From: Alphaproteobacteria bacterium
GTDB lineage: Bacteria > Pseudomonadota > Alphaproteobacteria > Bin95
Direction: 5' to 3'
Assembly (NCBI GenBank): GCA_965222315.1
Contig: OZ244951.1
Span: 962,407 to 1,026,406 of the forward strand
DNA: 64,000 nucleotides
Part shown: piece by piece, positions 1 through 64,000 of the stretch
Position numbering within the stretch: the first letter of the stretch is position 1
Layout: each line of letters starts with the position of its first letter
The notes under the pieces: generated by a model
The model's input: the letters and a program-made list of their open reading frames with translations, nothing else
Told to the model about the DNA's origin: nothing
Database searches by the model: none
Position numbers and translations under genes: made by a program

Positions 1-23
1 GTTATAAGAGCACTTGATTAAGT

Positions 24-1355
24 ATGACTGTAGACGTTTTACTGTCACTAATTGCCAAGTTCCGGCCCCGGAAACCATACAGGATGTATAGAATCGCCCG
101 CGTATGCATTTGTCGAGCCTTGATGCTGGCGGCATTGCTAGTTCTAGCTGCATGCGCGACCTATTCGCCGCAATCTTATGACAAAGAAGCGCTAGAGGAT
201 CGCACGATTACCAAAGTGCAGGAAGGGCTGACGATCAGCGCCATCGCCCTCGGGCCTGACGAGGCGCGGGCGGTGTTTGGCGTACCCACATTCTCGAAAA
301 ATATCCAGCCGATCTGGCTACGCGTCGAGAACGAGGGCGACCGCAACGTCACGCTGCTGCCTCTGTTTTTCGACGCTCTCTACTACACGCCGGCAGAAGC
401 AGCGTTTATGCACCATGGTTGGCTGACAGGCGACGTCAACCGCATGATTGACCGCCAATTTGAGGACAATTCGTTACCCCTCACCGTTCCCGCCGGCGAG
501 TCGGTGGAAGGCTATCTCTATGGCACAACCGATATAGGTTGGAAGGCTCTCAATCTTATCTACATCGGCGACGGAGACAGCATCGAAGCATCAATGGTAG
601 TGCCAGTGCCGGGGCTAGCGCTTGAACAAGTCAAGCTTGAGGCACTTTATCAGCCTGACGAAATTCAGGAGATCACTTCGCCGAGCGACCTGCGCACCGC
701 GATAGAGGCGCTACCTTGTTGCGTCACCGACAAATCTGGTAAAACTGAGGCTGATCCACTTAACTTCGTTCTCATTGCTGATGTAGAGACCGCGCTTACG
801 GGGTTGGTCTCTGGTGGTTGGGACAGCGCGGAGGGGGTGACGGCGGCGTCGGCAATCGAGACCACCATGTCGTTTCTGTTCGGCACGTCATACCGCTATT
901 CCCCGGTCAGCGACCTTTATGCCTTTGGCCGCAAACAGGATGCAGCGTTCCAGATCGCCCGTGCTGACATTCACGAACGCAACCACCTAAGAATTTGGCT
1001 TGCGCCGATACGCTACCGGGGCACACCGGTGTGGATCGGCAGTATTAGCCGCGATATCGGCGTCATTCGTTCCGGCCTGGGTACGACACATAAGATTGAT
1101 CCAGATGTTGATGCGGAACGCTGGTATCTGGCCCAAAGCCTCGCACGCGCGCAAAATCTCGAGTGGTTTGCGTTTGCTGGCGGCGGGCCGTTATCCTCGC
1201 CTGAAAAGCCGCGCTCGTCGGTCGAGCCACAGAACATCTATTTTTCAGACGGTCTACGCATTGTACTGGAGCTGTCAGACACACCGATACCGCTGGACGA
1301 AATAGACTACGTTCCGTGGGTTGAAGCCGATGGACAACAGCCACCGGCCCTCTAA
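24..1355 (+). CDS. Lipoprotein with LssY-like C-terminal domain (443 aa). N-terminal signal/lipobox-like segment (LAACATYSP) and a conserved HERNHLRIW motif.
   Basis: Complete ORF. Hydrophobic N-terminus with a Cys after LAA. Motif recalled from LssY_C-type domains. No in-window homolog to confirm. Confidence 0.45.
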   Translation: MTVDVLLSLIAKFRPRKPYRMYRIARVCICRALMLAALLVLAACATYSPQSYDKEALEDRTITKVQEGLTISAIALGPDEARAVFGVPTFSKNIQPIWLRVENEGDRNVTLLPLFFDALYYTPAEAAFMHHGWLTGDVNRMIDRQFEDNSLPLTVPAGESVEGYLYGTTDIGWKALNLIYIGDGDSIEASMVVPVPGLALEQVKLEALYQPDEIQEITSPSDLRTAIEALPCCVTDKSGKTEADPLNFVLIADVETALTGLVSGGWDSAEGVTAASAIETTMSFLFGTSYRYSPVSDLYAFGRKQDAAFQIARADIHERNHLRIWLAPIRYRGTPVWIGSISRDIGVIRSGLGTTHKIDPDVDAERWYLAQSLARAQNLEWFAFAGGGPLSSPEKPRSSVEPQNIYFSDGLRIVLELSDTPIPLDEIDYVPWVEADGQQPPAL

Positions 1356-1379
1356 ACCCGCCCTGAATTTTGGGCTAGG

Positions 1380-1740
1380 CGTCCAAAATCACCCTTTGAC
1401 GTTTGCTGTCCGTCAGTCTCGGTCACCAACACGGCCCCGACAGGCTCTCCATGTTTGAACTCGCCCTTGACCAGCCATCCTTCCTTCGTTTTGACGACGC
1501 CTGAACCGGTTTTGATGCCGTCCGTCAACCGACCGATGAAACGTCCGCCGCTGTCTGTCTAAACGAAAGCGTCGCCTTCCGGCCGACCGTCTGCGAAGTG
1601 GCCTATGTACTCGTTGAAGCTACCGGCCTCGTTATCAAACAGATAAAGCCGGCCCGTACCGTGGAGCTTTTTTTCACGCATGCCGCCGACATAGAGAACC
1701 ACCAAGCCCTTGCCGTTTGCCTCCATGGTTCAGCACTGAG
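1380..1740 (-). pseudogene. Disrupted MORN-repeat-like protein fragment. The reverse-strand translation gives MEANGKGLVVLYVGG...GHFADGRPEGDAFV and TDSGGRFIGRLTDGIKTGSGVVKTKEGWLVKGEFKHGEPVG, interrupted by stops.
   Basis: Manual reverse-complement translation shows G-x-G/W-x-G periodic repeats typical of MORN, broken by stops and frame changes. No ORF of 60 aa or more in the track. Confidence 0.25.
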
Positions 1741-1768
1741 GAGCGTGCACCTCTGCTTTCTTTTTTAA

Positions 1769-1797
1769 TTGATGCTAACAATAATTGTTGTTATCAA
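1769..1797. promoter_or_regulatory. Near-perfect 29-bp palindrome TTGATGCTAACAATAATTGTTGTTATCAA, with a perfect core AACAATAATTGTT at 1777-1789. It lies immediately upstream of the MarR start and is a candidate MarR operator/promoter.
   Basis: Inverted repeat read directly from the sequence. AT-rich island in an otherwise GC-rich context. MarR proteins bind palindromic operators that overlap their own promoters. Confidence 0.4.
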
Positions 1798-1804
1798 GCA
1801 TACT

Positions 1805-2272
1805 ATGAAAAACGCATCTGACACATCTCGACCTCAGTCCATTCACGATAGTGTTGGGTATTGGGCATCGTTCCTTGCGAGAGCGATGGAGGCGGAGTTC
1901 AACGAGCGCCTGGCCGGCCACGGAATGACGCGGGTGGCCTATGCTGTTCTGGGGGCGATCCACTTCGACCGAAAGACGACCCCATCTGACTTGGCTGATT
2001 TTCTTGGGTTGGATCGGGGGGCTGTCACCAGGCTGCTCGATAAGCTTGAAGGTCAGAACCTGATTGCGCGAAGCCGGACGGACGCGGACCGGCGCGTGGT
2101 TTCCCTGTTGGTCACACCAAAGGGTGAAGTCCTGGCTGCTGAGCTTCGGCAGCAGTCGCAGGCTGTTAACGCGCAATTCACCACCGGACTGAAGCCACAA
2201 GAAATCTCGAAATATATCGAGATAGTCAAGAATATGGCTGAAAATGTAAGGGTCAATATTGAAACACTATAG
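1805..2272 (+). CDS. MarR-family transcriptional regulator. The start is probably at 1805 (MKNASD); the track ORF starts at 1769 inside an AT-rich palindromic promoter-like segment.
   Basis: Winged-helix MarR signature LGLDRGAVTRLLDKLEGQNLIARSRTDADRRVVSLLVTPKG. Size ~155 aa. Confidence 0.8.
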   Translation: MKNASDTSRPQSIHDSVGYWASFLARAMEAEFNERLAGHGMTRVAYAVLGAIHFDRKTTPSDLADFLGLDRGAVTRLLDKLEGQNLIARSRTDADRRVVSLLVTPKGEVLAAELRQQSQAVNAQFTTGLKPQEISKYIEIVKNMAENVRVNIETL

Positions 2273-2418
2273 TAGATGGTCTTGGGCAAGAAAATGAAAA
2301 ATCTAGAACGAGTATCGTCTACGCGGACCTTTTATTTTGGTCGTATTTTGGGAGGCTGCGATTCATTGGCTCTGGCGCCAGAGTGTCAAGTTAGTGCATG
2401 ACCAAGTGGGAGGTAATA

Positions 2419-3471
2419 ATGAAGTTTTCTGTCCTGGCCCTGTTCGTTGCAGCTTTGCTTGCTGTACCATTTTACATATCCTCCCACCAGGCTGACGCCG
2501 CTCCGGACGCCGCTGCTGATGCACGCAAGATCCCGGTGACCATCGACAATTTCGCGCGGGCTGCGAGCGATATTGAGTTCGACAAGTACGTCACGCTCGC
2601 CGGCGGCGTTAACCGCTTCTACCACTTCCGCGAGCCGACGCCGGTCGATAATCAGCCGACCATCCGGATGAACCGAGATACGCTCTACAGCACCGTGGTC
2701 GTCGACATCAGCGAAGGCGCGACGCTGACACTGCCGGACGTGGGCGAACGCTACATGTCAGCGATGGTGGTCAATCAGGATCACTACATCAACGAGGTGT
2801 TTCATGGTGGCGGCATCTACACGCTCGACATGGACACCTTCGATACGCCCTACGTGATTGTCTACATGCGTACGCTGGTCGATGCCGATGATCCTGAGGA
2901 CGTGGCGGCGGTGAATGCCATCCAGGACCAGATGACTATCGATGCGGCGGCGTCCAATCCCTTCATCTTGGCGGATTACGATCGGGAGTCCTACGAGGCG
3001 CTGATCGAACGCCTCAATGCGCTCCTGCCCTTCGCCGGCGGGATCAAGGGGACCTTCGGAAAACAGGAAAACGTTATTCCGGTTCGCCACCTCATCGGCA
3101 CTGCCGTCGGCTGGGGCGGCCTGCCCGAGACCGAGGCCATGTATCCCGCCAACGTCCCCAACCTGCCCGTTGGCGAATACAAGATAGAAGTGCCTGCCGA
3201 GGTGCCTGTGGGCGCGTTCTGGTCGGTCAGCCTCTACAACGCGGACGGGTTCTTCGAGAAGAACGAGCACGATGCTTACGTCGTCAACTCGGTCATGGGC
3301 GAGCGGAACGAGGATGGTTCGATCACCGTCCATTTTGGCGGCTGCGATGACGGCCGGGTGAACTGCCTGCCGATCATGGAGGGCTGGAACTACATCGTGC
3401 GGCTTTACCAGCCAGGACCGGAAATTCTCGACGGCAGCTGGACCTTTCCAGATGTCGAACTGGCAAACTGA
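2419..3471 (+). CDS. DUF1254/DUF1214-family secreted protein (paralog 1). Start taken at ATG 2419, which is preceded by GGGAGG.
   Basis: Signal peptide MKFSVLALFVAALLAVPF. Conserved motifs PVGAFWSVSLYN, DGS-ITVHFGGC and IVRLYQP, which are shared with the ORFs at 4580 and 8085. Confidence 0.7.
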   Translation: MKFSVLALFVAALLAVPFYISSHQADAAPDAAADARKIPVTIDNFARAASDIEFDKYVTLAGGVNRFYHFREPTPVDNQPTIRMNRDTLYSTVVVDISEGATLTLPDVGERYMSAMVVNQDHYINEVFHGGGIYTLDMDTFDTPYVIVYMRTLVDADDPEDVAAVNAIQDQMTIDAAASNPFILADYDRESYEALIERLNALLPFAGGIKGTFGKQENVIPVRHLIGTAVGWGGLPETEAMYPANVPNLPVGEYKIEVPAEVPVGAFWSVSLYNADGFFEKNEHDAYVVNSVMGERNEDGSITVHFGGCDDGRVNCLPIMEGWNYIVRLYQPGPEILDGSWTFPDVELAN

Positions 3472-3524
3472 GCCGCGAGGCCGAAGAAACTTCCCCTGTT
3501 CCGCCAGCCAAAGGAGCTGTTTCG

Positions 3525-4505
3525 ATGGGATCTCGCATAAATGGCATGGGCCAGAAGTTCCGCGCCGCCAGTGCCGCGGCGTTCCTTCTCATATCGTTAT
3601 CGATGGTGACCGCCATCGTTGATACGGCACGGGCCGCCGAAGGTGGAGGAAGCCATTATCTGCCCGGTGCACTGGGGGATATCTTTCTGGCATTGCCGCC
3701 CGAGCCCGGTTTCCAGGTCGCGAATGTGGTGTGGTACCAATCGGGAAGTGCCGGATCAGCGGTTCTGGAGGGTCAGGTCGGCCTCGGCCTCGATTTGGAC
3801 CTCGTCCTCAACATGACGTCCCTGACCTACACCTTCGAACAGCCGGTGCTCGGAGGCAGCTATACCATCGGCGCGGCAGTTCCCTTCGGCTATGCGGCGC
3901 TGGACGGCGCGCTGACTGGCCCGCTCGGTGGGCGGTTGCCCTTTTCGGATGACAGCTTCGCTCTGAGCGACATTGCTTTCACCCCGGTTCAACTGAACTG
4001 GAGCGCGGGGCCCTGGTCCTTCAGGCTTTCCGAGACAATCGTCGCGCCGACCGGAGCCTACAACACCTCGGACGGCAGCCTTGTCGATCTCGGTCGGAAC
4101 TATTGGAGTTTCGACACAATTGGGGGCGCGACCTGGTTCAATCCGGATTCCGGGACCGAGGTGTCGGCAGCGGCCGGCCTCATGATCAACACCGAGAACC
4201 AGGCCACCGACTACAGGACGGGGACGGAATTCCATTTGGACGCCGTTGCCAACCAGTTTCTGTCGCCAGGCTTCGCCATTGGCCTGCGCGGTTATTACTA
4301 CCAGCAGCTGACGGCGGACAGCGGGTCGGGTGCAACCCTCGGCAGCTTCAAATCTTCGTCCTTAGGGTTTGGCCCGGGCTTCGTCTGGATCCCAGAATTC
4401 GCCGGCGGACGGCTCTCCATCTTCGGAAAGTGGATGCACGACTTCGGTTCCGAGAACCGCTTCGACTCCGACTACGTCACGCTTACGGGCGCCTGGAAGT
4501 TCTGA
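3525..4505 (+). CDS. Outer-membrane beta-barrel channel of the MetA-pathway/phenol-degradation-like transporter type (326 aa).
   Basis: Signal peptide. Alternating amphipathic beta-strand pattern. Terminal aromatic residue (..GAWKF). Gly/aromatic-rich composition typical of PF13557-like OM proteins. Confidence 0.55.
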   Translation: MGSRINGMGQKFRAASAAAFLLISLSMVTAIVDTARAAEGGGSHYLPGALGDIFLALPPEPGFQVANVVWYQSGSAGSAVLEGQVGLGLDLDLVLNMTSLTYTFEQPVLGGSYTIGAAVPFGYAALDGALTGPLGGRLPFSDDSFALSDIAFTPVQLNWSAGPWSFRLSETIVAPTGAYNTSDGSLVDLGRNYWSFDTIGGATWFNPDSGTEVSAAAGLMINTENQATDYRTGTEFHLDAVANQFLSPGFAIGLRGYYYQQLTADSGSGATLGSFKSSSLGFGPGFVWIPEFAGGRLSIFGKWMHDFGSENRFDSDYVTLTGAWKF

Positions 4506-4579
4506 ATCGGGCCGACAGGCCCGACCCTAGCATTCTGGACCTTCCTCGCAATCGAACGAACCACCAAGGAGCAATGTTG

Positions 4580-6040
4580 ATGAAACGTCTTGCAAGGTCC
4601 CTCGCGCTTGCTGCGTGTCTTTCCATTCCAATGGGGGCGGCAGCGCAGCAAGGCCAACTGGTGGAACTCACCGACGCCCAGATGGAGGAACTGGTCCGCC
4701 GCTCCTACCAGTACGTCGCCATGTTCAACGTGAACCAAAAGGGCGCGCTCGACCCCGACAATCCCCAGAACACGGGTGGCTACAACCGGGTCAAGGCCAA
4801 CACCGAGCTGGCCGATCACACGTTGCGGGTCATTGCGCGGCCCAACAATGACACGCTCTACACCGTCGCGATGATCGATGTCACGGAAGAGCCGGTCGTG
4901 CTGAATATTCCGGCCTTCGATTCGACCTATGTCTCGCTGATGGTCACGGCCTATGATCACTATGTGAATATCCCGTTGTCGACCACAAAGGGCGATTTCG
5001 ACGAACCGGCCACCATGGTGTTCTACAGCGAACGCACGCCCAGCTACGACGGCGAACCGGTAGATGGTGTCGATATGATCGTGGAGACCACGGGTGACTT
5101 CGTCAGCGCCGTGTTTCGCGTGATGCCGCACGCTGCCGAACCGGAGCGGATGGAGCGCAATCTCGCCGCCATGCGAAGCGTCGATGTGGAGCCGCTGTCG
5201 GAATTCCTGGGCAAGGGCGATCGTGAAGCGCATGTCCGCTCCTGGGGCAGCCCAGACATGGTCGGCCGCAACCTCGATCTGCGCGAGGACACGGCCCGAT
5301 TTCCACCCTATGGCTCGGATTTCGAGATCTTCGAGGATCGCTTCATCGAGGTGATGCAGTTCGTAGTGAACCACACGACGTTCGATCCAAACGACGAACT
5401 GGACGCGGGTCTGCTGGCGGTTTTGGAACCGCTCGGCATCGCACCGGGCAACGCTTACGATCCCGACACGGCACCGGAAATCGACGGTGACGCCCTGCGC
5501 GCCGTGGCGCAGGAGGTTGCCGCAGGAGAACTGGCCAAGTTCGGCGATCAGGATTTTCTGGACAAGAACCTCACCGGCCTGTTCCAGCCCAAAGGGCAGA
5601 TATCTCTTGAACTTCAAACCTTCCAATCCGTGTCCGGGCCCATAGGACAACCCGCCGCGGAGGCGCTCTACCCCGCTATCCTCACCGAGGACGGAGCGCC
5701 AATGAACGATATGCACGACTACGAGATCGTAATGACTGCCGAGGAGCTGCCGCCGGTCAATGCCTTCTGGTCGGTGACGCTCTACGAGAACGAAACCGGC
5801 TTTTTCATTCCCAATGACCGCTACAAGTACAGCGTGGGCGAGAACGCAGGCTTCAAGCTCGACGAAGACGGCGGAATCCGCATCGTCGTCGCCGCTGAAC
5901 AGCCCGAAGGCGTGCCAGAGGAGAACTGGCTGCCCATCAACCGGACTGACATGGACCTCGACATCATCATGCGCCTCTACGCGCCCGACCTGGAGAGATA
6001 TGCAACCTGGACCGCCCCCGTCGCCCGGCGGCTGGATTAA
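4580..6040 (+). CDS. DUF1254/DUF1214-family secreted protein (paralog 2). The start is at 4574/4580 (MLMKRLARSLALAACLSIP), not the 4103 in the ORF track.
   Basis: AAGGAG RBS at 4566-4570. Signal peptide. Motifs VNAFWSVTLYE, DGGIRIVVAAEQP and IIMRLYAP. The upstream 158 codons are Arg-rich, with no homology. Confidence 0.7.
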   Translation: MKRLARSLALAACLSIPMGAAAQQGQLVELTDAQMEELVRRSYQYVAMFNVNQKGALDPDNPQNTGGYNRVKANTELADHTLRVIARPNNDTLYTVAMIDVTEEPVVLNIPAFDSTYVSLMVTAYDHYVNIPLSTTKGDFDEPATMVFYSERTPSYDGEPVDGVDMIVETTGDFVSAVFRVMPHAAEPERMERNLAAMRSVDVEPLSEFLGKGDREAHVRSWGSPDMVGRNLDLREDTARFPPYGSDFEIFEDRFIEVMQFVVNHTTFDPNDELDAGLLAVLEPLGIAPGNAYDPDTAPEIDGDALRAVAQEVAAGELAKFGDQDFLDKNLTGLFQPKGQISLELQTFQSVSGPIGQPAAEALYPAILTEDGAPMNDMHDYEIVMTAEELPPVNAFWSVTLYENETGFFIPNDRYKYSVGENAGFKLDEDGGIRIVVAAEQPEGVPEENWLPINRTDMDLDIIMRLYAPDLERYATWTAPVARRLD

Positions 6041-6177
6041 GGGGGCCGCGCATTTAAGAAAGCCAGGGACGCCGAATGATCGCCGCGGCGTCCCCACCCC
6101 GGGAACCCGTTTCCAAAATGTTCGACGGCAGAGGGGGCTTCCCCGCAATCGACCCACACCAAACAAAGGATCTAGCG

Positions 6178-8070
6178 ATGTCGTTCAAACTCAATCGACG
6201 TGAAATGCTGCTCTCCAGCGCGGCGCTTGCGGCAGTGCCTGCAACGGCCGGAGCCTTCATCACTGTTCCCGCCCGTGCGCAAAGGGCGAGCACCCGGGAC
6301 CTGTCTGCCTCGACCGCGCAGATCGACGCCTATATGGGCGCGCCGGTCGAACTGGCGAAGGCAAAGAACGGGGCGATCGCCAACAAGCGGCTTCTCGACG
6401 GGATCGACAAGGTCGCCTGGCCCGAACCCACGATCGAACAGCCGGCCGAGGGGATCTGGGTGTTCGGCGGCTATGGGCTGGCGCCCATGGCCGTGATCGA
6501 TACCGATGAGGGGCTGATCTGCTTTGATACCGGCGACACCAAGCACGACGGTGAGTTAATGTTCGAGGCGCTGCGCACGGTGAGCGACAAGCCTGTCAAA
6601 GCGATCATTTATGGGCACTCGCACACCTGCTTAGGCGCCGGCGTCCTCGCCGAAGGCAAGGACGATATCATGATCATCGGCCACCCCGACCTGAATGCCG
6701 TGGTGGAGCAGAATGCCGGCGGCGCGCCGGCCTATTTCCCCGAGATCGGGCCCTATCTGACGGCGCGATTGCTGATCCAGTTCAACACCTTCATGCCGGA
6801 CAAGGGCGATGACGCCTGGGTCGTGCCGACCAATCTCGAAGTGGACGAAGGAGCGTTCATCCCGGTGAATACGCCGGTCGATGATGAGCAGGAAATGACC
6901 GTGCTCGGCGTGCGGATGCAATTCTTCACCCGCTACGGGTCGGACGACAAGGTTCACACGACGGTTTGGCTGCCAGACCGCGAGATTCTCTTCACCACCA
7001 TGCTGTGGTCGAGCCCGCCGCAGCTTTACTCGGTGCGCGGCGACGTGTTCCGCGATCCCCGCGAGTGGATCGCCGGCCTCAAGCACAATCGCGATCTTCA
7101 ACCCGAGGTGTTGATCTCCGCCGCTTGCCGGCCGGTTGTTGGCAAGGAGAAGATCCAGAAGACACTGGAAGGCTATCTTGACGGCGCGAGCTTCGTCCTC
7201 GACCAAAGCCTGCGCGGCATTCTCGGCGGCAAAGGGCCTAACGATCTGAGGCACCTCGTAACCTTCCCTGATTATCTCAAGGAGACCCCCCACAACCTTC
7301 AGAACTATGGGGAAATCTCGTCCTACGCGCCGGCGGTCCACTACCAGTGTGTCGGCTGGTACGACAACGACGCCGCCAACCTCAAGCCTGTTTCTCCGTG
7401 GGACGAGGCCGAGCGGATTGTGCCGCTCATGGGCGGGCGCGAGGCGGTTCTGGCTGCCGCGGCTAAGGCGATGGAAAAGAAAGAGTATGCCTGGGCCGCG
7501 CAACTGGTGAACTATCTGTTCAAGCTGGACCCGCAGGACGCCGAAGTCCGGCAGGCCAAGGCCGATGCGTTGCGCCAGATGGCTTATGTCTCGACCGGGG
7601 CAAACGACCGGGCGCACCTGATGTCACAAGCCCTCGCGCTCGAAGGCAAGGTGACGCTCCCACGGGTCATCCCGCCCGCACCGGCCTTCATCGCTGCGTC
7701 GCCCACCACCTTTGTCGATTACTTCCGCGTCCGCATCGATCCGACGAAAAGCGGCGAAACGGACAAGGTTCTGCGCTGTGATTTCCCGGATGGGAGCAGC
7801 GCGGCCTTGCACATCCGCCGGGCCGTGGCCGAATTCGTCCCATCGCCGGACGATCACTACCGGAAGCCCGACGTCGCCTTGGCCATGTCAGGCGAAGCCT
7901 GGGCGAAGATTTATCTGAGCCAGGCAACACCGCAGGAGTTAATCGAAAGTGGGGAAATCACGATGAGGGGCGACGCGGGCGAAGCGGCCCGGCTGATCGA
8001 CATGTTCGACCGTTATGTGCCGGAGAACGCCGTTGTCGTACCCCCGGCCGCGCGCTCGCCGCAACGATAA
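6178..8070 (+). CDS. MBL-fold alkyl/aryl-sulfatase-like hydrolase (SdsA1/YjcS type) with a Tat-like signal. It has a C-terminal dimerisation domain and an SCP2-like domain.
   Basis: Start at ATG 6178 after AAAGGA. RREMLLSSAALAAVPATAGA is a twin-arginine-like signal. Metal-binding motif IYGHSHTCLGAGV (HxHxxxH-like). Length ~630 aa, typical of alkylsulfatases. Confidence 0.65.
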   Translation: MSFKLNRREMLLSSAALAAVPATAGAFITVPARAQRASTRDLSASTAQIDAYMGAPVELAKAKNGAIANKRLLDGIDKVAWPEPTIEQPAEGIWVFGGYGLAPMAVIDTDEGLICFDTGDTKHDGELMFEALRTVSDKPVKAIIYGHSHTCLGAGVLAEGKDDIMIIGHPDLNAVVEQNAGGAPAYFPEIGPYLTARLLIQFNTFMPDKGDDAWVVPTNLEVDEGAFIPVNTPVDDEQEMTVLGVRMQFFTRYGSDDKVHTTVWLPDREILFTTMLWSSPPQLYSVRGDVFRDPREWIAGLKHNRDLQPEVLISAACRPVVGKEKIQKTLEGYLDGASFVLDQSLRGILGGKGPNDLRHLVTFPDYLKETPHNLQNYGEISSYAPAVHYQCVGWYDNDAANLKPVSPWDEAERIVPLMGGREAVLAAAAKAMEKKEYAWAAQLVNYLFKLDPQDAEVRQAKADALRQMAYVSTGANDRAHLMSQALALEGKVTLPRVIPPAPAFIAASPTTFVDYFRVRIDPTKSGETDKVLRCDFPDGSSAALHIRRAVAEFVPSPDDHYRKPDVALAMSGEAWAKIYLSQATPQELIESGEITMRGDAGEAARLIDMFDRYVPENAVVVPPAARSPQR

Positions 8071-8084
8071 GGAAGGAGACTTTC

Positions 8085-9083
8085 ATGAGATTTGTTCTGA
8101 TCCTAGCGCTTTGCCTCCCGACGCTGACCTTTGCTGAGGAGGTCACCCTCGAGAACCTCGTGCGAGCAGAGACGGATCATATGATCCGCGCCAATATGGA
8201 AGCCTACGGCGTCAAGGTGGGCGATCTCGCCCACCAACGCGAAATGGTGGATCTCAAAAATCAGCCGGTGATCCGGATGAATGTGGATACGCTCTACTCC
8301 TCGCTCGTCCTCGACCTGTCGGAGCCGGCGGAGATTACGCTGCCCGAGATCGGCGGGCGTTATCAGTCGATGCACGTGATGAGCCAGGATCACTACATGT
8401 TCGTCGAAGCGACGCCCGGTACCTACAGGCTGACCGAGGATGAGGTCGGCACAAGGTTCGCGGCCGTCGCCTTCCGGACCTTCGCCGACCCGGCAGACCC
8501 CGAGGACATCGCCGCTGCGCACAAGGCGCAGGACGGAATCGCGGTGTCCGGTGGCGGCGACGGACCGTTCGAAGCGCCGGACTGGGACCTTTCGCAACTG
8601 TCCGCGGCGCGCCAGGCGATAAATGACCTCGTGGCGGATATCGGCTTCAACACCCGCTATGCCTTTGGGCGCAAAGACGAGGTTCGCCCGGTCGACTACG
8701 TGGTCGGCGCGCTGGCGGGCTGGGCCGGTTTGCCTGTCAGCGCCGCCATGTATGTGTTGGATAGCGTGGAGAAGAACGACGGCAAAACTCCCCATGCGGT
8801 CACGGTCAAGGACGTGCCCGTGGATGCGTTTTGGTCGGTCACCGTTTATAACGAAGACGGCTACATGGAGCCCAATGATCTCAACCGGAACAGCTATAAT
8901 GGCGTCACCGCCAAGCCGAACGACGACGGTTCCATCACGCTCCATTTCGGCGGCTGCGGTGACGCCCAGGTGAACTGCATCCCGATCACGCCGGGTTGGA
9001 ACTACGCCATCCGCCTCTACCAGCCGCAGGAAGAAATTTTAGATGGAAGCTGGACTTTCCCGGCAATCGAGCCGGGCAACTAA
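8085..9083 (+). CDS. DUF1214-family secreted protein (paralog 3).
   Basis: Signal peptide MRFVLILALCLPTLTFA. Motifs PVDAFWSVTVYNEDGY, DGSITLHFGGCGD and AIRLYQP, near-identical to the 2419 paralog. Confidence 0.7.
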   Translation: MRFVLILALCLPTLTFAEEVTLENLVRAETDHMIRANMEAYGVKVGDLAHQREMVDLKNQPVIRMNVDTLYSSLVLDLSEPAEITLPEIGGRYQSMHVMSQDHYMFVEATPGTYRLTEDEVGTRFAAVAFRTFADPADPEDIAAAHKAQDGIAVSGGGDGPFEAPDWDLSQLSAARQAINDLVADIGFNTRYAFGRKDEVRPVDYVVGALAGWAGLPVSAAMYVLDSVEKNDGKTPHAVTVKDVPVDAFWSVTVYNEDGYMEPNDLNRNSYNGVTAKPNDDGSITLHFGGCGDAQVNCIPITPGWNYAIRLYQPQEEILDGSWTFPAIEPGN

Positions 9084-9127
9084 CATGAGATAAGAGACCG
9101 ATGAAATTGTGTCGATGGCTCGCGATC

Positions 9128-9445
9128 TTATTTAATAGCCCGACATTCTCCACGGGCGGAAACGCTGGTGATGCGGCAATCGGCATCCATATAGACGACG
9201 ATGCGGCCGGATTTACAACTGCTCGGTCGCGCATAGAATTGGTAGCCCGCGACGCGTTTGTAACCGGAGCTAGCTTGTTGTTCGTCAACATCCCACTTGA
9301 CGTCATTTAGGCTGTCCCAAGACACCCCTTCTTCTGCGAGCTCAGCCTTAACTTCTGCCTCGCACTGATTATCGGCCGCCAGCGCCAGCGTACTGGTCAG
9401 AGCAAAAGCGCAAGCAACCCCTGCGTTGAGCAAAAACTTCGTCAT
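9128..9445 (-). CDS. Small secreted Cys-containing hypothetical protein (105 aa).
   Basis: GGAGGTGA RBS 8 nt upstream. Clear signal peptide MTKFLLNAGVACAFALTSTLALA. Four Cys residues. It is convergent with the 8085 gene. Confidence 0.45.
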   Translation of the reverse strand: MTKFLLNAGVACAFALTSTLALAADNQCEAEVKAELAEEGVSWDSLNDVKWDVDEQQASSGYKRVAGYQFYARPSSCKSGRIVVYMDADCRITSVSARGECRAIK

Positions 9446-9879
9446 TCTTTGTCACCTCCGCTTGACTAAAGATAAAACACTACTTGAAAAAGCGAGTGCC
9501 CAACAAACGAGCGTACTCTGAGCATCGACTATATACAGCAAAGGAAGCATCGGTGAAAAGTCGATTAATGTCATTAATGTCAGTTGCAGTAAGAAAATTT
9601 ACCGTCGCGGCGGCGCAAAAATGGATTATTCTGCGGGCTTCAACTGGGCACCCGCATTAACCATGTCTGGTAGCGACTTTGCCGGTAACATTCGCCGTTG
9701 AGGAATATGGGTAGGTCAGATCGGTCAGTTTGGAACGCTTCAAGCGTTTGTTTGGTGTTGTCAGGCTAACTGGTTGGTGCTCGGTGCGAGGTTGCGATAT
9801 CAATCGGCATGCGCCAGATCCCCTATAGCCGCCATCGCTTTCCCCCTGCCAGTATCCGGCATGTTGTCTGGCTCTACTT

Positions 9880-10670
9880 CCGCTTCGCACTCAGCGACCG
9901 GACGTAGAGGATCTGTTGGTCGAACGAGGGATTGATGTCTCTTGCGAAACCGTGCGCTGCTGGGTGCTCGAGTTCGGTCGTGCCTACGCAGGCCGGATCC
10001 GGCATAACCGCCCAAAACCATCGGATCGCTGACATCTGGATGAGGTGTTCATCCGTGTCGTGGGACGGACCCAGTATCTCTGGCGGGCGGTCGATGATGA
10101 GGGCGAGGTGCACGACATCATCGTCCAGCCGCGCCGGGACCGGAAAGCGGCTCTCTAGCTGTTGCGGAACTTATTGAAGCGTCAGGGATATGTGCCCGAT
10201 GCCATCGTCACTGATCGCCTTCGCTCCTATGGTGCCGCCCTGCGTATCCTCGGACTGACCGACCACCACGTCACGGTTGGGCGCTCGAACAATGGGGCCG
10301 GGGTTTCGCACCAGCCGACCCGACAAAGGGAGCGCCAGCGCCGGAACTTCCGACCGCTAGGCTCAGCCCAACAATTCCTTGCCGTCCATGCCGCTATCTA
10401 CAACCTGTTCAACATCCAACGCCATCTGATCTCACGCCGAACTTTGAAGACCTTCTGAGCCGCCGCCTTTGCCAGGTGCCAGGACACCGTTATGGCCTGA
10501 GTGGCCGCAAGAAACGTCCTTCGCTCGATCTGAAGGCGTTAACGTGTCAAAACCCGTGACGCTATCCGTCAGGCTGGATGCGACGCCGGGAACATGCTTA
10601 TAGCCTCGCCCAATACTATACGGTCCATCGCGTCGCGCGGCTGGGCTCATGTGGGTCGGTAACCAGTGCC
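9880..10670 (+). mobile_element. Degenerate IS6-family insertion sequence remnant (~0.8 kb). The transposase is N-terminally truncated and has two in-frame stops (TGA ~10027, TAG ~10156).
   Basis: A single reading frame gives ..YVEDLLVERGIDVSCETVRCWVLEF..HLDEVFIRVVGRTQYLWRAVDDEGEVHDIIVQPRRDRKAAL*LLRNLLKRQGYVPDAIVTDRLRSYGAA..HQPTRQRERQRRNFRPLGSAQQFLAVHAAIYNLFN. This matches the IS26/IS6100 transposase architecture. Possible terminal repeat GGCTCT at ~9880, and AACCAGTGCC (IS26 IRR-like) at ~10661-10670. Confidence 0.6.
9905..10458 (+). pseudogene. IS6-family transposase pseudogene. The track ORFs 9932-10177 and 10162-10458 are fragments of it.
   Basis: See the mobile_element call above. The DDE-region motifs are conserved but interrupted by stops. 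Confidence 0.6.
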
Positions 10671-10905
10671 ATTAGTATAACACGGATACATTAAATACGT
10701 AGTAGTCCAAAAATTGTTTCAGTCTATGCCTGCCTCAGGTGCGGATTGTCGTCATGTCTTTTCGGCATCGCGTTTTTCACATTGATTTGGCGTTTGAGTC
10801 GGGACTAGGCTGAATCTCAGAAGAACTACTCGGACCCGGCTTTCTAGCGGAAGGTTGAGAGGTGATTGGATAGCCTCATCGACGTCTGAAAGGCTGAATG
10901 CGTAG

Positions 10906-10921
10906 GGCTCTTCAGAGCCCG
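10906..10921. promoter_or_regulatory. Perfect small hairpin/palindrome GGGCTC-TTCA-GAGCCC, ~20 nt upstream of the sheath-gene GTG/ATG, inside the AT-richer 10.46-10.94 kb leader of the eCIS operon.
   Basis: Read directly from the sequence. The position suggests a 5'UTR structure or an operator. Confidence 0.2.
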
Positions 10922-10977
10922 TTAGAAGCGCTCATGTTTCGGTGGCATGCGCGCTGGAAGCCAAGGAGCGCTTTGCT

Positions 10978-13275
10978 ATGGCAGTCGCAGTTTCATATCC
11001 GGGCGTCTATATCCAAGAGGTACCCAGTGGCTCGCGGGCCATTGCCGGGGTTCCGACATCGGTCGCCGCCTTTGTCGGCTACACGGCGCGGGGCGCGGTT
11101 AACGATGCGACCCAGATATTCTCGTTTGCCGATTTCGAGCGGCGCTTTGGCGGCCTGAGCCTTGACAGCGACCTCAGCTATACCGTGAACCATTTCTTTC
11201 TGAATGGCGGCGCGACGGCCTATATCGTAAGGGTCGCCTCAGGCGCTTCGGCGGCATCCGTAGGGTTGCTGACTGCACCCGGGGGCACGCTCACCCTGAC
11301 GGCGTCAGCCAAGTCCGAAGGGCAGTGGGGCAATGCGCTGCTGCTGAGCGTTGACTATGCAACGTCAAACCCGGCGAGCTTGTTCAACCTGACCGTCCGC
11401 GAGTTGGTGGAACGCAGCGGCCGCTTGGTCGAAGCCCGGGTCGAGACCCACCGCAATCTCTCGATGAACGCCTTCTCCGGCAATTATGCGGTGGATGCCG
11501 TTAGCGCGGCCTCAGACCTGATCGAACTGACCAACGAGGGCGCGGCCATCAACGGGCGCGGCGAATCCCGTAGCGGTGATCTGCTGGCCCTGCCGGCCGC
11601 GCTCGGCGACGATGTCCGGCGGCTCGCGGTTTCTCTGGACGGCGGATCGTTCTACGAGTTCGACATTTTCGATGCAGGCGCGCTGCCAGCCGATCTGCCT
11701 ACGCTCGCCGGAGCTATCCAAACCCGTGTGCGGGGGCTTGAGCCCGGAAACGGCGCATTCGACAATTTCGACTGTGATATCGACAGCAACCAGATCCGCG
11801 CGCGCTCCGGCACCAGCAACGACCAGCGTTCGTCGGTCACTTTTGCGCCTGCCTCGATCCGCAGCGCGGCGGCGGCGCTGACGCTGGGCCTCGCCCACGG
11901 CGGACGGGAGACGTCTGCCGCGGCTTCTGTCCGGCCTGCCGTCACCGGCACGGCGAGTGACCGCATCCCAGATTTCGCGGCCCTGGTGTTCGCCGATCCG
12001 GAGCAAATGACGGTCAATCTGATCGATTCAGGCGGCACGACCCTCGCGAGCGAAACTGTAACGTTGCAGGACACGGGCGCGGCGACCCCGGTCAACGCGC
12101 CAACCACCTTGGATGAAGCCCGCTCCGCCATAGAGGCGGCGATGCGCGCCAGCAGCAACCCGTCCTTCTCGCAAGCGCGGGTGAGTGTCATCGACCGGAC
12201 GCTCTACATAGTACCAGGCGGCGATACAGCCTCGAACCGGTTCGAATTTACCGGCGCGGGTGCAGCGACTCTGACCCTTTCCAACGGCACTGGCGGCGTC
12301 CCCAATGTGGCGGCCTTTCAACTCGGCACCGGCCCGACGGTTCAGGCGCAGCAGGCAGGCACGCCCGGCAATGATGGCTCCCCGCCAAGTCCGGTTGAAA
12401 TTCAGGGCTCGCGGGCGGCCAAAACCGGCCTCTTTGCCCTCGAAGACGCGGATCTGTTCAATATGCTGAACATTCCCGGCCTTTCCGACGCCGGCGTCCT
12501 CGCAACCGCGATCAGCTACGCCGAAGAGCGCCGGTCGATGATCCTGATTGATATGCCGTCGACAGTTAACGATTTCGATGAGGCGCGGGACTGGATCAAC
12601 GATCCGGCGAATGCCGGGCTCCGCCACCGCAACGCCGTGAGCTATTTCCCACGGGTGCGGCTCGCCGATCCATTGCAGGGCAACCGCCTGCGCACCTTCG
12701 CCAATGCCGGGTTGATGGCAGGGCTCTATGCCCGCACGGATGCCGCGCGCGGCGTCTGGAAAGCACCGGCTGGGATCGAAGCACGGTTGCGCGGGGTGCA
12801 GGCGCTGGAATATGTGCTGAGCGATCCGGAAAACGGCGTTCTGAACCCGCTCGGCCTGAACTGCCTCCGCACCTTCCCCGTGACGGGCTCCGTCAGTTGG
12901 GGCGCGCGTACCATGGTCGGGGCGGACGCCCTGGCGAGTGAGTGGAAATATGTTCCGGTCCGCCGCATCGCGCTCTTCATCGAAGAAAGCCTCTACCGCG
13001 GCACCCAGTTCGTCGTGTTTGAGCCGAATGACGAGCCGTTGTGGGCGCAAATTCGGCTTTCGGTCGGCGCCTTCATGAACAACCTGTTCCGCCAGGGCGC
13101 GTTCCAGGGCTCTACCCCGCAGGAAGCCTATTTCGTGCGCTGCGACAGTTCGACGACGACCCAGGCCGACATTGACCTGGGCATCGTCAACATCGCCGTA
13201 GGCTTCGCGCCGCTGAAACCGGCTGAGTTTGTCGTCATTCAAATCCAACAACTTGCCGGGCAAAGCCAGGCTTAA
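10978..13275 (+). CDS. eCIS/phage contractile tail sheath protein (766 aa). ATG 10978 is preceded by AAGGAG; the track ORF starts at GTG 10942.
   Basis: Hallmark N-terminus VSYPGVYIQEVPSGSRAIAGVPTSVAAFVGYTARG of the contractile sheath (Afp2-4/Pvc2-4/T4 gp18 family). The C-terminal conserved sheath core is present. Confidence 0.85.
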   Translation: MAVAVSYPGVYIQEVPSGSRAIAGVPTSVAAFVGYTARGAVNDATQIFSFADFERRFGGLSLDSDLSYTVNHFFLNGGATAYIVRVASGASAASVGLLTAPGGTLTLTASAKSEGQWGNALLLSVDYATSNPASLFNLTVRELVERSGRLVEARVETHRNLSMNAFSGNYAVDAVSAASDLIELTNEGAAINGRGESRSGDLLALPAALGDDVRRLAVSLDGGSFYEFDIFDAGALPADLPTLAGAIQTRVRGLEPGNGAFDNFDCDIDSNQIRARSGTSNDQRSSVTFAPASIRSAAAALTLGLAHGGRETSAAASVRPAVTGTASDRIPDFAALVFADPEQMTVNLIDSGGTTLASETVTLQDTGAATPVNAPTTLDEARSAIEAAMRASSNPSFSQARVSVIDRTLYIVPGGDTASNRFEFTGAGAATLTLSNGTGGVPNVAAFQLGTGPTVQAQQAGTPGNDGSPPSPVEIQGSRAAKTGLFALEDADLFNMLNIPGLSDAGVLATAISYAEERRSMILIDMPSTVNDFDEARDWINDPANAGLRHRNAVSYFPRVRLADPLQGNRLRTFANAGLMAGLYARTDAARGVWKAPAGIEARLRGVQALEYVLSDPENGVLNPLGLNCLRTFPVTGSVSWGARTMVGADALASEWKYVPVRRIALFIEESLYRGTQFVVFEPNDEPLWAQIRLSVGAFMNNLFRQGAFQGSTPQEAYFVRCDSSTTTQADIDLGIVNIAVGFAPLKPAEFVVIQIQQLAGQSQA

Positions 13276-13297
13276 CCACGCGAAGGAGGGCACCGTC

Positions 13298-13813
13298 ATG
13301 GCCGAATTCAGCGTTAACCCGCAGCGCTTCGACCCCTACAAAAACTTTAAGTTCCGCGTGCGCTGGGATGGCCGGTTTGTCGCCGGAGTCTCCAAGGTCG
13401 GCGCACTGAAGCGCACGACGGAAGTCGTGGAGCATCGCGTCGGCGGTGACAGCTCGACCAGCCGCAAATCCCCCGGGCGCTCCAAGTTCGAACCGATTAT
13501 GCTGGAGCGCGGCGTCACCCACGACGCCGACTTTGAGGCCTGGGCCAACCTCGTTTGGAATGTCGAAGCGGGATTGGGGGCGGAAGTCTCGCTCGCGAAC
13601 TTCCGCAAAGACATCATCATCGAGATGTATAACGAGGCCGGCCAACTCGCGATTGCCTACAAGGTGTTCCGCTGCTGGGTCTCGGAATTCCAGGCTCTGC
13701 CGGAATTGGACGCTAATGCGAATGCCGTCGCCATTCAGTCAATCAAACTCGAAAATGAGGGCTGGATTCGCGATACCGAGGTGGCCGAGCCAACCGAGCC
13801 GACGCTTGGTTAG
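13298..13813 (+). CDS. eCIS inner tube protein (T4 gp19/Afp1-like, 172 aa). Start at ATG 13298 after GAAGGAGGG.
   Basis: MAEFSVNPQRFDPYKNFKFRVRWDGRFVAGVSKVGAL.. matches the conserved N-terminal strand pattern of the tube family. It sits immediately after the sheath. Confidence 0.75.
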   Translation: MAEFSVNPQRFDPYKNFKFRVRWDGRFVAGVSKVGALKRTTEVVEHRVGGDSSTSRKSPGRSKFEPIMLERGVTHDADFEAWANLVWNVEAGLGAEVSLANFRKDIIIEMYNEAGQLAIAYKVFRCWVSEFQALPELDANANAVAIQSIKLENEGWIRDTEVAEPTEPTLG

Positions 13814-13844
13814 GCCGGGCGCTGGAGCCGAATGGAGGTGAACC

Positions 13845-14537
13845 ATGACCTCTACCCTCTCGCCTGCCGCACTGCTCCAGGCTTGGGAAACCGCTGAAGG
13901 ACGAAGCACCATCGACCGGCCGCTGGTTCTGCTGTGGGCGGCGGGCGGCGGTGCTGATTTGGCCGATCGCCCCTTGGTGGAGCGCGACCGGGCGCTGCTG
14001 GCGCTCCGCCGGGCGACGTTCGGGGATGAGATGGTCTGCGTGACCGACTGCCCGGCCTGTGGTGAACGCCTGGAGATGGCTGTATCAGCCGCCGCCTTGG
14101 TCGATGCCCTGCCTGCGGCGGAGCCTGAAGTGCTGATGGCGGCGGGCCAAAGTGTGACGGTGCGACCGTTCTCCAGCCGCGACGTGGCCTTGGCCGCTTC
14201 AGATGCGGACGATTCGGAAACCGCCCTGGTGCGGCTTGCCTCCACGTGTGAGGGCGAGCCGTGGCAAGCGGCGCTCGCCTTGGCGGCAGAGCGCTTGCAG
14301 GAAATCCAGGCGGCCGCCGAATTGCGCTTCACGCTGACATGCGGGGCATGCGGCGAGGTTTGGACAGAGGTGCTGGACGTTGCTGCCTATGTCTGGGCGG
14401 AAGTGAGGACCGCCGCCTACCGCCTGTTGGGTGAGGTGGCGGAGATCGCAAGGGCGCTCGGCTGGTCAGAACGGGAGATTCTGGCTTTGAGCCCGGCCCG
14501 CCGCGCCGCCTATCTCCAGATTGCGAGAAGCGGATGA
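13845..14537 (+). CDS. eCIS-associated hypothetical protein (230 aa). It contains CxxC...CxxC pairs (CPACGERLE; CGACGEV), suggesting a zinc-ribbon.
   Basis: RBS GGAGGTG. Translationally coupled to downstream genes (ATGA overlap at 14534). Two CxxC motifs seen directly. Confidence 0.45.
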   Translation: MTSTLSPAALLQAWETAEGRSTIDRPLVLLWAAGGGADLADRPLVERDRALLALRRATFGDEMVCVTDCPACGERLEMAVSAAALVDALPAAEPEVLMAAGQSVTVRPFSSRDVALAASDADDSETALVRLASTCEGEPWQAALALAAERLQEIQAAAELRFTLTCGACGEVWTEVLDVAAYVWAEVRTAAYRLLGEVAEIARALGWSEREILALSPARRAAYLQIARSG

Positions 14538-15277
14538 CGAATCCTCTCGTCAATCTGATCGCCCGTGTCACCGGCCAGGCCGAGCCCCGCCTTCGCCCGC
14601 GCATCGCCTCGCGCTTTGAGGGCGGTGCGATGGCGGGCGAAGGCTTCCAGGAAGTGGCGGGCGAGCAGATTGTCCGCGCCCCGGAAACGCCAGCGCCTTC
14701 AATCGCTCCCCGGCCGCCCCAGCAACCGGCGCCAGCCGCCGAAACGATTGCTACCCAGCAGGGGAACACGGCAGCGCCTGTCGGGCAGCACGAACCCATC
14801 TTTCAGACATCAATCCGGGTAGAGCAGGAGGTTCCTGCTGCCCTGGTGCGCTCAACCGGAACCGCCACTCCGCCACCGCCCTTGATGCCGGAGGTTACGT
14901 CCTCCCCGGAAAACCATCACGAGACGGCACGGGAACCGGCTCTACCAGCGAGCCCGTTTGAGCCGGAGCAGGGGCCTCTATCGCAAGAGCCTCCCGAGCC
15001 CTTGCTCCCCCTGGAACCTCGGAAATTTGAACAAGGCCCGCCACAGCCTGCGCCGGATAGCGAGCCTTTCGCAGGGCTCTCCGCCCCCCAACCCAGCCGC
15101 CAACAGTCGGCAGCCTCCGGTGCCGTGCAGAACGAGCCACCGGAAATCGTCATCAATATTGGCCGTATTGACCTCCGTTCCCCGCCAGCCGCGCCGCCCG
15201 CGCCTCGCCCGCGCCCGCAGCGGCCCAAAACGACCGATCTCGGCGACTATCTGCGCGGCAAGGGGGGCAAGCGATGA
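14534..15277 (+). CDS. Pro/Ala/Gln-rich low-complexity protein (247 aa). Candidate tail-length tape-measure-like (Afp14 analog) or disordered scaffold.
   Basis: 4-nt start/stop overlaps on both sides. Extreme Pro/Glu/Gln content. Position upstream of the DUF4255 and ATPase genes, as for Afp14. Confidence 0.35.
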   Translation: MTNPLVNLIARVTGQAEPRLRPRIASRFEGGAMAGEGFQEVAGEQIVRAPETPAPSIAPRPPQQPAPAAETIATQQGNTAAPVGQHEPIFQTSIRVEQEVPAALVRSTGTATPPPPLMPEVTSSPENHHETAREPALPASPFEPEQGPLSQEPPEPLLPLEPRKFEQGPPQPAPDSEPFAGLSAPQPSRQQSAASGAVQNEPPEIVINIGRIDLRSPPAAPPAPRPRPQRPKTTDLGDYLRGKGGKR

Positions 15278-16611
15278 GCAACGTGCTTGCGATTGCGGCG
15301 GTGACCCAGTTGCTGAAGGACATGCTGAACGATGCCATGATCAATGGCGAGGTGAGTCAGGTGATGGGCGCGGATTTCGCCGTGACCGCGCTCCCGCCCG
15401 ACCGGGTGGTGAACGACCAGGCCGATCAGCAGCAGCCGACCCTGAACGTGTTTCTGCACCGCATCACGCCGAACGCGGCGCTCCAGCAGGATGACTTCCC
15501 GACCCGGGACAGCTCCGGCAGGCTAATCCGGCGGCCGCGGCTCGCGCTCAACCTGCATTATATGCTGACGGCCATCGGGGCTGACGAGCTTCAGGCGGAG
15601 ATCCTGCTCGGCTACGCCATGCAGATGTTTCACGAAACGCCGATCCTGGGCCGCGAGCAAATCCGAAGCGCGCTGCAACTCGCCGGCCCGCCCGATGACT
15701 TGCTGCCAGACAATCTGGGCTTGGTTCAGGCCGCCGCCCTCGCCGATCAGGCGGAACTCATCAAGATCACGCCGCATACGCTGTCCATGGACGATATGTC
15801 GAAGATGTGGACAGCGTTGCAGGCCCGCTACCGCACTACGGTCGCCTATGACGTGTCCCTGGTGCTGATCGAGCGTGAACTGCCGACCCGCCCGACCCTG
15901 CCGGTCCTCAGCCGCGGCGGCCTGCCGGACCCAGTAACGGGCCGCGACCCCGGCGTGCTGGTCCAGCCTAACCTGAATGCAACCGCGCCCTGCCTGCTTT
16001 CCATTGAGCCGCTGGACGGCCAGCCGGTGATGCGCCTCGGCGGGCAGGTGGCCCTGACCGGCGTCGGCTTCACCCGTGGCGATGCCCGCGTTCTTTTCAC
16101 CGAGCCCGGCACCGGCAGCGTGCTCGAACTCGCCCCGTTGGCCCCGGCAACCGACCGGCGGTTGGTCGTGCAACTGCCCGCGGGGCCGCCGCTCGCGGGC
16201 GCGCATCCGCTCGCCAACAGCGCCGCGGATCCGGGTGCATGGCGCATCGGGCCGTTTCACATAGAGGTGCGTCTGACTGAGCCCGATGGCCGCGAAACCC
16301 TGACCAACGCCCTGCCAGCCGCACTAGCGCCCGCAGCGGTACCCATGGCTGCGCCGGACCCCGGCGGCACCCTCATCACCATCGATACCGAGCCGCGCAT
16401 CCGCGCCGGTCAGCGCGTTGCCATCATCGTCGGGGGGGAGATGCAATTGCTGACTTCCCCCGGCGCACCGGCGGCGCAGGTGCAGGCGGTCTTTGCGGGC
16501 CTGCCATCCGGGGTTTCCCTGCCGATCCGCCTGCGGGTGGATGATGTCGATAGTCCGGTGATTGACCGCAGCACCGATCCGCCGAGCCTGATTACGGTGG
16601 CGATCCCATGA
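15274..16611 (+). CDS. DUF4255-type eCIS tail terminator/cap-like protein (Afp16/Pvc16 analog, 445 aa).
   Basis: N-terminus MSNVLAIAAVTQLLKDMLNDAM matches the conserved start of DUF4255 proteins found in eCIS loci. It is directly upstream of the AAA+ ATPase. Confidence 0.55.
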   Translation: MSNVLAIAAVTQLLKDMLNDAMINGEVSQVMGADFAVTALPPDRVVNDQADQQQPTLNVFLHRITPNAALQQDDFPTRDSSGRLIRRPRLALNLHYMLTAIGADELQAEILLGYAMQMFHETPILGREQIRSALQLAGPPDDLLPDNLGLVQAAALADQAELIKITPHTLSMDDMSKMWTALQARYRTTVAYDVSLVLIERELPTRPTLPVLSRGGLPDPVTGRDPGVLVQPNLNATAPCLLSIEPLDGQPVMRLGGQVALTGVGFTRGDARVLFTEPGTGSVLELAPLAPATDRRLVVQLPAGPPLAGAHPLANSAADPGAWRIGPFHIEVRLTEPDGRETLTNALPAALAPAAVPMAAPDPGGTLITIDTEPRIRAGQRVAIIVGGEMQLLTSPGAPAAQVQAVFAGLPSGVSLPIRLRVDDVDSPVIDRSTDPPSLITVAIP

Positions 16612-18533
16612 ACCAACCTGCCGCCTTCGAACCTCGACCATCTGCAACCGGGCGCATGCGCCAGGCGATGGCGGCGGCGGTTGCTGACCTTGGCGAGCGA
16701 TTGGCCGCCTTGTCGACTGGCGAGGAGCCGCAGCCCAAAGACGTGGCCCGCGATCTGGACTCACCGCTTTCCATGCTGGCGGACCTTTTCGGTCTGAATG
16801 GGGCGGAGCAGACCATGCTGCTGCTCGCCGCTGCGGCGGAACTGGAGCCACGCCTTTCCGACCAGATCCGTGCCATTTGCGGCAGCGAGCGCCCGGATGC
16901 CGGCCTCGCCCTGGCGCTAACGGCGGAGGAGGGGTGGGAGGCGCTCTGCCCGGAAGCGCCCCTGCGGCGCTGGCGGCTGGTCGAGCTTGTCGGCAACGGC
17001 CCGATGCTGCGGCGCTCGCTGGTGCTGGACGAGCGCATCACGCATTTTCTGATGGGCATTAACTATTGCGACGGGCGGCTGGAAGGAGTGGTCCGGCTGA
17101 TCGAACCCTCCCGACGCATCGGCGAACGGGAGCAGGCAGCCGCCGGCGCCATCACCGCCGCGTGGGATGAAACCGGCTGCCCGCTGACGGTCATCTTGCT
17201 GGCCAGTCCCGACCGCATCGCAAACCGCGAGGTAGCGGCTCACGGCGCCCGTGGTCTCCGCCTGCGTCTGCTGGCGATCGACGCCGCCGATATTCCGGGC
17301 GACCCGGCGGCGAGGCATGGCTTTGCGGTCCTTCTGGAGCGCGAACTGGTGCTCTCCGGCGCTGCGGCCTTCATTGAAGTTTCCGATGCGGCCGCCGCCC
17401 CGCAAGCCCAGCGTCTGGCCGACAGCCTGCAGGGGCCAACAATACTGGCAGGCGGCGATCCCCCGTTGCCCGCGCGTAGCCCCCGCCGCCGCATCGACCT
17501 TGCCGCGCCGGATCGGTTCGAGCGCCGGGCGTTTTGGCAGGATGCCCTCGGCATTCAGGCGCATGCGCTGGGGCCGGGTCTCGACCGGCTGGCGGAGCAG
17601 TTTGCGCTGGACAGGGGCGGGATCACGGCTACCGTCGAGAGTGCCGTCAATAGCGCGCCCGTCCCGCCGGAAAAGCTGCTGGGTAGCCTCTGGCAGGCGG
17701 CTCGGGTGCAGGGGCGCCGCCATCTGGACAGCCTTGCGAGCCGGATCGAAAGCCGTGCTACCTGGGATGACCTGGTGCTGCCCGCCGAGCCGATGGCGCA
17801 ACTGCGCGATTTGGCGGGGCATGTCCGTGAGTCCTGGCGTGTCCACCAGGAATGGGGCTGGGCCGCGAAGAGTGACCGCGGCCTGGGGGCGGCGGCGCTT
17901 TTCGCCGGGGCCTCCGGCACGGGCAAGACCCTGGCGGCAGAGGTGCTGGCCGGCGAATTGCAGCTCGATCTCTATCGCATCGACCTCAGCCAGGTGATCA
18001 GCAAATATATCGGCGAGACAGAAAAGAACCTTGCCCGCATTTTCGCGGCGGCGGAGGACGGCGGCGCAATCCTGCTGTTCGACGAAGCTGACGCCCTTTT
18101 CGGCAAGCGGAGCGAGGTGAAGGACAGCCACGACCGCTACGCCAACGTTGAAGTCTCCTACCTCCTCCAGCAGATGGAAGCCTACCGTGGCCTGGCGATC
18201 CTCACCACGAACCTGAAGAGCGCGGTCGATACCGCATTCCTTCGACGGCTGCGGTATGTGGTGAACTTTCCGTTCCCAGATGCTGCGGCGCGAGCCGCGA
18301 TCTGGGCGCGGATCTTCCCGCCTCAAACCCCTCTGGACCGTGTTGAGCCTGCACAGCTTGCCCGGCTGAGCATTACCGGTGGCGCAATCCGCTCCATCGC
18401 TTTGAATGCCGCATTCCTCGCCGCCGCCGATGCCAAAGCGGTAGCGTCCGCTCACATTCTGACCGCGGCAAGGCGCGAATACGCGAAGCTGGAGAAGCCC
18501 TTCACCCAGGCGGAGCAGGGGGCCTTCCGATGA
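16608..18533 (+). CDS. eCIS AAA+ ATPase (Afp15/Pvc15-like, 641 aa).
   Basis: Walker A GASGTGKTLAAEVLA. Walker B ILLFDEADALFGKR. Sensor/arginine finger region. Single C-terminal AAA module with a long N-terminal domain, typical of the eCIS ATPase. Confidence 0.85.
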   Translation: MNQPAAFEPRPSATGRMRQAMAAAVADLGERLAALSTGEEPQPKDVARDLDSPLSMLADLFGLNGAEQTMLLLAAAAELEPRLSDQIRAICGSERPDAGLALALTAEEGWEALCPEAPLRRWRLVELVGNGPMLRRSLVLDERITHFLMGINYCDGRLEGVVRLIEPSRRIGEREQAAAGAITAAWDETGCPLTVILLASPDRIANREVAAHGARGLRLRLLAIDAADIPGDPAARHGFAVLLERELVLSGAAAFIEVSDAAAAPQAQRLADSLQGPTILAGGDPPLPARSPRRRIDLAAPDRFERRAFWQDALGIQAHALGPGLDRLAEQFALDRGGITATVESAVNSAPVPPEKLLGSLWQAARVQGRRHLDSLASRIESRATWDDLVLPAEPMAQLRDLAGHVRESWRVHQEWGWAAKSDRGLGAAALFAGASGTGKTLAAEVLAGELQLDLYRIDLSQVISKYIGETEKNLARIFAAAEDGGAILLFDEADALFGKRSEVKDSHDRYANVEVSYLLQQMEAYRGLAILTTNLKSAVDTAFLRRLRYVVNFPFPDAAARAAIWARIFPPQTPLDRVEPAQLARLSITGGAIRSIALNAAFLAAADAKAVASAHILTAARREYAKLEKPFTQAEQGAFR

Positions 18534-18784
18534 GCCGTCAGCGCGTGACACTGCATATCGATCGCATCGTTATCGACGGGCCGCACATGTCCCGCGCCGC
18601 CCTGGCGGACGTAATTTTGGCGGAATTGCAGCGTGCGCTGTCAGCGCCCGGCGCGCTGGATGCCTTGAAGGGGGCCGGGTCCGTGCCGCGGGTTAACGCG
18701 GGCGAAGTGCGCCCCGCCAATTCGGGTCCCACGGGTCTCGGCACCGCCATCGCCCACGCAACCATGGGAGCGTTGAAGCGATGA
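18530..18784 (+). CDS. Small hypothetical protein (84 aa) translationally coupled between the ATPase and the first cargo candidate. Possible adaptor/chaperone.
   Basis: ATGA overlaps at both ends. No recognisable motif. Confidence 0.35.
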   Translation: MSRQRVTLHIDRIVIDGPHMSRAALADVILAELQRALSAPGALDALKGAGSVPRVNAGEVRPANSGPTGLGTAIAHATMGALKR

Positions 18785-20226
18785 AGACCCGCGCCAAACG
18801 CTCTCAAACAACCGCCAATCCTATTGCATTCGCCGGAAATGGCGGCCCGGCGGCCGCTGCGCCAGCGAGCGCGCCGCAACCCAAGCTGCAGGACCCGAAC
18901 CGCTTTCAGCAGGTTCACCAGAAGGTCCGGGTCTCCGGTCCTACCCGCCCGCCGCCCTCCGGCGGTGGCCCCGCGCAGAAGCGTAAGCCCTGGGTCGATC
19001 CCTCGGCGCCTGGCAAGATGGACGGTACTGATGGCGTCATCTTCAACCAGGCGTTCAATTTCCTCGATATGCGGAACTTCACGACCCCGTCGTCGAAAAA
19101 CACGACGGAGGCGAACCTGGACACCGATGCGGTCGATGCCCACAACCGGGTAAAGGGTCACTATCCGCAAATAACCTCTCCGCTCTCCGACAGCGCGATT
19201 GAGGGTGCGGTCAGCGTGTTCAAGCCATCGTCGATCAAAGGCGACATGGATTACCTGAATCAGTGGATGGACAATTTTATCGGCAAAATGTCGAAGGCCG
19301 ATGAATTTGACATTGATCCTTCGAACGCGGCCTACCGCGCGATGATCGAGAAACTGATCAAGGACAAGACCGTCGGCCCCAAAATCCTGATCCTCGCCTC
19401 CCGGCAATCGGCCTTCGCCCGTGGTGACGGCAGCAAGCGGGAGGTTTTCGTCCATTCGAAAGTGAAAGCCGCCGACCGGCGCACCACGCTGATCCACGAG
19501 CTGGTGCACTTCTACGCACACAAGACCTACCGGAAGTGGGTCGAAGCCTCGAAGGACGAGCGCCATTACAACGAGGGCCTGACCGAGTGGCTCGCGCGGA
19601 AAGTGATGACCGCCTCGGAATTGAGCGGCCGGAACAAATACCAGAACCGCGTCGATACGGTGAATAAGCAGATCGCGGCGCACATCCCGGAAGACGGAAT
19701 CGCCAGGGCCTTTTTCGGCGGGGAGGTCTGGCGCTTCGAAACCCGCAGCGACGAGGCGCGCGCGGCCTTCAAGACCGCGACGGGGATCGAGGAGGGAGCC
19801 AGCGCCGATGTGGAGCGGGAAGCGTCCCGTACCGGCGCGGGTCTGGTCCAGACCGTGGAACCGCGCAAGCACTACCGTTTCCTGAACCTGGGCTTTGCCG
19901 AGTCCCAGCCGAAAAGCGAGCATGAGGCGACCTTCAAGGGGGTAAAGGCTCAGACATTCGATAAGGATTCCTCGCTGAAATTCCGCTTTGTCGGCCATGC
20001 TTCCAGCCCCGGCAGTGAGGCCGCTAACAGGGAAGTCGCGCGCAAACGCTCGGTTGCCTTCTACCGGATGGCCCGGCGGGAAGGCGTTCCGTGGAACCGG
20101 CTGGCTGATGCCGCCCGCCCGCCGCATTTCGGCGAGAGCAAGCCCACCGTGACCGAAGAGGACGCCATCACCCGCGCCATGAACCGGCGGGTAGAGATGT
20201 TCCTGGTGAAGGGAACTGGGCCATGA
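18781..20226 (+). CDS. Putative eCIS cargo/effector. It has a disordered Pro/Gly-rich N-terminus, a central HExxH zinc-metallopeptidase-like motif (LIHELVHFYAH) and a C-terminal OmpA/MotB-like peptidoglycan-binding domain.
   Basis: HELVH motif seen directly. C-terminal ..FRFVGHASSPGSEAANREVARKRSVAFYRMARREGVPWNRLADAARPPHFGESKPTVTEEDAITRAMNRRVEMFLV matches the OmpA_C consensus (GHxD/S..G...N..LS..RA...L...G......GES.P.....NRRVE). Confidence 0.5.
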   Translation: MKTRAKRSQTTANPIAFAGNGGPAAAAPASAPQPKLQDPNRFQQVHQKVRVSGPTRPPPSGGGPAQKRKPWVDPSAPGKMDGTDGVIFNQAFNFLDMRNFTTPSSKNTTEANLDTDAVDAHNRVKGHYPQITSPLSDSAIEGAVSVFKPSSIKGDMDYLNQWMDNFIGKMSKADEFDIDPSNAAYRAMIEKLIKDKTVGPKILILASRQSAFARGDGSKREVFVHSKVKAADRRTTLIHELVHFYAHKTYRKWVEASKDERHYNEGLTEWLARKVMTASELSGRNKYQNRVDTVNKQIAAHIPEDGIARAFFGGEVWRFETRSDEARAAFKTATGIEEGASADVEREASRTGAGLVQTVEPRKHYRFLNLGFAESQPKSEHEATFKGVKAQTFDKDSSLKFRFVGHASSPGSEAANREVARKRSVAFYRMARREGVPWNRLADAARPPHFGESKPTVTEEDAITRAMNRRVEMFLVKGTGP

Positions 20227-22199
20227 GCGAGCGCGTCTTTACCGGTAACGATTTCGCCCCCGTTGCCGCCCGCAGACCGGAACCGGCGGAAAAGGTCCGC
20301 ATGGCCCTCGGCCTGCAAGCGAAGTTGCGGGTAAACGCCCCCGGCGACCACTGGGAACGGGAAGCCGACCGGATTGCCGATGCTGTCGTCGCAGAGCGAC
20401 CGGTCCCTCTCCAAAGCCCATTGCCGGTATCGCCGGCGCTCCAACGCCAGCCGGAGGAGGAAGAAGAGGAACTCCAGGCCAAGCCGGAGCCGCTACAGCG
20501 TCAGGCCGAGGAGGAGGAAGAAGAGGAATTGCTTCAGCCGAAGGCAGAGTCGCTACAGCGTCAGGCGGAGGAGGAGGAGGAAGAAGAAGAGATGCTCCAA
20601 CCCAAAGCCGGTGGCATCGCTCATGCTGAGTCCACGCCTGGCCCCGGTTTCGCAGCCGCGCTGGCCAGTGAAAGCCAAAGCGGCCAGGGCATCGACCATG
20701 CGACCCGCGCTGCCTTCGAGCCCCGCTTCGGCCGCGACCTCTCCTCGGTGCGATTGCACACGGGCGCGAGAGCCGAGCACCTCAGCCGTCAGATCAACGC
20801 GCGGGCCTTCACGCATCGCAACCACATCTATTTTGCCAACGGCCAGTTGGATACCCAAAGCCGTGAAGGCCGCCGTCTCCTCGCCCATGAGATCACCCAC
20901 ACCTTGCAACAGGGCGAGGACAGAGGCGATCTGGCGCGCGAGCCGCTACAGCGTCAAACCGGCCCGGGAACGCCTGCGGCTGCGCCCGCTCCCGGTGCCG
21001 CCCCTGGACCCGCCGCAGCACCGGCGGCTCCGACGCGACCGACTTCCGTCACGTTTAACTTTGATCCGACCATCGCCATTCCGCAAACACCGGGCGGGCT
21101 CACAGGCATGACCGCGAGCACGAACGGCACCAATGTCACTTGGTCGATCGCGGCTCATACCGCAGCCTCTGTAGCCGCGGGCACAACCATAAACGCTTCT
21201 ACGGGCGCTATCGCGCTCGATGCCGGACAGGTTGGGGGCCAGCTTCGGGTGACGGCAACCAATTCCGCAGGTTTTGCATTCAGCGATTTCCGGGTCGCCT
21301 CCACACCCACCGGCATCGATGCAACCTCGGTCTTGTCTGCTCTCAGCGGGACATCCAGCCCCTATGGCGCTGCCTTCCAGCACACCTTCACTAGCGCCAA
21401 TGGGTCTGCGACCGTGCTAGAGCAGCTGCGTATTGGCGAGCGGTTTCCGACAGCACCGACGCCGGCGGCTGCGACTCACCGTTTCGTCCCGCCGGCTTGG
21501 CCGTTTCACCCGCCGAGCTTCACCTTGAGCACTGGCACGCTTGCCAACAATGCTGCCGGCGCGTTCGTGCTCGACGCTAACGGGGAGTTCAATGCGCCGC
21601 CCGCAGGCTCGACCCTGATCCGGGGGGACAATGTCTCGGTTCCGCACGCCGCCATTGATGCAGGCGATCATGTGCAGAGCCATACGACGCCAGCGCCCAC
21701 GAACCGACTGCCGGTGACATTCTCGCTGGACCAGCAGTTCCACTTCTTCAATCCGCGCGCCGCTTCCGGCAGCCGCTGGACGCATTTCACTACGACGAAC
21801 CACAGCCGCACGCTCAGACGTAGCGGCACAGATCTGGAGGTGGTGACGACGGTCAACGGTGAGGAGCATGTGGACGATTACCAAGGCCCGCCCGCGTTCA
21901 CGAACCTCACTGCATCGCCCGTCAACACGCCGAAAAGCCGGCCGGCCCCGCCAGGCGGAGGAGCAGCCCCAGCTGCACGGACGGTTGCCCTCAGCGTCGA
22001 GCAAATCGGCGACCTGCCGGCTGGCCAAAGTGTGAGGTGGCGCTTCATCGGCAACCGGCGCGGCTGCACCCTCACACCCGATCCGAGCGACGCCACCCAG
22101 GCTGAGTTGACCGTCGGCACGACGGCTGGAACCGTTACAATCGAAGTATCGTTGAATACTGGCGGTAATGCCGACCGCGTTCAGGTGAGGATCGTTTGA
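20223..22199 (+). CDS. DUF4157-domain putative eCIS toxin/effector (658 aa) with an inserted Glu-rich tandem repeat and a C-terminal beta-rich domain of unknown function.
   Basis: DUF4157 hallmarks: GDHWEREADRIADAVV ... FEPRFGRDLSSVRLHTGARAEHLSRQINARAFTHRNHIYFANGQ...GRRLLAHEITHTLQQG (HExxH). DUF4157 is known to mark eCIS-associated toxin genes. Confidence 0.7.
   Translation: MSERVFTGNDFAPVAARRPEPAEKVRMALGLQAKLRVNAPGDHWEREADRIADAVVAERPVPLQSPLPVSPALQRQPEEEEEELQAKPEPLQRQAEEEEEEELLQPKAESLQRQAEEEEEEEEMLQPKAGGIAHAESTPGPGFAAALASESQSGQGIDHATRAAFEPRFGRDLSSVRLHTGARAEHLSRQINARAFTHRNHIYFANGQLDTQSREGRRLLAHEITHTLQQGEDRGDLAREPLQRQTGPGTPAAAPAPGAAPGPAAAPAAPTRPTSVTFNFDPTIAIPQTPGGLTGMTASTNGTNVTWSIAAHTAASVAAGTTINASTGAIALDAGQVGGQLRVTATNSAGFAFSDFRVASTPTGIDATSVLSALSGTSSPYGAAFQHTFTSANGSATVLEQLRIGERFPTAPTPAAATHRFVPPAWPFHPPSFTLSTGTLANNAAGAFVLDANGEFNAPPAGSTLIRGDNVSVPHAAIDAGDHVQSHTTPAPTNRLPVTFSLDQQFHFFNPRAASGSRWTHFTTTNHSRTLRRSGTDLEVVTTVNGEEHVDDYQGPPAFTNLTASPVNTPKSRPAPPGGGAAPAARTVALSVEQIGDLPAGQSVRWRFIGNRRGCTLTPDPSDATQAELTVGTTAGTVTIEVSLNTGGNADRVQVRIV
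20439..20604 (+). repeat. Three in-frame ~57-60 nt tandem repeats encoding LQRQ(P/A)EEEEEEE(L)LQ(A/P)K(P/A)E(P/S) inside the DUF4157 gene.
   Basis: Direct repeat visible in both the DNA and the protein (PEEEEEELQAKPEPLQRQAEEEEEEELLQPKAESLQRQAEEEEEEEEMLQPKA). Confidence 0.8.
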
Positions 22200-22855
22200 T
22201 GACCGGCTATCCCCGCTCCCCCCGTCTGACCCGCGCGGGCATCGTCCTGATCGGCCCGGAAAATGGCGCGGTCGAGCGGATCATCACGCTGCAATACACG
22301 CCCGACTCGCTCTCCCGCTCGCTGGAAGTGCAGGGCGTCGCCGATGAGCCGGACCGCTCCCAGCCGCTGCGTCTGACCGGACCTGCTGTTGAGACCATCA
22401 CGCTGGAGGCGGAACTGGACGCCACCGACCAGCTAGAATTCCCCGACCAGAACGCGGATGCGGCGGAGGTTGGGCTCTTCCCGATCCTCTCCGCGCTGGA
22501 AACAATGATCCATCCGACCGTGGCCCAGTTGGAACGCCAGAACCAACAAGCGGGCGCGGGTTCTTTCAGCATCACACCTGCGGAAACGTCGCTCGCTCTC
22601 TTCATCTGGAGCAAGAACCGGATAGCGCCGGTTCGCCTTACCAATCTTTCGATCACGGAGGAGTTTTTCGACCCCGCCCTGAACCCGATCCGGGCCAAGG
22701 TCAGCCTGACGTTGCGCGTGTTGAGCGTCGATGATCTGGGCTTCCGCCACCGCGGCGCGGGCCTCTATCTCTCCTACCTCCAAGCCAAAGAGCAGCTAGC
22801 TGCCCGCGCGCAAGGCGGCGAACTCTCCGCGTTTGGCATTGCCGGATTGCCCTGA
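22196..22855 (+). CDS. Second tube-family-like protein (219 aa; possible tube initiator, Afp5/Afp7 analog).
   Basis: ITLQYTPDSLSRSL.. and C-terminal KVSLTLRVLS strands resemble the gp19/Hcp-like tube fold. It sits just upstream of the LysM and spike genes. Weak, motif-level evidence only. Confidence 0.35.
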   Translation: MMTGYPRSPRLTRAGIVLIGPENGAVERIITLQYTPDSLSRSLEVQGVADEPDRSQPLRLTGPAVETITLEAELDATDQLEFPDQNADAAEVGLFPILSALETMIHPTVAQLERQNQQAGAGSFSITPAETSLALFIWSKNRIAPVRLTNLSITEEFFDPALNPIRAKVSLTLRVLSVDDLGFRHRGAGLYLSYLQAKEQLAARAQGGELSAFGIAGLP

Positions 22856-22886
22856 GCCATGAAGAACAAGCCTTGAGGGACGAGCC

Positions 22887-23246
22887 ATGAAGAACCCGAT
22901 CCAAGCCCTATTCGAAGCCGGCATCGTTGAGCGAACGGATTTCCCGGCCGACAGCCGCTACCACGGCATCCCCACTACCTCCATCGAGGGAAGCGCCGCC
23001 GGCGCCGTCACCTACCTGAAGCGCCGTTTCGCGCCCGCGCCGGAGGCGTTTGCCACGCTCCGCTATCGCCGCGTGACGCAGGGGGATCGCCTCGACCAGA
23101 TCGCCGCTGCCGAAGTCGGTAATCCGGAGGCTTTCTGGATGCTCGCGGATGCGAACGGCGTCATTTGGGCGGAAGAATTGGAGGAGCCTGGCAAGACGCT
23201 ACGCCTGACCCTCCCGGCCGGCGTTCCCGGGGCGGAAGAGGACTAG
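22887..23246 (+). CDS. LysM-like tail protein (P2 gpX-like, 119 aa).
   Basis: VTQGDRLDQIAAAEVGNPEAFWMLADANGV matches the LysM/tail-X pattern. Conserved position before the gpD-like hub. Confidence 0.55.
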   Translation: MKNPIQALFEAGIVERTDFPADSRYHGIPTTSIEGSAAGAVTYLKRRFAPAPEAFATLRYRRVTQGDRLDQIAAAEVGNPEAFWMLADANGVIWAEELEEPGKTLRLTLPAGVPGAEED

Positions 23247-23260
23247 AGACAGGCGTAACC

Positions 23261-24388
23261 ATGATCAAAACGATCGACCTCTCGCTGATGTTCGGGCCCG
23301 GCATTCCGGTTGCCGCCCCGCGCGAGGTTGTGGAAGCGTTGCAGTCAGTCTCAATCCAAGACAATGTGGGCGACACGCCCAGCGGCTTCGATCTGGTGTT
23401 CTCGCTGGAGAAGGACTCTCCACTCAATACCGTGTTCCTGTTGGCGGGCGGCGGCGCTCTGCCGATCCTGCGGGTCGCCCTGATCGCGACCATTAGCGGC
23501 CAGGCCACAACCTTAATCAACGGCGTCGTGACCCGTACCGAGATGACGCCCGGCAAAGGCAGTCAGCCCGCGACGCTGAAGGTGATGGGCCGCGACCTGA
23601 CGGCGACCATGGAAATCATCGATTTCTCCGGCATTCCTTATGTCGGCATGCCGCCCTTTGCCCGCGTCGCCTTGATCCTAGCGAAATACGCCTGGCTTGG
23701 CGTGATCCCGCAGGTGATTCCCTCTGCCGAAGGGCCGCCTTTGCCGACCGACCGCATTCCGCGGCATCAGGATTCCGACCTCGCCTATATCCGCCGCCTG
23801 GCTGACGAGGCCGGCTATACCTTCTTCATGAAGCCGGGACCGGCCCCGGCAACCAGCTTTGCCTATTGGGGGCCGGAAGTCCGGGTGGGGCAGGTGCAAC
23901 CGGCGCTGACGGTGGAGAGCGGCGTCACGACCAATGTCGAGGAACTGAGCTTCACCTTCGACAAGGACGGGACGGAGATACCCATCGTCTACATCCACAA
24001 TAAAGAGACCAAGGCGCCGATACCGATCCCCATCCCAAGCGCCATCCCGTTCCAGCCGCCCCTGGGCGCCGTCCCGCCCATTCCGCCGAAGATCACGCGG
24101 CTGACCAACACGGCCCAATTGAACCCGTTCGAGGCCATCGTCCGTGGGTTCGCTTATGCTGCGCGCCATTCCGATGCGGTGACCGGCACCGGGACGCTGG
24201 ATGTGCTTCGCTACGGGCGGCCGCTGAAGGCGCGCGGGCTCGTCGGCGTGCGCGGCGCGGGGCATGCCTTCGATGGCGTCCATTATGTCGAGTCCGTGCG
24301 GCACGAGTTGCAGCGCGGCTCCTACAAGCAGTCGTTCACGCTCAAGCGGTCCGGCCTTCTCCCCACGCAATCGGCGATACCGGCATGA
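23261..24388 (+). CDS. Phage late-control gpD-like baseplate hub protein (VgrG-N/gp27-like, 375 aa). Start at ATG 23261, not the track's 23165.
   Basis: MIKTIDLSLMFGPGIPVAAPREVVEALQSVSIQDNVGDTPSGFDLVFSLEK is characteristic of gpD/Afp8 N-termini. Confidence 0.7.
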   Translation: MIKTIDLSLMFGPGIPVAAPREVVEALQSVSIQDNVGDTPSGFDLVFSLEKDSPLNTVFLLAGGGALPILRVALIATISGQATTLINGVVTRTEMTPGKGSQPATLKVMGRDLTATMEIIDFSGIPYVGMPPFARVALILAKYAWLGVIPQVIPSAEGPPLPTDRIPRHQDSDLAYIRRLADEAGYTFFMKPGPAPATSFAYWGPEVRVGQVQPALTVESGVTTNVEELSFTFDKDGTEIPIVYIHNKETKAPIPIPIPSAIPFQPPLGAVPPIPPKITRLTNTAQLNPFEAIVRGFAYAARHSDAVTGTGTLDVLRYGRPLKARGLVGVRGAGHAFDGVHYVESVRHELQRGSYKQSFTLKRSGLLPTQSAIPA

Positions 24389-24894
24389 CACAGACCTACT
24401 ACGGCAAATATCGCGGCACGGTGGTGAACAATGTGGATCCGATGCTCATTGGCCGGGTGCAGGCGATTGTCCCGGCGGTTTCCTCCGTGGCGCTGACAAG
24501 CTGGGCCATGCCATGCTTCCCGATGAGCGGTATCCAGACCGGCTCGCTAGCCGTGCCGCCCATCGGGGCCGGTGTCTGGGTCGAGTTCGAAGGCGGCGAC
24601 CCGGACTATCCGATCTGGAGCGGCTGTTTCTACGGTAGCGCTGCGGAGGTCCCTGCGCTGCACCAGCTAACCCCGCCCGGCGTCTCCGCCGTCACCATGC
24701 AGACGATGCTGCAAAACGGCATCACGGTAACAGACCTGCCCGGCCCGACCGGCGGCATTGTCCTGAAGACGACGGCGGGCGCATCGCTGATCGTGAATGA
24801 CACCGGCATCTATATTTCCAATGGCCGCGGCGCGATGATCACGCTCGTCGGGCCGACCGTGACCGTGAACAACGGCGCGCTCACGGTGATTTAG
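24385..24894 (+). CDS. gpV/gp5-like baseplate spike (OB-fold + beta-helix tip, 169 aa).
   Basis: YRGTVVNNVDPMLIGRVQAIVP..GVWVEFEGGDPDYPIW is the conserved gpV/VgrG OB-domain signature. Confidence 0.75.
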   Translation: MTQTYYGKYRGTVVNNVDPMLIGRVQAIVPAVSSVALTSWAMPCFPMSGIQTGSLAVPPIGAGVWVEFEGGDPDYPIWSGCFYGSAAEVPALHQLTPPGVSAVTMQTMLQNGITVTDLPGPTGGIVLKTTAGASLIVNDTGIYISNGRGAMITLVGPTVTVNNGALTVI

Positions 24895-24914
24895 GAAGGG
24901 AGGCGCGAGACACC

Positions 24915-25235
24915 ATGCCCGGACCAATCCTGCATCTCGGCGCGACGCTTACCTGCAGCCATGGCGGCCAGGCACTGCCAGCCGCACCGTTCCCTCGGGT
25001 GACCGTTTCCGGCCAGCCGGTGGTGACCCAGACCTCGCCCTGGATGATAGCCGGGTGTCCGTTCGTGCCGACCGCTGGCAATGGGCCATGCGTGACCGGC
25101 ACGTTCGTGACGGCAGCGACCAGAGTGTTCGCAGGCGGCCAGCCGGTCGTTCTGATGGACAGCGTCAGCACCTGCATTCCTACCGGTACGCCAATGATCC
25201 CAGTGCAGGCGCAAACCCGCGTGATCGCGACCTGA
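24915..25235 (+). CDS. PAAR-repeat spike-tip protein (106 aa).
   Basis: Two PAAR-like motifs (GQPVVTQTSPWM.., GQPVVLMDSVSTCIPTG). Size and position after the spike gene. Confidence 0.7.
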   Translation: MPGPILHLGATLTCSHGGQALPAAPFPRVTVSGQPVVTQTSPWMIAGCPFVPTAGNGPCVTGTFVTAATRVFAGGQPVVLMDSVSTCIPTGTPMIPVQAQTRVIAT

Positions 25236-25254
25236 CGGGAGGCTCTGGACAGCC

Positions 25255-25617
25255 ATGCAGCTCGACTTCCCCTATCACTTCGACGGACGCAACCGGACCG
25301 CCGCGACCAGCGAGGCGGATCATATCCGGGACATGATCGAGCAAATCCTGTTCACCACGCCGGGTGAGCGGGTGAACCGGCCGGATTTCGGGGCGGGCGT
25401 GCTGCAATTGGTCTTTGGCCCGGCAAGCCCCGAAGCAGCCGCCACCGCTGAGTTGATGATTACCGGCGCGCTGCAACAATATCTCGGCCGCCGCATCACA
25501 CTCGCCGGGGTATCGACCGATGCGGACGACTCGACCCTGCGCATCCGCATCGCCTACCAGTTGAACAGCACCGGCGCGCAGGTGGTTGAAGAATTTGAGC
25601 GGGGGCTTGGCCCATGA
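25255..25617 (+). CDS. gp25/GPW-like baseplate wedge protein (120 aa).
   Basis: DHIRDMIEQILFTTPGERVNRPDFGAGV matches the conserved gp25 lysozyme-like core. Confidence 0.75.
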   Translation: MQLDFPYHFDGRNRTAATSEADHIRDMIEQILFTTPGERVNRPDFGAGVLQLVFGPASPEAAATAELMITGALQQYLGRRITLAGVSTDADDSTLRIRIAYQLNSTGAQVVEEFERGLGP

Positions 25618-28139
25618 TCTACCATTGCTGCGACCCGCGCCGCCGCGAACTCGTGCTTGCGCATCCGACGCTGAACGGCATCGATTTTATCGAAGTGCTG
25701 GACAATGAAGCCCCGCCACTGACGCCACGCCAGCGCACGCTGCTCGTGCGTTTCCTGAAGCCTGCGCCTGTACTGACCACCGATAATTTTGAGATCGAAG
25801 GCGGCGAGCGCATCGCTGACGTAGGGGTGGAGTGGGTCTCCCCGGCAGACGTGCCGGACCTTGCGGTGATCGATCCGATTGAGGCGGGACTGCCCGCCTA
25901 TCTGACCGGCCTGCCGCAACCGGACCATGTCGTCGCGGTCAGGACCAGTTCGAGCGGCGATTACTCCATCTACCGCCTGCGCCTGGTGGCGGCCCCCGGT
26001 TCGCTCAGCCCGCCGAATGGCATCGACCGGCTGCTGGCGGAGATCGCGTTCTCGTTCAAGGTCGAATGCCCGACCGACTTCGATTGCAAGCCCGCGCTCG
26101 ACTGTCCGCCGGAACTGGAAGAAACGCCGGCGCTTTCCTACCTCGCGAAGGACTATCAGAGCTTCCGCCGTTTGATGCTGGGCCGGATGGCGCAACTCAT
26201 GCCCGACTGGCGGGAGCGCAGTCCCGCAGACCTGGGCGTCACCATGGTCGAGGCGCTGGCCTATACCGCCGACCGCCTCAGCTATGCCCAGGATGCGGTC
26301 GCGACCGAGGCTTATCTCGCCACCGCCCGGCGGCGCTCCTCAGTCCGGCGGCATGCGCGGCTGGTCGACTACTACATGCACGATGGCGGCAACGCACGCG
26401 CCTGGGTGCAAGTGCGGACCTCCCTGAACGGCACAAGCATCCAGGCTGGGCGCGAGCGCTTCCTGACCCAGGTCACCGGTTTCGACGCCCAGATTCCCTT
26501 GGCGGAAGAAGACGACGCCCTGAACCGCTCGCCCGTGGTGTTCGAGCCGCTCTACGACACGGTCCTCTGGGTCGCGCACAATCAGATCTTTTTCTACGAC
26601 TGGGGTGATGAGGAATGCTGCCTGCCCGCAGTGGCAACGCGGGCGACCTTGGCGGGCAACCTCTCGAACCTGGCCATTGGCGACACCCTGATCTTCGAGG
26701 AGCGGATAGCCCCCCATACCGGTCTCGCCGCCGATGCCGATCCGAACCACCGCCACGCCGTGCAGCTTTGCGCGGTCGAAAGTGGCCTGACCGATGAACT
26801 GACCGGCGCGGCCATCACCGAAATCCGCTGGGCGGAGGAAGACGCGCTTCCGTTCCCGCTCTGCATTTCCGCCCGTGCTGACGAGACCGCGGGCGGCGGC
26901 CTGATCGAGAATGTTTCGCACGCCCTCGGCAATATCGTGCTGGTGGACCATGGCCGCAGCATCGCGGACGAGGACCTGGGGGCGGTGCCGCAGCCGCACT
27001 TGTACCTAGTGCCTCAGCCTGCCAATGTGGCCTGTGACCGGCAGGAGCCGCAGGCTGTGCCGCCGCGTTTCCGCCCGCTCCTGGCGGAAGGGCCGGTTAC
27101 CCAGGCAGAGCCATGGCCCACGCTGAATTCGCCTGCCTCCGCCTTCGCCGCGATCCGCCAGACGATGGACGCACGCCGCCCGGCAGTGACGCTTGCCGGT
27201 ACGACGGCCATCGGCACCGATCCGTGGGATGCGCGGCGCGACCTGCTGGGCACCGCAGCCGACGACCGCTACTTCGTGGTTGAGACGGAGCGCGACGGCA
27301 GCGCCCGCCTGCGCTTCGGCGATGACCGTAACGGCCTCCGCCCCAATTCCGGCACGGCGTTCCTCGCAAGCTACCGGGTTGGCAATGGCGTCGAAGGCAA
27401 TGTCGGCGCGGACGCGATCCGCCATGCCATCTCCGACCAGGGCGGCATCCTCGCAGTGCGCAATCCGCTGCCGGGCCTGGGCGGCATAGAACCGGAAAGC
27501 ATGCAGGCGGTGCGGGAGGCCGCGCCCTATGCCTACCGGACCCAGGAACGCGCCGTAACGCCTGCTGACTATGAGGAAGTGGCGAAGCGCTTCCCGGATG
27601 TGCAGCGCGCTGCCTGCACCTTCCGCTTTAACGGCCATGGCCACACGGTGTTCCTGACGGTGGACCGCTTTGGCGGCCGCCCGATCACGGCGGAGTTCGA
27701 AGCCGATCTGATCGTGTTCCTCGACCGGTTCCGCATGGCCGGTTATGACCTGGAAATCGATGCGCCGCGCTACGTCGCGCTGGAACTCGACCTGTTCGTC
27801 TGCGTTTGTCCGGACCACTTCCGCGCGCAAGTGCGCGAGGAGGTGTTGCGCGTGCTCGGGACGGGGCGCACTGCGGACGGCTCAACGGGCTTCTTCCATC
27901 CGGATAGTTTCAGCTTCGGCGATCCGGTTTACCTGAGCGCCATCTACGCCGCCGTCATGGATGTTGAGGGCGTCACCTCGGTCGAGGCAACGCTGTTCCG
28001 CCGCCGCGGGCGGCCCGATCCGGTTCCCTTGGAGGACGGCGTGATCGAGATGGGGCGGCTCGAAATCGCCCAGCTCGAGAACAACCCGAACTTCCCAGAG
28101 CGCGGCGCGCTCCGGCTGGAGATGGGAGGCGGCAAATGA
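25614..28139 (+). CDS. Baseplate J-like protein (gp6/Afp11 analog, 841 aa).
   Basis: VTPADYEEVAKRFPDVQRAAC is the typical baseplate-J C-terminal signature. Size and position are consistent. Confidence 0.7.
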   Translation: MIYHCCDPRRRELVLAHPTLNGIDFIEVLDNEAPPLTPRQRTLLVRFLKPAPVLTTDNFEIEGGERIADVGVEWVSPADVPDLAVIDPIEAGLPAYLTGLPQPDHVVAVRTSSSGDYSIYRLRLVAAPGSLSPPNGIDRLLAEIAFSFKVECPTDFDCKPALDCPPELEETPALSYLAKDYQSFRRLMLGRMAQLMPDWRERSPADLGVTMVEALAYTADRLSYAQDAVATEAYLATARRRSSVRRHARLVDYYMHDGGNARAWVQVRTSLNGTSIQAGRERFLTQVTGFDAQIPLAEEDDALNRSPVVFEPLYDTVLWVAHNQIFFYDWGDEECCLPAVATRATLAGNLSNLAIGDTLIFEERIAPHTGLAADADPNHRHAVQLCAVESGLTDELTGAAITEIRWAEEDALPFPLCISARADETAGGGLIENVSHALGNIVLVDHGRSIADEDLGAVPQPHLYLVPQPANVACDRQEPQAVPPRFRPLLAEGPVTQAEPWPTLNSPASAFAAIRQTMDARRPAVTLAGTTAIGTDPWDARRDLLGTAADDRYFVVETERDGSARLRFGDDRNGLRPNSGTAFLASYRVGNGVEGNVGADAIRHAISDQGGILAVRNPLPGLGGIEPESMQAVREAAPYAYRTQERAVTPADYEEVAKRFPDVQRAACTFRFNGHGHTVFLTVDRFGGRPITAEFEADLIVFLDRFRMAGYDLEIDAPRYVALELDLFVCVCPDHFRAQVREEVLRVLGTGRTADGSTGFFHPDSFSFGDPVYLSAIYAAVMDVEGVTSVEATLFRRRGRPDPVPLEDGVIEMGRLEIAQLENNPNFPERGALRLEMGGGK

Positions 28140-30928
28140 GTGACGCACCGATCCGCATTGGCCTTCCCGACACGGCGCAAGCGCTGGACATTTGCGGGTG
28201 CTGCGATGGCATCGCCGTCAGTACGCTGCAACCGATCTGGAACCGCCCGAACCTCTCCGCCATCGCGTATCGCGCCGGCACGCATGCCCAGTTCAAGGCG
28301 TCGATCCTGACGGCGCTGGCCTCCGCCGAACATGCGCCGCTCGCAGACCTCAAAACCCGCGACAACGATGATTTCACCATCGCCCTTATCGACGCCTGGG
28401 CCAGCGCCTGCGAAGTGCTGAGCTTCTACCAGGAACGCTATGCCAATGAGGCCTTTATCGGCACGGCGCTGGAACGGCTGTCGATTGGCGAGATTGCACG
28501 TCTGATCGGCTACCGCCTGCATCCGGGCGCGGCGGCGGAGACGGATCTGGTCTTCCTGATGGACGATCCGCCGGGGGCCGAGCCGGATGTCGCCGACCTG
28601 ACCATTCCGCTCGGCACGCGCGTGCAAAGTCAGCCGGGGCCGGAAGAAACGCCGCAAGTGTTTGAGACACTGGCGCCCCTCCAAGCCCGCGTTGCCTGGA
28701 ACCGCTTCCAGCCGCGCCAGAACCGGCAGATCGCCCCGAACACGGGCGATCTGGGCGCATGGTTGCAGGGGCAGGCGACCGGCCTGCAAATGGGCGACGC
28801 CATCCTGATTGTCGGGGATGACCGGGGCAGCAATGCCGGGTCCGAACTGTGGGATTTCCGCCGGGTCACCAGGGTGGAGGCTTTCCCCGATCTCGACCGG
28901 ACCTTTGTTACCTGGGACCGGCCGCTCGGCTCCATCAATCCGCCGGGCGAGGCGGCGCAGGCAGGGCATCGTTTCTACCACCTCCGCACCCGCGCTTCTC
29001 TGTTTGGCTATAACGCGCCGCATCCGGGCGTTTTGACCGCAGAGCAGCGGGATAATCTCGGCTATCCCGATATCATCATCGTTGCGGCCGTAAGCGGTCC
29101 GGGCGGCCTGACCTCTTCGAAACTGCCGATACCGGACTGGGATTTCGATTTTCCCGCATCCAACAAGATCGCCCTCGATGCGGTCTATAAGGGCTTTGTC
29201 CTGGGCGGCTGGGTCGTCCTCACCCTGCCGGGTGGCTTGGTGGAGCTGTACAGCATCACCAACGCCGCAGAGGACGCGGAAGCCCGTTGGGGCGTCAGCG
29301 GCAAGACAACCTTGCTGACTGTAGCAGGCGAGCATCTTTCCTCGTTCGAGAATGGCTACCGTACCGTTGGTGTCTATGGCGAAAGCGTGGAACTCGCGCT
29401 GGCCGAAACGCCGCTTTACGGCTGGATCGCCGGATCAACCGTCGAGCTGGACCGCCGCGCCGCCGACCTGCCGGAAGAGCGGCTGCTCATGTTCGCGGGG
29501 CGCCGCGCCCAGGTCCAAGTGGTCGCGGACACGCTCACACTGACCGCCGACGACGGCATTTCCATGAGAACGCTCTTTACCGAAGACCGCCTGACCCTGA
29601 TGGCCGACCCGGAGGCAATCCCGGCCAGCACCGATCTGCTTTGGCGCTTGCGCGATGCGGACGGCTTCGAAGGGACGCTCGAGGCTCCGGAAACCGCGTT
29701 GCAGGCGGTGGAGGCCGCCGATGACACGGAAACGGTCGCGGAAACCGCGATATTGGCGGAAGTTCAGGCCATCGACGCCACCCAATCCCGGCTTGTCCTG
29801 GTCGAAGCGCTGACCCATGCCTATGACCGGCGCAATCTCTCGATCCACGCCAATGTCGCCCGCGCCTCGCACGGAGAGAGCGCAACGGAAATCCTGGGCG
29901 GTGGTGATCCCTCCCGGCCACATCAGAGCTTCCAGCTGAAGCAGAACCCGGTGACCCAATTGCTCGCGCCGGCGGAGTCGGGGATCGCTTCAACGCTGGA
30001 GTTGCGGGCCGATGGCGTGAAGTGGCGTGAAGTACCCTTCCTTTATGGCCAGGGGCCGCGTAACCGGGTATTCGCGACGGCCCTTGACGACGAGGGCAAA
30101 ACCACGATCCGCTTCGGGGATGGCGTCGAAGGCGCACGGCCGCCAGCTGGCCGGGATAATCTGGTTGCGGAGTACCGGGTTGGCCTCGGCCTCGCCGGGA
30201 ACGTCAGGGCAGGGCAGTTGAGCCTCGCCGTTGACCAGCCCCTCGGCCTGCGTTCGGTGCGGAATCCGCTGGCAGCGCTCGGCGGCGATGACCCGGAAAC
30301 CTCCGCCGATGCCCGCCGCAGCGCGCCAATCTATACGCTGACGCTCGGGCGTCTGGTCTCTATCACCGACTACCGAGACTTCGCGCTCGGCTATCCCGGT
30401 ATTGAGAAGGCGGATGCCCGCTGGGTCTGGACCGGTGAGACCCGGCGCATCATCGTCACGGTAGCGGGCACCAACGGCGCGATGATAACCGAGGACGGAC
30501 CGACCTATCCGGCCCTGTTGCAGGCTTACCGGGACCTGGGCGACCCGTTCGTGCAGTTCCAACTGCTCTCCTATGTGCCCGCCCATTTCCGGCTGGGCGT
30601 CCGCGTTGCCATCGACCCGGATTATGAAAACGACGCGGTTCTGAGTGCGGTTGAGGCAGCCCTTCGCGCGGCGTTCAGCTTCGATGCGCGCGACTTCGTC
30701 CAGCCAGTCGCCCTCTCCGCGGTAGCCGCGAAGGCGCATGAGGTGGCTGGTGTGCTTGCGGTTGATATCGAAAAGCTCTACCGCACCGCACCGCCGCAGG
30801 CTGACGCCATCGCCCATCCGTTGCTGTCGGCGCAGCCGGGCCGCCTGTCCGCGGCCGGCAAATTGCTGCCTGCCGAGATCCTGACCCTGTCGCCCGATCC
30901 GCTGGATCAGTTGGAGGCGATGTCATGA
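28136..30928 (+). CDS. Large baseplate wedge protein (Afp12/gp7-like second J-family protein, 930 aa).
   Basis: Translational coupling. It repeats a J-like C-terminal pattern (ITDYRDFALGYPGIEKADAR). The assignment is by context. Confidence 0.5.
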   Translation: MSDAPIRIGLPDTAQALDICGCCDGIAVSTLQPIWNRPNLSAIAYRAGTHAQFKASILTALASAEHAPLADLKTRDNDDFTIALIDAWASACEVLSFYQERYANEAFIGTALERLSIGEIARLIGYRLHPGAAAETDLVFLMDDPPGAEPDVADLTIPLGTRVQSQPGPEETPQVFETLAPLQARVAWNRFQPRQNRQIAPNTGDLGAWLQGQATGLQMGDAILIVGDDRGSNAGSELWDFRRVTRVEAFPDLDRTFVTWDRPLGSINPPGEAAQAGHRFYHLRTRASLFGYNAPHPGVLTAEQRDNLGYPDIIIVAAVSGPGGLTSSKLPIPDWDFDFPASNKIALDAVYKGFVLGGWVVLTLPGGLVELYSITNAAEDAEARWGVSGKTTLLTVAGEHLSSFENGYRTVGVYGESVELALAETPLYGWIAGSTVELDRRAADLPEERLLMFAGRRAQVQVVADTLTLTADDGISMRTLFTEDRLTLMADPEAIPASTDLLWRLRDADGFEGTLEAPETALQAVEAADDTETVAETAILAEVQAIDATQSRLVLVEALTHAYDRRNLSIHANVARASHGESATEILGGGDPSRPHQSFQLKQNPVTQLLAPAESGIASTLELRADGVKWREVPFLYGQGPRNRVFATALDDEGKTTIRFGDGVEGARPPAGRDNLVAEYRVGLGLAGNVRAGQLSLAVDQPLGLRSVRNPLAALGGDDPETSADARRSAPIYTLTLGRLVSITDYRDFALGYPGIEKADARWVWTGETRRIIVTVAGTNGAMITEDGPTYPALLQAYRDLGDPFVQFQLLSYVPAHFRLGVRVAIDPDYENDAVLSAVEAALRAAFSFDARDFVQPVALSAVAAKAHEVAGVLAVDIEKLYRTAPPQADAIAHPLLSAQPGRLSAAGKLLPAEILTLSPDPLDQLEAMS

Positions 30929-33075
30929 ACCGTATAACGCCACAAGCGCTCTACGAGTTGCTGCCCGCCATCATCCGAATGCGGGACGCTGACGAGGGCG
31001 AGCCGCTCCGGGCGCTTTTCGCCGTGCTCGCCCGCGAAGGCAGTGTCATTGAGGAAAATATAGAGCAACTGCTCGACGATCTTTTCATCGAAACCGCCGC
31101 CGACTGGGCTACGCCCTATATCGGCGGCGTGATCGGCTACCGCGCGCTGCATGAGATCGAAGGCACCGTTGTCAGCCCGCGGACAGAGGTCGCGAACACG
31201 ATCGGCTACCGCCGCCGCAAGGGCACGGCGGCTGTCCTTGAGCAGCTTGCCCACGATGTCACCGGCTGGCCCGCCCGTGTGGTGGAGTATTTCCAGCTCG
31301 TCGCCACCTGCCAGTACATGAACCACATCCGGCCAGGCCATCATTGGGCGCCCGATCTGGCCGATCCGCTGACCCTGGAGCCGGTGGGCCGCGCGTTCGA
31401 TCCGGTTGCCCGTACGGTGGATGTCCGCTCGATCAACCGCGCGGGCAGCCGTAAAAGTACCGGCGGCAAGCACAATCTGCCCAATATTGGTCTCTATCTC
31501 TGGCGGCTGGGGGCGATGCGGCAGAGCAATACGCCCGCTTCGATGGTGGATGCGCGGCGCTACCGGTTCGACCCGCTGGGCGCTGACCGGCCCCTGATTA
31601 ACCGGCCACTCGCCGAAGACCACATCACCCATCTGGCCAGGCCGGAAAACGTGCCGGGCTTCCTCACCCGGCGGCAATTGCATGATGAGCCCGCGCTCTG
31701 GTATCCGCGCGCGTTCGAGATATTTGTCGATGGCGTGGCCGTCCCGGTAGAGCAAATTCAGACCTGCGATTTGGCTGATGACGGTCCGGGGTGGAACCAC
31801 TCCCCGCATACCGCTGCCGGAGTCAATTTCCCGGTACGCGTCGATCCGGAGCGGGGCCGCTTCGCCTTCCCGGATGAAGAGGAGAGGGAGGTCCGCACAA
31901 CGTTCCACCTCGGCTTCCCCGGCCAGATTGGCGGCGGCGAGTACAACCGGGCGGCTGGACTGGCGCAACCCACGACCGAGCGCCCGCTTGTCGTCTTCCC
32001 CCATCCGGTCCACGCGACTATCCAGGACGCGCTGAACGCGCTGCCCGCGGCGGGCGGGATCGTGGAAATCCGCGCGAACGATATTTTTGCAGCGCCGGTA
32101 TTGCTCGACCTTGCCGCCGGGGCGGAGGTGGAGCTTCGCGCAGGCGATGGCCTGCGCCCGATCTTGAATGCAGCCGCGCCGTTCGTGCTTTCCGGCGGCT
32201 CAGATGCCTGCGTCAGCCTCAATGGGCTGGTGCTCATGGGCAGCCGGATCAGCATTGAGGCCAATGGCGGCGGCGAGTCGCTGGGCGAGGTCACGTTGCG
32301 CCATATGACCTTGGTCCCGGGCCTTGGCCTGACTGAGGTGGGCGGGCCGGCTTCGCCTGAAGCGGTGAGCCTCCAGGTCTCCGCCGTCGGCGTTGAACTG
32401 ACGCTGGACCGTTCGATTTCCGGGCCACTTCGCATGGTGGACACCACCAACGTCGAAATCCGCGATTCCCTGATCGATGCCGCTGCGCTCGACACACTCA
32501 ACAGTGCGGAAGCGCTGGCGATCAGCGGCATAGGCGCCGCGGCGGAACCGGCAGGCGCGCTCACCATTATCGCCTCGACGGTCATTGGCCGGATCACGGC
32601 GAGAGCATTCCCGCTGGTCTCGAACAGCATCCTGCATGCCCGCGCGTCCCAGCCGGGCGAGGTGCCGGTGCGGGCCTTCCAGCGCCAGGACGGCTGTATG
32701 CGCTTCAGCTTCGTGCCGCAGGGCTCGATCACGCCGCGGCGCTACCGCTGCCAGCCACAACTAGCCATCGACCAGGCAGTAAAGGCGCGGGAGGCCGAAA
32801 CCGGCGTCCAAATCACCCAGGCCCAGCGGGCGCTCATCACTAGCCGCATCGCCCGCTGGCTTATTCCGAGTTTCACCGCCCATTCCTACGCCCATCCGGC
32901 CTATGCGCAGTTGCGGGAGGCCGCGCCTGCGGAAATCCGCACCGGCGCCGACGATGAAAGCGAAATGGGCGTCTGGCACCACCTGTTCCAACCGCAGCGC
33001 GAGGCGAACTTGCGCATCCGGCTCGACGAATACCTGCGCTTCGGTCTGGAAGCCGGTGTCTTTTTCGAGACGTAA
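30925..33075 (+). CDS. P2 gpI-like baseplate protein (716 aa).
   Basis: N-terminus LLPAIIRMRDADEGEPLRALFAVLAREGSVIEENIEQLLDDLFIETAADWATPYIGGVIGY matches the tail-protein-I N-terminal pattern. Confidence 0.55.
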   Translation: MNRITPQALYELLPAIIRMRDADEGEPLRALFAVLAREGSVIEENIEQLLDDLFIETAADWATPYIGGVIGYRALHEIEGTVVSPRTEVANTIGYRRRKGTAAVLEQLAHDVTGWPARVVEYFQLVATCQYMNHIRPGHHWAPDLADPLTLEPVGRAFDPVARTVDVRSINRAGSRKSTGGKHNLPNIGLYLWRLGAMRQSNTPASMVDARRYRFDPLGADRPLINRPLAEDHITHLARPENVPGFLTRRQLHDEPALWYPRAFEIFVDGVAVPVEQIQTCDLADDGPGWNHSPHTAAGVNFPVRVDPERGRFAFPDEEEREVRTTFHLGFPGQIGGGEYNRAAGLAQPTTERPLVVFPHPVHATIQDALNALPAAGGIVEIRANDIFAAPVLLDLAAGAEVELRAGDGLRPILNAAAPFVLSGGSDACVSLNGLVLMGSRISIEANGGGESLGEVTLRHMTLVPGLGLTEVGGPASPEAVSLQVSAVGVELTLDRSISGPLRMVDTTNVEIRDSLIDAAALDTLNSAEALAISGIGAAAEPAGALTIIASTVIGRITARAFPLVSNSILHARASQPGEVPVRAFQRQDGCMRFSFVPQGSITPRRYRCQPQLAIDQAVKAREAETGVQITQAQRALITSRIARWLIPSFTAHSYAHPAYAQLREAAPAEIRTGADDESEMGVWHHLFQPQREANLRIRLDEYLRFGLEAGVFFET

Positions 33076-33093
33076 AGGAGGCACGCGAAAACC

Positions 33094-36000
33094 ATGAGTG
33101 GCGACTACAGCAGAGACACCTTCGACGCCCTCCGCGACTATGCCGGCGTCTTCCTGCAACAGGGCCGGGCCGCGCTCGATGCCGACTGGAACGAGATGGT
33201 CGCCATCTTCGAACGCCGCATCCGCGCCGCGACGGTCGATACCATCGGCCGGGCCGTGGTGCCGCTGGAAACGCCTCTTGGCTTCCAGATCCAGCTTGCG
33301 GCAGGCCCCTCCGTTTCCATCGGCCGCGGCCGCAAATACCTGCACGGCCTGTTGCTCGAGTGCCACGGCCAGTTTGATGCAAGCACCGCAGTATTCGACC
33401 GCGGGCGCGACGGCGCCAACGGGCCGGAGGGCGTGCTGGACGAACTGATTTCCCCGGCAGGTGGTGACTTCGTGCCCTACACCAGTCAGCCCTATTGGCC
33501 AACACCGGAACCCTTGCCACAGTCGAGTGGTCCGCATCTGGCCTATGTGGTCGCCTGGCAACGCGAGGTGACTGCGCTCGAAAACCTCGCCTTGCTGGAG
33601 CCCGCCCTGGGCGGGCTCGACACCGCAACGCGCTGGCAGACAGTCTGGCAGGTGCGGTTCCTGAGCAATGTCGGTGCGAATACGACGTGCGCCACGCCGG
33701 ACGATCAACTGGCCGGATGGGAGGCGGAAATCGCGCCCTCCACCGCCCGGCTCACCACGCGCACCATCGAAATCGAGGATCCGGAAGATCCCTGCCTGGT
33801 ACCGCCGACCGGTGGCTTTACCGGGATCGAGAACCAGCTTTACAGGGTCGAATTGCACACGGTCGGTGCGGCGCAGACCGACGCGCGCTTCAAGTTCAGC
33901 CGCGAAAACGCCTCGGTTGCCGCCAGTATCGAGAGCTTCGGCAACCCCGCCGACCGCATCACGGTGCAGCGCATCGGCCGTGACGAGGTTCTGCGCTTCC
34001 GCGCGGGCGACTGGGTGGAAGTCACCGACGACCACCGGGAGTTCAATCACCAGTCGGGCCAGATGCTGCGGGTCGCCGTCGCTAACGAGGAAACCCGCGA
34101 GATCGAACTGGAAGGCACCATCGCTGCTGATCTGGTGCCGAGCGGCATCGGCACGGACACGCCCGCCAACCGGCGCAGCCGCCTGATCCGGTGGGACCAG
34201 CGTGGCATCATCCGCGACACCGATGGCAATCAGTGGGTGGACCTGGATGCTCCCGCCTCTGACGGTCTGATCCCCGTGCCGCCAACCGGCACTGTGCTAG
34301 TGCTGGAATCGGGGATTACGGTGGAGTTTTCCGCTGCCGCCCAGCCCACAGGCGGTTTTCGTGCAATGGACTATTGGCGCTTCGCCGCCCGCACCGCCGG
34401 TACGCAGATCGAAGAGCTTACCAGCGCGCCACCGGATGGAATCCAGCGGCATTACAGCCGCCTCGCCATCGTGACATTCCCAAATTCGGTTCAGGATTGC
34501 CGCGTCTTCTGGCCGCCCAATTTCGGCAGCGAGGCAGAGAGTTGCTGCTGCACTGTCTGCGTTACGCCGGAAACCCACAATGCCGGCGCGCTGACCATCC
34601 AGGCCGCCATCGATCAGATCGGGTCGGAGGGCGGTACGGTCTGCCTTTCCGGCGGCACCTATGTCTTACAGGCGCCCGTTACCATCGACGGCGGCGTTGC
34701 GGTGACGGTGGAAGGGCAGGGGGCGCTGACCCTGCTGGTCTATCAGGGCACCGGTCCCGCGATCCGTGTCCGCCGCTCCGCCGATATTCAGTTGCAGCGC
34801 TTCAGCATCGTGGCGCGCCTCCAAGGGACCGACGATGTCGGTGTTCCGGCAACGCCGGTCGCGGGCATCGCCTTGGAGAACACCGCGCTTGCAGCACTCC
34901 GCCGTATTGCGGTGCTGGTTGTCGCCAGCGGCGATGTCCGCAGAGATCCGGCCATCGCGCTGGATGGTGTCGCCATCGGCACCAAGATCGAAGAATGCCT
35001 GGCGCTGGCGCCGGTCGCGCTCGGGTCACTTGGCACCAGCGATGCGTTCGGCGTGCAGCAGAGCCCGGATTTTCTGGCCCTTGCCGAGCTTCGGGTGCTC
35101 GACAATATCCTGTTCGGGTCGGAAGCCGGTGTGCAGTTCGGCGGCCTTGCCATCAATATCGCCAACGCGATTTTCGACCGGAACATGGTTCTGGGCGGCA
35201 CGTCGGGCATGGACGTCAATTGGTTTGAGGCCAACCTCGGCGCGACCGCCATCGACGGCAACGCGGTCACCTCGAACGGCACCGGTCTGCGCCTCGGCGT
35301 CAATCACCTGCGATTGCAGGACAATCAGATCAGCGGAGGAAGCCAGACTGGCGACGGTGTCGATCTGGTTCCGAACTTCGTACCAGCGACAGAGATAGAC
35401 GCCCAGGTGATAGGCAACAGCATCGGCGATCTGGCTGGCAGCGGCATCCGTCTGCAAGGCCAGTTCGGCACGCTGCTTATCAAGCGCAACATCATCCGCC
35501 GCTGCCGGGAAGCCGGTATCGCCGCCACCGGCAAGCAGATCATTCGCTACACGGCTATCGACAATAATATCATTGAGGATATCGCCGACAGCGTCGATCA
35601 GCTTGGCGCGGGCGCCATCGTGCTCTCCCGGATCGAGGAGGGGCTCGTTTCCGGAAACCGTATCCGGGGCGTTGGCCAGGGCGGCGACCAGAGCCAGACT
35701 TATGTTGGTGTCGCTGTCTATGGGGTCGGCATCGTCTCGGTTGAGAGCAACACCGTATCGGAGATTGGGCCGGGCAATGCCGCCAGTCCCGCTGCCGGTA
35801 TTTGGGGACGCTTGCCCTATTTCGAGCTTTCGGCCCGTGGCAATCGTGTGAGCGGCGCGCTGACCAACACGCAGAACGACCGCTCGCTCGCCTGGATCGG
35901 CCTGTTGATCGGGGAGGCCAACACAAGGCCGAATTCCCCGGCTGCTGGTGCATTTACAGCCAGCGTCCCAGGCCTGGCCGCCGACCAGATCGTCTTCGCA

Positions 36001-36408
36001 ACCGTCGGCAATCAATGGTTCGCCGTGACCAACGAAAGCCTGCGTGCCGTTGGTCCGGTCCGCGAGCGGCAAATTCTGATCAACGCCAACCAGATCTACC
36101 ATGCGGGCGAGACCAATCAGCCGCTAGTTTCCGCGATGGATACCGGCGATGCCACGACGACCTTCACCGACAACCAGGTCCGGCTGGAAGCCATCGGCGC
36201 GGTTCCAGCCATCGTTTCGATCACCGCGCCACGGGTGATCGCCGGAAACAACGCCGTCCGCCGCCGCTCCGACCAGGACGCCATGCACATCAATGTCGGC
36301 GAGGCCGGCGCTGCGACCGTCATCGGCAATATTACGTTCGGGAACATCCGCGTCTTCCCGAATGGGCTGAACCCGCCGTTCGACGCCCTCAACTTACTCG
36401 CCAGCTAA
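33094..36408 (+). CDS. Giant tail-fibre / receptor-binding protein with right-handed parallel beta-helix repeats (1104 aa; Afp13 analog).
   Basis: Long runs of ~22-25 aa repeats with NxxxG / IxGN periodicity (e.g. VIGNSIGDLAGSGIRLQG, IDNNIIEDIADSV, VSGNRIRGVGQGG). These are typical of pectate-lyase-like beta-helix fibres. Last large gene of the operon. Confidence 0.6.
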   Translation: MSGDYSRDTFDALRDYAGVFLQQGRAALDADWNEMVAIFERRIRAATVDTIGRAVVPLETPLGFQIQLAAGPSVSIGRGRKYLHGLLLECHGQFDASTAVFDRGRDGANGPEGVLDELISPAGGDFVPYTSQPYWPTPEPLPQSSGPHLAYVVAWQREVTALENLALLEPALGGLDTATRWQTVWQVRFLSNVGANTTCATPDDQLAGWEAEIAPSTARLTTRTIEIEDPEDPCLVPPTGGFTGIENQLYRVELHTVGAAQTDARFKFSRENASVAASIESFGNPADRITVQRIGRDEVLRFRAGDWVEVTDDHREFNHQSGQMLRVAVANEETREIELEGTIAADLVPSGIGTDTPANRRSRLIRWDQRGIIRDTDGNQWVDLDAPASDGLIPVPPTGTVLVLESGITVEFSAAAQPTGGFRAMDYWRFAARTAGTQIEELTSAPPDGIQRHYSRLAIVTFPNSVQDCRVFWPPNFGSEAESCCCTVCVTPETHNAGALTIQAAIDQIGSEGGTVCLSGGTYVLQAPVTIDGGVAVTVEGQGALTLLVYQGTGPAIRVRRSADIQLQRFSIVARLQGTDDVGVPATPVAGIALENTALAALRRIAVLVVASGDVRRDPAIALDGVAIGTKIEECLALAPVALGSLGTSDAFGVQQSPDFLALAELRVLDNILFGSEAGVQFGGLAINIANAIFDRNMVLGGTSGMDVNWFEANLGATAIDGNAVTSNGTGLRLGVNHLRLQDNQISGGSQTGDGVDLVPNFVPATEIDAQVIGNSIGDLAGSGIRLQGQFGTLLIKRNIIRRCREAGIAATGKQIIRYTAIDNNIIEDIADSVDQLGAGAIVLSRIEEGLVSGNRIRGVGQGGDQSQTYVGVAVYGVGIVSVESNTVSEIGPGNAASPAAGIWGRLPYFELSARGNRVSGALTNTQNDRSLAWIGLLIGEANTRPNSPAAGAFTASVPGLAADQIVFATVGNQWFAVTNESLRAVGPVRERQILINANQIYHAGETNQPLVSAMDTGDATTTFTDNQVRLEAIGAVPAIVSITAPRVIAGNNAVRRRSDQDAMHINVGEAGAATVIGNITFGNIRVFPNGLNPPFDALNLLAS

Positions 36409-36438
36409 CGCAGGCTTGCAGAAAGGAGCCCTTGCGCC

Positions 36439-36972
36439 ATGGCCCGAGGCATCACCCGCATCAGGAACGAAACGTCGCTCCGTTCGCTTGCCGAGCGCGT
36501 TTACGATATCAGCGGACCCAGCCGTGCGGAAAATCTGCGCAAGGCGGAATCCGCGCTTCTCAAAGCCAACCCCCAATTGCGCCGGGCCAACGGATTTGCG
36601 GCAGGCACCGTCATTATCGTTCCGGAGGTCGGCCTGGACCGGACCGGCAGCGTCGAACTGCCGTCGGCAGACCTGGACGGCGCGTTGAACGAGGCTGCTG
36701 CCCGCATCCAACAAGTCGCCGGGGAGGCGAAGAACGGCTTTTCGATTAGTCAGGATCAACGGAAAACCGCCCTCGCCAATCTGTCGGACGAGCGGTTCAT
36801 GGCTGAACTGGTCAAGTCTGACAGGAACGCCGTGAAGTTGGCGAAGCAAGCCCAGGACACGCTCCAAAAACAGGATGCGGTAGAGGAAGAGGCGATGGCG
36901 CGCTTGAGGCGTAGCCTCAGCGAGGCATCCAAAGAAATCGACCGGCTTCAACGCCTGACGAAGGGGCGGTAG
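36439..36972 (+). CDS. Hypothetical coiled-coil protein (177 aa), the last gene of the eCIS operon. Candidate fibre assembly factor.
   Basis: Complete ORF. The C-terminal half is predicted helical (EAKNGFSISQDQRKTALANLSDERFMAELVKSD...). Confidence 0.35.
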   Translation: MARGITRIRNETSLRSLAERVYDISGPSRAENLRKAESALLKANPQLRRANGFAAGTVIIVPEVGLDRTGSVELPSADLDGALNEAAARIQQVAGEAKNGFSISQDQRKTALANLSDERFMAELVKSDRNAVKLAKQAQDTLQKQDAVEEEAMARLRRSLSEASKEIDRLQRLTKGR

Positions 36973-37424
36973 GAGGTTGGATGCCCCTTCTATTCCGGAT
37001 CGGCTGTGTTGATTGATGGTCCAGCCGCGGCCTTTCAGGTCGTTTAGAAACCCGGTGATCGGGAAGGGCATTCCCATCCCATTTGCGCTTATCCGTCGGT
37101 AGCCGAACCCCGCCGCCGACTTTGACACTTTAACGCTTCCAGATAGAGCAAATCGCGTTTCCCTCGATCGCTAAGGCCATAACGGCGTCTTGCCAGCCGG
37201 CAAAGGCTGCAGCTCAGAAGGTCTTCATAGTTTGGCGTGAGATCAGATGGCGATGGACGTTGCACAGATTGTCGGGGTCTGTTGCATTGCCGCTTTTGGA
37301 CTGAAACGCCTTACCTTTCAGAAGGATCAGGCATTCGGGGCGAAAAGGTTTTCGATGAATGTAATCTTGCCACGGACTCCGGGCGTACGGTTGTAGGCGC
37401 TTCCCTTGACGATCATCCGGATCG

Positions 37425-37674
37425 TCTCGATGCCTACGACAATGCCATGTGCGAGAGCTTCTTCGCGACCTTGGAGTGCGAGTTGCTGGATCGCCGGCAG
37501 TTCCAGTCGCATGCAGAAGCCAGAATGGCGGTCTTCCACTTCATCGAAGGCTTCTACAATCCGACCCGCCGACACTCGGCGCTTGGATATCTATCGCCCA
37601 GCGAATACGAACGGAGGCAAGATGACCCGACACAAACTGAGTGACCCAAAAAAACTGTCCACGAAAGTGGGGCA
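37425..37674 (+). mobile_element. Truncated IS3-family element: the 3' end of orfB plus the right inverted repeat CCACGAAAGTGGGGCAACTCCA. It is ~95% identical to the complete copy at 57,541-58,868 but in opposite orientation.
   Basis: Its translation ..DAYDNAMCESFFATLECELLDRRQFQSHAEARMAVFHFIEGFYNPTRRHSALGYLSPSEYERRQDD is nearly identical to the C-terminus of the 57575-58465 product. The terminal 22 bp match the IS end. Confidence 0.75.
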
Positions 37675-37873
37675 ACTCCACCCTCCTCCTCCCGCAACGG
37701 GAAGCATAAGTGGAAAATTCCAGCTCAGAACGGTCCGATTTTTGGGAAGCAGGTCATAGGAAGTGAAGCACATCCTTCCGCCGATCAAGAAAGCCGCCTG
37801 ATTATGTCCGATCCAAGGGGCGTACTCTAGAGCTGAGTAAGTTTTGCATCGGCGCTAATAAGGTTACAGAATC

Positions 37874-38710
37874 CTATGACCTAAGGTGGGAGGACAAGGC
37901 CAATACCGCGATCTTGGTCCGGTTATCGACTTGCAACTTCCGCATTAAGTGGCGCACATGCAGCTTCACCGTCGATTCCGACAGGTTAAGCTCCCGCCCA
38001 ATGGCTTTGTTGGACAGGCCGCGTTCCAGTCCGTCCATCACATCAATCTGGCGCGGAGTCAGGTGGACCGTTTGCTTACCAACCTGCACCCCGATGCTCG
38101 GTTCGTCATCGCTCGCGGTCTCGTTAGGGGACAGGCAGGTACAGGATTCCGGCACGTGTTGTTCGGTCGGGGAGGGGATATGCGAACAGGGAGTCCCGTT
38201 CGCCAAGGGCCGGCTGTCCGCACCATTCTGCGCTACCGCCGTTTGCGTTGCGTGCTCGATACCGTGCGGGATTGACTTCGAATTCGGGTAGTAGTGTCCG
38301 CCTGCCTGTATGAAGTGAATGGCGGCGACTGCGAACTCGGACGGCATCCAGGTCGGAATTACGCCACGCACCTCGTGGGCGATCGCTATCTCAATGCCCT
38401 CAGCATCAATCTCGTCGACCAGAACAACGAGAGGCCGCCCCGTGAGCGCCAGCAAGCAGCGTCTCAGGGTCAGTTCTACTTCGGGCTCAACGAGCGACCG
38501 GCCGCCGATCACATATACGCAAGCTGCCGTGCCCTCCGCAAAGACGGCCTTGCCGGTACTATCCTCAGGAACCTTATCGGTCCAGGTCACACTGAGGGCA
38601 AATTCCTTGGCATGCTCCGCCAAAAGCGCCGAGATTGCGGTGCCGCGCAGAACGTGTCCGTCAAGTACGATAATTTCTCTTGGTCCATCGAACACCGTAA
38701 CCTCCCCCAC
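37874..38710 (-). CDS. LuxR-family transcriptional regulator with an atypical receiver-like N-domain (278 aa).
   Basis: C-terminal HTH LTPRQIDVMDGLERGLSNKAIGRELNLSESTVKLHVRHLMRKLQVDNRTKIAVLA. No obvious phospho-acceptor Asp context at the N-terminus. Confidence 0.65.
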   Translation of the reverse strand: MGEVTVFDGPREIIVLDGHVLRGTAISALLAEHAKEFALSVTWTDKVPEDSTGKAVFAEGTAACVYVIGGRSLVEPEVELTLRRCLLALTGRPLVVLVDEIDAEGIEIAIAHEVRGVIPTWMPSEFAVAAIHFIQAGGHYYPNSKSIPHGIEHATQTAVAQNGADSRPLANGTPCSHIPSPTEQHVPESCTCLSPNETASDDEPSIGVQVGKQTVHLTPRQIDVMDGLERGLSNKAIGRELNLSESTVKLHVRHLMRKLQVDNRTKIAVLALSSHLRS

Positions 38711-39195
38711 TCTGGATAGACAAAACCGTAATATCGCCGGTTTACCTCTTTATAGCATAAGTTGTACGCCTTCAGTGTTAACCAAACCTTACGAGTATAT
38801 GAGTTCACTGGTCAATATAATAATATCGTATACTGTTATAACTTAGGGTTGTATTTAGCACTCCTTTCACGAAATGTTGCTATGGCACCGTAACGGAAGG
38901 AAATTTTTGTCCGCAGGCTCCCATTGCCCGCGAGTTCGGCGCAGCCTGTATACCGTTTGGTTGTGGGGGAGGGCGGTACTTTTTTACCTACGCATTAAGC
39001 AGGTGTGGCCAGTGCGGACGGTGCCGCTATTATTATCGGGCGCAGTTTGAACCTGGTGCCAGGGATCGCCAGCTTAACAATCGCAGCATCCAAAAAGACC
39101 GGAAGCTGTAGGGCCTAAGAATGCCAACCAAAAGATTGTGTCAGTCACTTCCTCAAGAAGCTCTCTGCCGCCTCGGATAGGCCCAGCGCGGTCGT

Positions 39196-40629
39196 TCATT
39201 TTTTGTAAAGAGCATCGTTTTCTCCAAGGAACGCTAGGTAGTCGAACTTCATAAGCGCTCGAAAAGCGACAAAGAACGCCACGACAGCCATGATGAGAGC
39301 GCTGGAGAAAAGCCCATAAGCTGACATGCCGATTTGAAGATAAAAGCCGAGACTCACCGCAAAGTTGAGGAGGAGAAAGAGGGCTTGCAGAATGAGGAAG
39401 AGACGCGCCCGGTTGCAAACAAGGATCACGGCGCAACAGAGGTAAAAGACGGCATGGAGGAATACCGCGATCAACCCAACCCTAAGCGTCAATAGCTGGC
39501 CAAAGCTAAAATCGAGTGATTTTGCCAGCGCGGGCGCCATCAGGACCATAGCGGTGGTCAAAGCCGCCTGCAGAAAGACGATAGAAAACAACCCCGACCA
39601 AACCGTCTGCCCAAGCGCCTCGACGGAGTTGCGGATATTTTCATAGGTGGACCTGTCGGTTAGGCTAACGCGGAAAGCTCCGACCCCACTCATAAGCTTC
39701 GAGTCATGGAACAGGAATACCGCCGCAAAGGTTGGGATTGTTGAGATGTGGGCTACGAACATGACGCTGTCGTAAGGACTGTAGTGTAGGAAACCCGCAG
39801 CTGAACGCATAGCTTCTGGCGATAACCAATATACCCACTTGTCCGCCCACACCCCCATTACGGCAAGCAAAATACCGAGCCCGAGGACCCACAACCGGCG
39901 CACCGCATGCAGCATATCACGGACCGCCTGCATTAGGTCCGCATCGGATCCTGAAGCTGTCCGGCGCACTCGGATCACCGTCAGGGACACGCAGATAGCA
40001 ATGCCGACCGTAAACGACCAGATCAAGAGTTCGGTGTCGGTCTCCCCGCGCGTTCCCAGCATGATGCAGGCGACGGCAACGGTCATTCCGCCGGAGAAGG
40101 ACCAGATCAAATGGCGATAGGCCTTTAGTGCTGTCAGTGCCGCGAAGCTAGTCCACAATAGCGCCGCAGCGCCTGTCAGAAAGACGAACGCGGCTGCTAA
40201 CTCAAAAGGCGCTATACCAAGAAGTGGTACTAGGCCGAGCGCAAACCCTTCGGCCAATAGCGCGGAGCCGATGGCGGCAACCAGGAACAGCGCCGGCGCT
40301 TGGCGTACCTCGCCGCTATCCACCTCGGCCGCAATCAACCTTGCTGCGATGGCGCCTGATGGCCCTGCAACCAAGGGAGCAAGGCAGAACGCATAGACGA
40401 CGGTCAAGCGCAGATCCTCGACTGCCTCGAAGCCCAGCACCGGCGTCATTGTCACCGATACGATTGCCAGCGCGAAGATTGAGACCAGCCAAGGACCGGC
40501 CACGATGACAACTGCTCCCAGGAAAGTGATCACCGGACGCAGCAGACTGCCACCAAGTAACCATGTCAGCGCAGCGCCAGGCCCGCGGGCCGTCTCCGCT
40601 CCGTTGGCGCGATCCGTGTGAACGCTCAT
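39196..40629 (-). CDS. pelG: PelG-like 12-TM polysaccharide transporter (477 aa).
   Basis: Polytopic membrane protein of PelG size, encoded immediately downstream of, and overlapping, a PelF-like GT4. N-terminal GPWLVSIFALAIV resembles the PelG start. Confidence 0.5.
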   Translation of the reverse strand: MSVHTDRANGAETARGPGAALTWLLGGSLLRPVITFLGAVVIVAGPWLVSIFALAIVSVTMTPVLGFEAVEDLRLTVVYAFCLAPLVAGPSGAIAARLIAAEVDSGEVRQAPALFLVAAIGSALLAEGFALGLVPLLGIAPFELAAAFVFLTGAAALLWTSFAALTALKAYRHLIWSFSGGMTVAVACIMLGTRGETDTELLIWSFTVGIAICVSLTVIRVRRTASGSDADLMQAVRDMLHAVRRLWVLGLGILLAVMGVWADKWVYWLSPEAMRSAAGFLHYSPYDSVMFVAHISTIPTFAAVFLFHDSKLMSGVGAFRVSLTDRSTYENIRNSVEALGQTVWSGLFSIVFLQAALTTAMVLMAPALAKSLDFSFGQLLTLRVGLIAVFLHAVFYLCCAVILVCNRARLFLILQALFLLLNFAVSLGFYLQIGMSAYGLFSSALIMAVVAFFVAFRALMKFDYLAFLGENDALYKK

Positions 40630-42131
40630 GCCAACATTAGTTCCTCATAGAGAGCAGCATAGCGCTGCGCCGAGAGCTCTGAGGTGAAGTACGTTTCAAC
40701 TCGCTTGCGCAGTGTTTCGCCGCACCGCCGGCGCAGGTCGGCGTCACCCAGCAACTCTGCAATGGCCTCCCCGATTGCCTTGGCGTCCATTACCGGTGCG
40801 ACGCGGCCGGCAATACCAAGGTTTGGCACCTCGTCTGGCGCTCCTTCGATGATCTCCCGGCAGGACCCGACGTCGGTGGTAACGCAGGGCACCCGCGCCG
40901 CGCCAGCCTCAAGCAGTACCAGTGGTTGCGCCTCGCTGATTGAAGTAAGCACCAGGACGTCGATGCGGCCTAGATAGTCAACGATGTTGACTTTGCCCGT
41001 GAAAACAATGGTCTCCCCGAGGTCGAGTTCGTCAATCCGCCGCTTACAAAGTGCGAAATAGTCCTCGTCTTCATCGGTTGGCCCAATCAATAAAAACTCT
41101 ACGTCGGGGATCACGTTTCGCACAACTGCGGCGGCAGCGATGAAGGCCTCGATGTCCTTGATTGGCACTACGCGGCCGATCAGTGCCGCTGTTGGCCGCT
41201 TTGCCTGGCCAGACTCGATACTGTCGAAACGCTCGAGCTCAATGCCATTAGGGATAACCTGTAGCGATTTCTCACGCGCGCCGAGGGTTCGCTGGAACGA
41301 CTGGTTGGCGCCGTAGAGGGTGGTCACCTTGTCGGCGCCGGAATAGACAGCGCGAGCATAAGACTCAAAGGTCTCGATCCAGAAGGCCCTAACGTCAGTT
41401 CGTCCCTCGCTGCCAAGGCCTGTTCTGACGGTGTCGGCAATCCAGTCTGCCATCACCAGATCAATGCGGCGCTCGTTTGTGTAGATACCGTGCTCAGTGA
41501 TAGCTGACCGGGCTCCGTTCCGACCCGCAGCGCGGACCGCGAAAACCCCGGCATAGCCGGTCGAGATCGCATGATATACCCGCGCCGGTGGCGTTGGTGC
41601 CATGACTACGGAAAGCATGCCTCCAACGAGGTTCTGCCAAGCCCAAAAGAAGTCCGAAAAGGATGCATGCGGGGCGATCCGTTGGTAGCAGGTCACCATA
41701 GCAGCCCAGGCGGGCTCCGAGCACAATAGGTCCGAGTAACTGGGGGGCGTTCGCCGCAATAGCCGGCCGAGACCGGAGCGCCGCACAGGCTTTACCGCCA
41801 TCTCGGCCAATGCGTGAACCGCCTCAACGTCCCCCTCGCGGACAACCCGATAGAGCAGGTCGGCGAACGCCTCCACATCAATCAGCGGCCGCGACAGACC
41901 AGGTCGCTCAAGTTGGTGGGCGAGTGGCACCGTTTGGAAGTACGCCACATTATCCGGCAACTGGTACTTTAATTCGCGCGGCCGGTCGTCGGCGACCAGC
42001 GCGACGACTCCAAAGGCGGTGTTGGGTTGGTTTCGTATCAGCCAGTCCAACCACGACGACACGCCGCCCGCAATATACGGATAGCAGCCTTCGACAACGA
42101 TGCAGACATCCAATGTATTTGATGCACTCAC
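40626..42131 (-). CDS. pelF: PelF-like GT4 glycosyltransferase (501 aa).
   Basis: N-terminus LDVCIVVEGCYPYIAGGVSSWLDWLI matches the remembered PelF start (DVCLLLEGTYPYV.GGVSSWV). GT4 C-terminal E-x7-E region. 4-nt overlap with the pelG-like gene. Confidence 0.6.
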   Translation of the reverse strand: MSASNTLDVCIVVEGCYPYIAGGVSSWLDWLIRNQPNTAFGVVALVADDRPRELKYQLPDNVAYFQTVPLAHQLERPGLSRPLIDVEAFADLLYRVVREGDVEAVHALAEMAVKPVRRSGLGRLLRRTPPSYSDLLCSEPAWAAMVTCYQRIAPHASFSDFFWAWQNLVGGMLSVVMAPTPPARVYHAISTGYAGVFAVRAAGRNGARSAITEHGIYTNERRIDLVMADWIADTVRTGLGSEGRTDVRAFWIETFESYARAVYSGADKVTTLYGANQSFQRTLGAREKSLQVIPNGIELERFDSIESGQAKRPTAALIGRVVPIKDIEAFIAAAAVVRNVIPDVEFLLIGPTDEDEDYFALCKRRIDELDLGETIVFTGKVNIVDYLGRIDVLVLTSISEAQPLVLLEAGAARVPCVTTDVGSCREIIEGAPDEVPNLGIAGRVAPVMDAKAIGEAIAELLGDADLRRRCGETLRKRVETYFTSELSAQRYAALYEELMLA

Positions 42132-42931
42132 GCGATGCCTCCGCAGGCGTAGCGTTTCAGCGGAGGCGGCCGCACCAGCGCGCCTTTTCTCGGTAGGGGT
42201 GGTGCAGAACGCGTTGTCAGAGTGACGCGCCTTGCCAACGCCCTGAGTTCATTCGCAGAGTCCTTGTCGATAAAGCCCGACGCGGCAACCGCCTCGGCCT
42301 CCTCGGCGACGCTTCGGGTGAGTGGGCCCTGGACAGCGGCTGCGCGCACTGCCTTTGCACGATCATCAAAACTCCCTCGCAGCTTGGCATAGACCGCCGC
42401 GGCTTGCACCCGGATGGCCGGCACATCAGAAGCAAGGGCCAGTCTAAGCGCCGGCAGCATCTCCGGGCGGTAGCTCAGTGAGATCGCGGCAATTGCCTTT
42501 TGTTGCCGTTGCAGCGTGCCTGAAGCAAAAACCTCAGCAAAGGGAATCAGCGCCTCCCTACCCGCACGGTGACGGCGACCCTGCAGGATCTCCGCGTGCA
42601 AAAGCTCTGCTGTGCTGGACGGCGCTGTTGCCCTTTTTGCAGGGTTGATTTTTGATGCTAGCGCATCGCCATGGTCGAGGTCCAAGATTAGGAGAAAAAG
42701 TCCGCCGACTGGACCAAGTACAAAACCAAGCAGCAGCGAATTCGCTGTCTGCATCCGTTGGTGCGGCCAGAACACCAGCGCGACGCTGCCGATAATACCG
42801 AGAATGACGAAGTGATATCCCAATGTCAGCAACGTGGAATGGTCACCCGCAATCCAGAGCCACGTCAGCACGAGGTCAGCCGTAGCTAGGGTGGCAGACA
42901 CGGTCTGCACGTAGAGAATTGATCCAATCAT
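42128..42931 (-). CDS. PelE-like inner-membrane protein (N-terminal TM helices plus C-terminal helical/TPR-like domain, 267 aa).
   Basis: Topology and position in a coupled pelDEFG-like array. The assignment is context-based. Confidence 0.4.
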   Translation of the reverse strand: MIGSILYVQTVSATLATADLVLTWLWIAGDHSTLLTLGYHFVILGIIGSVALVFWPHQRMQTANSLLLGFVLGPVGGLFLLILDLDHGDALASKINPAKRATAPSSTAELLHAEILQGRRHRAGREALIPFAEVFASGTLQRQQKAIAAISLSYRPEMLPALRLALASDVPAIRVQAAAVYAKLRGSFDDRAKAVRAAAVQGPLTRSVAEEAEAVAASGFIDKDSANELRALARRVTLTTRSAPPLPRKGALVRPPPLKRYACGGIA

Positions 42932-43902
42932 TGCGATATCTGCTGATGATCTGAACAGGAGACCGGTCTGAGATGGATTGCCGGCCGGGAGTTATAGAAT
43001 GCCAATGCAGCTGCCAGTGCGACGGTGCACGTGACTGGCTCAGGCGACAGGATGGTTGAAGCGCTTTGATCCTCGACAATCGCGGCGCCGCCGCTATCTG
43101 TTATGGAGGCCGGGCGCCCGCGTGGCATTATCGTTACTAGGAAACCGCTGTTTCCTACGCCGACGGCAACCTCAGTGCCATCGGCAACGGCCCTCTCATT
43201 GGTTCGTCCGGCTGATGTCAGCCGACGTAGTTCCTCTGCTTCACATGCTGTCAATTTGAGCCGTACACCAACACCCAATGGCTCGTCGTCCCCGGCGTAG
43301 AATACTGCCCCCGCGAAACCAAGCGCCTCTGTAGCCTCCGTAAACTTGGCCTCGAACGACTCAGTGTCGGCCATTGCCAGCACCGACAGCGCTGGCAAGC
43401 TTCGCTCTACGCCGCCCGCGTGCGTAGTAGTAGCGATCTGCAACTCAAGCGCCGCGACGTCGCTATCCATACGATTTACTTCGGTGGCCAGATCCTCACT
43501 CATTCGCCTAAGCCGCGCGTTCTCGGTCCTAAGCTCCGCCTCCAGCCGGATCTGTGCTTGGCGGATTGAGCCAACAATGATCGCCATGAGAAGCCATTGC
43601 ACCGGAAGGATGGCGAGTTCAACGTAGTGGGCAGTGATGTCGATGCCAGCAGGCCGTGGCGGCCAATCCATGAGCAGTGCTGCCATTGCCGCAGTCGACA
43701 CGCCCACATAGAGGCCGCCCTGCACGGCGGCGAGGATCACGAAGAGCCAGTATGGATGAATTGTTAGGGCTGCGTAGAACCCTTCCCCGAAAAACAGCGG
43801 CTCAGCCGCCCGAGCCACGAGCAGCAAGACCACAGCGCCGAGCAGGCTGCGAAGGAACGGTTCATGTTCATTCGGTAAGTAAGGCTCTGATCCGGCGGTC
43901 AT
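42928..43902 (-). CDS. PelD-like membrane protein (4 TM plus cytoplasmic domain, 324 aa). It is shorter than canonical PelD, so the degenerate GGDEF module is possibly absent.
   Basis: Four N-terminal hydrophobic helices followed by a soluble domain. Operon position upstream of the pelE-like gene. Confidence 0.35.
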   Translation of the reverse strand: MTAGSEPYLPNEHEPFLRSLLGAVVLLLVARAAEPLFFGEGFYAALTIHPYWLFVILAAVQGGLYVGVSTAAMAALLMDWPPRPAGIDITAHYVELAILPVQWLLMAIIVGSIRQAQIRLEAELRTENARLRRMSEDLATEVNRMDSDVAALELQIATTTHAGGVERSLPALSVLAMADTESFEAKFTEATEALGFAGAVFYAGDDEPLGVGVRLKLTACEAEELRRLTSAGRTNERAVADGTEVAVGVGNSGFLVTIMPRGRPASITDSGGAAIVEDQSASTILSPEPVTCTVALAAALAFYNSRPAIHLRPVSCSDHQQISQ

Positions 43903-45578
43903 TTTGCGTCGTTTGCCGCTATACGCGATGACACTGGAATAACCAGATCACGCGAAGGGTTGAGATCGACCTCAGAGGCCGCCGGAACCTCGACCGGCCT
44001 GCTGTCGTCGCGGGTCATTGCAACCGTGACCAGATCTCCCGGCCGCACCGGCGTCTCTGGCGCTGCGATGAAGCGCTCAATGCCACCGGGCTCCGTACGC
44101 AGGATTGTTACGGTGAAGGTCTGTTCATCACTATGGTCTCTCGCCTCAAGTTGGGCTTGCACTGTGTTCAACTGCTCACGCACCGACGATCGTTCCATGG
44201 CGGTCGCCCGCGCAGCCATCGCCAACCTTTTGCGGCGCTCCGCCCGACGTACCGCCGCCTCTTGCCGAACAAGATTTAGTTCGGCTGTGAGGTTCAGGAG
44301 CACGTCCCGGCGCTCGAGTACCGTGCGCTCCATTGCCATCATCCGATCCTTGGCCACCTTGACCTTGTTCTCGGTGGTAATGCCCTGACTGCGTCGCTTT
44401 GCAACCGCCTCGTAGTGTTCGGCGAGGTAGGCTAGCTGCGATTTAATAACCTCGAGATGCTCTTGCGCTGCCGAGATCCGGACATCTAGGACGTCGATCC
44501 GATCCGAACTAAGATCATTTCGTACCTTCTCCTCGGCGAGCTCCGCGAGGAGGACGCCACGCTCGGTCTTGACCCTGTCAGCACCGATTGTTTTGGCAAG
44601 GGTTTCCCAAGCCTGGGTGTTGGTCGCAAGCTCAATGTCGTCGGCAAGTGCGGCGTCGATCCGGACCCGTTCGAGCATCAGACCTGCAGCAAGCGCGTCC
44701 AACTCCTGCTGGCGGGCGCGCAGGGCGGCCATCTGTAACGGCGAGAGAAGTTCAGCCCTCTCGATCGCACCCGCCTGAGCAAGCACGCGCTCCACCGTGA
44801 GACCCGGCGAGTAGGCATGCGTCCCCGGCGCTCGAACCATGCCGCGCACCAGTATTGGAGGGCGCGACGCGAACGCGGCGCTGACGCTTCCGTTCAGCCG
44901 CAGACGCTCGCTTGCGGCACGTGTTACCAGCAGCTCAATACAGGGAAGGCTGCGATTGATGACATCGACATGCCCAATGGCCGGTAAAGATACAGCGCCG
45001 TTCGCCCCGACTTCATAGGAACCCGACAGGTCGAGCCGCTCAAAGACAATGTTCTCGCTTCTCGATGCGCCGTTTGTAGAGGGTGCCGCTGCCAGCGTAC
45101 TTTGCTCAAAGAAGCGCAAGGCAAGGCGGTCGCCAAGAACTGCGACATCGATACCGCCCCCTACCTGGTCACACATCCCAATGTTTTGGGAGTTGGACGC
45201 CCCCGCTTGCGGCAGGGCCAAAGCGCTGACGCCACCTAGTTTCTCCGCTTCCTTTTCGCGGTCCTTTGTGCTGCGATCAAGCTGATAATTTCCGGCGGGC
45301 ACGTGAGTGGCGATGACTTTGTCTGTCGCATTCGCAATGCCCACGTCGTTCTCCGCGTTCAGCCAGTGCTCAATGAAAGCTGAAAGTCTGTTTCCGCCAT
45401 CGGAAGCGAAAGACTCCAAGTGGCTGATTGCGGTCGACACGGGTTTGATAATGACCCCCGTACCATATTCCGAAACGATTTTATCAGTTGCGATGGCGGC
45501 CATGCCGACGCCCACTAGAGTTATTGAGCCAAAGATCCGACTGAAACCTCGCCAGTTCATTCCGAACTCCTCCAACAA
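43899..45578 (-). CDS. Polysaccharide export protein (Wza/ExoF-like, with SLBB domains and a long central coiled coil, 559 aa).
   Basis: ..LDLSGSYEVGANGAVSLPAIGHVDVINRSLPCIELLV.. polysaccharide-export motif. C-terminal SLBB-like PGDLVTV. First gene of the minus-strand polysaccharide operon. Confidence 0.5.
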   Translation of the reverse strand: MLEEFGMNWRGFSRIFGSITLVGVGMAAIATDKIVSEYGTGVIIKPVSTAISHLESFASDGGNRLSAFIEHWLNAENDVGIANATDKVIATHVPAGNYQLDRSTKDREKEAEKLGGVSALALPQAGASNSQNIGMCDQVGGGIDVAVLGDRLALRFFEQSTLAAAPSTNGASRSENIVFERLDLSGSYEVGANGAVSLPAIGHVDVINRSLPCIELLVTRAASERLRLNGSVSAAFASRPPILVRGMVRAPGTHAYSPGLTVERVLAQAGAIERAELLSPLQMAALRARQQELDALAAGLMLERVRIDAALADDIELATNTQAWETLAKTIGADRVKTERGVLLAELAEEKVRNDLSSDRIDVLDVRISAAQEHLEVIKSQLAYLAEHYEAVAKRRSQGITTENKVKVAKDRMMAMERTVLERRDVLLNLTAELNLVRQEAAVRRAERRKRLAMAARATAMERSSVREQLNTVQAQLEARDHSDEQTFTVTILRTEPGGIERFIAAPETPVRPGDLVTVAMTRDDSRPVEVPAASEVDLNPSRDLVIPVSSRIAANDAK

Positions 45579-45630
45579 CTTAGAAACACGCTATCAATTT
45601 TATCTTGGAAGTTTTTGGTTGAACACGAGC

Positions 45631-48030
45631 ATGAAGCAAAATAATAAGACCATCAACTCTGCACATGGATTAAGGGGGGTCGCTTTAGTATTGGATACTA
45701 ACCACCTAAAAGAAGTATATCCGTTAGTATTGCGCTCCATTTGGTTTAGGTTCCGGCTACCCCTTTTGGGATTTAACCTGGCTAGCGCCCTGTCTCTTGC
45801 GGCAGTCACTCTCCTGTCTGTGCCGGGAGTTGCCGCCGCAGCTTGCCGCGATGTCGCAGAGATCCCGCGCACGATCCTTGCGCTCTATGACGGTGCGCGC
45901 AGTGCTGAGCCACGTTACACACCCATTCACCGCTACGCCGAGATGCCGCTCAACCATCTCGGTTACCGCCTCGTCTACCACGATATTTCGACTGGCACGC
46001 CGCCGCCGCCTGACGCTCCACTGGCCGCCACCATCTCATGGTTCAACGGGGCAGTCGGCGATCCAGTCGGCTTTGCCACATGGCGCGCCGGATTCAAGGA
46101 CAGATGCGGCCGGGCACCGGCAACGATCGTGTTTGGGCATACCGGACTCACCAGTGCCGCAGCCGCGACAGAATCAGGTGCCGTCTACCTGAAAAGTTTC
46201 GGCGCAAAGCAAGCCGATGGAGACCTATCGGTCGGCCCGCTCACTTCGATCGCATTACTCGATCCTGGGACTATCGGATTCGAGACGGCGTTCGAGATCG
46301 CGAGAGGACCATACTCTCGTATCACCACTACGGACGAGGCCGAAAGTCGCCTCCGCCTATTGAGCGGCGATGCTGCGATCGATCTAGTGGTTCTGGCCCC
46401 GCAGGCGGTATATGCACACGATAGCGCTCTGGTCAGACACGACCCACGCGGCGGCCCGCTCTGGACCGTTGATCCGTTCGTCCTCTTTGCACACGCGCTC
46501 AACGGATCTCCGTGGCCCATTCCTGATACCACTACACTTAGCGGCCGGCGGATGTTCTTCGCTACTTTGACGCCGGAGGGCTGGTTGACGCAACTGCCGG
46601 CGTTGCAGTTCGGCGACCGCCCTCCGCTGGCATCCCAGGTCTTAGAATCCGCCTTGATTTCACAGTATCCCAGTCTTCCGTTTAGCGTCGCTCTGCTCGC
46701 GGGCGACCTTGATCCTAGCATTGCAGGGCCGGCTGCTTCGCGCGGCCGCGAAGCTGCTGTCCGTCTGTTGCAACTTCCCCACGTACAGCCGGCGACCATG
46801 GGTTTGACCATGATCCTGAATTGGGGATTTTTCGCAGAGTATGATGCAGAGGCGGAGTCTGCCGCGCTCGCGACCGGCGCAGCGCACCAGGCCGGTAGGG
46901 GCGTCCTGGTTACTGCCGTACAGAACCTCGGCACCGCGTTTTCCGAGCCTGCTGTCTCAGCACTGGACATTACACCGAACGCACCGCGCAAGTACAGCAG
47001 CGTGTCCTTTGACCTTGCCTCCGAAACCCGTGGCGCCCTCGACCGCATCGCTGCGCTGGCGCCCCCTAATCGCGCACCGCAGCTCTTCGTTTGGGGCGGG
47101 AATTCACTGCCATTTCCTGGTGCCATCGCCGCGACACGCGAAGCCGGTGCTTGGAACATGGGCGGCGGTGGCGGGCGGGCGTCGAACACAATGCCTTCAC
47201 TCTCGAACTTATGGCCGCTCGGTCTCGAAACCTCCGGCGGCCTCCAAGTCTACAACGCGCTGAGCGGCGACGCCGTTTACACTGATTTCTGGACCGGCAA
47301 CCTAATTGGCTTCCAGGCTCTAGCGCAAACCCTTGAGAGCACTGAGTTCCCGCGTCGGCTCAAGCCCTTCCAAGTATCGTTCGCTGCCCAATCGGCGCTC
47401 GCTTTCTCCAGCCTTCAAAGCGTTCGCAGCAACCTCGATTTGGCGCTCACGGCAAAGATCGCCCCGGTCCATGCGCTCCGCTATGCTGAGACTGTTGCTG
47501 GTTTCCAGGGTTTCCGCGTTATTGCCGGTGACGGTGGCCGCACTTGGCGTATCAAGGACCGTGGCGGACTGCACACGGCCCGCTTCGATGCCGCTAAAGG
47601 GCTTGCGCTCGACCTAGCCGAAAGTGACGGTGTGATCGGTGCGTCCCGCCATAATGGCTCTCTCTATGTGGGACTCGACCCGGGCAACGACTCACCGCAA
47701 ATCGTACTCGCCGATACCGACACGCCAGCCGCCATGGTTGGGGTGGGTTCGGCGCCGGCGCTGATACAGGCACGCGCGGAAATTCTCGACTTCAAGCGCG
47801 AAGGCTGCGCTGTCCGAGCCACTTTGCTTGGCTTTGACGTTGCAGATACAGAGTGGCTCGCTTCGTCCGGCCTAAGCTACGAAGTTACGCTCTACGAGGC
47901 TGACGGCGTAACACGGCGGCACTGGCAGCAGGTCACAGCCGGTCCCGATGGCCATATGGCGGTGGACCTCCCGTTGCCATCGGGTTTCCCTACCCAAATG
48001 TCCATCACTACGCCCTGTCCGCAAGGTTAG
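45631..48030 (+). CDS. Large secreted/periplasmic hypothetical protein of the polysaccharide locus (~800 aa). The start is uncertain (ATG 45631 or TTG 45730); the track ORF start of 45307 overlaps the convergent gene and is rejected.
   Basis: Signal-peptide-like RSIWFRFRLPLLGFNLASALSLAAVTLLSVPGVAAAA. No confident domain assignment. Confidence 0.4.
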   Translation: MKQNNKTINSAHGLRGVALVLDTNHLKEVYPLVLRSIWFRFRLPLLGFNLASALSLAAVTLLSVPGVAAAACRDVAEIPRTILALYDGARSAEPRYTPIHRYAEMPLNHLGYRLVYHDISTGTPPPPDAPLAATISWFNGAVGDPVGFATWRAGFKDRCGRAPATIVFGHTGLTSAAAATESGAVYLKSFGAKQADGDLSVGPLTSIALLDPGTIGFETAFEIARGPYSRITTTDEAESRLRLLSGDAAIDLVVLAPQAVYAHDSALVRHDPRGGPLWTVDPFVLFAHALNGSPWPIPDTTTLSGRRMFFATLTPEGWLTQLPALQFGDRPPLASQVLESALISQYPSLPFSVALLAGDLDPSIAGPAASRGREAAVRLLQLPHVQPATMGLTMILNWGFFAEYDAEAESAALATGAAHQAGRGVLVTAVQNLGTAFSEPAVSALDITPNAPRKYSSVSFDLASETRGALDRIAALAPPNRAPQLFVWGGNSLPFPGAIAATREAGAWNMGGGGGRASNTMPSLSNLWPLGLETSGGLQVYNALSGDAVYTDFWTGNLIGFQALAQTLESTEFPRRLKPFQVSFAAQSALAFSSLQSVRSNLDLALTAKIAPVHALRYAETVAGFQGFRVIAGDGGRTWRIKDRGGLHTARFDAAKGLALDLAESDGVIGASRHNGSLYVGLDPGNDSPQIVLADTDTPAAMVGVGSAPALIQARAEILDFKREGCAVRATLLGFDVADTEWLASSGLSYEVTLYEADGVTRRHWQQVTAGPDGHMAVDLPLPSGFPTQMSITTPCPQG

Positions 48031-48037
48031 CACAACA

Positions 48038-49390
48038 ATGCAGCGCTATACTTTCGCTCTCGTTGTCGTTTGCGTCTTCGCCATCTTTGCGGTTTTCCTG
48101 TTAAAACCTGACCCGGCCACCAAACTTGAAGCCGAGCTCGCTCGTATGGCGCCAGATGAAGCCCTTGCGCAGCTTGATGCGCTGAAGGGCGACATCGCCT
48201 TTACCGAAAACCTGCAGTTGATGCACGCTCGGTTGGCAGCTTCGGCAGGTAATTTTGAGACCGCTCAGACCGCCTACGGTCAAGTCATCGACATGGGTGG
48301 CCCGACTTCCCAGATGCTTGATGAGCTTGCGGAAGTCGCTGTGCTGGCTGGCGATCTTGGCAGGGCGGTCAATTATAAGGCGCAAGCTCAGGCGCTTAGC
48401 CCCAATGCCGAACGGCGGCAGACCTTGGGCTACTGGTACCGCTTGCTTGGCGATGATGTCAGAGAGACCGAGCTTCTTTCGGCAACCGTGCCGCGCCGCC
48501 TGACTACGTTTGAGCGAGAGCGTCTGGGCGAGCTTTATCTCGATGCTGGCAATGTTGATGCCTACCGCAAATTGCTTACGGCAATATCGGAGTCCAATGA
48601 TAATGACGCGCCTTTGGCGCGCCGGCAACTTCTCGAACTTAACATTGAGGCCGGTGAGCCGGATGTGGCGCTCCAGCAAGCGCTCGACTGGCTTACTGCC
48701 GCACCACACGATGGCGATGGACTTGAGGTAAGCTTGAAGACGTTCGTCGGACGTGGCGCACTCGATGCGGCGGTTGAGCTGGCAATACGCGCTAACGAGA
48801 TCAATGCGGAGTTGGGCGCCGTCACGGCAACGGTTTTCATTGGCACTGGCCATGGTGGCGTCGGCCGCCGCATGTTGGCGCTGTGGCTCGCCAGCGATCC
48901 CGCCCTCGATAACAAAGACTGGCAAGTACTCATTCGGATCATTGGCCAAACCGGCGACCTGAGCGCCCTCCGGCGGGCGCTTGCCCGCGGCGGAAGCAGG
49001 GGAGGGTCGAATGACGTGCGGGCACCGGCTGCTGCCTTTCTACAAATCTTGCGCTACCAAGGTGCTCGTGCTTTGTCACCCTATCAAAGTATGATGACGA
49101 GCAAAACATTCGAAGACGTGCCGCTGGTCGGAGCGGCGTGGTATGGGTGGCGCCGGCAACCGCAAGAGACTTACGCCTACCTGCTGTCCGCTGCAGCGGG
49201 GCCTCTAACTGACTGGGACCGCGCTATTTGGATGTTAGTTGCCAGTGACCTGCGCGGCACGCCGTTTTATCGGGAATTGTTGGCTGGTGCGCCGGACGAT
49301 GCTGGGTTGCGCGAACTCCTTCACCGCGGTATCCGCCCGCCCGTGCCTATTCCTTCCCGTGCAGGGCAATCGGCGCCCACAAGCGATTGA
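48038..49390 (+). CDS. TPR-repeat protein with an N-terminal membrane anchor (450 aa).
   Basis: Start at ATG 48038 (MQRYTFALVVVCVFAIFAVFLL). Helical repeat composition. Polysaccharide loci commonly include TPR scaffolds (PelB/PelE-like). Confidence 0.45.
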   Translation: MQRYTFALVVVCVFAIFAVFLLKPDPATKLEAELARMAPDEALAQLDALKGDIAFTENLQLMHARLAASAGNFETAQTAYGQVIDMGGPTSQMLDELAEVAVLAGDLGRAVNYKAQAQALSPNAERRQTLGYWYRLLGDDVRETELLSATVPRRLTTFERERLGELYLDAGNVDAYRKLLTAISESNDNDAPLARRQLLELNIEAGEPDVALQQALDWLTAAPHDGDGLEVSLKTFVGRGALDAAVELAIRANEINAELGAVTATVFIGTGHGGVGRRMLALWLASDPALDNKDWQVLIRIIGQTGDLSALRRALARGGSRGGSNDVRAPAAAFLQILRYQGARALSPYQSMMTSKTFEDVPLVGAAWYGWRRQPQETYAYLLSAAAGPLTDWDRAIWMLVASDLRGTPFYRELLAGAPDDAGLRELLHRGIRPPVPIPSRAGQSAPTSD

Positions 49391-50531
49391 AGCTGTGATC
49401 CTCGACAAGATAAGGATAGAAACCGGTGATTTGCGCCTCTTTCGCCAGAGTCTGACGCAGGTCGGTGAAATCCTCGGTGCCAGCGCGCGACACCACGTCC
49501 AGGGTCAAGACTTTTAGGCCGTAGTCGAGAAAATCACTCTTCACTACAACGCGGGTACTGGGGTTTGCCATTGGTGACAGGACGTTCTCGACCGTAACTG
49601 CGTCGATAGCATCGCGGTAACTGTCGAACACAGACTTAGTGCTATTATCCGTCAATGCCTCAGCCGCGTCGCGGCCGATAAAGACGCCATTGTTGGCAAA
49701 GACTAAGGCGTTACAGTTCCATTCCCGCACACGCTCGGCGATCGCGACCACCAGTTCCATCATCGCCCGGGCGAGGCCAGGCGCGTCCCGCGGCCCCTCT
49801 GGCCACCCTGAACGGGGCCAGCGCAAATTGGTGCCTTTTGCGTATGAGTAGTAGTGCAGCACGTCATCCAGAAACAGACCGTCAATACCCGACTCCATCA
49901 ACCGGTCGACCCGCGCCAATATCACGTCGCGCCAGGCTGGCATCCAATAGGCGGCCAGGTGGTCGCCGTGACCAGCGTGTGGTCCGTACCACTGAGGCAG
50001 CTCCACACTATCGTCCGGCACGCTCTGCATCACGAAGTCGATCCAGTAATCGCGATAGTTCTCAATCTCGCTGACGTTCAAATAGCCCAACACCGGACGC
50101 TCACCATCGCGCGAGATTATGGCGATTTCGTCGGAAGTGAAGAACACTTCTCTCCCCGATTCGCTATGCAGCGCACCTACCTTCGCTACCTCGATGATAA
50201 GGAGCCCATGTGGCTGCTCGGTCAGTCCCTCAGCGGTGTAGTCTTCGCCCCAGTATTGCACGCCGAAACCACCTGCCAGGGCTCGGGTAAGATGCATAAA
50301 GCGCCTGCGGCTGGCGCTTGGCTTGCATGGTATTCCTGAGGGCTCCAATTTGTTTGCAACTGCTACTCCGTCAACCGCTGCAACCTCGGGAGCAGGGGCT
50401 TCAGCCAGAACTCCTTGTGTCGCGGGTGCCTCCTGCGCACCGGCATCCTGAAGCAGCACCAGCGCGCCGGCACACATCGCAAGCATCCAAACCAACAGCC
50501 CCATCATTGTAGCCTGCGTCTCGATCGTCAT
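49347..50531 (-). CDS. GH114-family (TM1410/COG3868-like) polysaccharide hydrolase with a signal peptide (~395 aa).
   Basis: Start at the internal M (MTIETQATMMGLLVWMLAMCAGALVLL). A TIM-barrel GH114-like motif GIDGLFLDDV is seen. The family call is recall-based. Confidence 0.4.
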   Translation of the reverse strand: MTIETQATMMGLLVWMLAMCAGALVLLQDAGAQEAPATQGVLAEAPAPEVAAVDGVAVANKLEPSGIPCKPSASRRRFMHLTRALAGGFGVQYWGEDYTAEGLTEQPHGLLIIEVAKVGALHSESGREVFFTSDEIAIISRDGERPVLGYLNVSEIENYRDYWIDFVMQSVPDDSVELPQWYGPHAGHGDHLAAYWMPAWRDVILARVDRLMESGIDGLFLDDVLHYYSYAKGTNLRWPRSGWPEGPRDAPGLARAMMELVVAIAERVREWNCNALVFANNGVFIGRDAAEALTDNSTKSVFDSYRDAIDAVTVENVLSPMANPSTRVVVKSDFLDYGLKVLTLDVVSRAGTEDFTDLRQTLAKEAQITGFYPYLVEDHSFNRLWAPIALHGKE

Positions 50532-50761
50532 CTTACTCTCCTTTAGAAGACCGCTGCTGGTCCCAATCTGCAATTCCCGGCGAAACGGCATCCAAGGCCG
50601 CCGCTGGATGATAGAGCGTGGTGGGCTCGGGCACCGCGGCACCTATGAGGGTACCGCAACGTCCAACTGCGTTGCGAGGTTCACGACGGCGGTGAAAAGA
50701 ATGCAGGCGCGTCCGCGTCTTGCATATTGGCCTCTGTTTGCGTGGTTCGGTTGCTCGGTGG

Positions 50762-52588
50762 TCACTCGACGGTCACCGATTTTGCGAGGTTTCGGGGCTG
50801 GTCCACGTCGGTCCCGCGCGTAATGGCAGCGTGATAGGCAAGGAACTGGATCGCTACGGCGTAAGAGAAGGGCTCAATCAGCGCATCGGCATCGGGGAGC
50901 GCGACGCAGCGCCAGGCGGCATCCCCGAAATCACGGCAGGCGGTGGCGCTGCCGATGACCGCAACTCTGCCCTTGCGCGCGACCACCTCGCGCAGGTTCG
51001 ACAGTGTCTTGTCCATCAACTCGCCAGCCGGCACGAGGGCGATTACCGGCGTCGCCTCATCAACGAGCGCGATGGGTCCGTGCTTAATCTCGCCTGCTGC
51101 GTAGCCTTCGGCGTGAATGTAGGTGATCTCCTTCAGTTTGAGAGCACCTTCGAGCGCCAGCGGGAACATCATTCCCCGGCCGAGGAAGAGCACGCTGCTC
51201 GCGACCGAAATCTCCGCCGCGAGGTCAGCGAAGTGAGGTTCAAGCGCAATTGTTTCGGCCATCACCCGTGGCACGCTTGAAAGCGTCTTGATTGCCGCTT
51301 CTTCATCGTCTGCGTCTAGCATCCCGCGTCGGCGGGCCACCATCAATGTGAATGCCGCAAGACATATCATCTGGGCCGTGAAGGCCTTGGTCGAGGCGAC
51401 GCCGATCTCGGGTCCGGCATGGGTCGCCAGGACCACATCAGCCTCCCGGGCGATTGTTGACGTGGTGACGTTGACAAGCGCGAGTATCTTTTGGCCCGCA
51501 GCCTTGGCATAGCGCAGCGCCGCCAACGTATCAGCGGTTTCGCCGGATTGACTGATCACCATGGTCAAGTCGCCCGCAGAAAGTGGCGGCTCGCGGTAGC
51601 GGAACTCCGATGCGACCTCAATTTCGACCGGAAGCCGCGCTAGTTTCTCTATCCAAATTTTGGCCACGTGACCGGCCAGATAGGCCGTGCCGCAGGCGAC
51701 AATGGTGAGGCGGCTTACTGTAGACCAGTCAATCGCTTCGGCCGCCGATCTGACCTGGCTGCGATCGGCCGAGGTCCACGCGCCAAGCGCCCGCGCCGCG
51801 ACAGTCGGCTGTTCACTGATCTCCTTTGCCATGAAGTGGCGGTGTTCGCCCTTGTCAGCAAGGAGGCTTTCCAGCGGCACCGTCTGAACTGGCCGCTCGA
51901 CCAGGGACCCCGAGGCATCGTGGATACCCACCCCGCTCCGCGTCACGACTGCCCAGTCTCCGTCCTCCAGGTAGCATATCCGGTTGGTCATCGGCGCCAA
52001 TGCAATGGCATCCGAGCCGACGAAAACCTCGCTTTCTCCGAAGCCGATGACCAATGGCGAACCGCGCCGCGCGCAGATCAGCATGTCAGGTGCGTTCTCA
52101 AACAGGAAGCAGAGCGCATACGCGCCTTTAAGCCTTGCCAAGGTTTCCTTCGCTGCTTCTTCGTGGCCAAGACCGAGCCGGAGCAGTGCAGCGCAGAGCG
52201 TCGCGATGACCTCGCTATCAGTCTCGGACTCGAACGTAGCGCCTGCCGCAGCCAACTCCGATCTCAGTGTTTGGTAGTTCTCAATGATCCCATTGTGTAC
52301 CACGCACACCGGTCCTGAGCGGTGCGGATGGGCGTTCGACTCGGTCGGGCTGCCGTGGGTTGCCCATCGTGTATGACCGATGCCGCTGCTGCCAGGGAGT
52401 GGATTCTGGTCGAGTAGGTCAATCAAGGCTGCAAGTTTGCCCTGAGCACGCCGCCGATTAAGGTGGCCGCAATCGACAGCTCCCACACCGGCGCTATCAT
52501 AGCCGCGGTACTCAAGCCGCCGTAACGCATCAACCACGATCGGGATTGCCGGTCTTTCGTTGGCCAGGACGCCGATGATACCGCACAT
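50762..52588 (-). CDS. glmS: Glutamine--fructose-6-phosphate aminotransferase.
   Basis: N-terminal MCGIIGV (Cys2 nucleophile). Two SIS domains. C-terminal ..KSVTVE. Length 608 aa. Confidence 0.9.
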   Translation of the reverse strand: MCGIIGVLANERPAIPIVVDALRRLEYRGYDSAGVGAVDCGHLNRRRAQGKLAALIDLLDQNPLPGSSGIGHTRWATHGSPTESNAHPHRSGPVCVVHNGIIENYQTLRSELAAAGATFESETDSEVIATLCAALLRLGLGHEEAAKETLARLKGAYALCFLFENAPDMLICARRGSPLVIGFGESEVFVGSDAIALAPMTNRICYLEDGDWAVVTRSGVGIHDASGSLVERPVQTVPLESLLADKGEHRHFMAKEISEQPTVAARALGAWTSADRSQVRSAAEAIDWSTVSRLTIVACGTAYLAGHVAKIWIEKLARLPVEIEVASEFRYREPPLSAGDLTMVISQSGETADTLAALRYAKAAGQKILALVNVTTSTIAREADVVLATHAGPEIGVASTKAFTAQMICLAAFTLMVARRRGMLDADDEEAAIKTLSSVPRVMAETIALEPHFADLAAEISVASSVLFLGRGMMFPLALEGALKLKEITYIHAEGYAAGEIKHGPIALVDEATPVIALVPAGELMDKTLSNLREVVARKGRVAVIGSATACRDFGDAAWRCVALPDADALIEPFSYAVAIQFLAYHAAITRGTDVDQPRNLAKSVTVE

Positions 52589-52712
52589 GATCGCTGCTTC
52601 CCCTCCAGTATAGCTATCCCGGAAACCGCATCTGCGGGCTGCGGGCACCGAATATCTTGAAGGCCATTCCGGATTTCCCTTTCCTGCGACGCCTGATTAA
52701 ATCGGCAAGTGG

Positions 52713-55700
52713 CTAGGCAATCAGAAGCGGATCGACAACGAAGATGTAATTGACGTCAAGCTGAGCAGCGCTGATGCCGGAGAGCTGAACGCTTCCGCCC
52801 TGGTAGGTCAGAGTGGCTCCACCGGAACTGTCGAAAAAACCGTCCAAAACATCGGCGGCTAGGGCATAGCCTACGTCCTCGAACTCCAGGATGTCGGCGC
52901 CGACGACGAAATCGTCGATCGTATCGTCACCGTCGCCGCCTCGGAAGACAAAGGTATTCTGTCCGCCTTGACCGCTAAGAATGTCATTACCGCTGCCGCC
53001 CTCCAGCCGGTCATCTCCGAGACCGCCTTCCAGGGTGTCGTCGCCCAGCCCGCCAAGCAGCAGGTCGTTGCCCTCCTGGCCGCGAACCGTGTCGGCGTTG
53101 CTGCCGCCGATCAAGATGTCGTCCGTAGCGCCACCGTTCAGGGCGGTGGTAGCCGCCTCCATGTCGAGCGCAACGCTGTGTTGCCCGCCAGCGTTAAAGC
53201 TGAGCACCAGATCGCCATCGACCGCAAAGCGGGCGAAGTCAGCGCCGGTGACAGCGACCGTCTGGCTGCCTTGGGTTTGAAGTCCGATGTGTACGTCGCT
53301 CTGGCCGTCGAAGTCGAAATTCAGATCGGTGCCGTCGCCCGACAGCAAGATCAAATCGTTGCGCTGCCCCAGATCGTTAACATGAGTGACGTCGGCAGGC
53401 GTCGTGCCGAGCACGATCTCAAAGGTTCCGCCGGTCTGCGGCAGGAAAACGCTGGTATCATCGTAAGCGTACCATCCCGTGACGCTGTCGATTGTGCCCT
53501 CGCTGCTAACGTCCAGCGCAAAGCGCCCGGCGTCGGAAGACGTGACAGAGGCGGTGAGAATGTTCCCCGACCGCGACGTGGTAAGGCTCGATGTCCCAAA
53601 GCTCGCGATACGATCCGCCAGATCGGCTCCGGTGACAAATTCTGCGCCGTCTGTCGCGGCCTGCCCAATCAGTGCCTCGAACATCTGAAGCGTGTAGTTG
53701 GTGGGGTCGCCGATATCCCAATTCGTCGGGCCGTAATCGTGCCAGGGAAACGCAATGATCGGCGCGGTCGCATTGCTGGTGATCTCAGCGTACTCGTCCA
53801 GCCAAACCGCGGCCGCCTCCGCCGGTGTCAATCCCTGGAACCCGATCAGCGAAAAGTCGAAGCTCATGTTGGGGGCTAGGTATACCGCCCCTGTCTCACT
53901 CGGCGTCACAAAGCCGAAGGCGCCTGGATAGCCCGCGCCGGTGCCGGAGAAACCTCCCGAGAGATAGTCGTAAAAGCGGATTATCTCGCGTGTCGTGTCG
54001 ATATTCTCTGGCGCGCCAGGCACTGCTGCGCCTGCCACATTGATGCCGAGTTCATGCTCGATTATCAGTTTGGAGGTCTCGAACTGAAAGCGGTACGAGG
54101 AGAAGAGAAGATCCTGCTCCGCCTGTGTCAGCGTGGAGGGATCGACCGCGTTCGGATTGCGCGGGTCCACCAGGGCGACCAGCGCTAGAATTTCCGGCGT
54201 GTCGGGCAGGAGCTCGTTGGTATCATGTGGATGAGTGTAGGAGTGCGAGCCGATCTCGCTCTCCAATGCGAGGATCGCGTCGTAGTATGGCTTCGAGACA
54301 GTCCAGTCAGTGTACTGATCGGGCGGGTTCGCGCCGATGTCGATGTAGTATGAGCCGACAAAGCCCCAGGTGTCGTACCAGTTCTGGATGATTGGCAGCA
54401 TCGCGTCGTAAATGCTTGGGTCCTGCTCAATGACGTCCCACGACTCCTGCGCCTGATCCATATCGTTGCGCGAGTAGAACAGCGACGAACCGCGGGTTAT
54501 CAGCAGCGACACGTCCGGCGCGTTGTCTGTCGATACCCAGTCAATTGCCTCGCCAAGGATGTTGTTGTTGCCGATGATCGCGTCCGTGGCGAAGTGGACG
54601 TTGCGCGCCACGTTCTGGGTCGCAATCACCGCGTCAAGGGTCGCTGTCCCGCCGGTAGGGGTGGTTACAACTTGGTCGAACAGTACCTGACCAGCCCCGG
54701 TCGTGTCAGTGAAGTTTAAGTAGGAGAGGTTGTCGTAGGCGCCCACAAGCTGGCCGTTGGTATAGCCGTTGAGGATAGGGTGCCCCGCCCCCGTGGCGAC
54801 CAAGTCTACCCCATCGGTCTGCCCGAAACCCTCTAGCGTGACACCGAGAAGCGACGACATCCGCGCATACGAGTTTCCAGGAAGCGCCGCGCCGGTCTCG
54901 TCATTGGTCAGGAAATTGCCCGCAGCGATCAGGCCGACCCCGTAATTGCTCTGAGCGTCGGCAAGACTGGTTGCGATGGCGTCGACTTCAGCACTCTTGA
55001 CATGGCTGAACCCGGGAAAGACCAAAGCATCGTACTGGGCCAGGTTCGCCGGGTCGATGAGGTCTCCCTCGGTCAGCAGATCGAACGGGATGCCGGCCTG
55101 CATCGCCTGGTTCTGCATCGACATGAACAACTGGCCGTAGTTCGTTATGTTGTAATAGTTTGCCGCGGTGGTGTCGGAATAAACAATGCCGATCCTGAGT
55201 TGCGGGTCGTCGACCGGTCCGCCGGTCGGTGCCGGGTGGATCACCAGGTTTGCCCCGGCATACGAGTCGGGCATGAAGATGTGCTCGTTAACATCGGCCA
55301 GAACTCGAACTGAGGTGGGGGTGCCGGCCATCAGCCCTTGCGGCAGCGCCACCTCCAAGCCTGACCCATCCGCTGCGAGGCTGAAGTCGAGATCGGCGAC
55401 AAAGGTCGCACCGGCGCCGCCGGAATAAAGCTTGGCGACACCGTCCACACCGATGTTGATGTTGTACTCTGCGCCGCCGGCCCAGCCCCAGATCTGGTGG
55501 CCGGTAGCAGTGTCGCGGTCGGTGTCGATCCAAATCGTGGTGTTGGCGCCGATCGCCGCAAGCTCGCTCTCGATCGCCAAAACGAACACGTCGCCCAGTG
55601 TGGCGTCCTGCTCGATCGCGCCGTAGAGCCGATAACCCCCAGGTTGCTGCCCGGCGCCGGTCTCGAACAGAAGCTCTGAGCCGAGCCACTCTCCGGGATC

Positions 55701-56744
55701 AATCACCCCGTCGAGCGTCTTTCCGCCGGCTACGACTATTGGCACGGACCCTATGATAAAGTTGGCAAGCGCGTAATCGTTCGGCAGGTACACACTGTCG
55801 TTGACGTCGCTATAGATGCGAACCGCATTGGGCGATCCCATCAGCGAGCCGTCGATGGCGAGCTCGAGCGTGGCGCCGTCTGTGGACAGGGCGTAGTCGA
55901 TGTCGCCAATCAGCGTCTGGCCCGCCGCCCCGGAATAGAGCCGCGCTACGCCATCAGCCCCGAAGTTGACGTTGTACTCCGCGCCGCCGGACCATCCCCA
56001 AATCAGATGACCGCTCGCCCGGTCGAGATCGGAGTCGATCCAGATTGTGGTATTCGCGCCAATGGACAGGCCGTCGGTGGTGATCGCGACCGTGTAGACG
56101 CCGCCTTGCAGATCGCCGTAGATGGCATAGCCCGGCATGCCGGTTCCAGGCCCGTCGAGCCGCGCCGACGCTGCCCATTCGCCAATATCGCCGTCGAGCG
56201 TCTTCCCGCCGGCGACCACCGGCGGCACGTCGTCTATGATAAAGTTGGCAAGCGCGTAGTCATTCGGCAGGTAGACACTATCGTTGACATCGCTATAGAC
56301 GCGGATCGCGTTGGGCGATCCCATGAGCGAGGCGTCGATGGCTAGTTCGAGCGTGGCGCCGTCTGCGGAGAGCGCATAGTCGATATCTCCGACCAGAGTC
56401 TGGCCTGCCGCGCCGGAATAGAGCCGGGCCACGCCATCAGCTCCGAAATTGACGTTGTACTCCGCGCCGTTGGACAGGCCCCAGATCTGATAGCCGGTCG
56501 TTCGGTCTAAATCGGCATCGACCCAGATCGTGGTATTCGGGCCAATGGACAGGCCGTCGGTGGTGATCGCGACCGTGTAGACGCCGCCTTGCAGATCGCC
56601 GTAGATGGCATAGCCCGGCATGCCGGTTCCAGGCCCGTCGAGCCGCGTTGAGGCTGCCCATTCGCCAATATCGCCGTCGAGCGTCTTTCCACCGATGATG
56701 ATACTCATCTGACCGAACCTGTTCGGCATGAAGTGATCAGGCAA
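52713..56744 (-). CDS. Giant secreted multi-domain protein (1343 aa). It has three N-terminal ~161-aa tandem repeats, a central carbohydrate-active-like domain (HS-x-x-HP motif) and C-terminal RTX GGxGxD calcium-binding repeats; a probable T1SS substrate.
   Basis: Repeats GGKTLDGDIGEWAAS(T/A)RLDGPGTGMPGYAIYGDLQGGVYTVAITTDGLSIG.NTTIW.D.DLDR..G..IWG.S.GAEYNVNFGADGVARLYSGAAGQTL.GDIDYAL.(A/T)DGATLELAID.SLMGSPNA.R.YSDVNDSVYLPNDYALANFII occur three times. C-terminal LLGGLGDDTLEGGLGDDRLEGGSGNDILSGQGG. Confidence 0.65.
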   Translation of the reverse strand: MPDHFMPNRFGQMSIIIGGKTLDGDIGEWAASTRLDGPGTGMPGYAIYGDLQGGVYTVAITTDGLSIGPNTTIWVDADLDRTTGYQIWGLSNGAEYNVNFGADGVARLYSGAAGQTLVGDIDYALSADGATLELAIDASLMGSPNAIRVYSDVNDSVYLPNDYALANFIIDDVPPVVAGGKTLDGDIGEWAASARLDGPGTGMPGYAIYGDLQGGVYTVAITTDGLSIGANTTIWIDSDLDRASGHLIWGWSGGAEYNVNFGADGVARLYSGAAGQTLIGDIDYALSTDGATLELAIDGSLMGSPNAVRIYSDVNDSVYLPNDYALANFIIGSVPIVVAGGKTLDGVIDPGEWLGSELLFETGAGQQPGGYRLYGAIEQDATLGDVFVLAIESELAAIGANTTIWIDTDRDTATGHQIWGWAGGAEYNINIGVDGVAKLYSGGAGATFVADLDFSLAADGSGLEVALPQGLMAGTPTSVRVLADVNEHIFMPDSYAGANLVIHPAPTGGPVDDPQLRIGIVYSDTTAANYYNITNYGQLFMSMQNQAMQAGIPFDLLTEGDLIDPANLAQYDALVFPGFSHVKSAEVDAIATSLADAQSNYGVGLIAAGNFLTNDETGAALPGNSYARMSSLLGVTLEGFGQTDGVDLVATGAGHPILNGYTNGQLVGAYDNLSYLNFTDTTGAGQVLFDQVVTTPTGGTATLDAVIATQNVARNVHFATDAIIGNNNILGEAIDWVSTDNAPDVSLLITRGSSLFYSRNDMDQAQESWDVIEQDPSIYDAMLPIIQNWYDTWGFVGSYYIDIGANPPDQYTDWTVSKPYYDAILALESEIGSHSYTHPHDTNELLPDTPEILALVALVDPRNPNAVDPSTLTQAEQDLLFSSYRFQFETSKLIIEHELGINVAGAAVPGAPENIDTTREIIRFYDYLSGGFSGTGAGYPGAFGFVTPSETGAVYLAPNMSFDFSLIGFQGLTPAEAAAVWLDEYAEITSNATAPIIAFPWHDYGPTNWDIGDPTNYTLQMFEALIGQAATDGAEFVTGADLADRIASFGTSSLTTSRSGNILTASVTSSDAGRFALDVSSEGTIDSVTGWYAYDDTSVFLPQTGGTFEIVLGTTPADVTHVNDLGQRNDLILLSGDGTDLNFDFDGQSDVHIGLQTQGSQTVAVTGADFARFAVDGDLVLSFNAGGQHSVALDMEAATTALNGGATDDILIGGSNADTVRGQEGNDLLLGGLGDDTLEGGLGDDRLEGGSGNDILSGQGGQNTFVFRGGDGDDTIDDFVVGADILEFEDVGYALAADVLDGFFDSSGGATLTYQGGSVQLSGISAAQLDVNYIFVVDPLLIA
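55130..56680 (-). repeat. Three tandem ~483-nt coding repeats; the first two are nearly identical at the DNA level.
   Basis: The off-frame ORFs 55954-56178 and 56437-56661 encode near-identical peptides 483 nt apart. This matches the in-frame protein repeats. Confidence 0.75.
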
Positions 56745-57574
56745 CCCACTGATCTGTCGTTAAGCCGTCCGGCAGATATGCGCATGTTGGTTGACTTTCG
56801 CTTAAGCAGTGAGCGTCGCAGAGAGTCCCACTTATGCAGACAATTTCTCCCACCTCAGCTTGCCGCGCCAACTAACCTTGCGGCCAGCTAGCCCAAATAG
56901 CTGCCTGGCAATGCTAGCCGGCCTCTTCCTGGCACGCCGGAGTGAGCGAGGTTGATGTCATTGCAACGAAATGATCGGGCGGATGCCCCTTCACGTTGGC
57001 CATCTCGCGGCGCTGCGGTGGCGTTATTAACGGAGGAACCCACGTCAGACGTTCATGTCTCGAAGATTCATTTCCCCAGACGAAACTTCCCGGCTTGCGG
57101 AGAGGTTGCCCTGGTCGTTTGGACAAGTGGTCAACTTTAGCATGGGGGTTCAGGGTCGCATAAAACTTGTCCTCTGCATAATCCGGCGTGCGAACCGCAC
57201 CGGGTTTACCGGAGGCTGATTGACGTTAGTTGCGCGGCCATGGCTTCAGTTTCCAGAGTTGCGTAGTAGTTGGCTTCGGCTTCCGCGGGCGGGATGTTCC
57301 CGATGGGTTCAAGCAGACGACGGTTGTTGAACCAGTCGACCCATTCCAATGTGGCGTATTCGACGGCCTTAAAGCTGCCGCCAGATCTTCCGGACGCCGT
57401 AGATTGGCCCTTTATCTTCGAACACGCGACGGATCTCGGGGCGCAAAGCCTCATCCCGGCGGGCATGATCTGACAGCCGGCCCGGATCGGCCCGCTTGGC
57501 CAGATGATCAAAATAGGTAGACGGGTAGGAGTGTCATAGCTGGAATTGCCCCACTTTCGTGGACAGTTTTTGGG

Positions 57575-58465
57575 TCACTCAGTTTGTGTCAGGTCATCTT
57601 GCCTTCGTTCGTATTCGCTGGGCGATAGGTATCCAAGCGCCGAGTGGCGGCGGGTCGGATTGTAGAAGCCCTCGATGAAGTGGAAGACCGCCATCCTGGC
57701 TTCTGCATGCGACCGGAACCGCCGGCTATCCAGCAACTCGCACTCCAAGGTCGCGAAGAAGCTCTCGCACATGGCATTGTCATAGGCATCGCCGACCGAT
57801 CCGGTTGAAGGACGAACCCCAGCCTCCTTGCAACGGTTGCCAAAAGCCAACGACGTATATTGCGAGCCATTATCGGAGTGATGGATGACATCGCCGGGCT
57901 TGCGTACCGCGACCGCCATATCAAGGGCAGCCAGCACCAGCCGTGTCTTCAGGTTTGTTGAAAAGGCCCAGCCGACGATCCGGGGGACCAAGCATCTAAC
58001 ACGACAGCCAGATAGATGAAGCCCACCACGGTTGGGACGTAGGTGGTGTCGGCTACCTGTTAGCCGGTAGGCGATGCTAGCATCGCCGTAAGGCCGGAGT
58101 GCATTGGCACTTTTGGCAGCAAAGTTCCGGCGCACCAGGTCGTTTGCAGACTGGTGATCCGGATGCGGCCACGTCGTTGCCGGCGCATTCCGGCGGCGGC
58201 TGACGCCTGTCAGAGAGGCCTTCCGCATCAACCGGGCCACGCGCTTCTGGCCAACGGCCACACCTTCGGCATGCAGTTCTGCGCGGATGCGGGGCGCGCC
58301 ATAGGTGCCATGGGATCGCGCATGGATCGTGCGGATCTGCCGGGTCAGATTGGCATCCGCCGCAGCCCGAGCCGATGCTAGCCGTTTGCGCCACGCATAA
58401 TAGCCGGATCCAGAGACCTTCAGGACGCGTGCCATCGTGCGGATGGGATAAATGGCCTGGTGCAC
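57575..58465 (-). CDS. IS3-family transposase OrfB (integrase-core DDE). It is possibly inactivated; see the frame anomaly under findings.
   Basis: ..YPIRTMARVLKVSGSGYYAWRKR.. and DDE core motifs. Confidence 0.75.
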   Translation of the reverse strand: MHQAIYPIRTMARVLKVSGSGYYAWRKRLASARAAADANLTRQIRTIHARSHGTYGAPRIRAELHAEGVAVGQKRVARLMRKASLTGVSRRRNAPATTWPHPDHQSANDLVRRNFAAKSANALRPYGDASIAYRLTGSRHHLRPNRGGLHLSGCRVRCLVPRIVGWAFSTNLKTRLVLAALDMAVAVRKPGDVIHHSDNGSQYTSLAFGNRCKEAGVRPSTGSVGDAYDNAMCESFFATLECELLDSRRFRSHAEARMAVFHFIEGFYNPTRRHSALGYLSPSEYERRQDDLTQTE

Positions 58466-58466
58466 G

Positions 58467-58841
58467 CTAATGAACTGCCAGACCCGTTCGGGTTGGCCTT
58501 GCTCTCCCGCGCGAACCAGGCTGCCGCCCCCGGATCAGGTCCGGGACATGCTTTGCCAAGATATCGCGCTCCTGCCACAGGCGGCGGTTTTCACTACGTA
58601 GTTTGGATAATTCCTCGCGCTCGGCACTGGTCGTGCCATCCACACGCTTGCCGGCGTCGCGGTCCGCTTGCCGAACCCACTTCGCGATTGACTGTGCGGT
58701 TGGCTCGAATTCTTCGGAGAGCTCTTCCGGCGTTCGGCCCGAGTGGACCAAATCCACCATTTGACGGCGAAATTCCGGCGGATAAGCCGGTCGGTACCTT
58801 TGCATAGCGTACACCTCCGCTGATAGCTTCAAGGTGTCCAC
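58467..58841 (-). CDS. IS3-family transposase OrfA (HTH/leucine-zipper).
   Basis: See the mobile_element call above. RBS GGAGGTGT. Confidence 0.8.
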   Translation of the reverse strand: MDTLKLSAEVYAMQRYRPAYPPEFRRQMVDLVHSGRTPEELSEEFEPTAQSIAKWVRQADRDAGKRVDGTTSAEREELSKLRSENRRLWQERDILAKHVPDLIRGRQPGSRGRARPTRTGLAVH

Positions 58842-58898
58842 TGAAACGGGTCAACTCCAGGCGTCACCATCTCCCTGGCTATCACCACATTCGTAAAC

Positions 58899-59312
58899 AT
58901 GCTGGGCTGCAAAAGTAACGGCGTGGTTAACGACCAAACGCATGAACTCTCCGTGCCGGCGCGTCTGCAGCGGGCGGGGATGGAGATGCGGCTCATTGAC
59001 GAGAGAGCGTCGGGAGCTGGACCCGATGCCGCATTGGTTCGCCTGCTGACAAAGGCTTGGCGCATCCGCACCGCCGCGCTCAGGGGCACCGGCCGGTCCC
59101 TGACCGAGATCGCCGCTGGCCACAGCATCGGTGACAGCTATTCCGGCTGTCTGCTGCGCATCGCATTCCTTGCACCGGAGATTGTCGAGGCCACCCTCGC
59201 CGGCAAGCAGCCGGTCGACCTGACCCCCAACCGACTGGCGGCTATTCCGGAAATCCCGGTCGACTGGGGCGAGCAGCACATGTTGATACTTGGTGCCGAA
59301 GCGCAGGCTTAA
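58899..59312 (+). CDS. Hypothetical protein / possible fragment of a recombinase-associated gene (137 aa) between the IS3 and the tRNA.
   Basis: Complete ORF without a convincing RBS. The motif ..LAPEIVEATLAGKQPVDLTPNRLAAIPEIPVDWGEQ.. resembles C-terminal segments seen in integrative-element recombinase partners. Weak. Confidence 0.25.
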   Translation: MLGCKSNGVVNDQTHELSVPARLQRAGMEMRLIDERASGAGPDAALVRLLTKAWRIRTAALRGTGRSLTEIAAGHSIGDSYSGCLLRIAFLAPEIVEATLAGKQPVDLTPNRLAAIPEIPVDWGEQHMLILGAEAQA

Positions 59313-59582
59313 GCGCTCAATGCCCGGTATTGCAGAGAGGCCATTTCTGCCGAATCGGCGGGAAGACAGTGCCGGTTCTCAAAATCCTGGCAAAGATGCA
59401 GCGCTAACCGTACCGCCGAATTCCCAACCTGAGATAGCATCGCTATCAGCATCGTCTGCCAATGAATTGCCGCGTCTCAGCCAGCCAAAGGTAGGGAGAT
59501 GTCCCGCTAAGCCTGGGGAAAACACAGTTGAATATTGCTCAACTAAAGGAATTTAACTATTTAATATCAAAATGTTAAGTCG

Positions 59583-59673
59583 TGGCGGAGAGAGAGGGAT
59601 TCGAACCCTCGATACGCTGTTAACGTATACACACTTTCCAGGCGTGCGCCTTCAACCACTCGGCCACCTCTCC
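59583..59673 (-). tRNA. tRNA-Ser (anticodon GGA), 91 nt, with a long variable arm and encoded CCA.
   Basis: Reverse complement GGAGAGGTGGCCGAGTGGTTGAAGGCGCACGCCTGGAAAGTGTGTATACGTTAACAGCGTATCGAGGGTTCGAATCCCTCTCTCTCCGCCA. 7-bp acceptor stem. GTGGTTGAA D-loop. Anticodon loop CTGGAAA. TTCGAATCC T-loop. Confidence 0.85.
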
Positions 59674-59704
59674 AGATTGGAACGGCGGAACTTAGTCAAA
59701 TCAG

Positions 59705-60088
59705 ATGCGTTGCGCAACGTCTCGCGCCATGGTTCGGTGCTCCGCAACGCCGCATGGCATGATAGGCCTGACCGGCATGGGTGAGACAGGGATGGGTATG
59801 ATGGTGGTTGGACGGATCTTCGGCGCGGTGCTGTTGCTCGCCGGTATTGCTAGCGGCGTTGGCGACCTGCTGAGCTGGCAGGAAACAGGCGCCTTCCGCT
59901 TGTCGGCAGCCGGCGAGCGCTGGTTCCAGTTCTCGCCGGACACGCTGAACCTTGCCCAGGCATTGACCCAACGTTACTTGGCCCCGGAGGTTTGGGACCC
60001 TTACATGCAAACCGTTTTGCTGTGGCCGGCGGTTTTGGTGCTGGGCGTTCCCGGTCTGGTTCTGTTGTGGCTGTTCCGGCGGCGCTGA
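59705..60088 (+). CDS. Small integral membrane hypothetical protein (127 aa).
   Basis: Two to three hydrophobic helices. Complete ORF. No motif. Confidence 0.3.
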   Translation: MRCATSRAMVRCSATPHGMIGLTGMGETGMGMMVVGRIFGAVLLLAGIASGVGDLLSWQETGAFRLSAAGERWFQFSPDTLNLAQALTQRYLAPEVWDPYMQTVLLWPAVLVLGVPGLVLLWLFRRR

Positions 60089-60119
60089 TCGTCAGCACCG
60101 CCGGACAACGGGCGGAAAA

Positions 60120-60908
60120 TCAGGCGCCCTTCCAGACGGGCGGGCGTTTTTCCATGAAGGCGGTGCGGCCTTCCTTGTAGTCGGCGCTGTCGAAGCACAT
60201 CTTGGCGACTTCGTCGATTTTGCTCATGTCCGGTTGCTTCTTGGAGAGTTCGCCCAGAATTACCTTGTGCGCCTTGATCGAGAGCGGCGCGTTGTTCGCC
60301 AGCGTCTCGCAATAGGCGCGGGTCTCGTCCTCCAGGGCTTCCGGTGAGAAGACCCGGTTGATCAGGCCGATGGAGAGCGCTTCCTGCTCGTCCAGGCGGC
60401 GCGCGCTGTAGAGGATATCCTTGGCGCGGGACGGACCGACCAGATTGTAGAGGTTGACGATGTTCTCGCCCGTATAGGCGATGGACAGGCGCGCTGCCGG
60501 GATACCGAAGGTGGAGCCTTCCGCGGCGAAGCGCATGTCCGCGGACATGGCGATGCCGAGCCCACCGCCCATGCAGAAGCCGCGGATCATGGCGATGATG
60601 GGGCGGTCGAAATCGCGGATGGCGGAGCGGCCGGCGTCGGCGCGCTGGTTGTAAAGCTCTGTCATGGCGGCGTCGGCGCGCATTTTTTCGAACTGGCTGA
60701 TGTCAGCGCCGGAGACGAAGGCCTTGTCGCCTGCGCCATGCATGACGACGACGCGGATGTCCGGGTCGGCCTTGAAATTGGCCATGATCTCGCCAGCAGC
60801 TTCCCACATCTCCAGCGACATGGCGTTGCGGCGTTCGGGGTTGTTGAAGGTCATCCAGCCAATGTGGCCGTCCTTCTTGCCAATCATTTTGTCGGTGGAA
60901 AGTTGCAT
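60120..60908 (-). CDS. Enoyl-CoA hydratase/isomerase (crotonase-fold) protein.
   Basis: ..GHIGWMTFNNPERRNAMSLEMWEAAGEIMANF..VVVMHGAGDKAFVSGADISQF.. is the typical crotonase oxyanion-hole region. 262 aa. Confidence 0.85.
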   Translation of the reverse strand: MQLSTDKMIGKKDGHIGWMTFNNPERRNAMSLEMWEAAGEIMANFKADPDIRVVVMHGAGDKAFVSGADISQFEKMRADAAMTELYNQRADAGRSAIRDFDRPIIAMIRGFCMGGGLGIAMSADMRFAAEGSTFGIPAARLSIAYTGENIVNLYNLVGPSRAKDILYSARRLDEQEALSIGLINRVFSPEALEDETRAYCETLANNAPLSIKAHKVILGELSKKQPDMSKIDEVAKMCFDSADYKEGRTAFMEKRPPVWKGA

Positions 60909-60994
60909 TTGGGCAAGCCTCGTATCGGAGATTAGAGATGGTGTGTTTTACGGCCTAGCGCCGGCTTGCGCCAGAGAAAGCCGTAATGTCCGCT

Positions 60995-62026
60995 CTAATG
61001 CGGGCCAAAGGGGGCGAGGTGGCGGCGGAACAGGGCGGCGCAGGCGGTCCAGGAGAAACCTTCCGCATAGGCACGACAATTGCTGCGGGCGGCGGGCAAG
61101 GCGCGGTCGATGGCAGTGCCGAGATCATCGTTGAGGCAGCCGATGGAGGCCGGACCGCCGACTGCGGGGCCGATCACGTCCACCGGGCCCATGACGGGAT
61201 ATGCCGCGACGGGCACGCCGCTTGCGAGTGCCTCCAGCATGACCAGGCCGAACGTGTCGGTGCGGCTGGGGAAGACGAAAACGTCGGCGGCGCGATAGAC
61301 CTCCGCCAACTGTTCGCCGAATTTTGCGCCCATGAAATGAACTTCGGGGTGCGCACGCACCAAGTCGGCGCGGGCAGGACCGTCGCCGACTACCAGCTTC
61401 ATGCCAGGCCGGTCGAGGCTCAGGAAATCGGGCAGACCCTTTTCGACTGCCAGCCTACCGACATAGAGCATCACTGGCTCTGGCAATGCGGCGGCCCAGG
61501 TGGGTTTCGGGCCGGGCCGGAACAGGGCTGTGTCCACGCCGCGGGTCCATTGCGCCAGGTTGCGGAAGCCGCGGGCTTCCAAGTCGCGCAGCACGCTGGG
61601 CGTCGGTGGCATGACCCGGGCAGCCGGGCCGTGGAACCAGCGGATCATCGCGTAGGACCAGCGCACCGGCAGGCGGACGCGGGCATGGATATATTCGGGA
61701 AACCGGGTGTGGAAGGATGTTGTGAAGGGCAGATTGCGTTTGCGCATATAGCGCCGCGCCAGGAATCCGAGCGGCCCCTCCGTCGCGATGTGCACGGCGT
61801 CGGGCTGGAATGCCTCTATCCGCCGGGCGATGGCGCGCGGTCCTGCAATGGCGAGCCGGATTTCCGGGTAGGTGGGGCAGGGAATGTTGCGGAATTCGGC
61901 GGGGGTCACGAATTCCACCACGTCGCCGCCGCGGCGCAATTCCTCTCCGACCAAGGAAAGGGTCCGCACCACGCCGTTGACCTGCGGGTGCCAAGCGTCG
62001 GTAACGATCAGGATGCGCAGGCTCAA
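60995..62026 (-). CDS. GT4 (group 1) glycosyltransferase, 343 aa.
   Basis: N-terminal RILIVTDAWHPQVNGVVRT. C-terminal GT4 fold (..FVFPSRTDTFGLVMLEALASGVPV..). Confidence 0.8.
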   Translation of the reverse strand: MSLRILIVTDAWHPQVNGVVRTLSLVGEELRRGGDVVEFVTPAEFRNIPCPTYPEIRLAIAGPRAIARRIEAFQPDAVHIATEGPLGFLARRYMRKRNLPFTTSFHTRFPEYIHARVRLPVRWSYAMIRWFHGPAARVMPPTPSVLRDLEARGFRNLAQWTRGVDTALFRPGPKPTWAAALPEPVMLYVGRLAVEKGLPDFLSLDRPGMKLVVGDGPARADLVRAHPEVHFMGAKFGEQLAEVYRAADVFVFPSRTDTFGLVMLEALASGVPVAAYPVMGPVDVIGPAVGGPASIGCLNDDLGTAIDRALPAARSNCRAYAEGFSWTACAALFRRHLAPFGPH

Positions 62027-62029
62027 TTG

Positions 62030-62851
62030 CTAAGCCCGCGCGGTGACGCCAGTGGCAAACGGAATGCTTTCGATGCCTTGCCCGGCGGCCTGGCGGTCGG
62101 TCAGGGGCACGGTCCAGCGTAGCAGTTCGAGGCGGCCATCCTCGTGCTCCACCAGGGCGGTGCAGCTTTCCACCCAGTCGCCGTCATTGGCATAGAGGAT
62201 GCCGCCGATCTCCCGCACCTCCGGGTGGTGGATGTGACCGCAGACGACGCCGTCCGCACCGCGCTGTCTGGCCATGTCCGCCACGCTTTTCTCGAACTTG
62301 CCGATATGGGCGACAGCGTTTTTGACCCTGTATTTCAGGTAGGCCGAGAGCGACCAGTAGCGGTAGCCGAGCTTTTTCCGGGCAAGATTGAAGAACACAT
62401 TAATGACCATGGCTGCCCGGTAGGCCCAGTCGCCGATATGGGCGAGCCACTTGGCCGACTGCACCACCGCGTCCAACTCGTCGCCATGTATAATCAGCAG
62501 GCGGCGGCCATCGGCGGTCTCATGAATCAGGTCCCGGTGAACCTCAATCCCGCCGAATTGGTGATCGACGAAGGGACGGGCGAACTCGTCGTGATTGCCG
62601 GGCACGAAGAGAACGCGGGTGCCTTTCCGCGCCTTGCGCAGCAGCTTCTGCACCACGTCATTGTGCGCCTGCGGCCAGTACCATGCACTTTTCAGCCGCC
62701 AGCCATCGACAATGTCGCCGACGAGATACAGGGTATCGCTCTCGGTATGCTTCAGGAAATCGAGCAGCAGTTCGGCCTGGCAGCCTTTGGAGCCCAGATG
62801 CACGTCTGATATCCAGATGGTGCGGTAGCGGTAGGTCTGCGTCATCAGCAT
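62030..62851 (-). CDS. Calcineurin-like metallophosphoesterase (LpxH/UDP-2,3-diacylglucosamine hydrolase-like), 273 aa.
   Basis: IWISDVHLGSKGCQAELLLDFL..LYLVGDIVDGW..VPGNHDE metallophosphoesterase motifs (DxH..GD..GNHD/E). Confidence 0.7.
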   Translation of the reverse strand: MLMTQTYRYRTIWISDVHLGSKGCQAELLLDFLKHTESDTLYLVGDIVDGWRLKSAWYWPQAHNDVVQKLLRKARKGTRVLFVPGNHDEFARPFVDHQFGGIEVHRDLIHETADGRRLLIIHGDELDAVVQSAKWLAHIGDWAYRAAMVINVFFNLARKKLGYRYWSLSAYLKYRVKNAVAHIGKFEKSVADMARQRGADGVVCGHIHHPEVREIGGILYANDGDWVESCTALVEHEDGRLELLRWTVPLTDRQAAGQGIESIPFATGVTARA

Positions 62852-62967
62852 CGGCTAGCTCCGGGCCGCGTGGGGAGGCAGTCGGTCGCGGGGTAGTGAA
62901 AGGTCTAAAACGCCAACGCCTCGTAATCAACTAAGGTTACGATTCGACGACGATCCGGGAGTGATCG

Positions 62968-64000
62968 ATGCCTGCGCCAACCATTGTTCTTTTCCGCCGC
63001 GATTTGCGTGCCGCCGACAACCCGGCGTTGACCGCTGCCATGCAGGCCGGACCTGCCGTTGCGCTCTATGTTCTGGACGATGCGGCGGATGGCAGACCCT
63101 TGGGCGGTGCAGGGCGGTGGTGGCTGTACCATGCCCTGTCGCGTTTGCGCGAGCAATTGGCCGCGCTTGGCGTGCCACTGATTCTCCGCCGCGGTGGCCA
63201 GAAGGAACACGCGGTGGCGGTGGTGGAGACCATCGGGGCAGGGGGGGTGTATTGGAACCGCCGCTACACGCCCTGGGGTGTTGCGATCGATCGCCAGTTG
63301 AAGACGGAAGCCAGGGATAAAGGGCTTGCCGCCGAAAGCTTTGCGTCGAACTACCTGCGTGAGCCCTGGGAGGCGAAGACCAAGCAGGGCGGCTGGTTCA
63401 AGGTATTCACCCCATTCTATAAGGCCTGCATGGCTTTGGGGGAGCCGTCCGCGCCGCTGCCCGCGCCAGAAGCGCAGGCAAGCCCGCAGCTCGCCGTTCC
63501 GTCTGATGCGTTGGACGATTGGGGCCTTCTGCCAACGAAGCCGGACTGGGCAGGGGGGCTGCGGGAGACCTGGCCATCTGGATCTGGCGCAGGTGAGGCG
63601 CGGTTGGCACATTTTCTGGACGAGGCCGTGCAGGACTACGGAACGGCGCGTAACCGGCCTGACCTGGATGGCACGTCGGCCTTGTCGCCGTATCTGGCCT
63701 TTGGGGAACTGTCGCCCCGGCAGATTTGGCATGCGGCACGCTATGCCCAGGACGCCGAGCCGGCCAAGAGCGCGGGCGCAGAATCCTTCCTGCGGGAACT
63801 GGTCTGGCGGGATTTCTCCTCGAACTTGCTCTACCATTTCCCGGAACTGGGCGAGCGGCCTTTTCAGGCGAAATTCGAAGATTTTCCCTGGGCTAACGAT
63901 CCTGCTGCCTTGAAAGCCTGGCAGAAAGGTGAAACCGGCTATCCTTGGATTGATGCAGGAATGCGCCAGCTTTGGCACTCGGGCTGGGTGCATAACCGCG
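62968..64000 (+). CDS. phrB: Deoxyribodipyrimidine photolyase (class I CPD photolyase/cryptochrome family). It is 3'-truncated by the window end.
   Basis: Open frame from ATG 62968 to the window end. Motifs IVLFRRDLRAADNPAL, GWFKVFTPFYKA, LSPYLAFGELSPRQIW and LVWRDFSSNLLYHFPE. Confidence 0.85.
   Translation, partial: MPAPTIVLFRRDLRAADNPALTAAMQAGPAVALYVLDDAADGRPLGGAGRWWLYHALSRLREQLAALGVPLILRRGGQKEHAVAVVETIGAGGVYWNRRYTPWGVAIDRQLKTEARDKGLAAESFASNYLREPWEAKTKQGGWFKVFTPFYKACMALGEPSAPLPAPEAQASPQLAVPSDALDDWGLLPTKPDWAGGLRETWPSGSGAGEARLAHFLDEAVQDYGTARNRPDLDGTSALSPYLAFGELSPRQIWHAARYAQDAEPAKSAGAESFLRELVWRDFSSNLLYHFPELGERPFQAKFEDFPWANDPAALKAWQKGETGYPWIDAGMRQLWHSGWVHNR

Follow-up and report, generated by a model that had tools for sequence, protein, structure and literature searches.

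An apparently intact gene cluster of the contractile injection system superfamily with likely payload genes in an alphaproteobacterium

Introduction

Several described contractile injection systems (CIS) offer terms of comparison for the locus analyzed here. That of the archaeon Halogeometricum borinquense, known as the "archaeal T6SS," is a characterised example of subtype IIa and is membrane-bound (PMC11566945). The features listed for this subtype include two afp11 copies, an afp8 gene split into gp27 and gp5 open reading frames (ORFs), a PAAR protein and a fibre (PMC6899500). The Streptomyces coelicolor CIS, of subtype IId, is cytoplasmic (PDB 8bky and 9gtp; PMC10066040). The prototype extracellular systems, Afp of Serratia entomophila and PVC of Photorhabdus, belong to lineage I, and so does AlgoCIS of Algoriphagus machipongonensis, whose Cgo1 and Cgo2 are proven cargos of the tube lumen (PMC8894135; bioRxiv 10.64898/2026.05.27.728243). 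AlgoCIS cargo consists of a disordered N-terminal loading sequence, DUF4157 and a variable C-terminal domain, and its loader is an AAA+ ATPase (bioRxiv 10.64898/2026.05.27.728243). Furthermore, fibres that combine DUF6519 (eBAP5) with a beta-helix have already been catalogued (PMC12923769).

Here we examine a 64,000-nucleotide chromosomal stretch (hereafter, the window) of an alphaproteobacterium, probably marine, which a first-pass annotation had described as carrying a complete extracellular CIS (eCIS) operon.

Organization of the cluster

The cluster extends over positions 10978-36972 of the window (+ strand, about 26 kb), from the ATG of the sheath gene g1 to the stop of the last gene, g20, and both ends coincide with those given by the first-pass annotation. 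It comprises 20 co-directional genes, not the 22 announced there (the accompanying list itself had 20 items). The 4-nt start/stop overlaps described as pervasive are found at 10 of the 19 junctions, indicating translational coupling in the operon, the others being a 1-nt overlap at one junction and gaps of 14-31 nt. All 20 proteins are full length relative to their orthologs in the related loci L081-L086 (identity 53-95%), so that the cluster appears to be complete and intact, as had been claimed. Three parts can be distinguished: sheath, tube, cap and ATPase (g1-g6), a variable cargo slot (g7-g9), and baseplate, spike and fibre (g10-g20). Matches to Pfam were counted as confirmed when they exceeded the curated threshold.

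The first part contains:

10978-13275, + strand: g1, sheath (Cis2/Afp2-like), 765 aa, outer region large and variable
13298-13813, + strand: g2, inner tube protein (Cis1/gp19-like), 171 aa
13845-14537, + strand: g3, 230-aa protein, conserved and lineage-specific, two CxxC pairs
14534-15277, + strand: g4, Pro-rich protein, 247 aa, ends conserved, middle variable
15274-16611, + strand: g5, tail terminator/cap (Cis16/Afp16-like), Pvc16_N extended at the C-terminus by about 230 aa
16608-18533, + strand: g6, AAA+ ATPase (Cis15/Afp15-like), winged-helix domain at the N-terminus

The sheath matches Pfam Phage_sheath_1C (3.4e-9) and, in the PDB, Cis2 of Halogeometricum (9ezm, 1.2e-73) and Streptomyces (8bky, 1.7e-70), far above Pvc2 (2e-46) and Afp2; the nearest named of its 905 homologs are from Alphaproteobacteria. 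The tube protein matches Phage_T4_gp19 (8.5e-41) and is 85-95% identical to its nearest relatives, the cap carries Pvc16_N (DUF4255) at residues 9-212 (4.9e-45), and g6 matches AAA (1.6e-24) and WHD (1.7e-15). By analogy with work on Pvc15 and Alg15, g6 is presumed to be the cargo loader (PMC11495950; bioRxiv 10.64898/2026.05.27.728243). The weak matches of g3 are to T4_baseplate (E 0.002) and a zinc ribbon (E 0.08), and the gene keeps its position in loci of several phyla. No family in Pfam, NCBIfam or PHROGs matches g4, and in its relatives (218-287 aa) conservation is confined to residues 1-49 and 197-247. Its earlier designation as a tape-measure candidate is speculative, nothing speaking for it except the Pro-rich composition, and no recognisable tape-measure protein was found in the cluster.

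A variable slot with candidate cargo genes

The slot separating the ATPase gene from the second tube gene holds:

18530-18784, + strand: g7, small conserved protein, 84 aa, directly 3' of the ATPase gene
18781-20226, + strand: g8, cargo candidate 1, gluzincin-like metallopeptidase plus OmpA-like domain
20223-22199, + strand: g9, cargo candidate 2, DUF4157/eCIS_core plus Ig-like domains

Across 26 loci this slot varies from 298 to 4504 bp, and in 56 loci an HMM built during this work detects one to three DUF4157 ORFs immediately 3' of the ATPase gene. The nearest relatives have two or three DUF4157 genes of this kind, with differing C-terminal domains. Although g7 has no family match, its orthologs adjoin the ATPase gene in loci of Ancylobacter, Lewinellaceae, Calothrix, Acidobacteriota and Nitrospira.

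The g8 protein begins with a disordered N-terminus (residues 1-36), followed by a gluzincin-like domain (HELVH at 239-243, Glu265) and an OmpA-like C-terminal domain (about 371-476). Its zincin module is rare (73 representative clusters among 1.84 billion proteins); 13 of the 14 distant family members scanned carry eCIS_core, and OmpA often follows the zincin. From this comparison, the DUF4157 module that most members of the family have, and that g8 does not, appears to have been lost. Canonical OmpA-family domains have a GHTD motif. In g8 it is replaced by GHAS, the Asp that contacts diaminopimelate thus being missing, and peptidoglycan binding by this domain is not assured.

In g9, a low-complexity Glu-rich N-terminus precedes DUF4157 (157-232, HEITH; Pfam eCIS_core/DUF4157, 1.8e-26), a Pro/Ala linker and an all-beta C-terminal region (270-658) made of tandem Ig-like domains. 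Since this region presents neither an enzyme fold nor a recognisable toxin fold, g9 may not be a toxin.

The layout of g9 is exactly that of Cgo1 and Cgo2 of AlgoCIS (N-terminal domain, DUF4157, C-terminal domain), whereas g8 has a disordered N-terminus but no DUF4157, in line with the AlgoCIS result that loading does not need DUF4157. The slot variability, the DUF4157 genes of the 56 loci and these domain layouts all speak for the embedded cargo that the first-pass annotation had suspected, and g8 and g9 are likely to be payload proteins of the machine, even though the missing DUF4157 marker of g8 counts against this. The cargo would point to a bacterial target, as the activity of a gluzincin joined to an OmpA-like, peptidoglycan-binding-type domain would fit the Gram-negative periplasm.

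Baseplate, spike and fibre

The remaining genes are:

22199-22855, + strand: g10, tube-like baseplate/tube-initiator protein (Cis5/7-like), 218 aa
22887-23246, + strand: g11, small LysM-like protein, 119 aa
23261-24388, + strand: g12, gp27/gpD-like hub, N-terminal half of a split VgrG/Cis8 spike
24385-24894, + strand: g13, gp5/gpV OB-fold spike, C-terminal half of the split VgrG/Cis8
24915-25235, + strand: g14, PAAR-like spike tip, 106 aa
25255-25617, + strand: g15, gp25-like baseplate wedge protein (Cis9)
25614-28139, + strand: g16, first gp6/J-like wedge protein (Cis11a), 841 aa
28136-30928, + strand: g17, second gp6/J-like wedge protein (Cis11b), 930 aa
30925-33075, + strand: g18, conserved 716-aa protein at the Cis12/gpI position
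33094-36408, + strand: g19, tail fibre, DUF6519 (eBAP5) baseplate-attachment domain plus C-terminal right-handed beta-helix
36439-36972, + strand: g20, last gene of the operon, 177 aa, LysM-like N-terminal motif and coiled-coil tail

Confirmed matches are those of g13 to Phage_base_V (5.6e-19), g15 to GPW_gp25 (1.8e-17), g16 to Baseplate_J (2.5e-5) and the 1104-aa fibre g19 to DUF6519 (1.5e-34) and Beta_helix (1.5e-8). Streptomyces Cis11 (9gtp) is the best PDB match of both g16 (5e-16; T4 gp6, 1e-5) and g17 (2e-7), and the latter also matches a PHROG baseplate wedge (4.7e-18) and cross-matches g16 at 26-31% identity. As single sequences, g12, g14 and g17 fall below the Pfam threshold and are backed by other tests. 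A profile of 14 g12 orthologs matches the Salmonella CIS VgrG (9.6e-12) and the N-terminal halves of Cis8 from AlgoCIS, Anabaena and Streptomyces (2.5e-4 to 5e-4). For g14, PAAR_motif (E 0.0018) and DUF4280 (E 0.0029) are approached by the window protein, and among its orthologs DUF4280 is found in 11 of 11 (best 1.6e-6) and PAAR_motif in 6 of 11, with invariant Cys/His residues.

The match of g10 to CIS_tube is below threshold (E 4.3e-4), and its ortholog profile weakly matches a chain of the Salmonella CIS labelled "peptidoglycan-binding protein" (9rce_H, E 0.005); the gene opens the baseplate module in 26 loci. It is followed in at least 10 loci by g11, whose LysM-like motif is visible by eye and otherwise appears only in NCBIfam (E 0.057). 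Neither the g18 sequence nor its profile matches anything in Pfam, PHROGs, NCBIfam or the PDB, and a single ortholog weakly matches Phage_Mu_Gp48 (E 0.019); conserved in L085, L086 and L092 (33-79% identity), g18 had been called gpI-like from its position, with no detectable homology to Afp12/gpI. Finally, g20 matches no family in Pfam, NCBIfam or PHROGs but is kept directly 3' of the fibre gene in L085, L086 and L087 (30-43% identity), and in the first two the coding strand switches after it; it is possibly fibre-associated.

Altogether, the HMM searches matched sheath, tube, Pvc16_N/DUF4255, AAA, DUF4157, gpV, gp25 and, for g16, Baseplate_J, the J-like nature of g17 coming from PHROGs and the PDB. 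These core components uphold an eCIS-type identity (Afp/PVC superfamily). Among the weaker labels, hub (g12) and PAAR (g14) gained support from profiles or orthologs, and those of g10, g11, g18 and g4 met weak matches or none.

Relation to known systems

The locus is almost certainly a lineage II CIS cluster of the eCIS superfamily. All the features listed for subtype IIa (PMC6899500) are present, and an assignment to IIa (Chen et al., 2019) is suggested by gene content. Moreover, 64 of 65 related loci, spanning Proteobacteria, Bacteroidota, Chloroflexota, Acidobacteriota, Cyanobacteria, Actinomycetota and one archaeon, are colinear with the window. The gene order, thought unusual at first, is thus the conserved lineage II order, and the idea of an uncharacterised eCIS lineage gives way to a gene content that fits IIa and a catalogued fibre type (PMC12923769).

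The Halogeometricum CIS shares with the window two structural sub-clusters split by an interspacing region with DUF4157 genes, two Cis11/afp11 genes, a split Cis8 (gp27 and gp5), PAAR, genes at the Cis12/13 positions, and the absence of a recognisable tape measure or plug. However, the window sheath exceeds that of Halogeometricum by about 190 aa, the interspacing region is shorter (3 genes in 3.7 kb, where Halogeometricum has 9 in 8.7 kb), the host is a Gram-negative alphaproteobacterium instead of an archaeon, and the six-transmembrane-helix anchor Hbor_38620 has no counterpart in the cluster. The Streptomyces CIS resembles the window in its sheath and Cis11-like wedge, in having a Cis16 cap and in the absence of a tape-measure gene, but it has one Cis11 gene, a contiguous Cis8 and no fibre, and requires the membrane protein CisA, whereas in the cluster studied here Cis11 is present twice, the spike is split, a 1104-aa fibre is encoded and a membrane protein is absent. 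The core components of Afp and PVC, namely sheath, tube, LysM-type protein, spike, gp25, PAAR, J-like wedge, fibre, AAA+ ATPase and DUF4255 cap, recur in the window, which differs from these systems in its one sheath gene, split spike, two J-like genes and mid-operon cargo. In AlgoCIS the genes are ordered differently, and a tape measure and additional cap proteins are present; its sheath is distant from g1 (1e-34) and its cargo C-terminal domains are unrelated to those of g8 and g9.

Genomic surroundings

Two transposase remnants, outside the machine, flank the cluster:

about 9818-10458, + strand: degraded IS6-family transposase remnant, upstream
37237-37644, + strand: C-terminal remnant of an IS3-family transposase, downstream

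The former matches DDE_Tnp_IS240 (1e-9) on a 98-aa ORF and, by blastn, IS6 transposase genes at 64-70% identity with partial query coverage; the latter matches rve_3 and rve_2 on a 135-aa ORF and, by blastn over about 250 bp, IS3 transposases at 74-79% identity. Being unrelated fragments that form no composite transposon, they make the earlier description of an IS-bounded region an overstatement. Its accessory character is, in turn, borne out by the GC content (0.61-0.70 in the cluster, 0.55-0.63 in the flanks) and by the different genomic contexts in which close relatives sit. A Pfam scan of the larger ORFs of the 64 kb (outside the cluster, those of at least 100-120 aa) revealed no capsid or head, terminase, portal, phage integrase or lysis genes, in agreement with the first-pass annotation, and no lysis cassette or holin for particle release.

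Discussion

Sheath, tube, gp25, J-like and spike genes derive from phage, and together with the flanking IS fragments they could evoke a defective prophage tail or an R-type tailocin, killing by membrane depolarisation and carrying no cargo. Yet Pvc16_N cap, AAA+ ATPase and DUF4157 are eCIS markers that tailocins lack (PMC8213781), the synteny is common to hundreds of lineage II CIS loci, and neither a phage-type tape measure nor, among the window's larger ORFs, head, terminase, portal, integrase, holin or endolysin genes are present. This origin is extremely improbable, and the locus is, as previously stated, not a prophage, nor is it a canonical T6SS. It is also improbable that g8 is a producer-side accessory that binds or remodels the cell's own peptidoglycan to anchor the machine or free particles: with neither signal peptide nor transmembrane segment it would remain in the producer cytoplasm, most of its family carry the cargo-type N-terminal DUF4157 module, and its disordered N-terminus resembles known loading sequences.

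A mode of action cannot be read from gene content alone, and the extracellular one asserted at first is an inference, the nearest solved sheaths being those of a membrane-bound and a cytoplasmic system. The same machine could operate within the producer cell or while fixed to it, as a contact-dependent, T6SS-like weapon, as in clade IIa Halogeometricum borinquense, or as a cytoplasmic or organelle-anchored, stress-fired device, as in Streptomyces and in the thylakoid-anchored CIS of Anabaena. The PDB ranking of the sheath, the Streptomyces Cis11 matches of g16 and g17, the IIa gene content shared with the haloarchaeal T6SS-like system and the absence of lysis or holin genes from the window's larger ORFs argue for it. 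Nevertheless, the known anchored or cytoplasmic systems need membrane proteins (Hbor_38620, CisA), transmembrane helix prediction found none in the 20 cluster proteins, although an anchor could be encoded elsewhere in the genome, and a large receptor-binding-type beta-helix fibre is typical of released particles. We regard a cell-bound mode as possible but rather unlikely.

An intact lineage II/IIa CIS that is loaded with cargo and released extracellularly is, as a whole, a reasonably probable reading. Gene identities, synteny, slot variability and cargo domain layouts are observed, and assembly, loading, particle release to the medium and target are modelled on characterised homologs. Products of g10-g18 would form a baseplate around the split gp27 and gp5 spike with its PAAR-like tip, on which the tube (g2) and sheath (g1) would polymerise, the DUF4255 protein g5 serving as their cap. 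By recognising their disordered N-termini, the AAA+ ATPase g6 would load g8 and g9 into the lumen of the tube. Contraction of the sheath would be triggered when the DUF6519/beta-helix fibre g19 binds a surface glycan, and would drive the tube together with spike and cargo into the envelope of the target, and g8 would act in the periplasm of a Gram-negative bacterial target. The cluster would represent an already catalogued subtype, in which its gene order is normal, and its likely payload proteins are of mild interest.

Composition of the cluster

The contractile injection cluster is real and complete. Twenty consecutive genes, referred to here as g1 to g20 in their order, occupy positions 10978-36972 of the forward strand, with both ends exactly where the first-pass annotation had placed them; its count of 22 genes has to be lowered to 20, which is also the number of items in its own list. 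The start/stop overlaps that it had described are present at ten of the 19 junctions (4 nt each); one further junction is a 1-nt overlap and gaps of 14-31 nt occur elsewhere. Given these overlaps, the cluster fits a single translationally coupled operon. Downstream, g20 directly follows the fibre gene in three relatives, and the coding strand then flips in two of these (L085 and L086), which places the end of the operon at 36972. Unlike Afp and PVC, the cluster has no 3′-terminal toxin block.

Pfam HMM searches, the check that had been proposed for each ORF, returned matches above threshold for the sheath, tube, DUF4255, AAA, Phage_base_V, GPW_gp25 and Baseplate_J families.

Cluster genes with Pfam assignments, all on the forward strand
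10978-13275, +: g1, sheath; Phage_sheath_1C (3.4e-9), C-terminal domain; matches CIS sheaths in the PDB down to 1e-73
g2, +: tube, gp19-type; Phage_T4_gp19 (8.5e-41)
15274-16611, +: g5, cap; Pvc16_N/DUF4255 (4.9e-45); gene adjoins the ATPase gene
g6, +: AAA+ ATPase; AAA (1.6e-24) plus a winged-helix domain
20223-22199, +: g9, the DUF4157 protein already recognized in the first reading; eCIS_core/DUF4157 (1.8e-26)
g13, +: spike, OB-fold part; Phage_base_V (5.6e-19)
g15, +: gp25; GPW_gp25 (1.8e-17)
g16, +: J-like; Baseplate_J (2.5e-5)
g19, +: 1104-aa fibre; DUF6519 and Beta_helix

For g10, g12, g14 and g17, single-sequence matches were sub-threshold, and these genes were tested further with profiles, other libraries or orthologs. 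The second J-like gene could be confirmed in this manner, g17 being a gp6/J-like wedge by its matches in PHROG (4.7e-18) and to Streptomyces Cis11 (2e-7). A profile of 14 g12 orthologs matches CIS VgrG/Cis8 spikes in their gp27-like N-terminal half (9.6e-12), g12 aligning to residues 31-344 of Streptomyces Cis8 (643 aa); since g13 is the OB-fold part, the spike is split into two ORFs, corresponding to the gpD hub and gpV spike originally named. The expected PAAR gene is g14, PAAR-like through its orthologs (DUF4280 in 11/11, PAAR_motif in 6/11). PDB sequence searches with g5, g10 and g12 gave no match, and profiles later rescued g12 and, weakly, g10. The latter, taken for a second tube-like gene, keeps that label weakly, with a sub-threshold CIS_tube match (4e-4) and an ortholog-profile E of 0.005 against a Salmonella CIS baseplate chain. 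Similarly, the LysM designation of g11 holds at the level of the motif, the family match reaching just E 0.057.

At the Cis12 position, g18 has no detectable homology in the PDB, Pfam, PHROGs or NCBIfam, either as a single sequence or as a five-member profile, and its proposed gpI/Afp12-like identity found no confirmation there. The genes g3, g4 and g7 are conserved and without family assignment; no tape-measure (afp14) or plug (afp6) match was obtained in Pfam, NCBIfam or PHROGs, and the designation of g4 as a tape measure was speculation.

The g1 sheath measures 765 aa, against 534-574 aa in the closest solved sheaths, and short sheaths of about 520 aa occur in many related loci. Its PDB alignments cover mainly residues 465-760; between about 140 and 460 even close relatives show little conservation, so that this segment has the look of an additional, variable outer domain. 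Past Pvc16_N (residues 9-212), the g5 cap continues for about 230 aa to its C-terminus, an extension for which there is no family match.

Superfamily, subtype and gene order

The part list is that of the eCIS/CIS superfamily (Afp/PVC-like; Chen 2019, Geller 2021), as the presence of an AAA+ ATPase and a DUF4255 gene had indicated: a sheath with a gp19-type tube, a DUF4255/Pvc16_N terminator together with a cluster-encoded ATPase, a baseplate set comprising gp25, Baseplate_J, gp27/gp5 spike and PAAR, and the DUF4157/eCIS_core marker, located in g9. Canonical T6SS of subtypes i-iii are recognized by a TssB/TssC pair, TssJLM and ClpV; here there is one phage-type sheath gene, none of the Tss families was matched, and a transmembrane helix is predicted in 0 of the 20 proteins, in agreement with the distinction drawn initially. 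The same holds for the exclusion of a prophage, against which capsid, terminase or integrase genes had been named as evidence: a Pfam scan of the larger ORFs outside the cluster (100-120 aa or more), covering the remainder of the 64 kb, disclosed no capsid, portal, terminase, phage integrase, lysis or replication genes. What these ORFs encode are metabolic genes, a MarR regulator, an alkyl sulfatase, Pel-type exopolysaccharide genes, GlmS, an RTX protein, one intact IS3 element and two IS fragments.

The published subtype scheme (Chen et al. 2019, PMC6899500) assigns systems with two afp11 copies to IIa or IIc and those with a split afp8 to IIa, IIb or IIc; PAAR is missing only in IIb, divergent afp12/13 occur in IIa and IIb, and afp14 is absent from lineage II. 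In the cluster, g16 and g17 are two afp11 (Baseplate_J) copies, afp8 is split into the gp27 and gp5 ORFs g12 and g13, and the PAAR-like g14 and the fibre g19 are present, the afp12 position being occupied by g18, without detectable homology. By elimination, the cluster would fit lineage II subtype IIa, as assigned by gene content alone and not by a tree. Against the PDB, the sheath scores 252 bits with the IIa Halogeometricum Cis2 and 242 bits with the IId Streptomyces Cis2.

This places the locus in a catalogued subtype by gene content, and not in the uncharacterised lineage that the first-pass annotation had envisaged. The nearest named homologs of the sheath, among 905 detected, are from Alphaproteobacteria (Pelagibius, Phaeobacter, Rhodovulum, Sneathiella, Sphingomonas, Ruegeria and Inquilinus). 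A genome-collection scan with peptide patterns found at least 80 related loci in many phyla; the patterns are generic and the loci listed are the more distant ones, without the closest relatives of the cluster, the best among the matches listed being Ancylobacter defluvii at 56%. As mapped by tblastn with the 20 proteins, their common order is sheath, tube, (g3), cap, ATPase, spacer, tube-like, LysM-like, gp27, gp5, PAAR, gp25, J, and 64 of the 65 listed loci having at least four markers are colinear with the cluster. Its gene order, initially considered unusual, is therefore typical of the family, and the architecture as a whole is typical of subtype IIa. The exception is L059, from Hormoscilla sp. 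GUM202, where at 10001-14900 three tandem sheath-like matches appear to precede the tube gene and baseplate genes appear to lie upstream of the sheath.

The fibre g19 is of the DUF6519 (eBAP5) type with a beta-helix C-terminus, a type already described with 658 genes (PMC12923769).

The putative cargo slot

The ATPase gene is separated from the second tube gene by a spacer of 3663 bp, occupied by g7-g9, which ranges from 298 to 4504 bp across 26 of the loci listed. A purpose-built HMM detected one to three DUF4157 ORFs directly 3′ of the ATPase gene in each of 56 loci among those listed, and in the nearest relatives there are two or three of them apiece in this slot. DUF4157 has been described as an eCIS marker with a link to toxins (PMC8213781). 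Moreover, the proven lumen cargos of AlgoCIS consist of a disordered N-terminal loading sequence, DUF4157 and a variable C-terminal domain, and their loading requires the N-terminus, DUF4157 being dispensable (bioRxiv 10.64898/2026.05.27.728243).

The layout of g9 is exactly that of the AlgoCIS cargos: a Glu-rich low-complexity N-terminus is followed by DUF4157 (residues 157-232, with HEITH), a Pro/Ala linker and a folded C-terminal domain. The latter forms a small family (26 clusters), nearly always fused to DUF4157, and is kept in just one of three close relatives; its model (pLDDT 92) shows Ig-like beta-sandwiches strung one after another and no enzyme fold. Residues ~60-135 (positions 20400-20640) comprise three tandem Glu-rich units (LQRQAEEEEEEE..LQPKAE), and these repeats would fit a disordered loading sequence.

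The neighbouring g8 (18781-20226, +; 481 aa) is the HExxH and OmpA-like protein noted earlier. Its model has a pLDDT of 85, with N-terminal residues 1-36 disordered (below 50), and H239, E240, H243 and E265 are invariant, constituting a gluzincin signature. It lacks DUF4157, and of the AlgoCIS cargo plan it has the disordered N-terminus and the folded C-terminal part only. Its family is small (49 clusters), most members having 578-660 aa with an N-terminal DUF4157; compared with the related proteins P0130-P0135 and with loci L083 and L084, the DUF4157 module is missing in g8 and the disordered N-terminus is kept. The same loss is seen in a minority of its relatives (P0127-P0129, P0136 and P0163). 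An exhaustive search of 1.84 billion proteins returned only 73 representative clusters with the zincin module; eCIS_core is present in 13 of the 14 distant members scanned, OmpA often comes after the zincin, and in some members further effector domains (Peptidase_M91 and a caspase domain) are joined on. These findings make g8 a probable DUF4157-associated cargo module, and not a housekeeping protein. Its OmpA-like domain, of the peptidoglycan-binding type, suggests a periplasmic, hence bacterial, target, with the caveat that GHAS stands at the motif position where canonical OmpA-family domains carry GHTD. The idea of peptidoglycan-binding cargo is not new, since such domains were already predicted in 68 eCIS-associated toxins (PMC11297309).

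Among metagenomic proteins, P0278 (3166 aa), P0283 (2510 aa) and P0249 (2134 aa) have two or three DUF4157 modules with a different effector-like domain after each (zincin plus OmpA, Peptidase_M91), and look like fused multi-cargo polyproteins.

The embedded cargo originally proposed thus stands at candidate status, as the g8 module and the AlgoCIS layout of g9. Together they form a small, clearly defined cargo pair, in which g8, with its zincin residues and OmpA-like domain, is a testable candidate for a periplasm-acting effector. If this is true, its loss of DUF4157 would be a natural counterpart of AlgoCIS loading by a disordered N-terminus alone.

Genomic setting

Features flanking the cluster
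37237-37644: IS3-family fragment (C-terminal remnant)
37874-38710, -: LuxR/GerE gene (GerE 8.4e-19)
39196-42131, -, and neighbouring ORFs to about 50642: Pel-type exopolysaccharide genes (PelG 2.6e-56; DUF3492 and GT4, PelF-like; weak Poly_export, TPR and PelA-like GH114 nearby)
52713-56744, -: 1343-aa protein, probably exported by type I secretion; RTX calcium-binding repeats towards the C-terminal end
57575-58841, -: apparently intact two-ORF IS3-family element (HTH_Tnp_1 ORF and rve ORF), next to the tRNA gene
59583-59673: tRNA-Ser(GGA)

The locus had been described as an IS-bounded accessory region. GC content is 0.61-0.70 inside the cluster versus 0.55-0.63 in the flanks, and its closest relatives adjoin hydrogenase-maturation, TRAP-transporter or transketolase genes, the context differing each time, so that a putative accessory island is a reasonable view. 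The IS boundaries did not hold: an IS6-family remnant upstream and the IS3-family remnant downstream are both truncated and of unrelated families, which rules out a composite transposon. No tRNA gene was found at the island borders, the only one being tRNA-Ser. The element at 57575-58841, to which the IS3 fragment may be related, gives a second indication of mobile DNA nearby.

As regards regulation, the sequences 5′ of the sheath gene cannot be aligned among four relatives and disclose no conserved promoter or operator, and consensus promoter and terminator scans remained at chance level. GerE regulators are reported adjoining eCIS operons (PMC8213781). The LuxR/GerE gene found here probably does not serve as a conserved regulator of the cluster: the IS3 fragment intervenes between it and the operon, and no homolog lies beside L085-L087, the three relatives inspected at their 3′ ends.

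Mode of action and implications

The closest solved sheaths are those of Halogeometricum borinquense Cis2 (9ezm, 1.2e-73) and Streptomyces coelicolor Cis2 (8bky, 1.7e-70), well ahead of Pvc2 and Afp2, and Streptomyces Cis11 is the best match for both g16 and g17. The haloarchaeal system, of clade IIa, is a membrane-bound, contact-dependent T6SS-like weapon, with DUF4157 genes in the interspacing region between two structural sub-clusters (PMC11566945). The Streptomyces system is cytoplasmic and depends on the membrane protein CisA. With such relatives, the term "extracellular" cannot be read from gene content.

A machine acting in association with the cell, instead of being released, would agree with these cell-bound or cytoplasmic relatives and with the lack of lysis genes among the window's larger ORFs as judged by Pfam; however, the absence of a predicted transmembrane helix from all 20 proteins and the large receptor-binding-type fibre favour release, and we consider cell association rather doubtful. 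Less probable still would be the more specific scheme in which a cell-associated IIa machine, triggered by contact or stress and not released, would put g8, as a peptidoglycan-tethered gluzincin protease, into the periplasm of neighbours. The three lineage-II-like systems studied (haloarchaeal, Streptomyces and Anabaena) each proved not extracellular, and no characterised lineage II system from a Gram-negative proteobacterium was found in the literature searched.

Catalogues list well over a thousand such clusters already, and the locus adds one further example. Its interest is modest, residing in an alphaproteobacterial clade with no experimental study so far, in the way subtype IIa would act in a double-membraned cell, and in a zincin/OmpA-like cargo candidate with a natural loss of DUF4157. 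The clade occurs widely among marine Alphaproteobacteria, for instance Pelagibius, Phaeobacter, Ruegeria, Rhodovulum and Sulfitobacter, and could reasonably serve as a model for that mode of action.

Follow-up and report, generated by a model that had tools for sequence, protein, structure and literature searches.

Loci of the Afp/PVC type (subtype Ia) begin with the tube gene, carry the tape measure, ATPase and cap genes at the 3' end and encode their cargo downstream. The eCIS locus considered here, which lies on the + strand of a 64,000-nucleotide window of alphaproteobacterial DNA (the whole stretch that was analysed, to which all coordinates refer), follows another order: sheath, tube, X, Pro-rich protein, DUF4255 cap, ATPase, an 84-aa protein, cargo1, cargo2, a second tube protein (tube2), baseplate and fibre. 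The initial annotation took this arrangement for an unusual one, with effectors inserted mid-operon, and for a likely sign of either an ancient rearrangement or a distinct eCIS subtype. We asked whether the order is indeed peculiar to this locus or is the norm of a lineage already described, and conclude that the locus is an ordinary new representative of the known lineage II injection systems.

Gene content of the locus

Reading the open reading frames (ORFs) together with their family matches bore out the gene order given initially, and left the labels 'LysM' and 'I', which have no family match, resting on position and on conservation in relatives. The locus opens with a 765-aa, Afp2/Cis2-like sheath protein (10978-13275; Phage_sheath_1C, 3.4e-09 in the family profile search), whose start we placed at the ATG at 10978 from the 765-aa length of its relatives. 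Its best solved relatives are 9ezm (Cis2 of Halogeometricum borinquense, 1.2e-73) and 8bky/8bl4, of which 8bky is Cis2 of S. coelicolor; Pvc2 and Afp2 rank behind these. The inner tube protein (13298-13813; 171 aa, Afp1/gp19-like) matches TIGR02241 at 2.4e-42 and, weakly, the CIS1/CIS5 families, and is 100% identical in one relative locus (L001). The X gene (13845-14537) encodes a protein with CxxC motifs whose matches, to T4_baseplate and zinc-ribbon families, all fall below threshold, and a PDB search returned no relative of it; nonetheless, in the survey of relatives described below, an X homologue lies between the tube and cap genes in 48 of the 63 evaluable loci. The Pro-rich protein (14534-15277) likewise had no match above threshold in family searches that included PHROGs. 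Its positional homologues, present in most loci, share conserved N- and C-terminal motifs around a variable middle and are usually ~230-300 aa long, with single ORFs reaching 980 and 1050 aa, and we regard the protein as a candidate length-determining or tape-measure-like component. The tail terminator or cap protein (Afp16-like, DUF4255; 15274-16611; 445 aa) matches Pvc16_N at 4.9e-45 over residues 9-212 and continues into a C-terminal extension of ~230 aa; a search of solved structures gave no meaningful match to it. The 641-aa Afp15-like AAA+ ATPase (16608-18533) combines WHD and AAA (1.6e-24) matches and has at least 8000 homologues in the search.

The ATPase gene is followed by the 84-aa ORF (18530-18784), which has no match in Pfam or PHROGs. 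Homologues with the core motif 'iELHIeELVLhGf' and a helix follow the ATPase gene in 39 of 52 loci, although some synteny labels, those of this protein in particular, depend on short, weak matches and owe most of their support to position. Equating the 84-aa protein with Afp6/DUF5908 found no support, as none of eight family members matched DUF5908 even at E<=10, whereas a Serratia control matched at 2e-13. By eye, the N-terminal motifs of the 84-aa protein and of Afp6/DUF5908 proteins look alike.

Downstream of the two cargo genes the baseplate module begins with tube2 (22199-22855; 218 aa), an Afp5-like tube initiator whose CIS_tube match (4.3e-4) is below threshold but whose Bradyrhizobium orthologue has a recorded CIS_tube match; solved structures yielded no meaningful match. 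The next ORF, of 119 aa (22887-23246), contains a LysM-like motif by eye and is conserved in position among relatives, and matches no Pfam or PHROG family even at E<=10. It is followed by a gp27-like hub (23261-24388; weak Phage_GPD match), a gp5 OB spike (24385-24894; Phage_base_V, 5.6e-19), a PAAR-like protein (24915-25235; weak PAAR_motif/DUF4280 matches) and gp25 (25255-25617; GPW_gp25, 1.8e-17). Two Afp11-like proteins come next, J (25614-28139) and J2 (28136-30928), which are conserved as a pair in relatives. J matches Baseplate_J at 2.5e-05 (24.1 bits against a curated cutoff of 21.1) and its best PDB match is 9gtp, a baseplate J-like protein of the S. coelicolor CIS (5.1e-16); the Baseplate_J match of J2 is weak and below threshold. 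A 716-aa protein in the wedge position (30925-33075) had no match in family or solved-structure searches. The last gene encodes the tail fibre (33094-36408), in which DUF6519 (1.5e-34), a baseplate-attachment domain catalogued as the eCIS fibre domain eBAP5, is joined to a beta-helix (Beta_helix, 1.5e-08).

The cargo genes had been described as coupled to their neighbours by five ATGA overlaps. Four of these are present (16608, 18530, 18781 and 20223). At the fifth, 22196, the sequence is TTGATGA and the cargo2 stop codon occupies 22197-22199, so that tube2 likely starts at the ATG at 22199 in a 1-nt TGATG overlap with cargo2, a start with which the gene calls of relatives concur. Further ATGA overlaps occur at 14534, 15274, 24385, 25614, 28136 and 30925. 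Since 10 of the 18 junctions of the locus carry an ATGA overlap, such coupling characterises the operon as a whole and is not peculiar to the cargo genes. Scans for promoters and terminators gave counts no higher than expected from shuffled sequence and are uninformative on internal signals.

Synteny and lineage placement

The gene order was compared with that of 80 loci obtained in a genome scan through relatives of the ATPase, using stop-to-stop ORFs and profiles built from first-round matches. These loci come from Chloroflexota, Verrucomicrobiota, Acidobacteriota, Gemmatimonadota, Bacteroidota, Actinomycetota, methanogenic archaea and proteobacteria. The order sheath, tube, X, Pvc16, ATPase was found in 48 of the 63 evaluable loci, and a second tube gene lies downstream in 52 of the 80. 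The interval between the ATPase gene and this second tube gene, henceforth referred to as the slot, contains zero, one, two, three or four DUF4157 ORFs in 12, 27, 8, 4 and 1 of these 52 loci, respectively; hence 40 of the 52 carry one to four such genes there and tube2 is the first gene after the slot in all 52. The slot is not obligatory, because 12 of the 52 loci have no DUF4157 ORF in it. Closer to the locus, the same order is shared by a metagenome contig with 90% ATPase identity, by Pelagibius and by Bradyrhizobium, with two, three and one cargo genes in the slot, respectively.

Gene orders that are specific to individual subtypes of lineage II are described in the text of Chen et al. 2019. 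Of the core eCIS backbone given there, the tube, sheath, spike, gp25, J, ATPase and DUF4255 terminator are present here, with the 119-aa ORF as a candidate for the LysM protein (Afp7), and the features that this text gives for subtypes IIa and IIc, namely two afp11 copies, a split afp8 and the presence of afp10, correspond to the J and J2 genes, to the separate hub (gp27) and OB spike (gp5) ORFs, and to the weakly matching PAAR-like gene. Counterparts of afp6 and afp14 are absent or unrecognisable, with no DUF5908 or tape-measure match in family searches including PHROGs, and the sheath and J proteins are nearest to those of solved lineage II systems. Judged by that text, the locus matches lineage II, subtype IIa or IIc. 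The organisation of subtype Ia is not seen, as the ATPase and cap genes lie upstream of the baseplate genes and the spike is split into two ORFs. The region from X to tube2 is thus very probably the middle of a single, tightly coupled lineage II CIS operon whose gene order is normal for its lineage.

The cargo slot

Cargo1 (18781-20226) is predicted, from its AF2 model (pLDDT 86.5) and fold matches, to consist of a disordered N-terminus (residues 1-37), a helical zincin-like domain with HExxH and EGxxE motifs and a C-terminal OmpA-like, peptidoglycan-binding domain, the last matching OmpA, Pal and MotB folds with target TM-scores of at most 0.84. Residues H239, E240, H243, E265, G266 and E269 are invariant across 48 sequences. 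Of the 48 non-identical homologues 41 have an N-terminal DUF4157 domain, which cargo1 itself lacks, and no signal peptide is evident in cargo1 by eye. Cargo1 shows the Cgo-like cargo architecture in part, with its disordered N-terminus and effector-like body but no DUF4157, and is a putative effector. Cargo2 (20223-22199) has the full architecture of DUF4157-type CIS cargo: a disordered, acidic N-terminus with a 20-aa repeat (tandem repeat at 20453-20590; AF2 pLDDT <50 over most of residues 1-137), a DUF4157/eCIS_core domain (1.8e-26, residues 157-232) and an ordered all-beta C-terminal region (pLDDT >90 over most of residues 270-658) whose fold matches are tandem Ig-like domains. The N-terminus and DUF4157 of cargo2 are common to proteins with many other C-terminal domains. 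Its own C-terminal region contains no recognisable toxic domain, being Ig-like only, and could be structural or adhesive.

Beside the order and domain content observed at the locus, we infer loading and delivery of both proteins along the following lines. Cargo1 and cargo2 would be translated from the transcript that also encodes the particle, would be recruited by contacts of the disordered N-terminus and/or DUF4157 with the complex of spike and tube initiator, would be loaded by the ATPase into the tube lumen and would be expelled upon contraction. In AlgoCIS the DUF4157 proteins Cgo1 and Cgo2 lie inside the tube lumen, their N-terminal domain (NTD) is needed for loading and Alg15 mediates loading (PMC8894135, PROCIS preprint); it is because of Alg15 that we assign a putative role in cargo loading to the ATPase.

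We considered whether the slot genes might instead encode assembly or structural factors, for instance spike-associated proteins or relatives of tape measures, or a cell-wall enzyme for particle release, and not delivered cargo at all. DUF4157 figures in the literature as a core eCIS domain whose role is unknown. One DUF4157 protein, Tme, is akin to tape measure proteins and co-purified with the tip (PAAR-like) protein as well as with the spike and tube initiator (PMC11126660). Moreover, the C-terminus of cargo2 is only Ig-like, and peptidoglycan binding by cargo1, as suggested by its fold, would also suit lysis of the producer. However, the number of DUF4157 genes in the slot and their C-terminal domains vary widely among relatives, as effectors typically do and structural parts do not, and the cargo genes diverge faster than the structural genes (79-84% against 95-100% identity to the metagenome contig with 90% ATPase identity). 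Together with the lumenal position of the AlgoCIS DUF4157 proteins and the lack of an evident signal peptide in cargo1, this makes a non-cargo role improbable.

It is still less probable that the cargo genes arrived recently as a mobile cassette, even though IS/integrase fragments flank the locus (10162-10458 and 37237-37644) and the cargo repertoire differs among relatives. The IS fragments border the whole locus and not the slot, and the 4-nt overlaps are intact on both sides. Orthologues of both cargo genes occupy the same slot of the metagenome contig, and a cargo1 orthologue (65% identity) occupies that of Pelagibius, whose ATPase shares only 59% identity. The GC3 values of the cargo genes (0.78 and 0.71) show no anomaly, falling within the operon range of 0.69-0.82. 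A recent insertion was therefore rejected on GC3 and orthologue position, and the description of the effectors as 'inserted' finds no sign of an insertion event behind it.

Discussion

Two observations favour an undescribed eCIS subtype, or a rearrangement specific to this lineage that shifted the ATPase and terminator genes upstream and placed effectors mid-operon: the order differs from that of Afp/PVC, as we confirmed directly on Serratia plasmid pELP1.10, and the ATPase is at most ~50% identical to its genome-scan relatives. Either reading is nevertheless hardly tenable. The same order recurs in 48 of the 63 evaluable loci, which span many phyla, and on an annotated plasmid from Mycobacterium; a subtype-specific organisation of lineage II (in the text of Chen et al. 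2019) and mid-cluster DUF4157 effectors (PMC11126660, PMC11566945) are published; and cargo GC3 lies in the operon range. The order does mark a subtype distinct from Afp/PVC, one of the two readings offered in the initial annotation, but one that is already described; the claim of novelty fails because this order is the norm there, the very outcome of a synteny comparison that had been named as refuting it.

As posed, the locus matters little, adding one alphaproteobacterial member to a catalogued lineage. The survey, on the other hand, shows the constancy of the junction between ATPase and tube initiator genes as a cargo slot across phyla. It also shows X, the Pro-rich protein and the 84-aa protein to be conserved unnamed genes that might supply the parts said to be missing from lineage II. 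One proposal, which we put forward tentatively and hold to be doubtful, is that these three replace the parts reported missing and, separately, that cargo1 is a zincin effector directed at peptidoglycan which has lost its DUF4157. The Pro-rich protein could then be the length-determining protein said in the Streptomyces CIS papers to be absent from those systems, the 84-aa protein could be a divergent Afp6 counterpart, and cargo1, after shedding its own DUF4157 module, could be loaded via its DUF4157-bearing neighbour.

Among known systems, Afp/PVC shares with the locus the tube, sheath, spike, gp25, baseplate J, AAA ATPase and DUF4255 cap, and differs, besides its order, in its three sheath genes, in its Afp6 (DUF5908) and Afp14 (tape measure) genes and in a VgrG encoded by a single gene; on pELP1.10 (L086) the tube gene is followed by three sheath genes and then, after some further genes, by those for the tape measure, ATPase and Pvc16, beyond which lie unannotated genes. 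AlgoCIS resembles the locus in the AAA+ ATPase of its cluster and in the three-part layout of Cgo1 and Cgo2 (NTD, DUF4157, CTD), which is also that of cargo2, but belongs to clade Ib and has no sequence similarity outside DUF4157. The clade IIa CIS of H. borinquense (PMC11566945) provides the closest solved sheath, has two cis11 genes and, according to its published description, carries DUF4157 genes mid-cluster between two structural subclusters; the Halogeometricum plasmid was not found among the 60 plasmid matches listed. This system differs in being archaeal and membrane-anchored with a T6SS-like mode, and nine genes, toxin-immunity pairs among them, occupy its 8.7-kb spacer. In clusters of the Streptomyces davawensis type (Nagakubo et al. 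2024, PMC11126660), whose synteny is conserved across distant phyla, the DUF4157 effector gene lies directly upstream of the baseplate genes, immediately 5' of those for tube initiator and spike. Adjacency to DUF4157 is a recognised effector feature in the literature, where a DUF4157 protein has been tested for interaction with tube initiator, hub and spike proteins. The Streptomyces loci of our scan read sheath, tube, X, cap, ATPase, DUF4157 and tube2 and are presumably of this type. In the S. davawensis type the slot is taken up by a single, very large effector that is related to tape measures and has a nuclease at its C-terminus, whereas here it comprises two genes of medium size whose products end in zincin/OmpA-like and Ig-like regions. 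The present locus further differs in its pair of J genes and its fibre with DUF6519. Finally, plasmid pMYCSM01 of Mycobacterium sp. JS623 (RefSeq) is actinobacterial and plasmid-borne, and one of its DUF4157 proteins is 1819 aa long, but it matches the locus gene for gene in order, with similar sizes and 4-nt overlaps, including a 75-aa gene after the ATPase gene and two DUF4157 genes before a 218-aa gene.

Gene content and junctions of the operon

Family scans along the plus-strand run, which extends from ~10978 to 36408 as a single long series of co-directional genes, confirmed the gene order described in the initial annotation. Most of its genes have a family match: the sheath (Phage_sheath_1C), the tube (TIGR02241, 2.4e-42), the cap protein (DUF4255/Pvc16_N, 15274-16611, 4.9e-45), the AAA ATPase, which also has a winged-helix domain, cargo2 (DUF4157/eCIS_core, 1.8e-26), tube2 (a second tube-family protein with a weak CIS_tube match), the spike with a gp5-type OB fold, gp25, two Baseplate_J proteins and the fibre, in which DUF6519 is combined with a beta-helix. 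The labels ‘LysM’ and ‘I’ found no family in these scans. The ATGA stop/start overlaps proposed to couple the cargo genes to their neighbours are present at 16608, 18530, 18781 and 20223 but not at 22196, where the junction reads TTGATGA, the cargo2 stop lies at 22197-22199 and the likely tube2 start, backed by gene calls in relatives, is the ATG at 22199. Since identical ATGA overlaps occur at six more junctions, coupling is an operon-wide property and not peculiar to the cargo genes.

The same gene order is found across many phyla

How unusual this order is was assessed in three ways, from ATPase relatives at close to moderate distance, from a genome scan and from annotated records. The order is identical in a metagenome contig (L001, 90% ATPase identity), in Pelagibius (59%) and in Bradyrhizobium (51%), the three differing in how many DUF4157 genes lie between tube2 and the small gene that follows the ATPase (this interval is henceforth referred to as the slot, and in the window it holds cargo1 and cargo2). 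A single scan of species-representative genomes with the ATPase alignment yielded 80 loci from Chloroflexota, Verrucomicrobiota, Acidobacteriota, Gemmatimonadota, Bacteroidota, Actinomycetota and Cyanobacteria, and also from methanogenic archaea and several proteobacterial classes. Stop-to-stop ORFs of these loci were searched with 19 window proteins and then with profiles built from the first-round matches. Upstream order was scored in the 63 loci with at least 5.5 kb 5' of the ATPase, and in 48 of these it was sheath, tube, X (the gene at 13845-14537 in the window), cap, ATPase. A second tube gene lay downstream on the same strand in 52 loci, and in 39 of these the ATPase gene is directly followed by one for a homologue of the 84-aa protein; the slot contained no DUF4157 ORF in 12 of the 52, one in 27, two in eight, three in four and four in one. 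Eleven of the 15 exceptions to the upstream order are cyanobacterial, and two others seem to have arisen from overlapping ORF calls. The cyanobacterial loci (L010, L017, L018, L026, L033, L046, L049, L063, L069, L071 and L076; ATPase identity 40-46%) are arranged differently, their sheath and tube genes being missing from the flank, on the opposite strand or 3' of the ATPase, and may represent the organisation of a different subtype.

Among annotated records, plasmid pMYCSM01 of Mycobacterium sp. JS623 carries the same order gene for gene, with matching gene sizes and the same 4-nt overlaps. In contrast, the Afp/PVC order, seen on a Serratia plasmid, places the tape measure, ATPase and Pvc16 genes at the 3' end. 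The order shared by relatives, scan loci and an annotated plasmid thus shows that the window's gene order is the norm for a lineage spread over many phyla. Neither GC3 nor orthologue position in the 90% relative gave any sign of a recent insertion at cargo1 and cargo2: GC3 of both genes falls inside the operon's range, and their orthologues occupy the same place in the relative. The slot genes are 79-84% identical to those of the relative versus 95-100% for the structural genes, and this faster divergence is as expected for effectors.

Slot proteins and their possible action

In cargo1 (481 aa), a disordered stretch (residues 1-37) is followed by a helical domain in which the motifs HExxH and EGxxE are invariant and by an OmpA-like peptidoglycan-binding fold at the C-terminus, which suggests the bacterial cell envelope as a possible site of action. 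A homologue search returned 49 proteins, one identical to cargo1; 41 of the 48 others have an N-terminal DUF4157, which is absent from cargo1 and its nearest relatives. The Pelagibius orthologue (L003:12180-13916), 65% identical over residues 36-481, has this domain. Earlier publications mention both effectors that lack DUF4157 and adjoin a DUF4157 gene and predicted effectors that bear peptidoglycan-binding domains.

The N-terminal 137 residues of cargo2 (658 aa) are predicted to be mostly disordered and are acidic. They include a 60-nt tandem repeat (2.3 copies, 20453-20590) encoding 20-aa acidic units ‘EEEEEE-LQPK..LQRQ’, and its copy number is variable, since the 90% relative has ~2 more units. 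A well-predicted DUF4157 (residues 157-232) and a Pro/Ala linker precede an all-beta region of ~390 residues, the model of which resembles tandem Ig-like domains. Hundreds of proteins share the N-terminus and DUF4157, with C-termini that include Aspzincin_M35, VanY, YkuD, OmpA and ATLF, a pattern characteristic of polymorphic effectors. AlgoCIS Cgo1 and Cgo2, which are located in the tube lumen (PMC8894135), have the same three-part layout.

Gene order, domain content, slot conservation and variable slot contents are shown by the present analysis. By analogy with the cited systems, the slot proteins would be made together with the particle, recruited through their disordered N-termini and through DUF4157 contacts with the spike/tube-initiator complex, loaded into the tube by the ATPase and ejected upon contraction. 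As to extracellular action, the fibre, with its DUF6519 (eBAP5) domain, speaks for the binding of a target, but those lineage II systems that have been characterised are either cytoplasmic or anchored to a membrane.

Conserved genes of unassigned family

The conserved unnamed genes are the sole part of the locus that might repay more work. X is conserved and contains CxxC motifs, with sub-threshold matches only. The Pro-rich protein (14534-15277) has positional homologues between X and Pvc16 in most lineage II loci (L005-L084), which share an N-terminal ‘MSDYL..LA.R....PR....FE’ and a C-terminal ‘SLDDYL..R’ motif and vary in length in the middle; they are usually ~230-300 aa, but single ORFs reach 980 aa (L012, a Methanothrix locus) and 1050 aa (L070). 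The Streptomyces coelicolor structural paper describes particles of fixed length, yet a cluster in which no tape measure gene is found, and the Pro-rich protein is a candidate for the length ruler of a lineage said to have no such gene. The 84-aa protein (18530-18784) belongs to a conserved family with the core ‘iELHIeELVLhGf’ and a helix; it resembles Afp6/DUF5908 at the N-terminus by eye only, and none of eight members matched DUF5908 in Pfam. In the cap protein (445 aa) the Pvc16_N domain spans residues 9-212 only, and the C-terminal extension of ~230 aa has neither a family match nor a solved relative.

Surroundings of the locus

Similarity to the 90% relative starts at 10679, just 3' of an IS6-type DDE transposase fragment (10162-10458, within 9932-10678). 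At the matching upstream position the relative encodes a 541-aa Trans_reg_C regulator, a homologue of which is absent throughout the window. Further upstream, three DUF1254/DUF1214 paralogues (2398-3471, ~4103-6040 and 8085-9083) are interleaved with genes for a MetA-pathway outer-membrane protein and an alkyl sulfatase-like protein; this group (2398-9083) bears no relation to the injection system. The stretch 3' of the fibre gene (36439-38710) contains a 177-aa ORF of no family, an integrase-core (rve) fragment (37237-37644) and, on the minus strand, a LuxR/GerE regulator (37874-38710). An association of GerE regulators with eCIS has been reported, and this one may serve either the eCIS or the adjacent minus-strand Pel-type exopolysaccharide operon (39196-45578), which includes PelG and a PelF-like GT4 glycosyltransferase with DUF3492.

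Comparison with published systems

In the classification of Chen et al. 2019, eCIS comprise two lineages, I (subtypes Ia and Ib) and II (subtypes IIa to IId). Each has a conserved gene organisation of its own, and every subtype includes two or three conserved genes in which no known domain is recognised. Lineage II generally lacks afp6 and afp14; two afp11 copies occur in IIa and IIc, afp8 is split into gp27 and gp5 ORFs in IIa, IIb and IIc, and afp10 is missing only from IIb. By these features the window locus matches IIa or IIc. Among solved structures, its sheath is nearest to those of Halogeometricum (IIa) and S. coelicolor (IId), and its J protein to the baseplate J-like protein of S. coelicolor. 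The initial annotation had taken effectors between the ATPase and the baseplate as a sign of an ancient rearrangement or a distinct subtype. The order itself was essentially described correctly, but its proposed novelty does not hold: the order is normal for a lineage spread over many phyla and matches the literature, the outcome that the annotation had itself named as contradicting it, and mid-cluster cargo is already published. A DUF4157-containing spacer separates two structural subclusters in Halogeometricum borinquense (PMC11566945), and the S. coelicolor effector genes sco4256-4258 fall inside the cluster range sco4242-4260. In Streptomyces davawensis-type clusters, the synteny of which is conserved across phyla, the DUF4157 effector Tme lies directly 5' of the baseplate genes (Nagakubo et al. 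2024, PMC11126660). Compared with these systems, the locus is a further member of a known lineage with the usual gene order.

Follow-up and report, generated by a model that had tools for sequence, protein, structure and literature searches.

The gene at positions 18781-20226 (+ strand) of the window, that is, the whole 64,000-nucleotide stretch of an Alphaproteobacteria bacterium contig (OZ244951.1) that was analysed, on balance probably encodes an envelope-acting metallopeptidase effector of the surrounding eCIS, which would be loaded by the operon's ATPase and injected, and not a structural part. The 481-aa product is a natural DUF4157-less variant of a family that mostly bears this domain. 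The pair formed by a zincin and an OmpA-like domain is retained in 102 of 110 sequences, which come from nine or more bacterial lineages of phylum or class rank, and is, judged by sequence, the conserved unit of the family. Loading and injection of the protein are suggested by analogy with known systems.

The open reading frame was confirmed from the ORF list as a frame of 481 aa with an ATG start, and it shares ATGA overlaps with both adjacent genes. The protein is Cys-free and no transmembrane segment was found in it. Public data contain an identical protein (P0001), and the nearest named relative belongs to Pelagibius sp. (63-65% identity). The gene was divided as follows.

18781..20226, + strand: whole gene, encoding a protein without DUF4157 in which a gluzincin domain and then an OmpA-like domain follow a short disordered N-terminus
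18781..18891, + strand: residues 1-37, with MKTRAKRS as a basic start and then a disordered segment rich in Pro/Gly/Ala, a candidate loading sequence
18892..19836, + strand: residues 38-352, family-specific metallopeptidase domain of gluzincin type (about 315 aa) with the conserved DPxR..VH and PW motifs at 38-73
19837..20223, + strand: residues 353-481, OmpA-like (OmpA_C/Pal/MotB-type) domain

Within its eCIS operon the gene is the second one downstream of the AAA+ ATPase gene, and the gene of a typical DUF4157 (eCIS_core) protein follows it directly. The neighbouring genes are listed below.

16608..18533, + strand: AAA+ ATPase (Afp15/Alg15-type), presumed cargo-loading unfoldase (Pfam AAA 1.6e-24, WHD 1.7e-15)
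18530..18784, + strand: 84-aa ORF that separates the ATPase from the cargo array, conserved as a gene of 83-92 aa in loci L001, L002 and L003
20223..22199, + strand: DUF4157 cargo-type protein of the same array, 658 aa long (Pfam eCIS_core 1.8e-26, residues 157-232)

The 84-aa ORF had tblastn matches in L002, L006 and L010 and no match in any family library searched. The N-terminal region of the 658-aa protein carries an LQAKL..P.D..E.EAD motif and acidic repeats. No immunity gene was evident adjoining the 481-aa gene. The tail fibre of the operon consists of DUF6519 and a pectin-lyase-like beta-helix, a combination uninformative as to whether the target is bacterial. In every informative locus the family gene is found within or beside DUF4157 arrays or eCIS loci, either in the middle of the operon after the AAA+ ATPase or at its 3' end after the tail-fibre genes, and the order within the array varies. 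The loci L001-L003, L005-L013 and L025 share the eCIS layout in which other DUF4157 genes and the AAA+ ATPase accompany the gene.

The homologue search gave 49 matches. Of the 48 sequences that were aligned, 41 have an N-terminal DUF4157/eCIS_core ahead of the same zincin and OmpA-like modules; this domain is absent from the 481-aa protein. Together with the place of the gene in a DUF4157 array and the ATPase homologue two genes upstream, this proportion supports the proposal of the preliminary description that the gene is a second cargo candidate, of which the loading and injection steps would follow by analogy. DUF4157 has been lost at least four times independently, and the N-terminal end was kept each time. 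The 481-aa protein is also without the E.EA motif that follows DUF4157 in its closest DUF4157-bearing relatives. The family is rare: 185,579 species genomes yielded 22 loci, and a set of 1.84 billion proteins contained about 58 representatives.

The disordered, Pro/Gly/Ala-rich N-terminus had been described as about 80 aa long. Its disorder and composition were borne out, and its length was reduced to about 37 aa, as the pLDDT of the predicted structure fell below 50 only for residues 1-37. These residues are 49% Pro/Gly/Ala with five K/R and no D/E, and they show 78% identity to the L002 orthologue, a conservation equal to that of the remainder of the protein. The M[KR]xRxK start is common to the 481-aa protein and its DUF4157-bearing relatives. 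Residues 38-80 hold the family-wide DPxR..VH motif, a confident helix at 41-52 (pLDDT about 90) and the conserved W71, and are therefore part of the folded domain. The N-terminus is superficially similar to a signal peptide, with a basic stretch, an Ala-rich stretch and then ASA. No credible signal peptide with a hydrophobic core was found in it, the best 10-residue Kyte-Doolittle mean being 0.64 compared to 1.7-2.7 for the TorA, OmpA and Pal signals; a Sec or Tat signal was ruled out by this hydropathy, the Pro/Gly content and the poor conservation. The N-terminus showed no resemblance to that of the neighbouring 658-aa DUF4157 protein, and the 'QxKL..P.D..E.EAD' motif, widespread in DUF4157 proteins, is missing from the 481-aa protein. 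These two observations and the shortness of the segment speak against the cargo reading.

The central domain contains two invariant motifs.

19495..19509, + strand: HELVH (H239, E240, H243), predicted zinc-binding and catalytic motif, identical in all 102 unique family sequences
19570..19587, + strand: NEGLTE (E265, E269), presumed gluzincin helix bearing the third zinc ligand, with both Glu residues likewise invariant in 102 of 102

The zincin-like motif LIHELVHFYAH, noticed earlier, is present at residues 237-247 (nt 19489-19521), and a zincin fold was found for the domain. NEGLTE sits 21 residues after H243, and its NEG motif is similar to the 'NEGFA' ligand helix of M1 aminopeptidase; Y287 is conserved in 101 of the 102 unique sequences. 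The predicted structure placed helices at residues 230-244 and 260-273, matching the HExxH helix and the following Glu-ligand helix of gluzincins. On these motifs the domain is presumed to be of the gluzincin type (clan MA), with an HExxH helix and a Glu ligand on the next helix. The match to Pfam Peptidase_M78 was sub-threshold (17.1 bits against a cut-off of 22) and covered 41 of 123 profile positions (19-59); on account of this partial match and the lack of an HTH partner, membership in Peptidase_M78 (ImmA/IrrE) and a repressor-cleaving role were ruled out. A profile search of the domain against PDB sequences gave nothing meaningful. Descent of the central zincin from a duplicated DUF4157 was considered but is not claimed, the hhalign comparison of the two having given 33% probability, over the strand and HExxH helix only. 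Other DUF4157 proteins, which are distant relatives, also carry the zincin core as their C-terminal domain. No Pfam family exists for the gluzincin and OmpA-like module.

The C-terminal domain has the alpha/beta OmpA_C fold, in a form closest to true peptidoglycan binders, with the following motifs.

19993..20004, + strand: GHAS, residues 405-408, a non-canonical G[HY]TD with Ser408 in place of the DAP-binding Asp (the five best PDB alignments all have TD)
20047..20049, + strand: R423, retained counterpart of the DAP-binding Arg (AbOmpA Arg286), aligned with the R of LSxxRA in PDB OmpA-like domains
20182..20196, + strand: NRRVE, retained C-terminal OmpA-family motif, with N468/R469/R470 conserved across the family

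The match to the OmpA_C consensus through NRRVEMFLV, as previously described, holds for residues 468-476 (nt 20182-20208) and for the fold; it fails at GHAS, which stands for GHTD, and in the score, which is below the Pfam PF00691 gathering threshold (16.3 bits against 27.2). Relatives above that threshold include P0058 (28.5) and P0075 (34.6), and 25 of 48 family members match PF00691 at E<0.01. The PDB alignments also revealed a 4-residue insertion before the FGE motif. The position of Ser408 is Ser in 83 of 96 family sequences, Asp in 7, Asn in 4 and Thr in 2, and that of R423 is Arg in 96 of the 97 sequences having the domain. In AbOmpA, DAP is bound by Asp271 and Arg286 (PMC12108004). As this Asp is replaced by Ser408, peptidoglycan binding is not to be assumed, and the conserved Asp-to-Ser change in a domain of wall-binding type calls for caution in ascribing DAP-peptidoglycan binding. 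The preliminary description was to be given up if the OmpA_C HMM were not significant and the HExxH lay outside a zincin-like fold; OmpA-like and zincin folds were both found, and neither point refutes it.

The sequence evolution of the gene was analysed against the L002 orthologue. For the whole gene the dN/dS was 0.25, and for the OmpA-like part alone it was 0.04. Within the operon, divergence was highest in the 5' two-thirds of the 481-aa gene, a pattern usual for effectors. Residues 38-352 had a dS 2-5 times as high as the flanking genes, a sign of allelic recombination within the gene, with a presumed breakpoint near nt 19600. Recent horizontal acquisition was rejected, as no compositional sign of it was seen and the GC3 (0.78) is like that of the adjacent genes.

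The loss of both DUF4157 and the E.EA motif raises the question of whether the protein is still a cargo at all. It may have been stranded or repurposed, being no longer loaded and either decaying or serving another role in the cytoplasm of the producer, and the dissimilarity of its N-terminus to that of the neighbouring cargo-type protein and the raised dN and dS of the central domain would agree with this. Such a fate is unlikely, since four diverged members of its clade (67-79% identity) retain an intact ORF, the dN/dS is well below 1 with invariant catalytic residues, and the same loss has recurred with the N-terminal end retained. In addition, Cgo1 and Cgo2 of AlgoCIS are still loaded when DUF4157 is deleted; their loading requires the N-terminal region, DUF4157 being dispensable, and depends on the AAA+ ATPase Alg15 (bioRxiv 10.64898/2026.05.27.728243). 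That DUF4157 was deleted repeatedly in nature while the N-terminal tip was kept gives independent support to this recent experimental claim.

The protein could also be an effector whose target is not the bacterial wall, for example in a eukaryote, where the Ser-type OmpA-like domain would bind a non-DAP ligand and the peptidase would cut host proteins. The conserved Ser state is in accordance with this, many characterised eCIS target eukaryotes (PMC8213781), and the pectin-lyase-like beta-helix of the tail fibre could bind many polysaccharides (PMC12923769). The retained Arg and NRRVE motifs, the seven members still having Asp and the closeness of the fold to true peptidoglycan binders render this target decidedly unlikely, and no non-peptidoglycan ligand is known for the OmpA-like fold in this context.

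The release of eCIS particles by lysis (PMC8213781) would allow for an endolysin-like enzyme that acts on the cell wall of the producer, in lysis or wall remodelling for particle release. The combination of a peptidase with a domain of wall-binding type resembles modular endolysins, and phage proteins with OmpA-like domains exist. This role is quite improbable for a protein without a signal peptide or transmembrane segment, whose peptidase domain is matched by no phage protein and whose family mostly bears the cargo marker DUF4157. The small ORFs nearby (18530-18784, 36439-36972) had no family-library match, and occurrence in 22 of 185,579 species genomes means that this is not a general release mechanism. 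The anchoring role offered in the preliminary description, in which the protein would, like TagL/TssL of the T6SS, tie to the wall either the particle or the platform on which it is assembled, is hardly credible, because a cytoplasmic protein without membrane segment or credible export signal cannot reach the wall, the conserved and apparently active peptidase domain would be left unexplained, and the family is rare, fused to the cargo marker and variable in operon position and copy context.

For an injected metallopeptidase effector, the following course is proposed. The protein would be synthesised in the cytoplasm without a signal peptide, as a crude hydropathy analysis suggests. On the model of AlgoCIS Cgo1/Cgo2, the AAA+ ATPase of the operon would recognise the N-terminus, which is short, basic and disordered, and would unfold the protein and thread it into the tube lumen. 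On particle release and contraction it would be expelled into the envelope of the target cell and refold around zinc. The OmpA-like domain may then dock at the cell wall or a related ligand, a step made uncertain by the Ser in place of the DAP-binding Asp, and the peptidase may cleave a peptide or protein associated with the wall. Since HExxH zincins are rare among known peptidoglycan peptidases, its substrate is more likely to be a protein than the peptidoglycan stem peptide. Points counted against the effector model are Ser408, the lack of an evident immunity gene and the finding that Cgo1 toxicity is independent of its HExxH motifs (PMC8894135).

A bolder proposal, which we regard as doubtful, is that the zincin with a Ser-type OmpA-like module represents a new class of antibacterial effector, which would dock at the wall and cleave wall-tethering proteins of the Lpp/OmpA/Pal type and not peptidoglycan; the repeated DUF4157 loss would then be an evolutionary experiment indicating that few N-terminal residues are enough for eCIS loading. 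The wider class is already recognised, as DUF4157-marked eCIS payloads include periplasm-acting HExxH peptidases and predicted peptidoglycan-binding toxins, and the main value of the analysis is thus a sharper annotation. It defines an uncharacterised candidate effector module of gluzincin and OmpA-like domains with invariant catalytic residues. As a small, soluble, Cys-free candidate cargo with a 37-residue leader, the protein could serve as a compact natural model for loading signals.

The payload had been called unusual, a view that does not stand in the light of several precedents. SalCgo2 of SalCIS is an HExxH cargo whose toxicity to E. coli is periplasm-specific and HExxH-dependent (PMC13266070), BDI_2459 is a DUF4157 cargo that needs a periplasmic tag for its activity (PMC12210884), and EAT10 is a peptidoglycan-hydrolase toxin (PMC8213781). 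Peptidoglycan-binding domains occur in 68 predicted eCIS toxins, including 'DUF4157,OmpA' proteins (PMC11297309, Dataset EV4); no family member of the 481-aa protein was found in the part of Dataset EV4 searched (Danov et al. 2024). The 'DUF4157,OmpA' proteins are cargo-type, with the OmpA domain at the end and high toxin scores, which are predictions. One example, a 517-aa protein of Candidatus Accumulibacter, differs from the 481-aa protein in having another middle region and no second HExxH.

Compared to OmpA_C, Pal and MotB (PF00691), the 481-aa protein scores below the gathering threshold, has GHAS and the 4-residue insertion, and carries no export signal. It shows no family-level sequence membership among the MA-clan gluzincins (M1 aminopeptidase catalytic domain, thermolysin, minigluzincins); its central domain has neither a GxMEN exopeptidase motif nor the partner HTH repressor of ImmA/IrrE, and its N-terminal helical region is specific to the family. 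SalCgo2 (Salmonella enterica subsp. salamae) and the C-terminal metallopeptidase of VgrG2b (PDB 6H56) are HExxH effectors that contractile injection systems deliver and whose site of action is the bacterial periplasm.

Cgo1 (ALPR1_12695, Algoriphagus machipongonensis) is likened to the 481-aa protein by description and not by sequence: both are encoded in an eCIS operon near an AAA+ ATPase and have a disordered N-terminus and a C-terminal region with HExxH. The 481-aa protein differs in being without DUF4157 and in its much shorter N-terminal segment, and Cgo1 has no reported OmpA-like domain. The N-terminal regions of Cgo1 and Cgo2 are alike, whereas that of the 481-aa protein is unlike that of its DUF4157 neighbour. 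Both Cgo1 and Cgo2 are cargo of the tube lumen, built of a disordered N-terminus, DUF4157 and a C-terminal domain, which in Cgo1 has a second HExxH (PMC8894135). This layout of Cgo1 is that of the relatives of the 481-aa protein.

[quoted passage not shown] Its gene (18781-20226, + strand, in the ORF list) lies in an operon identified by Pfam as a contractile injection system. At both ends it overlaps its neighbours by ATGA, with its ATG start on the stop of the upstream 84-aa ORF and its stop on the ATG of the gene that follows, and it is therefore translationally embedded in the operon.

Genes around the target gene, in operon order
10942-13275, sheath, start of the listed order (Pfam)
13229-13813, +, gp19-type tube, after the sheath (Pfam)
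Two genes without assignment, between tube and cap
15274-16611, Pvc16_N cap (Pfam)
16608-18533, AAA+ ATPase with winged-helix domain (Pfam)
18530-18784, +, 84-aa ORF, between ATPase and target gene
20223-22199, +, eCIS_core/DUF4157 protein, 658 aa, directly after the target gene (Pfam)
Second tube-like protein, after the 658-aa DUF4157 gene
Hub, VgrG OB domain, PAAR-like protein and gp25, after the second tube-like gene
Two Baseplate_J proteins, after gp25
33094-36408, +, DUF6519 and beta-helix tail fibre, end of the listed order

The start listed for the tube gene, a TTG, lies inside the sheath gene, and the orthologue in the closely related locus L002 (171 aa) suggests an ATG near 13298 as the true start. 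The 230-aa protein encoded after it (13845-14537, +) showed only weak T4_baseplate and zinc-ribbon-like matches; across related loci it is conserved in position. The 84-aa ORF overlaps the ATPase stop and the target-gene start and gave no match in Pfam, NCBIfam or PHROGs; a gene of 83-92 aa holds its position in the related loci L001, L002 and L003, tblastn matches were found in L002, L006 and L010, and a role as adaptor in loading or assembly is conceivable. The N-terminal region of the 658-aa neighbour carries the classic LQAKL..P.D..E.EAD motif followed by acidic EEEE..LQ.K repeats; a weak PKD-like match was also seen, and the gene differs from L002 by 108 nt in length within 20500-20799. 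The tail-fibre protein (1104 aa), combining DUF6519 (the eBAP5 baseplate-anchoring tail-fibre domain) with a right-handed beta-helix, is likely the receptor-binding fibre, and these domains give no pointer to the target (PMC12923769). An antisense ORF of 529 aa (18538-20127, -) overlapping nearly the whole target gene probably just reflects the high GC content (GC3 0.78 in the + frame). No immunity gene was apparent by the target gene.

The LIHELVHFYAH motif was found at residues 237-247, within a central domain (residues 38-352) whose Pfam Peptidase_M78 match was sub-threshold (17.1 bits vs 22; 41/123 profile positions covered). NEGxTE stands 21 residues after HExxH, a gluzincin signature as in the M1 and thermolysin families. 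H239, E240, H243, E265 and E269 were invariant among 102 unique family sequences, and Y287 was present in 101. The proposed zincin-like fold stands, since the catalytic residues are invariant and the gluzincin signature is present. The C-terminal NRRVEMFLV motif lies at residues 468-476; despite a sub-threshold Pfam OmpA score (16.3 bits vs 27.2), the identity of the OmpA-like domain was settled by NCBIfam OmpA/Pal-type models (residues ~371-476, E-values down to 4.6e-9) and PDB OmpA-like domains (2e-4). Its motif is non-canonical, GHAS against G[HY]TD in the five best PDB matches. In AbOmpA, the Asp of this motif (Asp271) and Arg286 bind diaminopimelate of peptidoglycan (PMC12108004). The counterpart of Arg286 is retained as R423 (Arg in 96/97 family sequences), and the Asp position is mostly Ser across the family (83 members; Asp 7, Asn 4, Thr 2). 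Because the Asp is replaced while the Arg is retained, peptidoglycan binding is plausible, not assured, and with Ser408 in place of Asp the ligand is uncertain.

The search of 5.8 billion proteins gave 49 homologues. DUF4157, the marker domain of eCIS cargo, stands N-terminally ahead of the same two modules in 41 of the 48 aligned homologues. It is cleanly missing from a clade made up of the window protein and the three homologues nearest to it (67-79% identity), in which the basic start M[KR]xRxK is kept as in DUF4157-bearing relatives. In a wider set (n=110), DUF4157 was upstream in 89 and the OmpA-like domain present in 102. Forms lacking DUF4157 occur in the window clade, the homologue P0011, Geobacter (with 85% identity to Geobacter copies that have DUF4157) and Bacteroidota, giving at least four independent losses, the N-terminal end kept each time. 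As the zincin and OmpA-like pair was kept while DUF4157 was repeatedly lost, sequence comparison indicates that the pair is the conserved functional unit. With the central-domain profile, E<1e-30 was reached by only 58 representatives out of 1.84 billion; weaker matches covered the zincin core only and were again C-terminal domains of DUF4157 proteins. Long family members either are fused to the product of the following DUF4157 gene or bear an extra C-terminal domain such as caspase. ORFs of 2136 and 2510 aa (locus L024, 186-6596; locus L026, 3554-11086, Crocinitomix), with two DUF4157 domains each, end in the zincin and OmpA-like module and are predicted giant fused multi-cargo proteins.

The scan of 185,579 species, one genome per species, revealed 22 loci spanning Alpha-, Beta- and Gammaproteobacteria, Geobacter and relatives, Bacteroidota, Acidobacteria, Verrucomicrobia, Calditrichaceae and Rokubacteria. 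The gene has two placements, one downstream of the ATPase and small ORF and ahead of the second tube gene, the other at the operon 3' end, past the tail-fibre genes. Its place among other DUF4157 genes is not fixed, and the Acidobacteria gene is part of a DUF4157 island. Such variable position is the behaviour of accessory cargo, not of a core structural part. Nucleotide identity of the operon to L002 was 82-96% outside 18700-19599; in this most diverged stretch it fell to 66-78%, with synonymous divergence 2-5 times that of flanking genes; target-gene GC3 was the same as in adjoining genes. Residues 38-352 showed dS 0.7-1.7 and dN 0.2-0.28, and the OmpA-like part (dS 0.28, dN 0.012) resembled structural genes, suggesting recombination or diversification restricted to the peptidase part. 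The high divergence with sharp recovery near nt 19600 suggests a recombination breakpoint within the gene, between peptidase core and OmpA-like domain.

The preliminary description is largely right, but the disordered N-terminus, which it put at ~80 aa, proved shorter: disorder (pLDDT <50) is confined to residues 1-37 (49% Pro/Gly/Ala, 5 basic, 0 acidic), and residues 38-80 hold near-invariant family motif residues (P39, R41, H46, W71) and a confident helix (41-52). This very short N-terminus is unlike that of the adjoining DUF4157 protein, and the E.EAD motif common in DUF4157 proteins is missing. AlgoCIS Cgo1 and Cgo2 fill the tube lumen and consist of a disordered N-terminal region, DUF4157 and a C-terminal domain, which in Cgo1 has its own HExxH (PMC8894135); their loading requires the N-terminal region, with DUF4157 dispensable, and the AAA+ ATPase Alg15, which probably unfolds the cargo (bioRxiv 10.64898/2026.05.27.728243). 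The HExxH cargo SalCgo2 was toxic to E. coli only when periplasm-directed and with intact motif (PMC13266070), and BDI_2459 needed a periplasmic tag for activity (PMC12210884). Peptidoglycan-binding domains are present in 68 eCIS toxins predicted by Danov et al, 'DUF4157,OmpA' proteins among them (PMC11297309). On the model given by this literature, the window protein would be loaded in an ATPase-dependent manner via its short disordered N-terminus, injected into the target and docked there through the OmpA-like domain, and the peptidase domain would cleave an envelope substrate.

An effector with a target other than the bacterial cell wall remains a rival explanation, as does a cargo that has ceased to be loaded. 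The third remaining rival is a wall enzyme acting on the producer side; the protein lacks transmembrane segments and Cys, and its N-terminal hydropathy is far below Sec/Tat signals, which argues against export into the producer periplasm and hence against producer-side lysis and the structural anchoring offered earlier as the alternative. As wall-directed eCIS cargo, the protein had been called an unusual payload; the kind is already known from eCIS-associated metallopeptidase and wall-targeting effectors, and the window protein is a new, uncharacterised DUF4157-less addition to this class.
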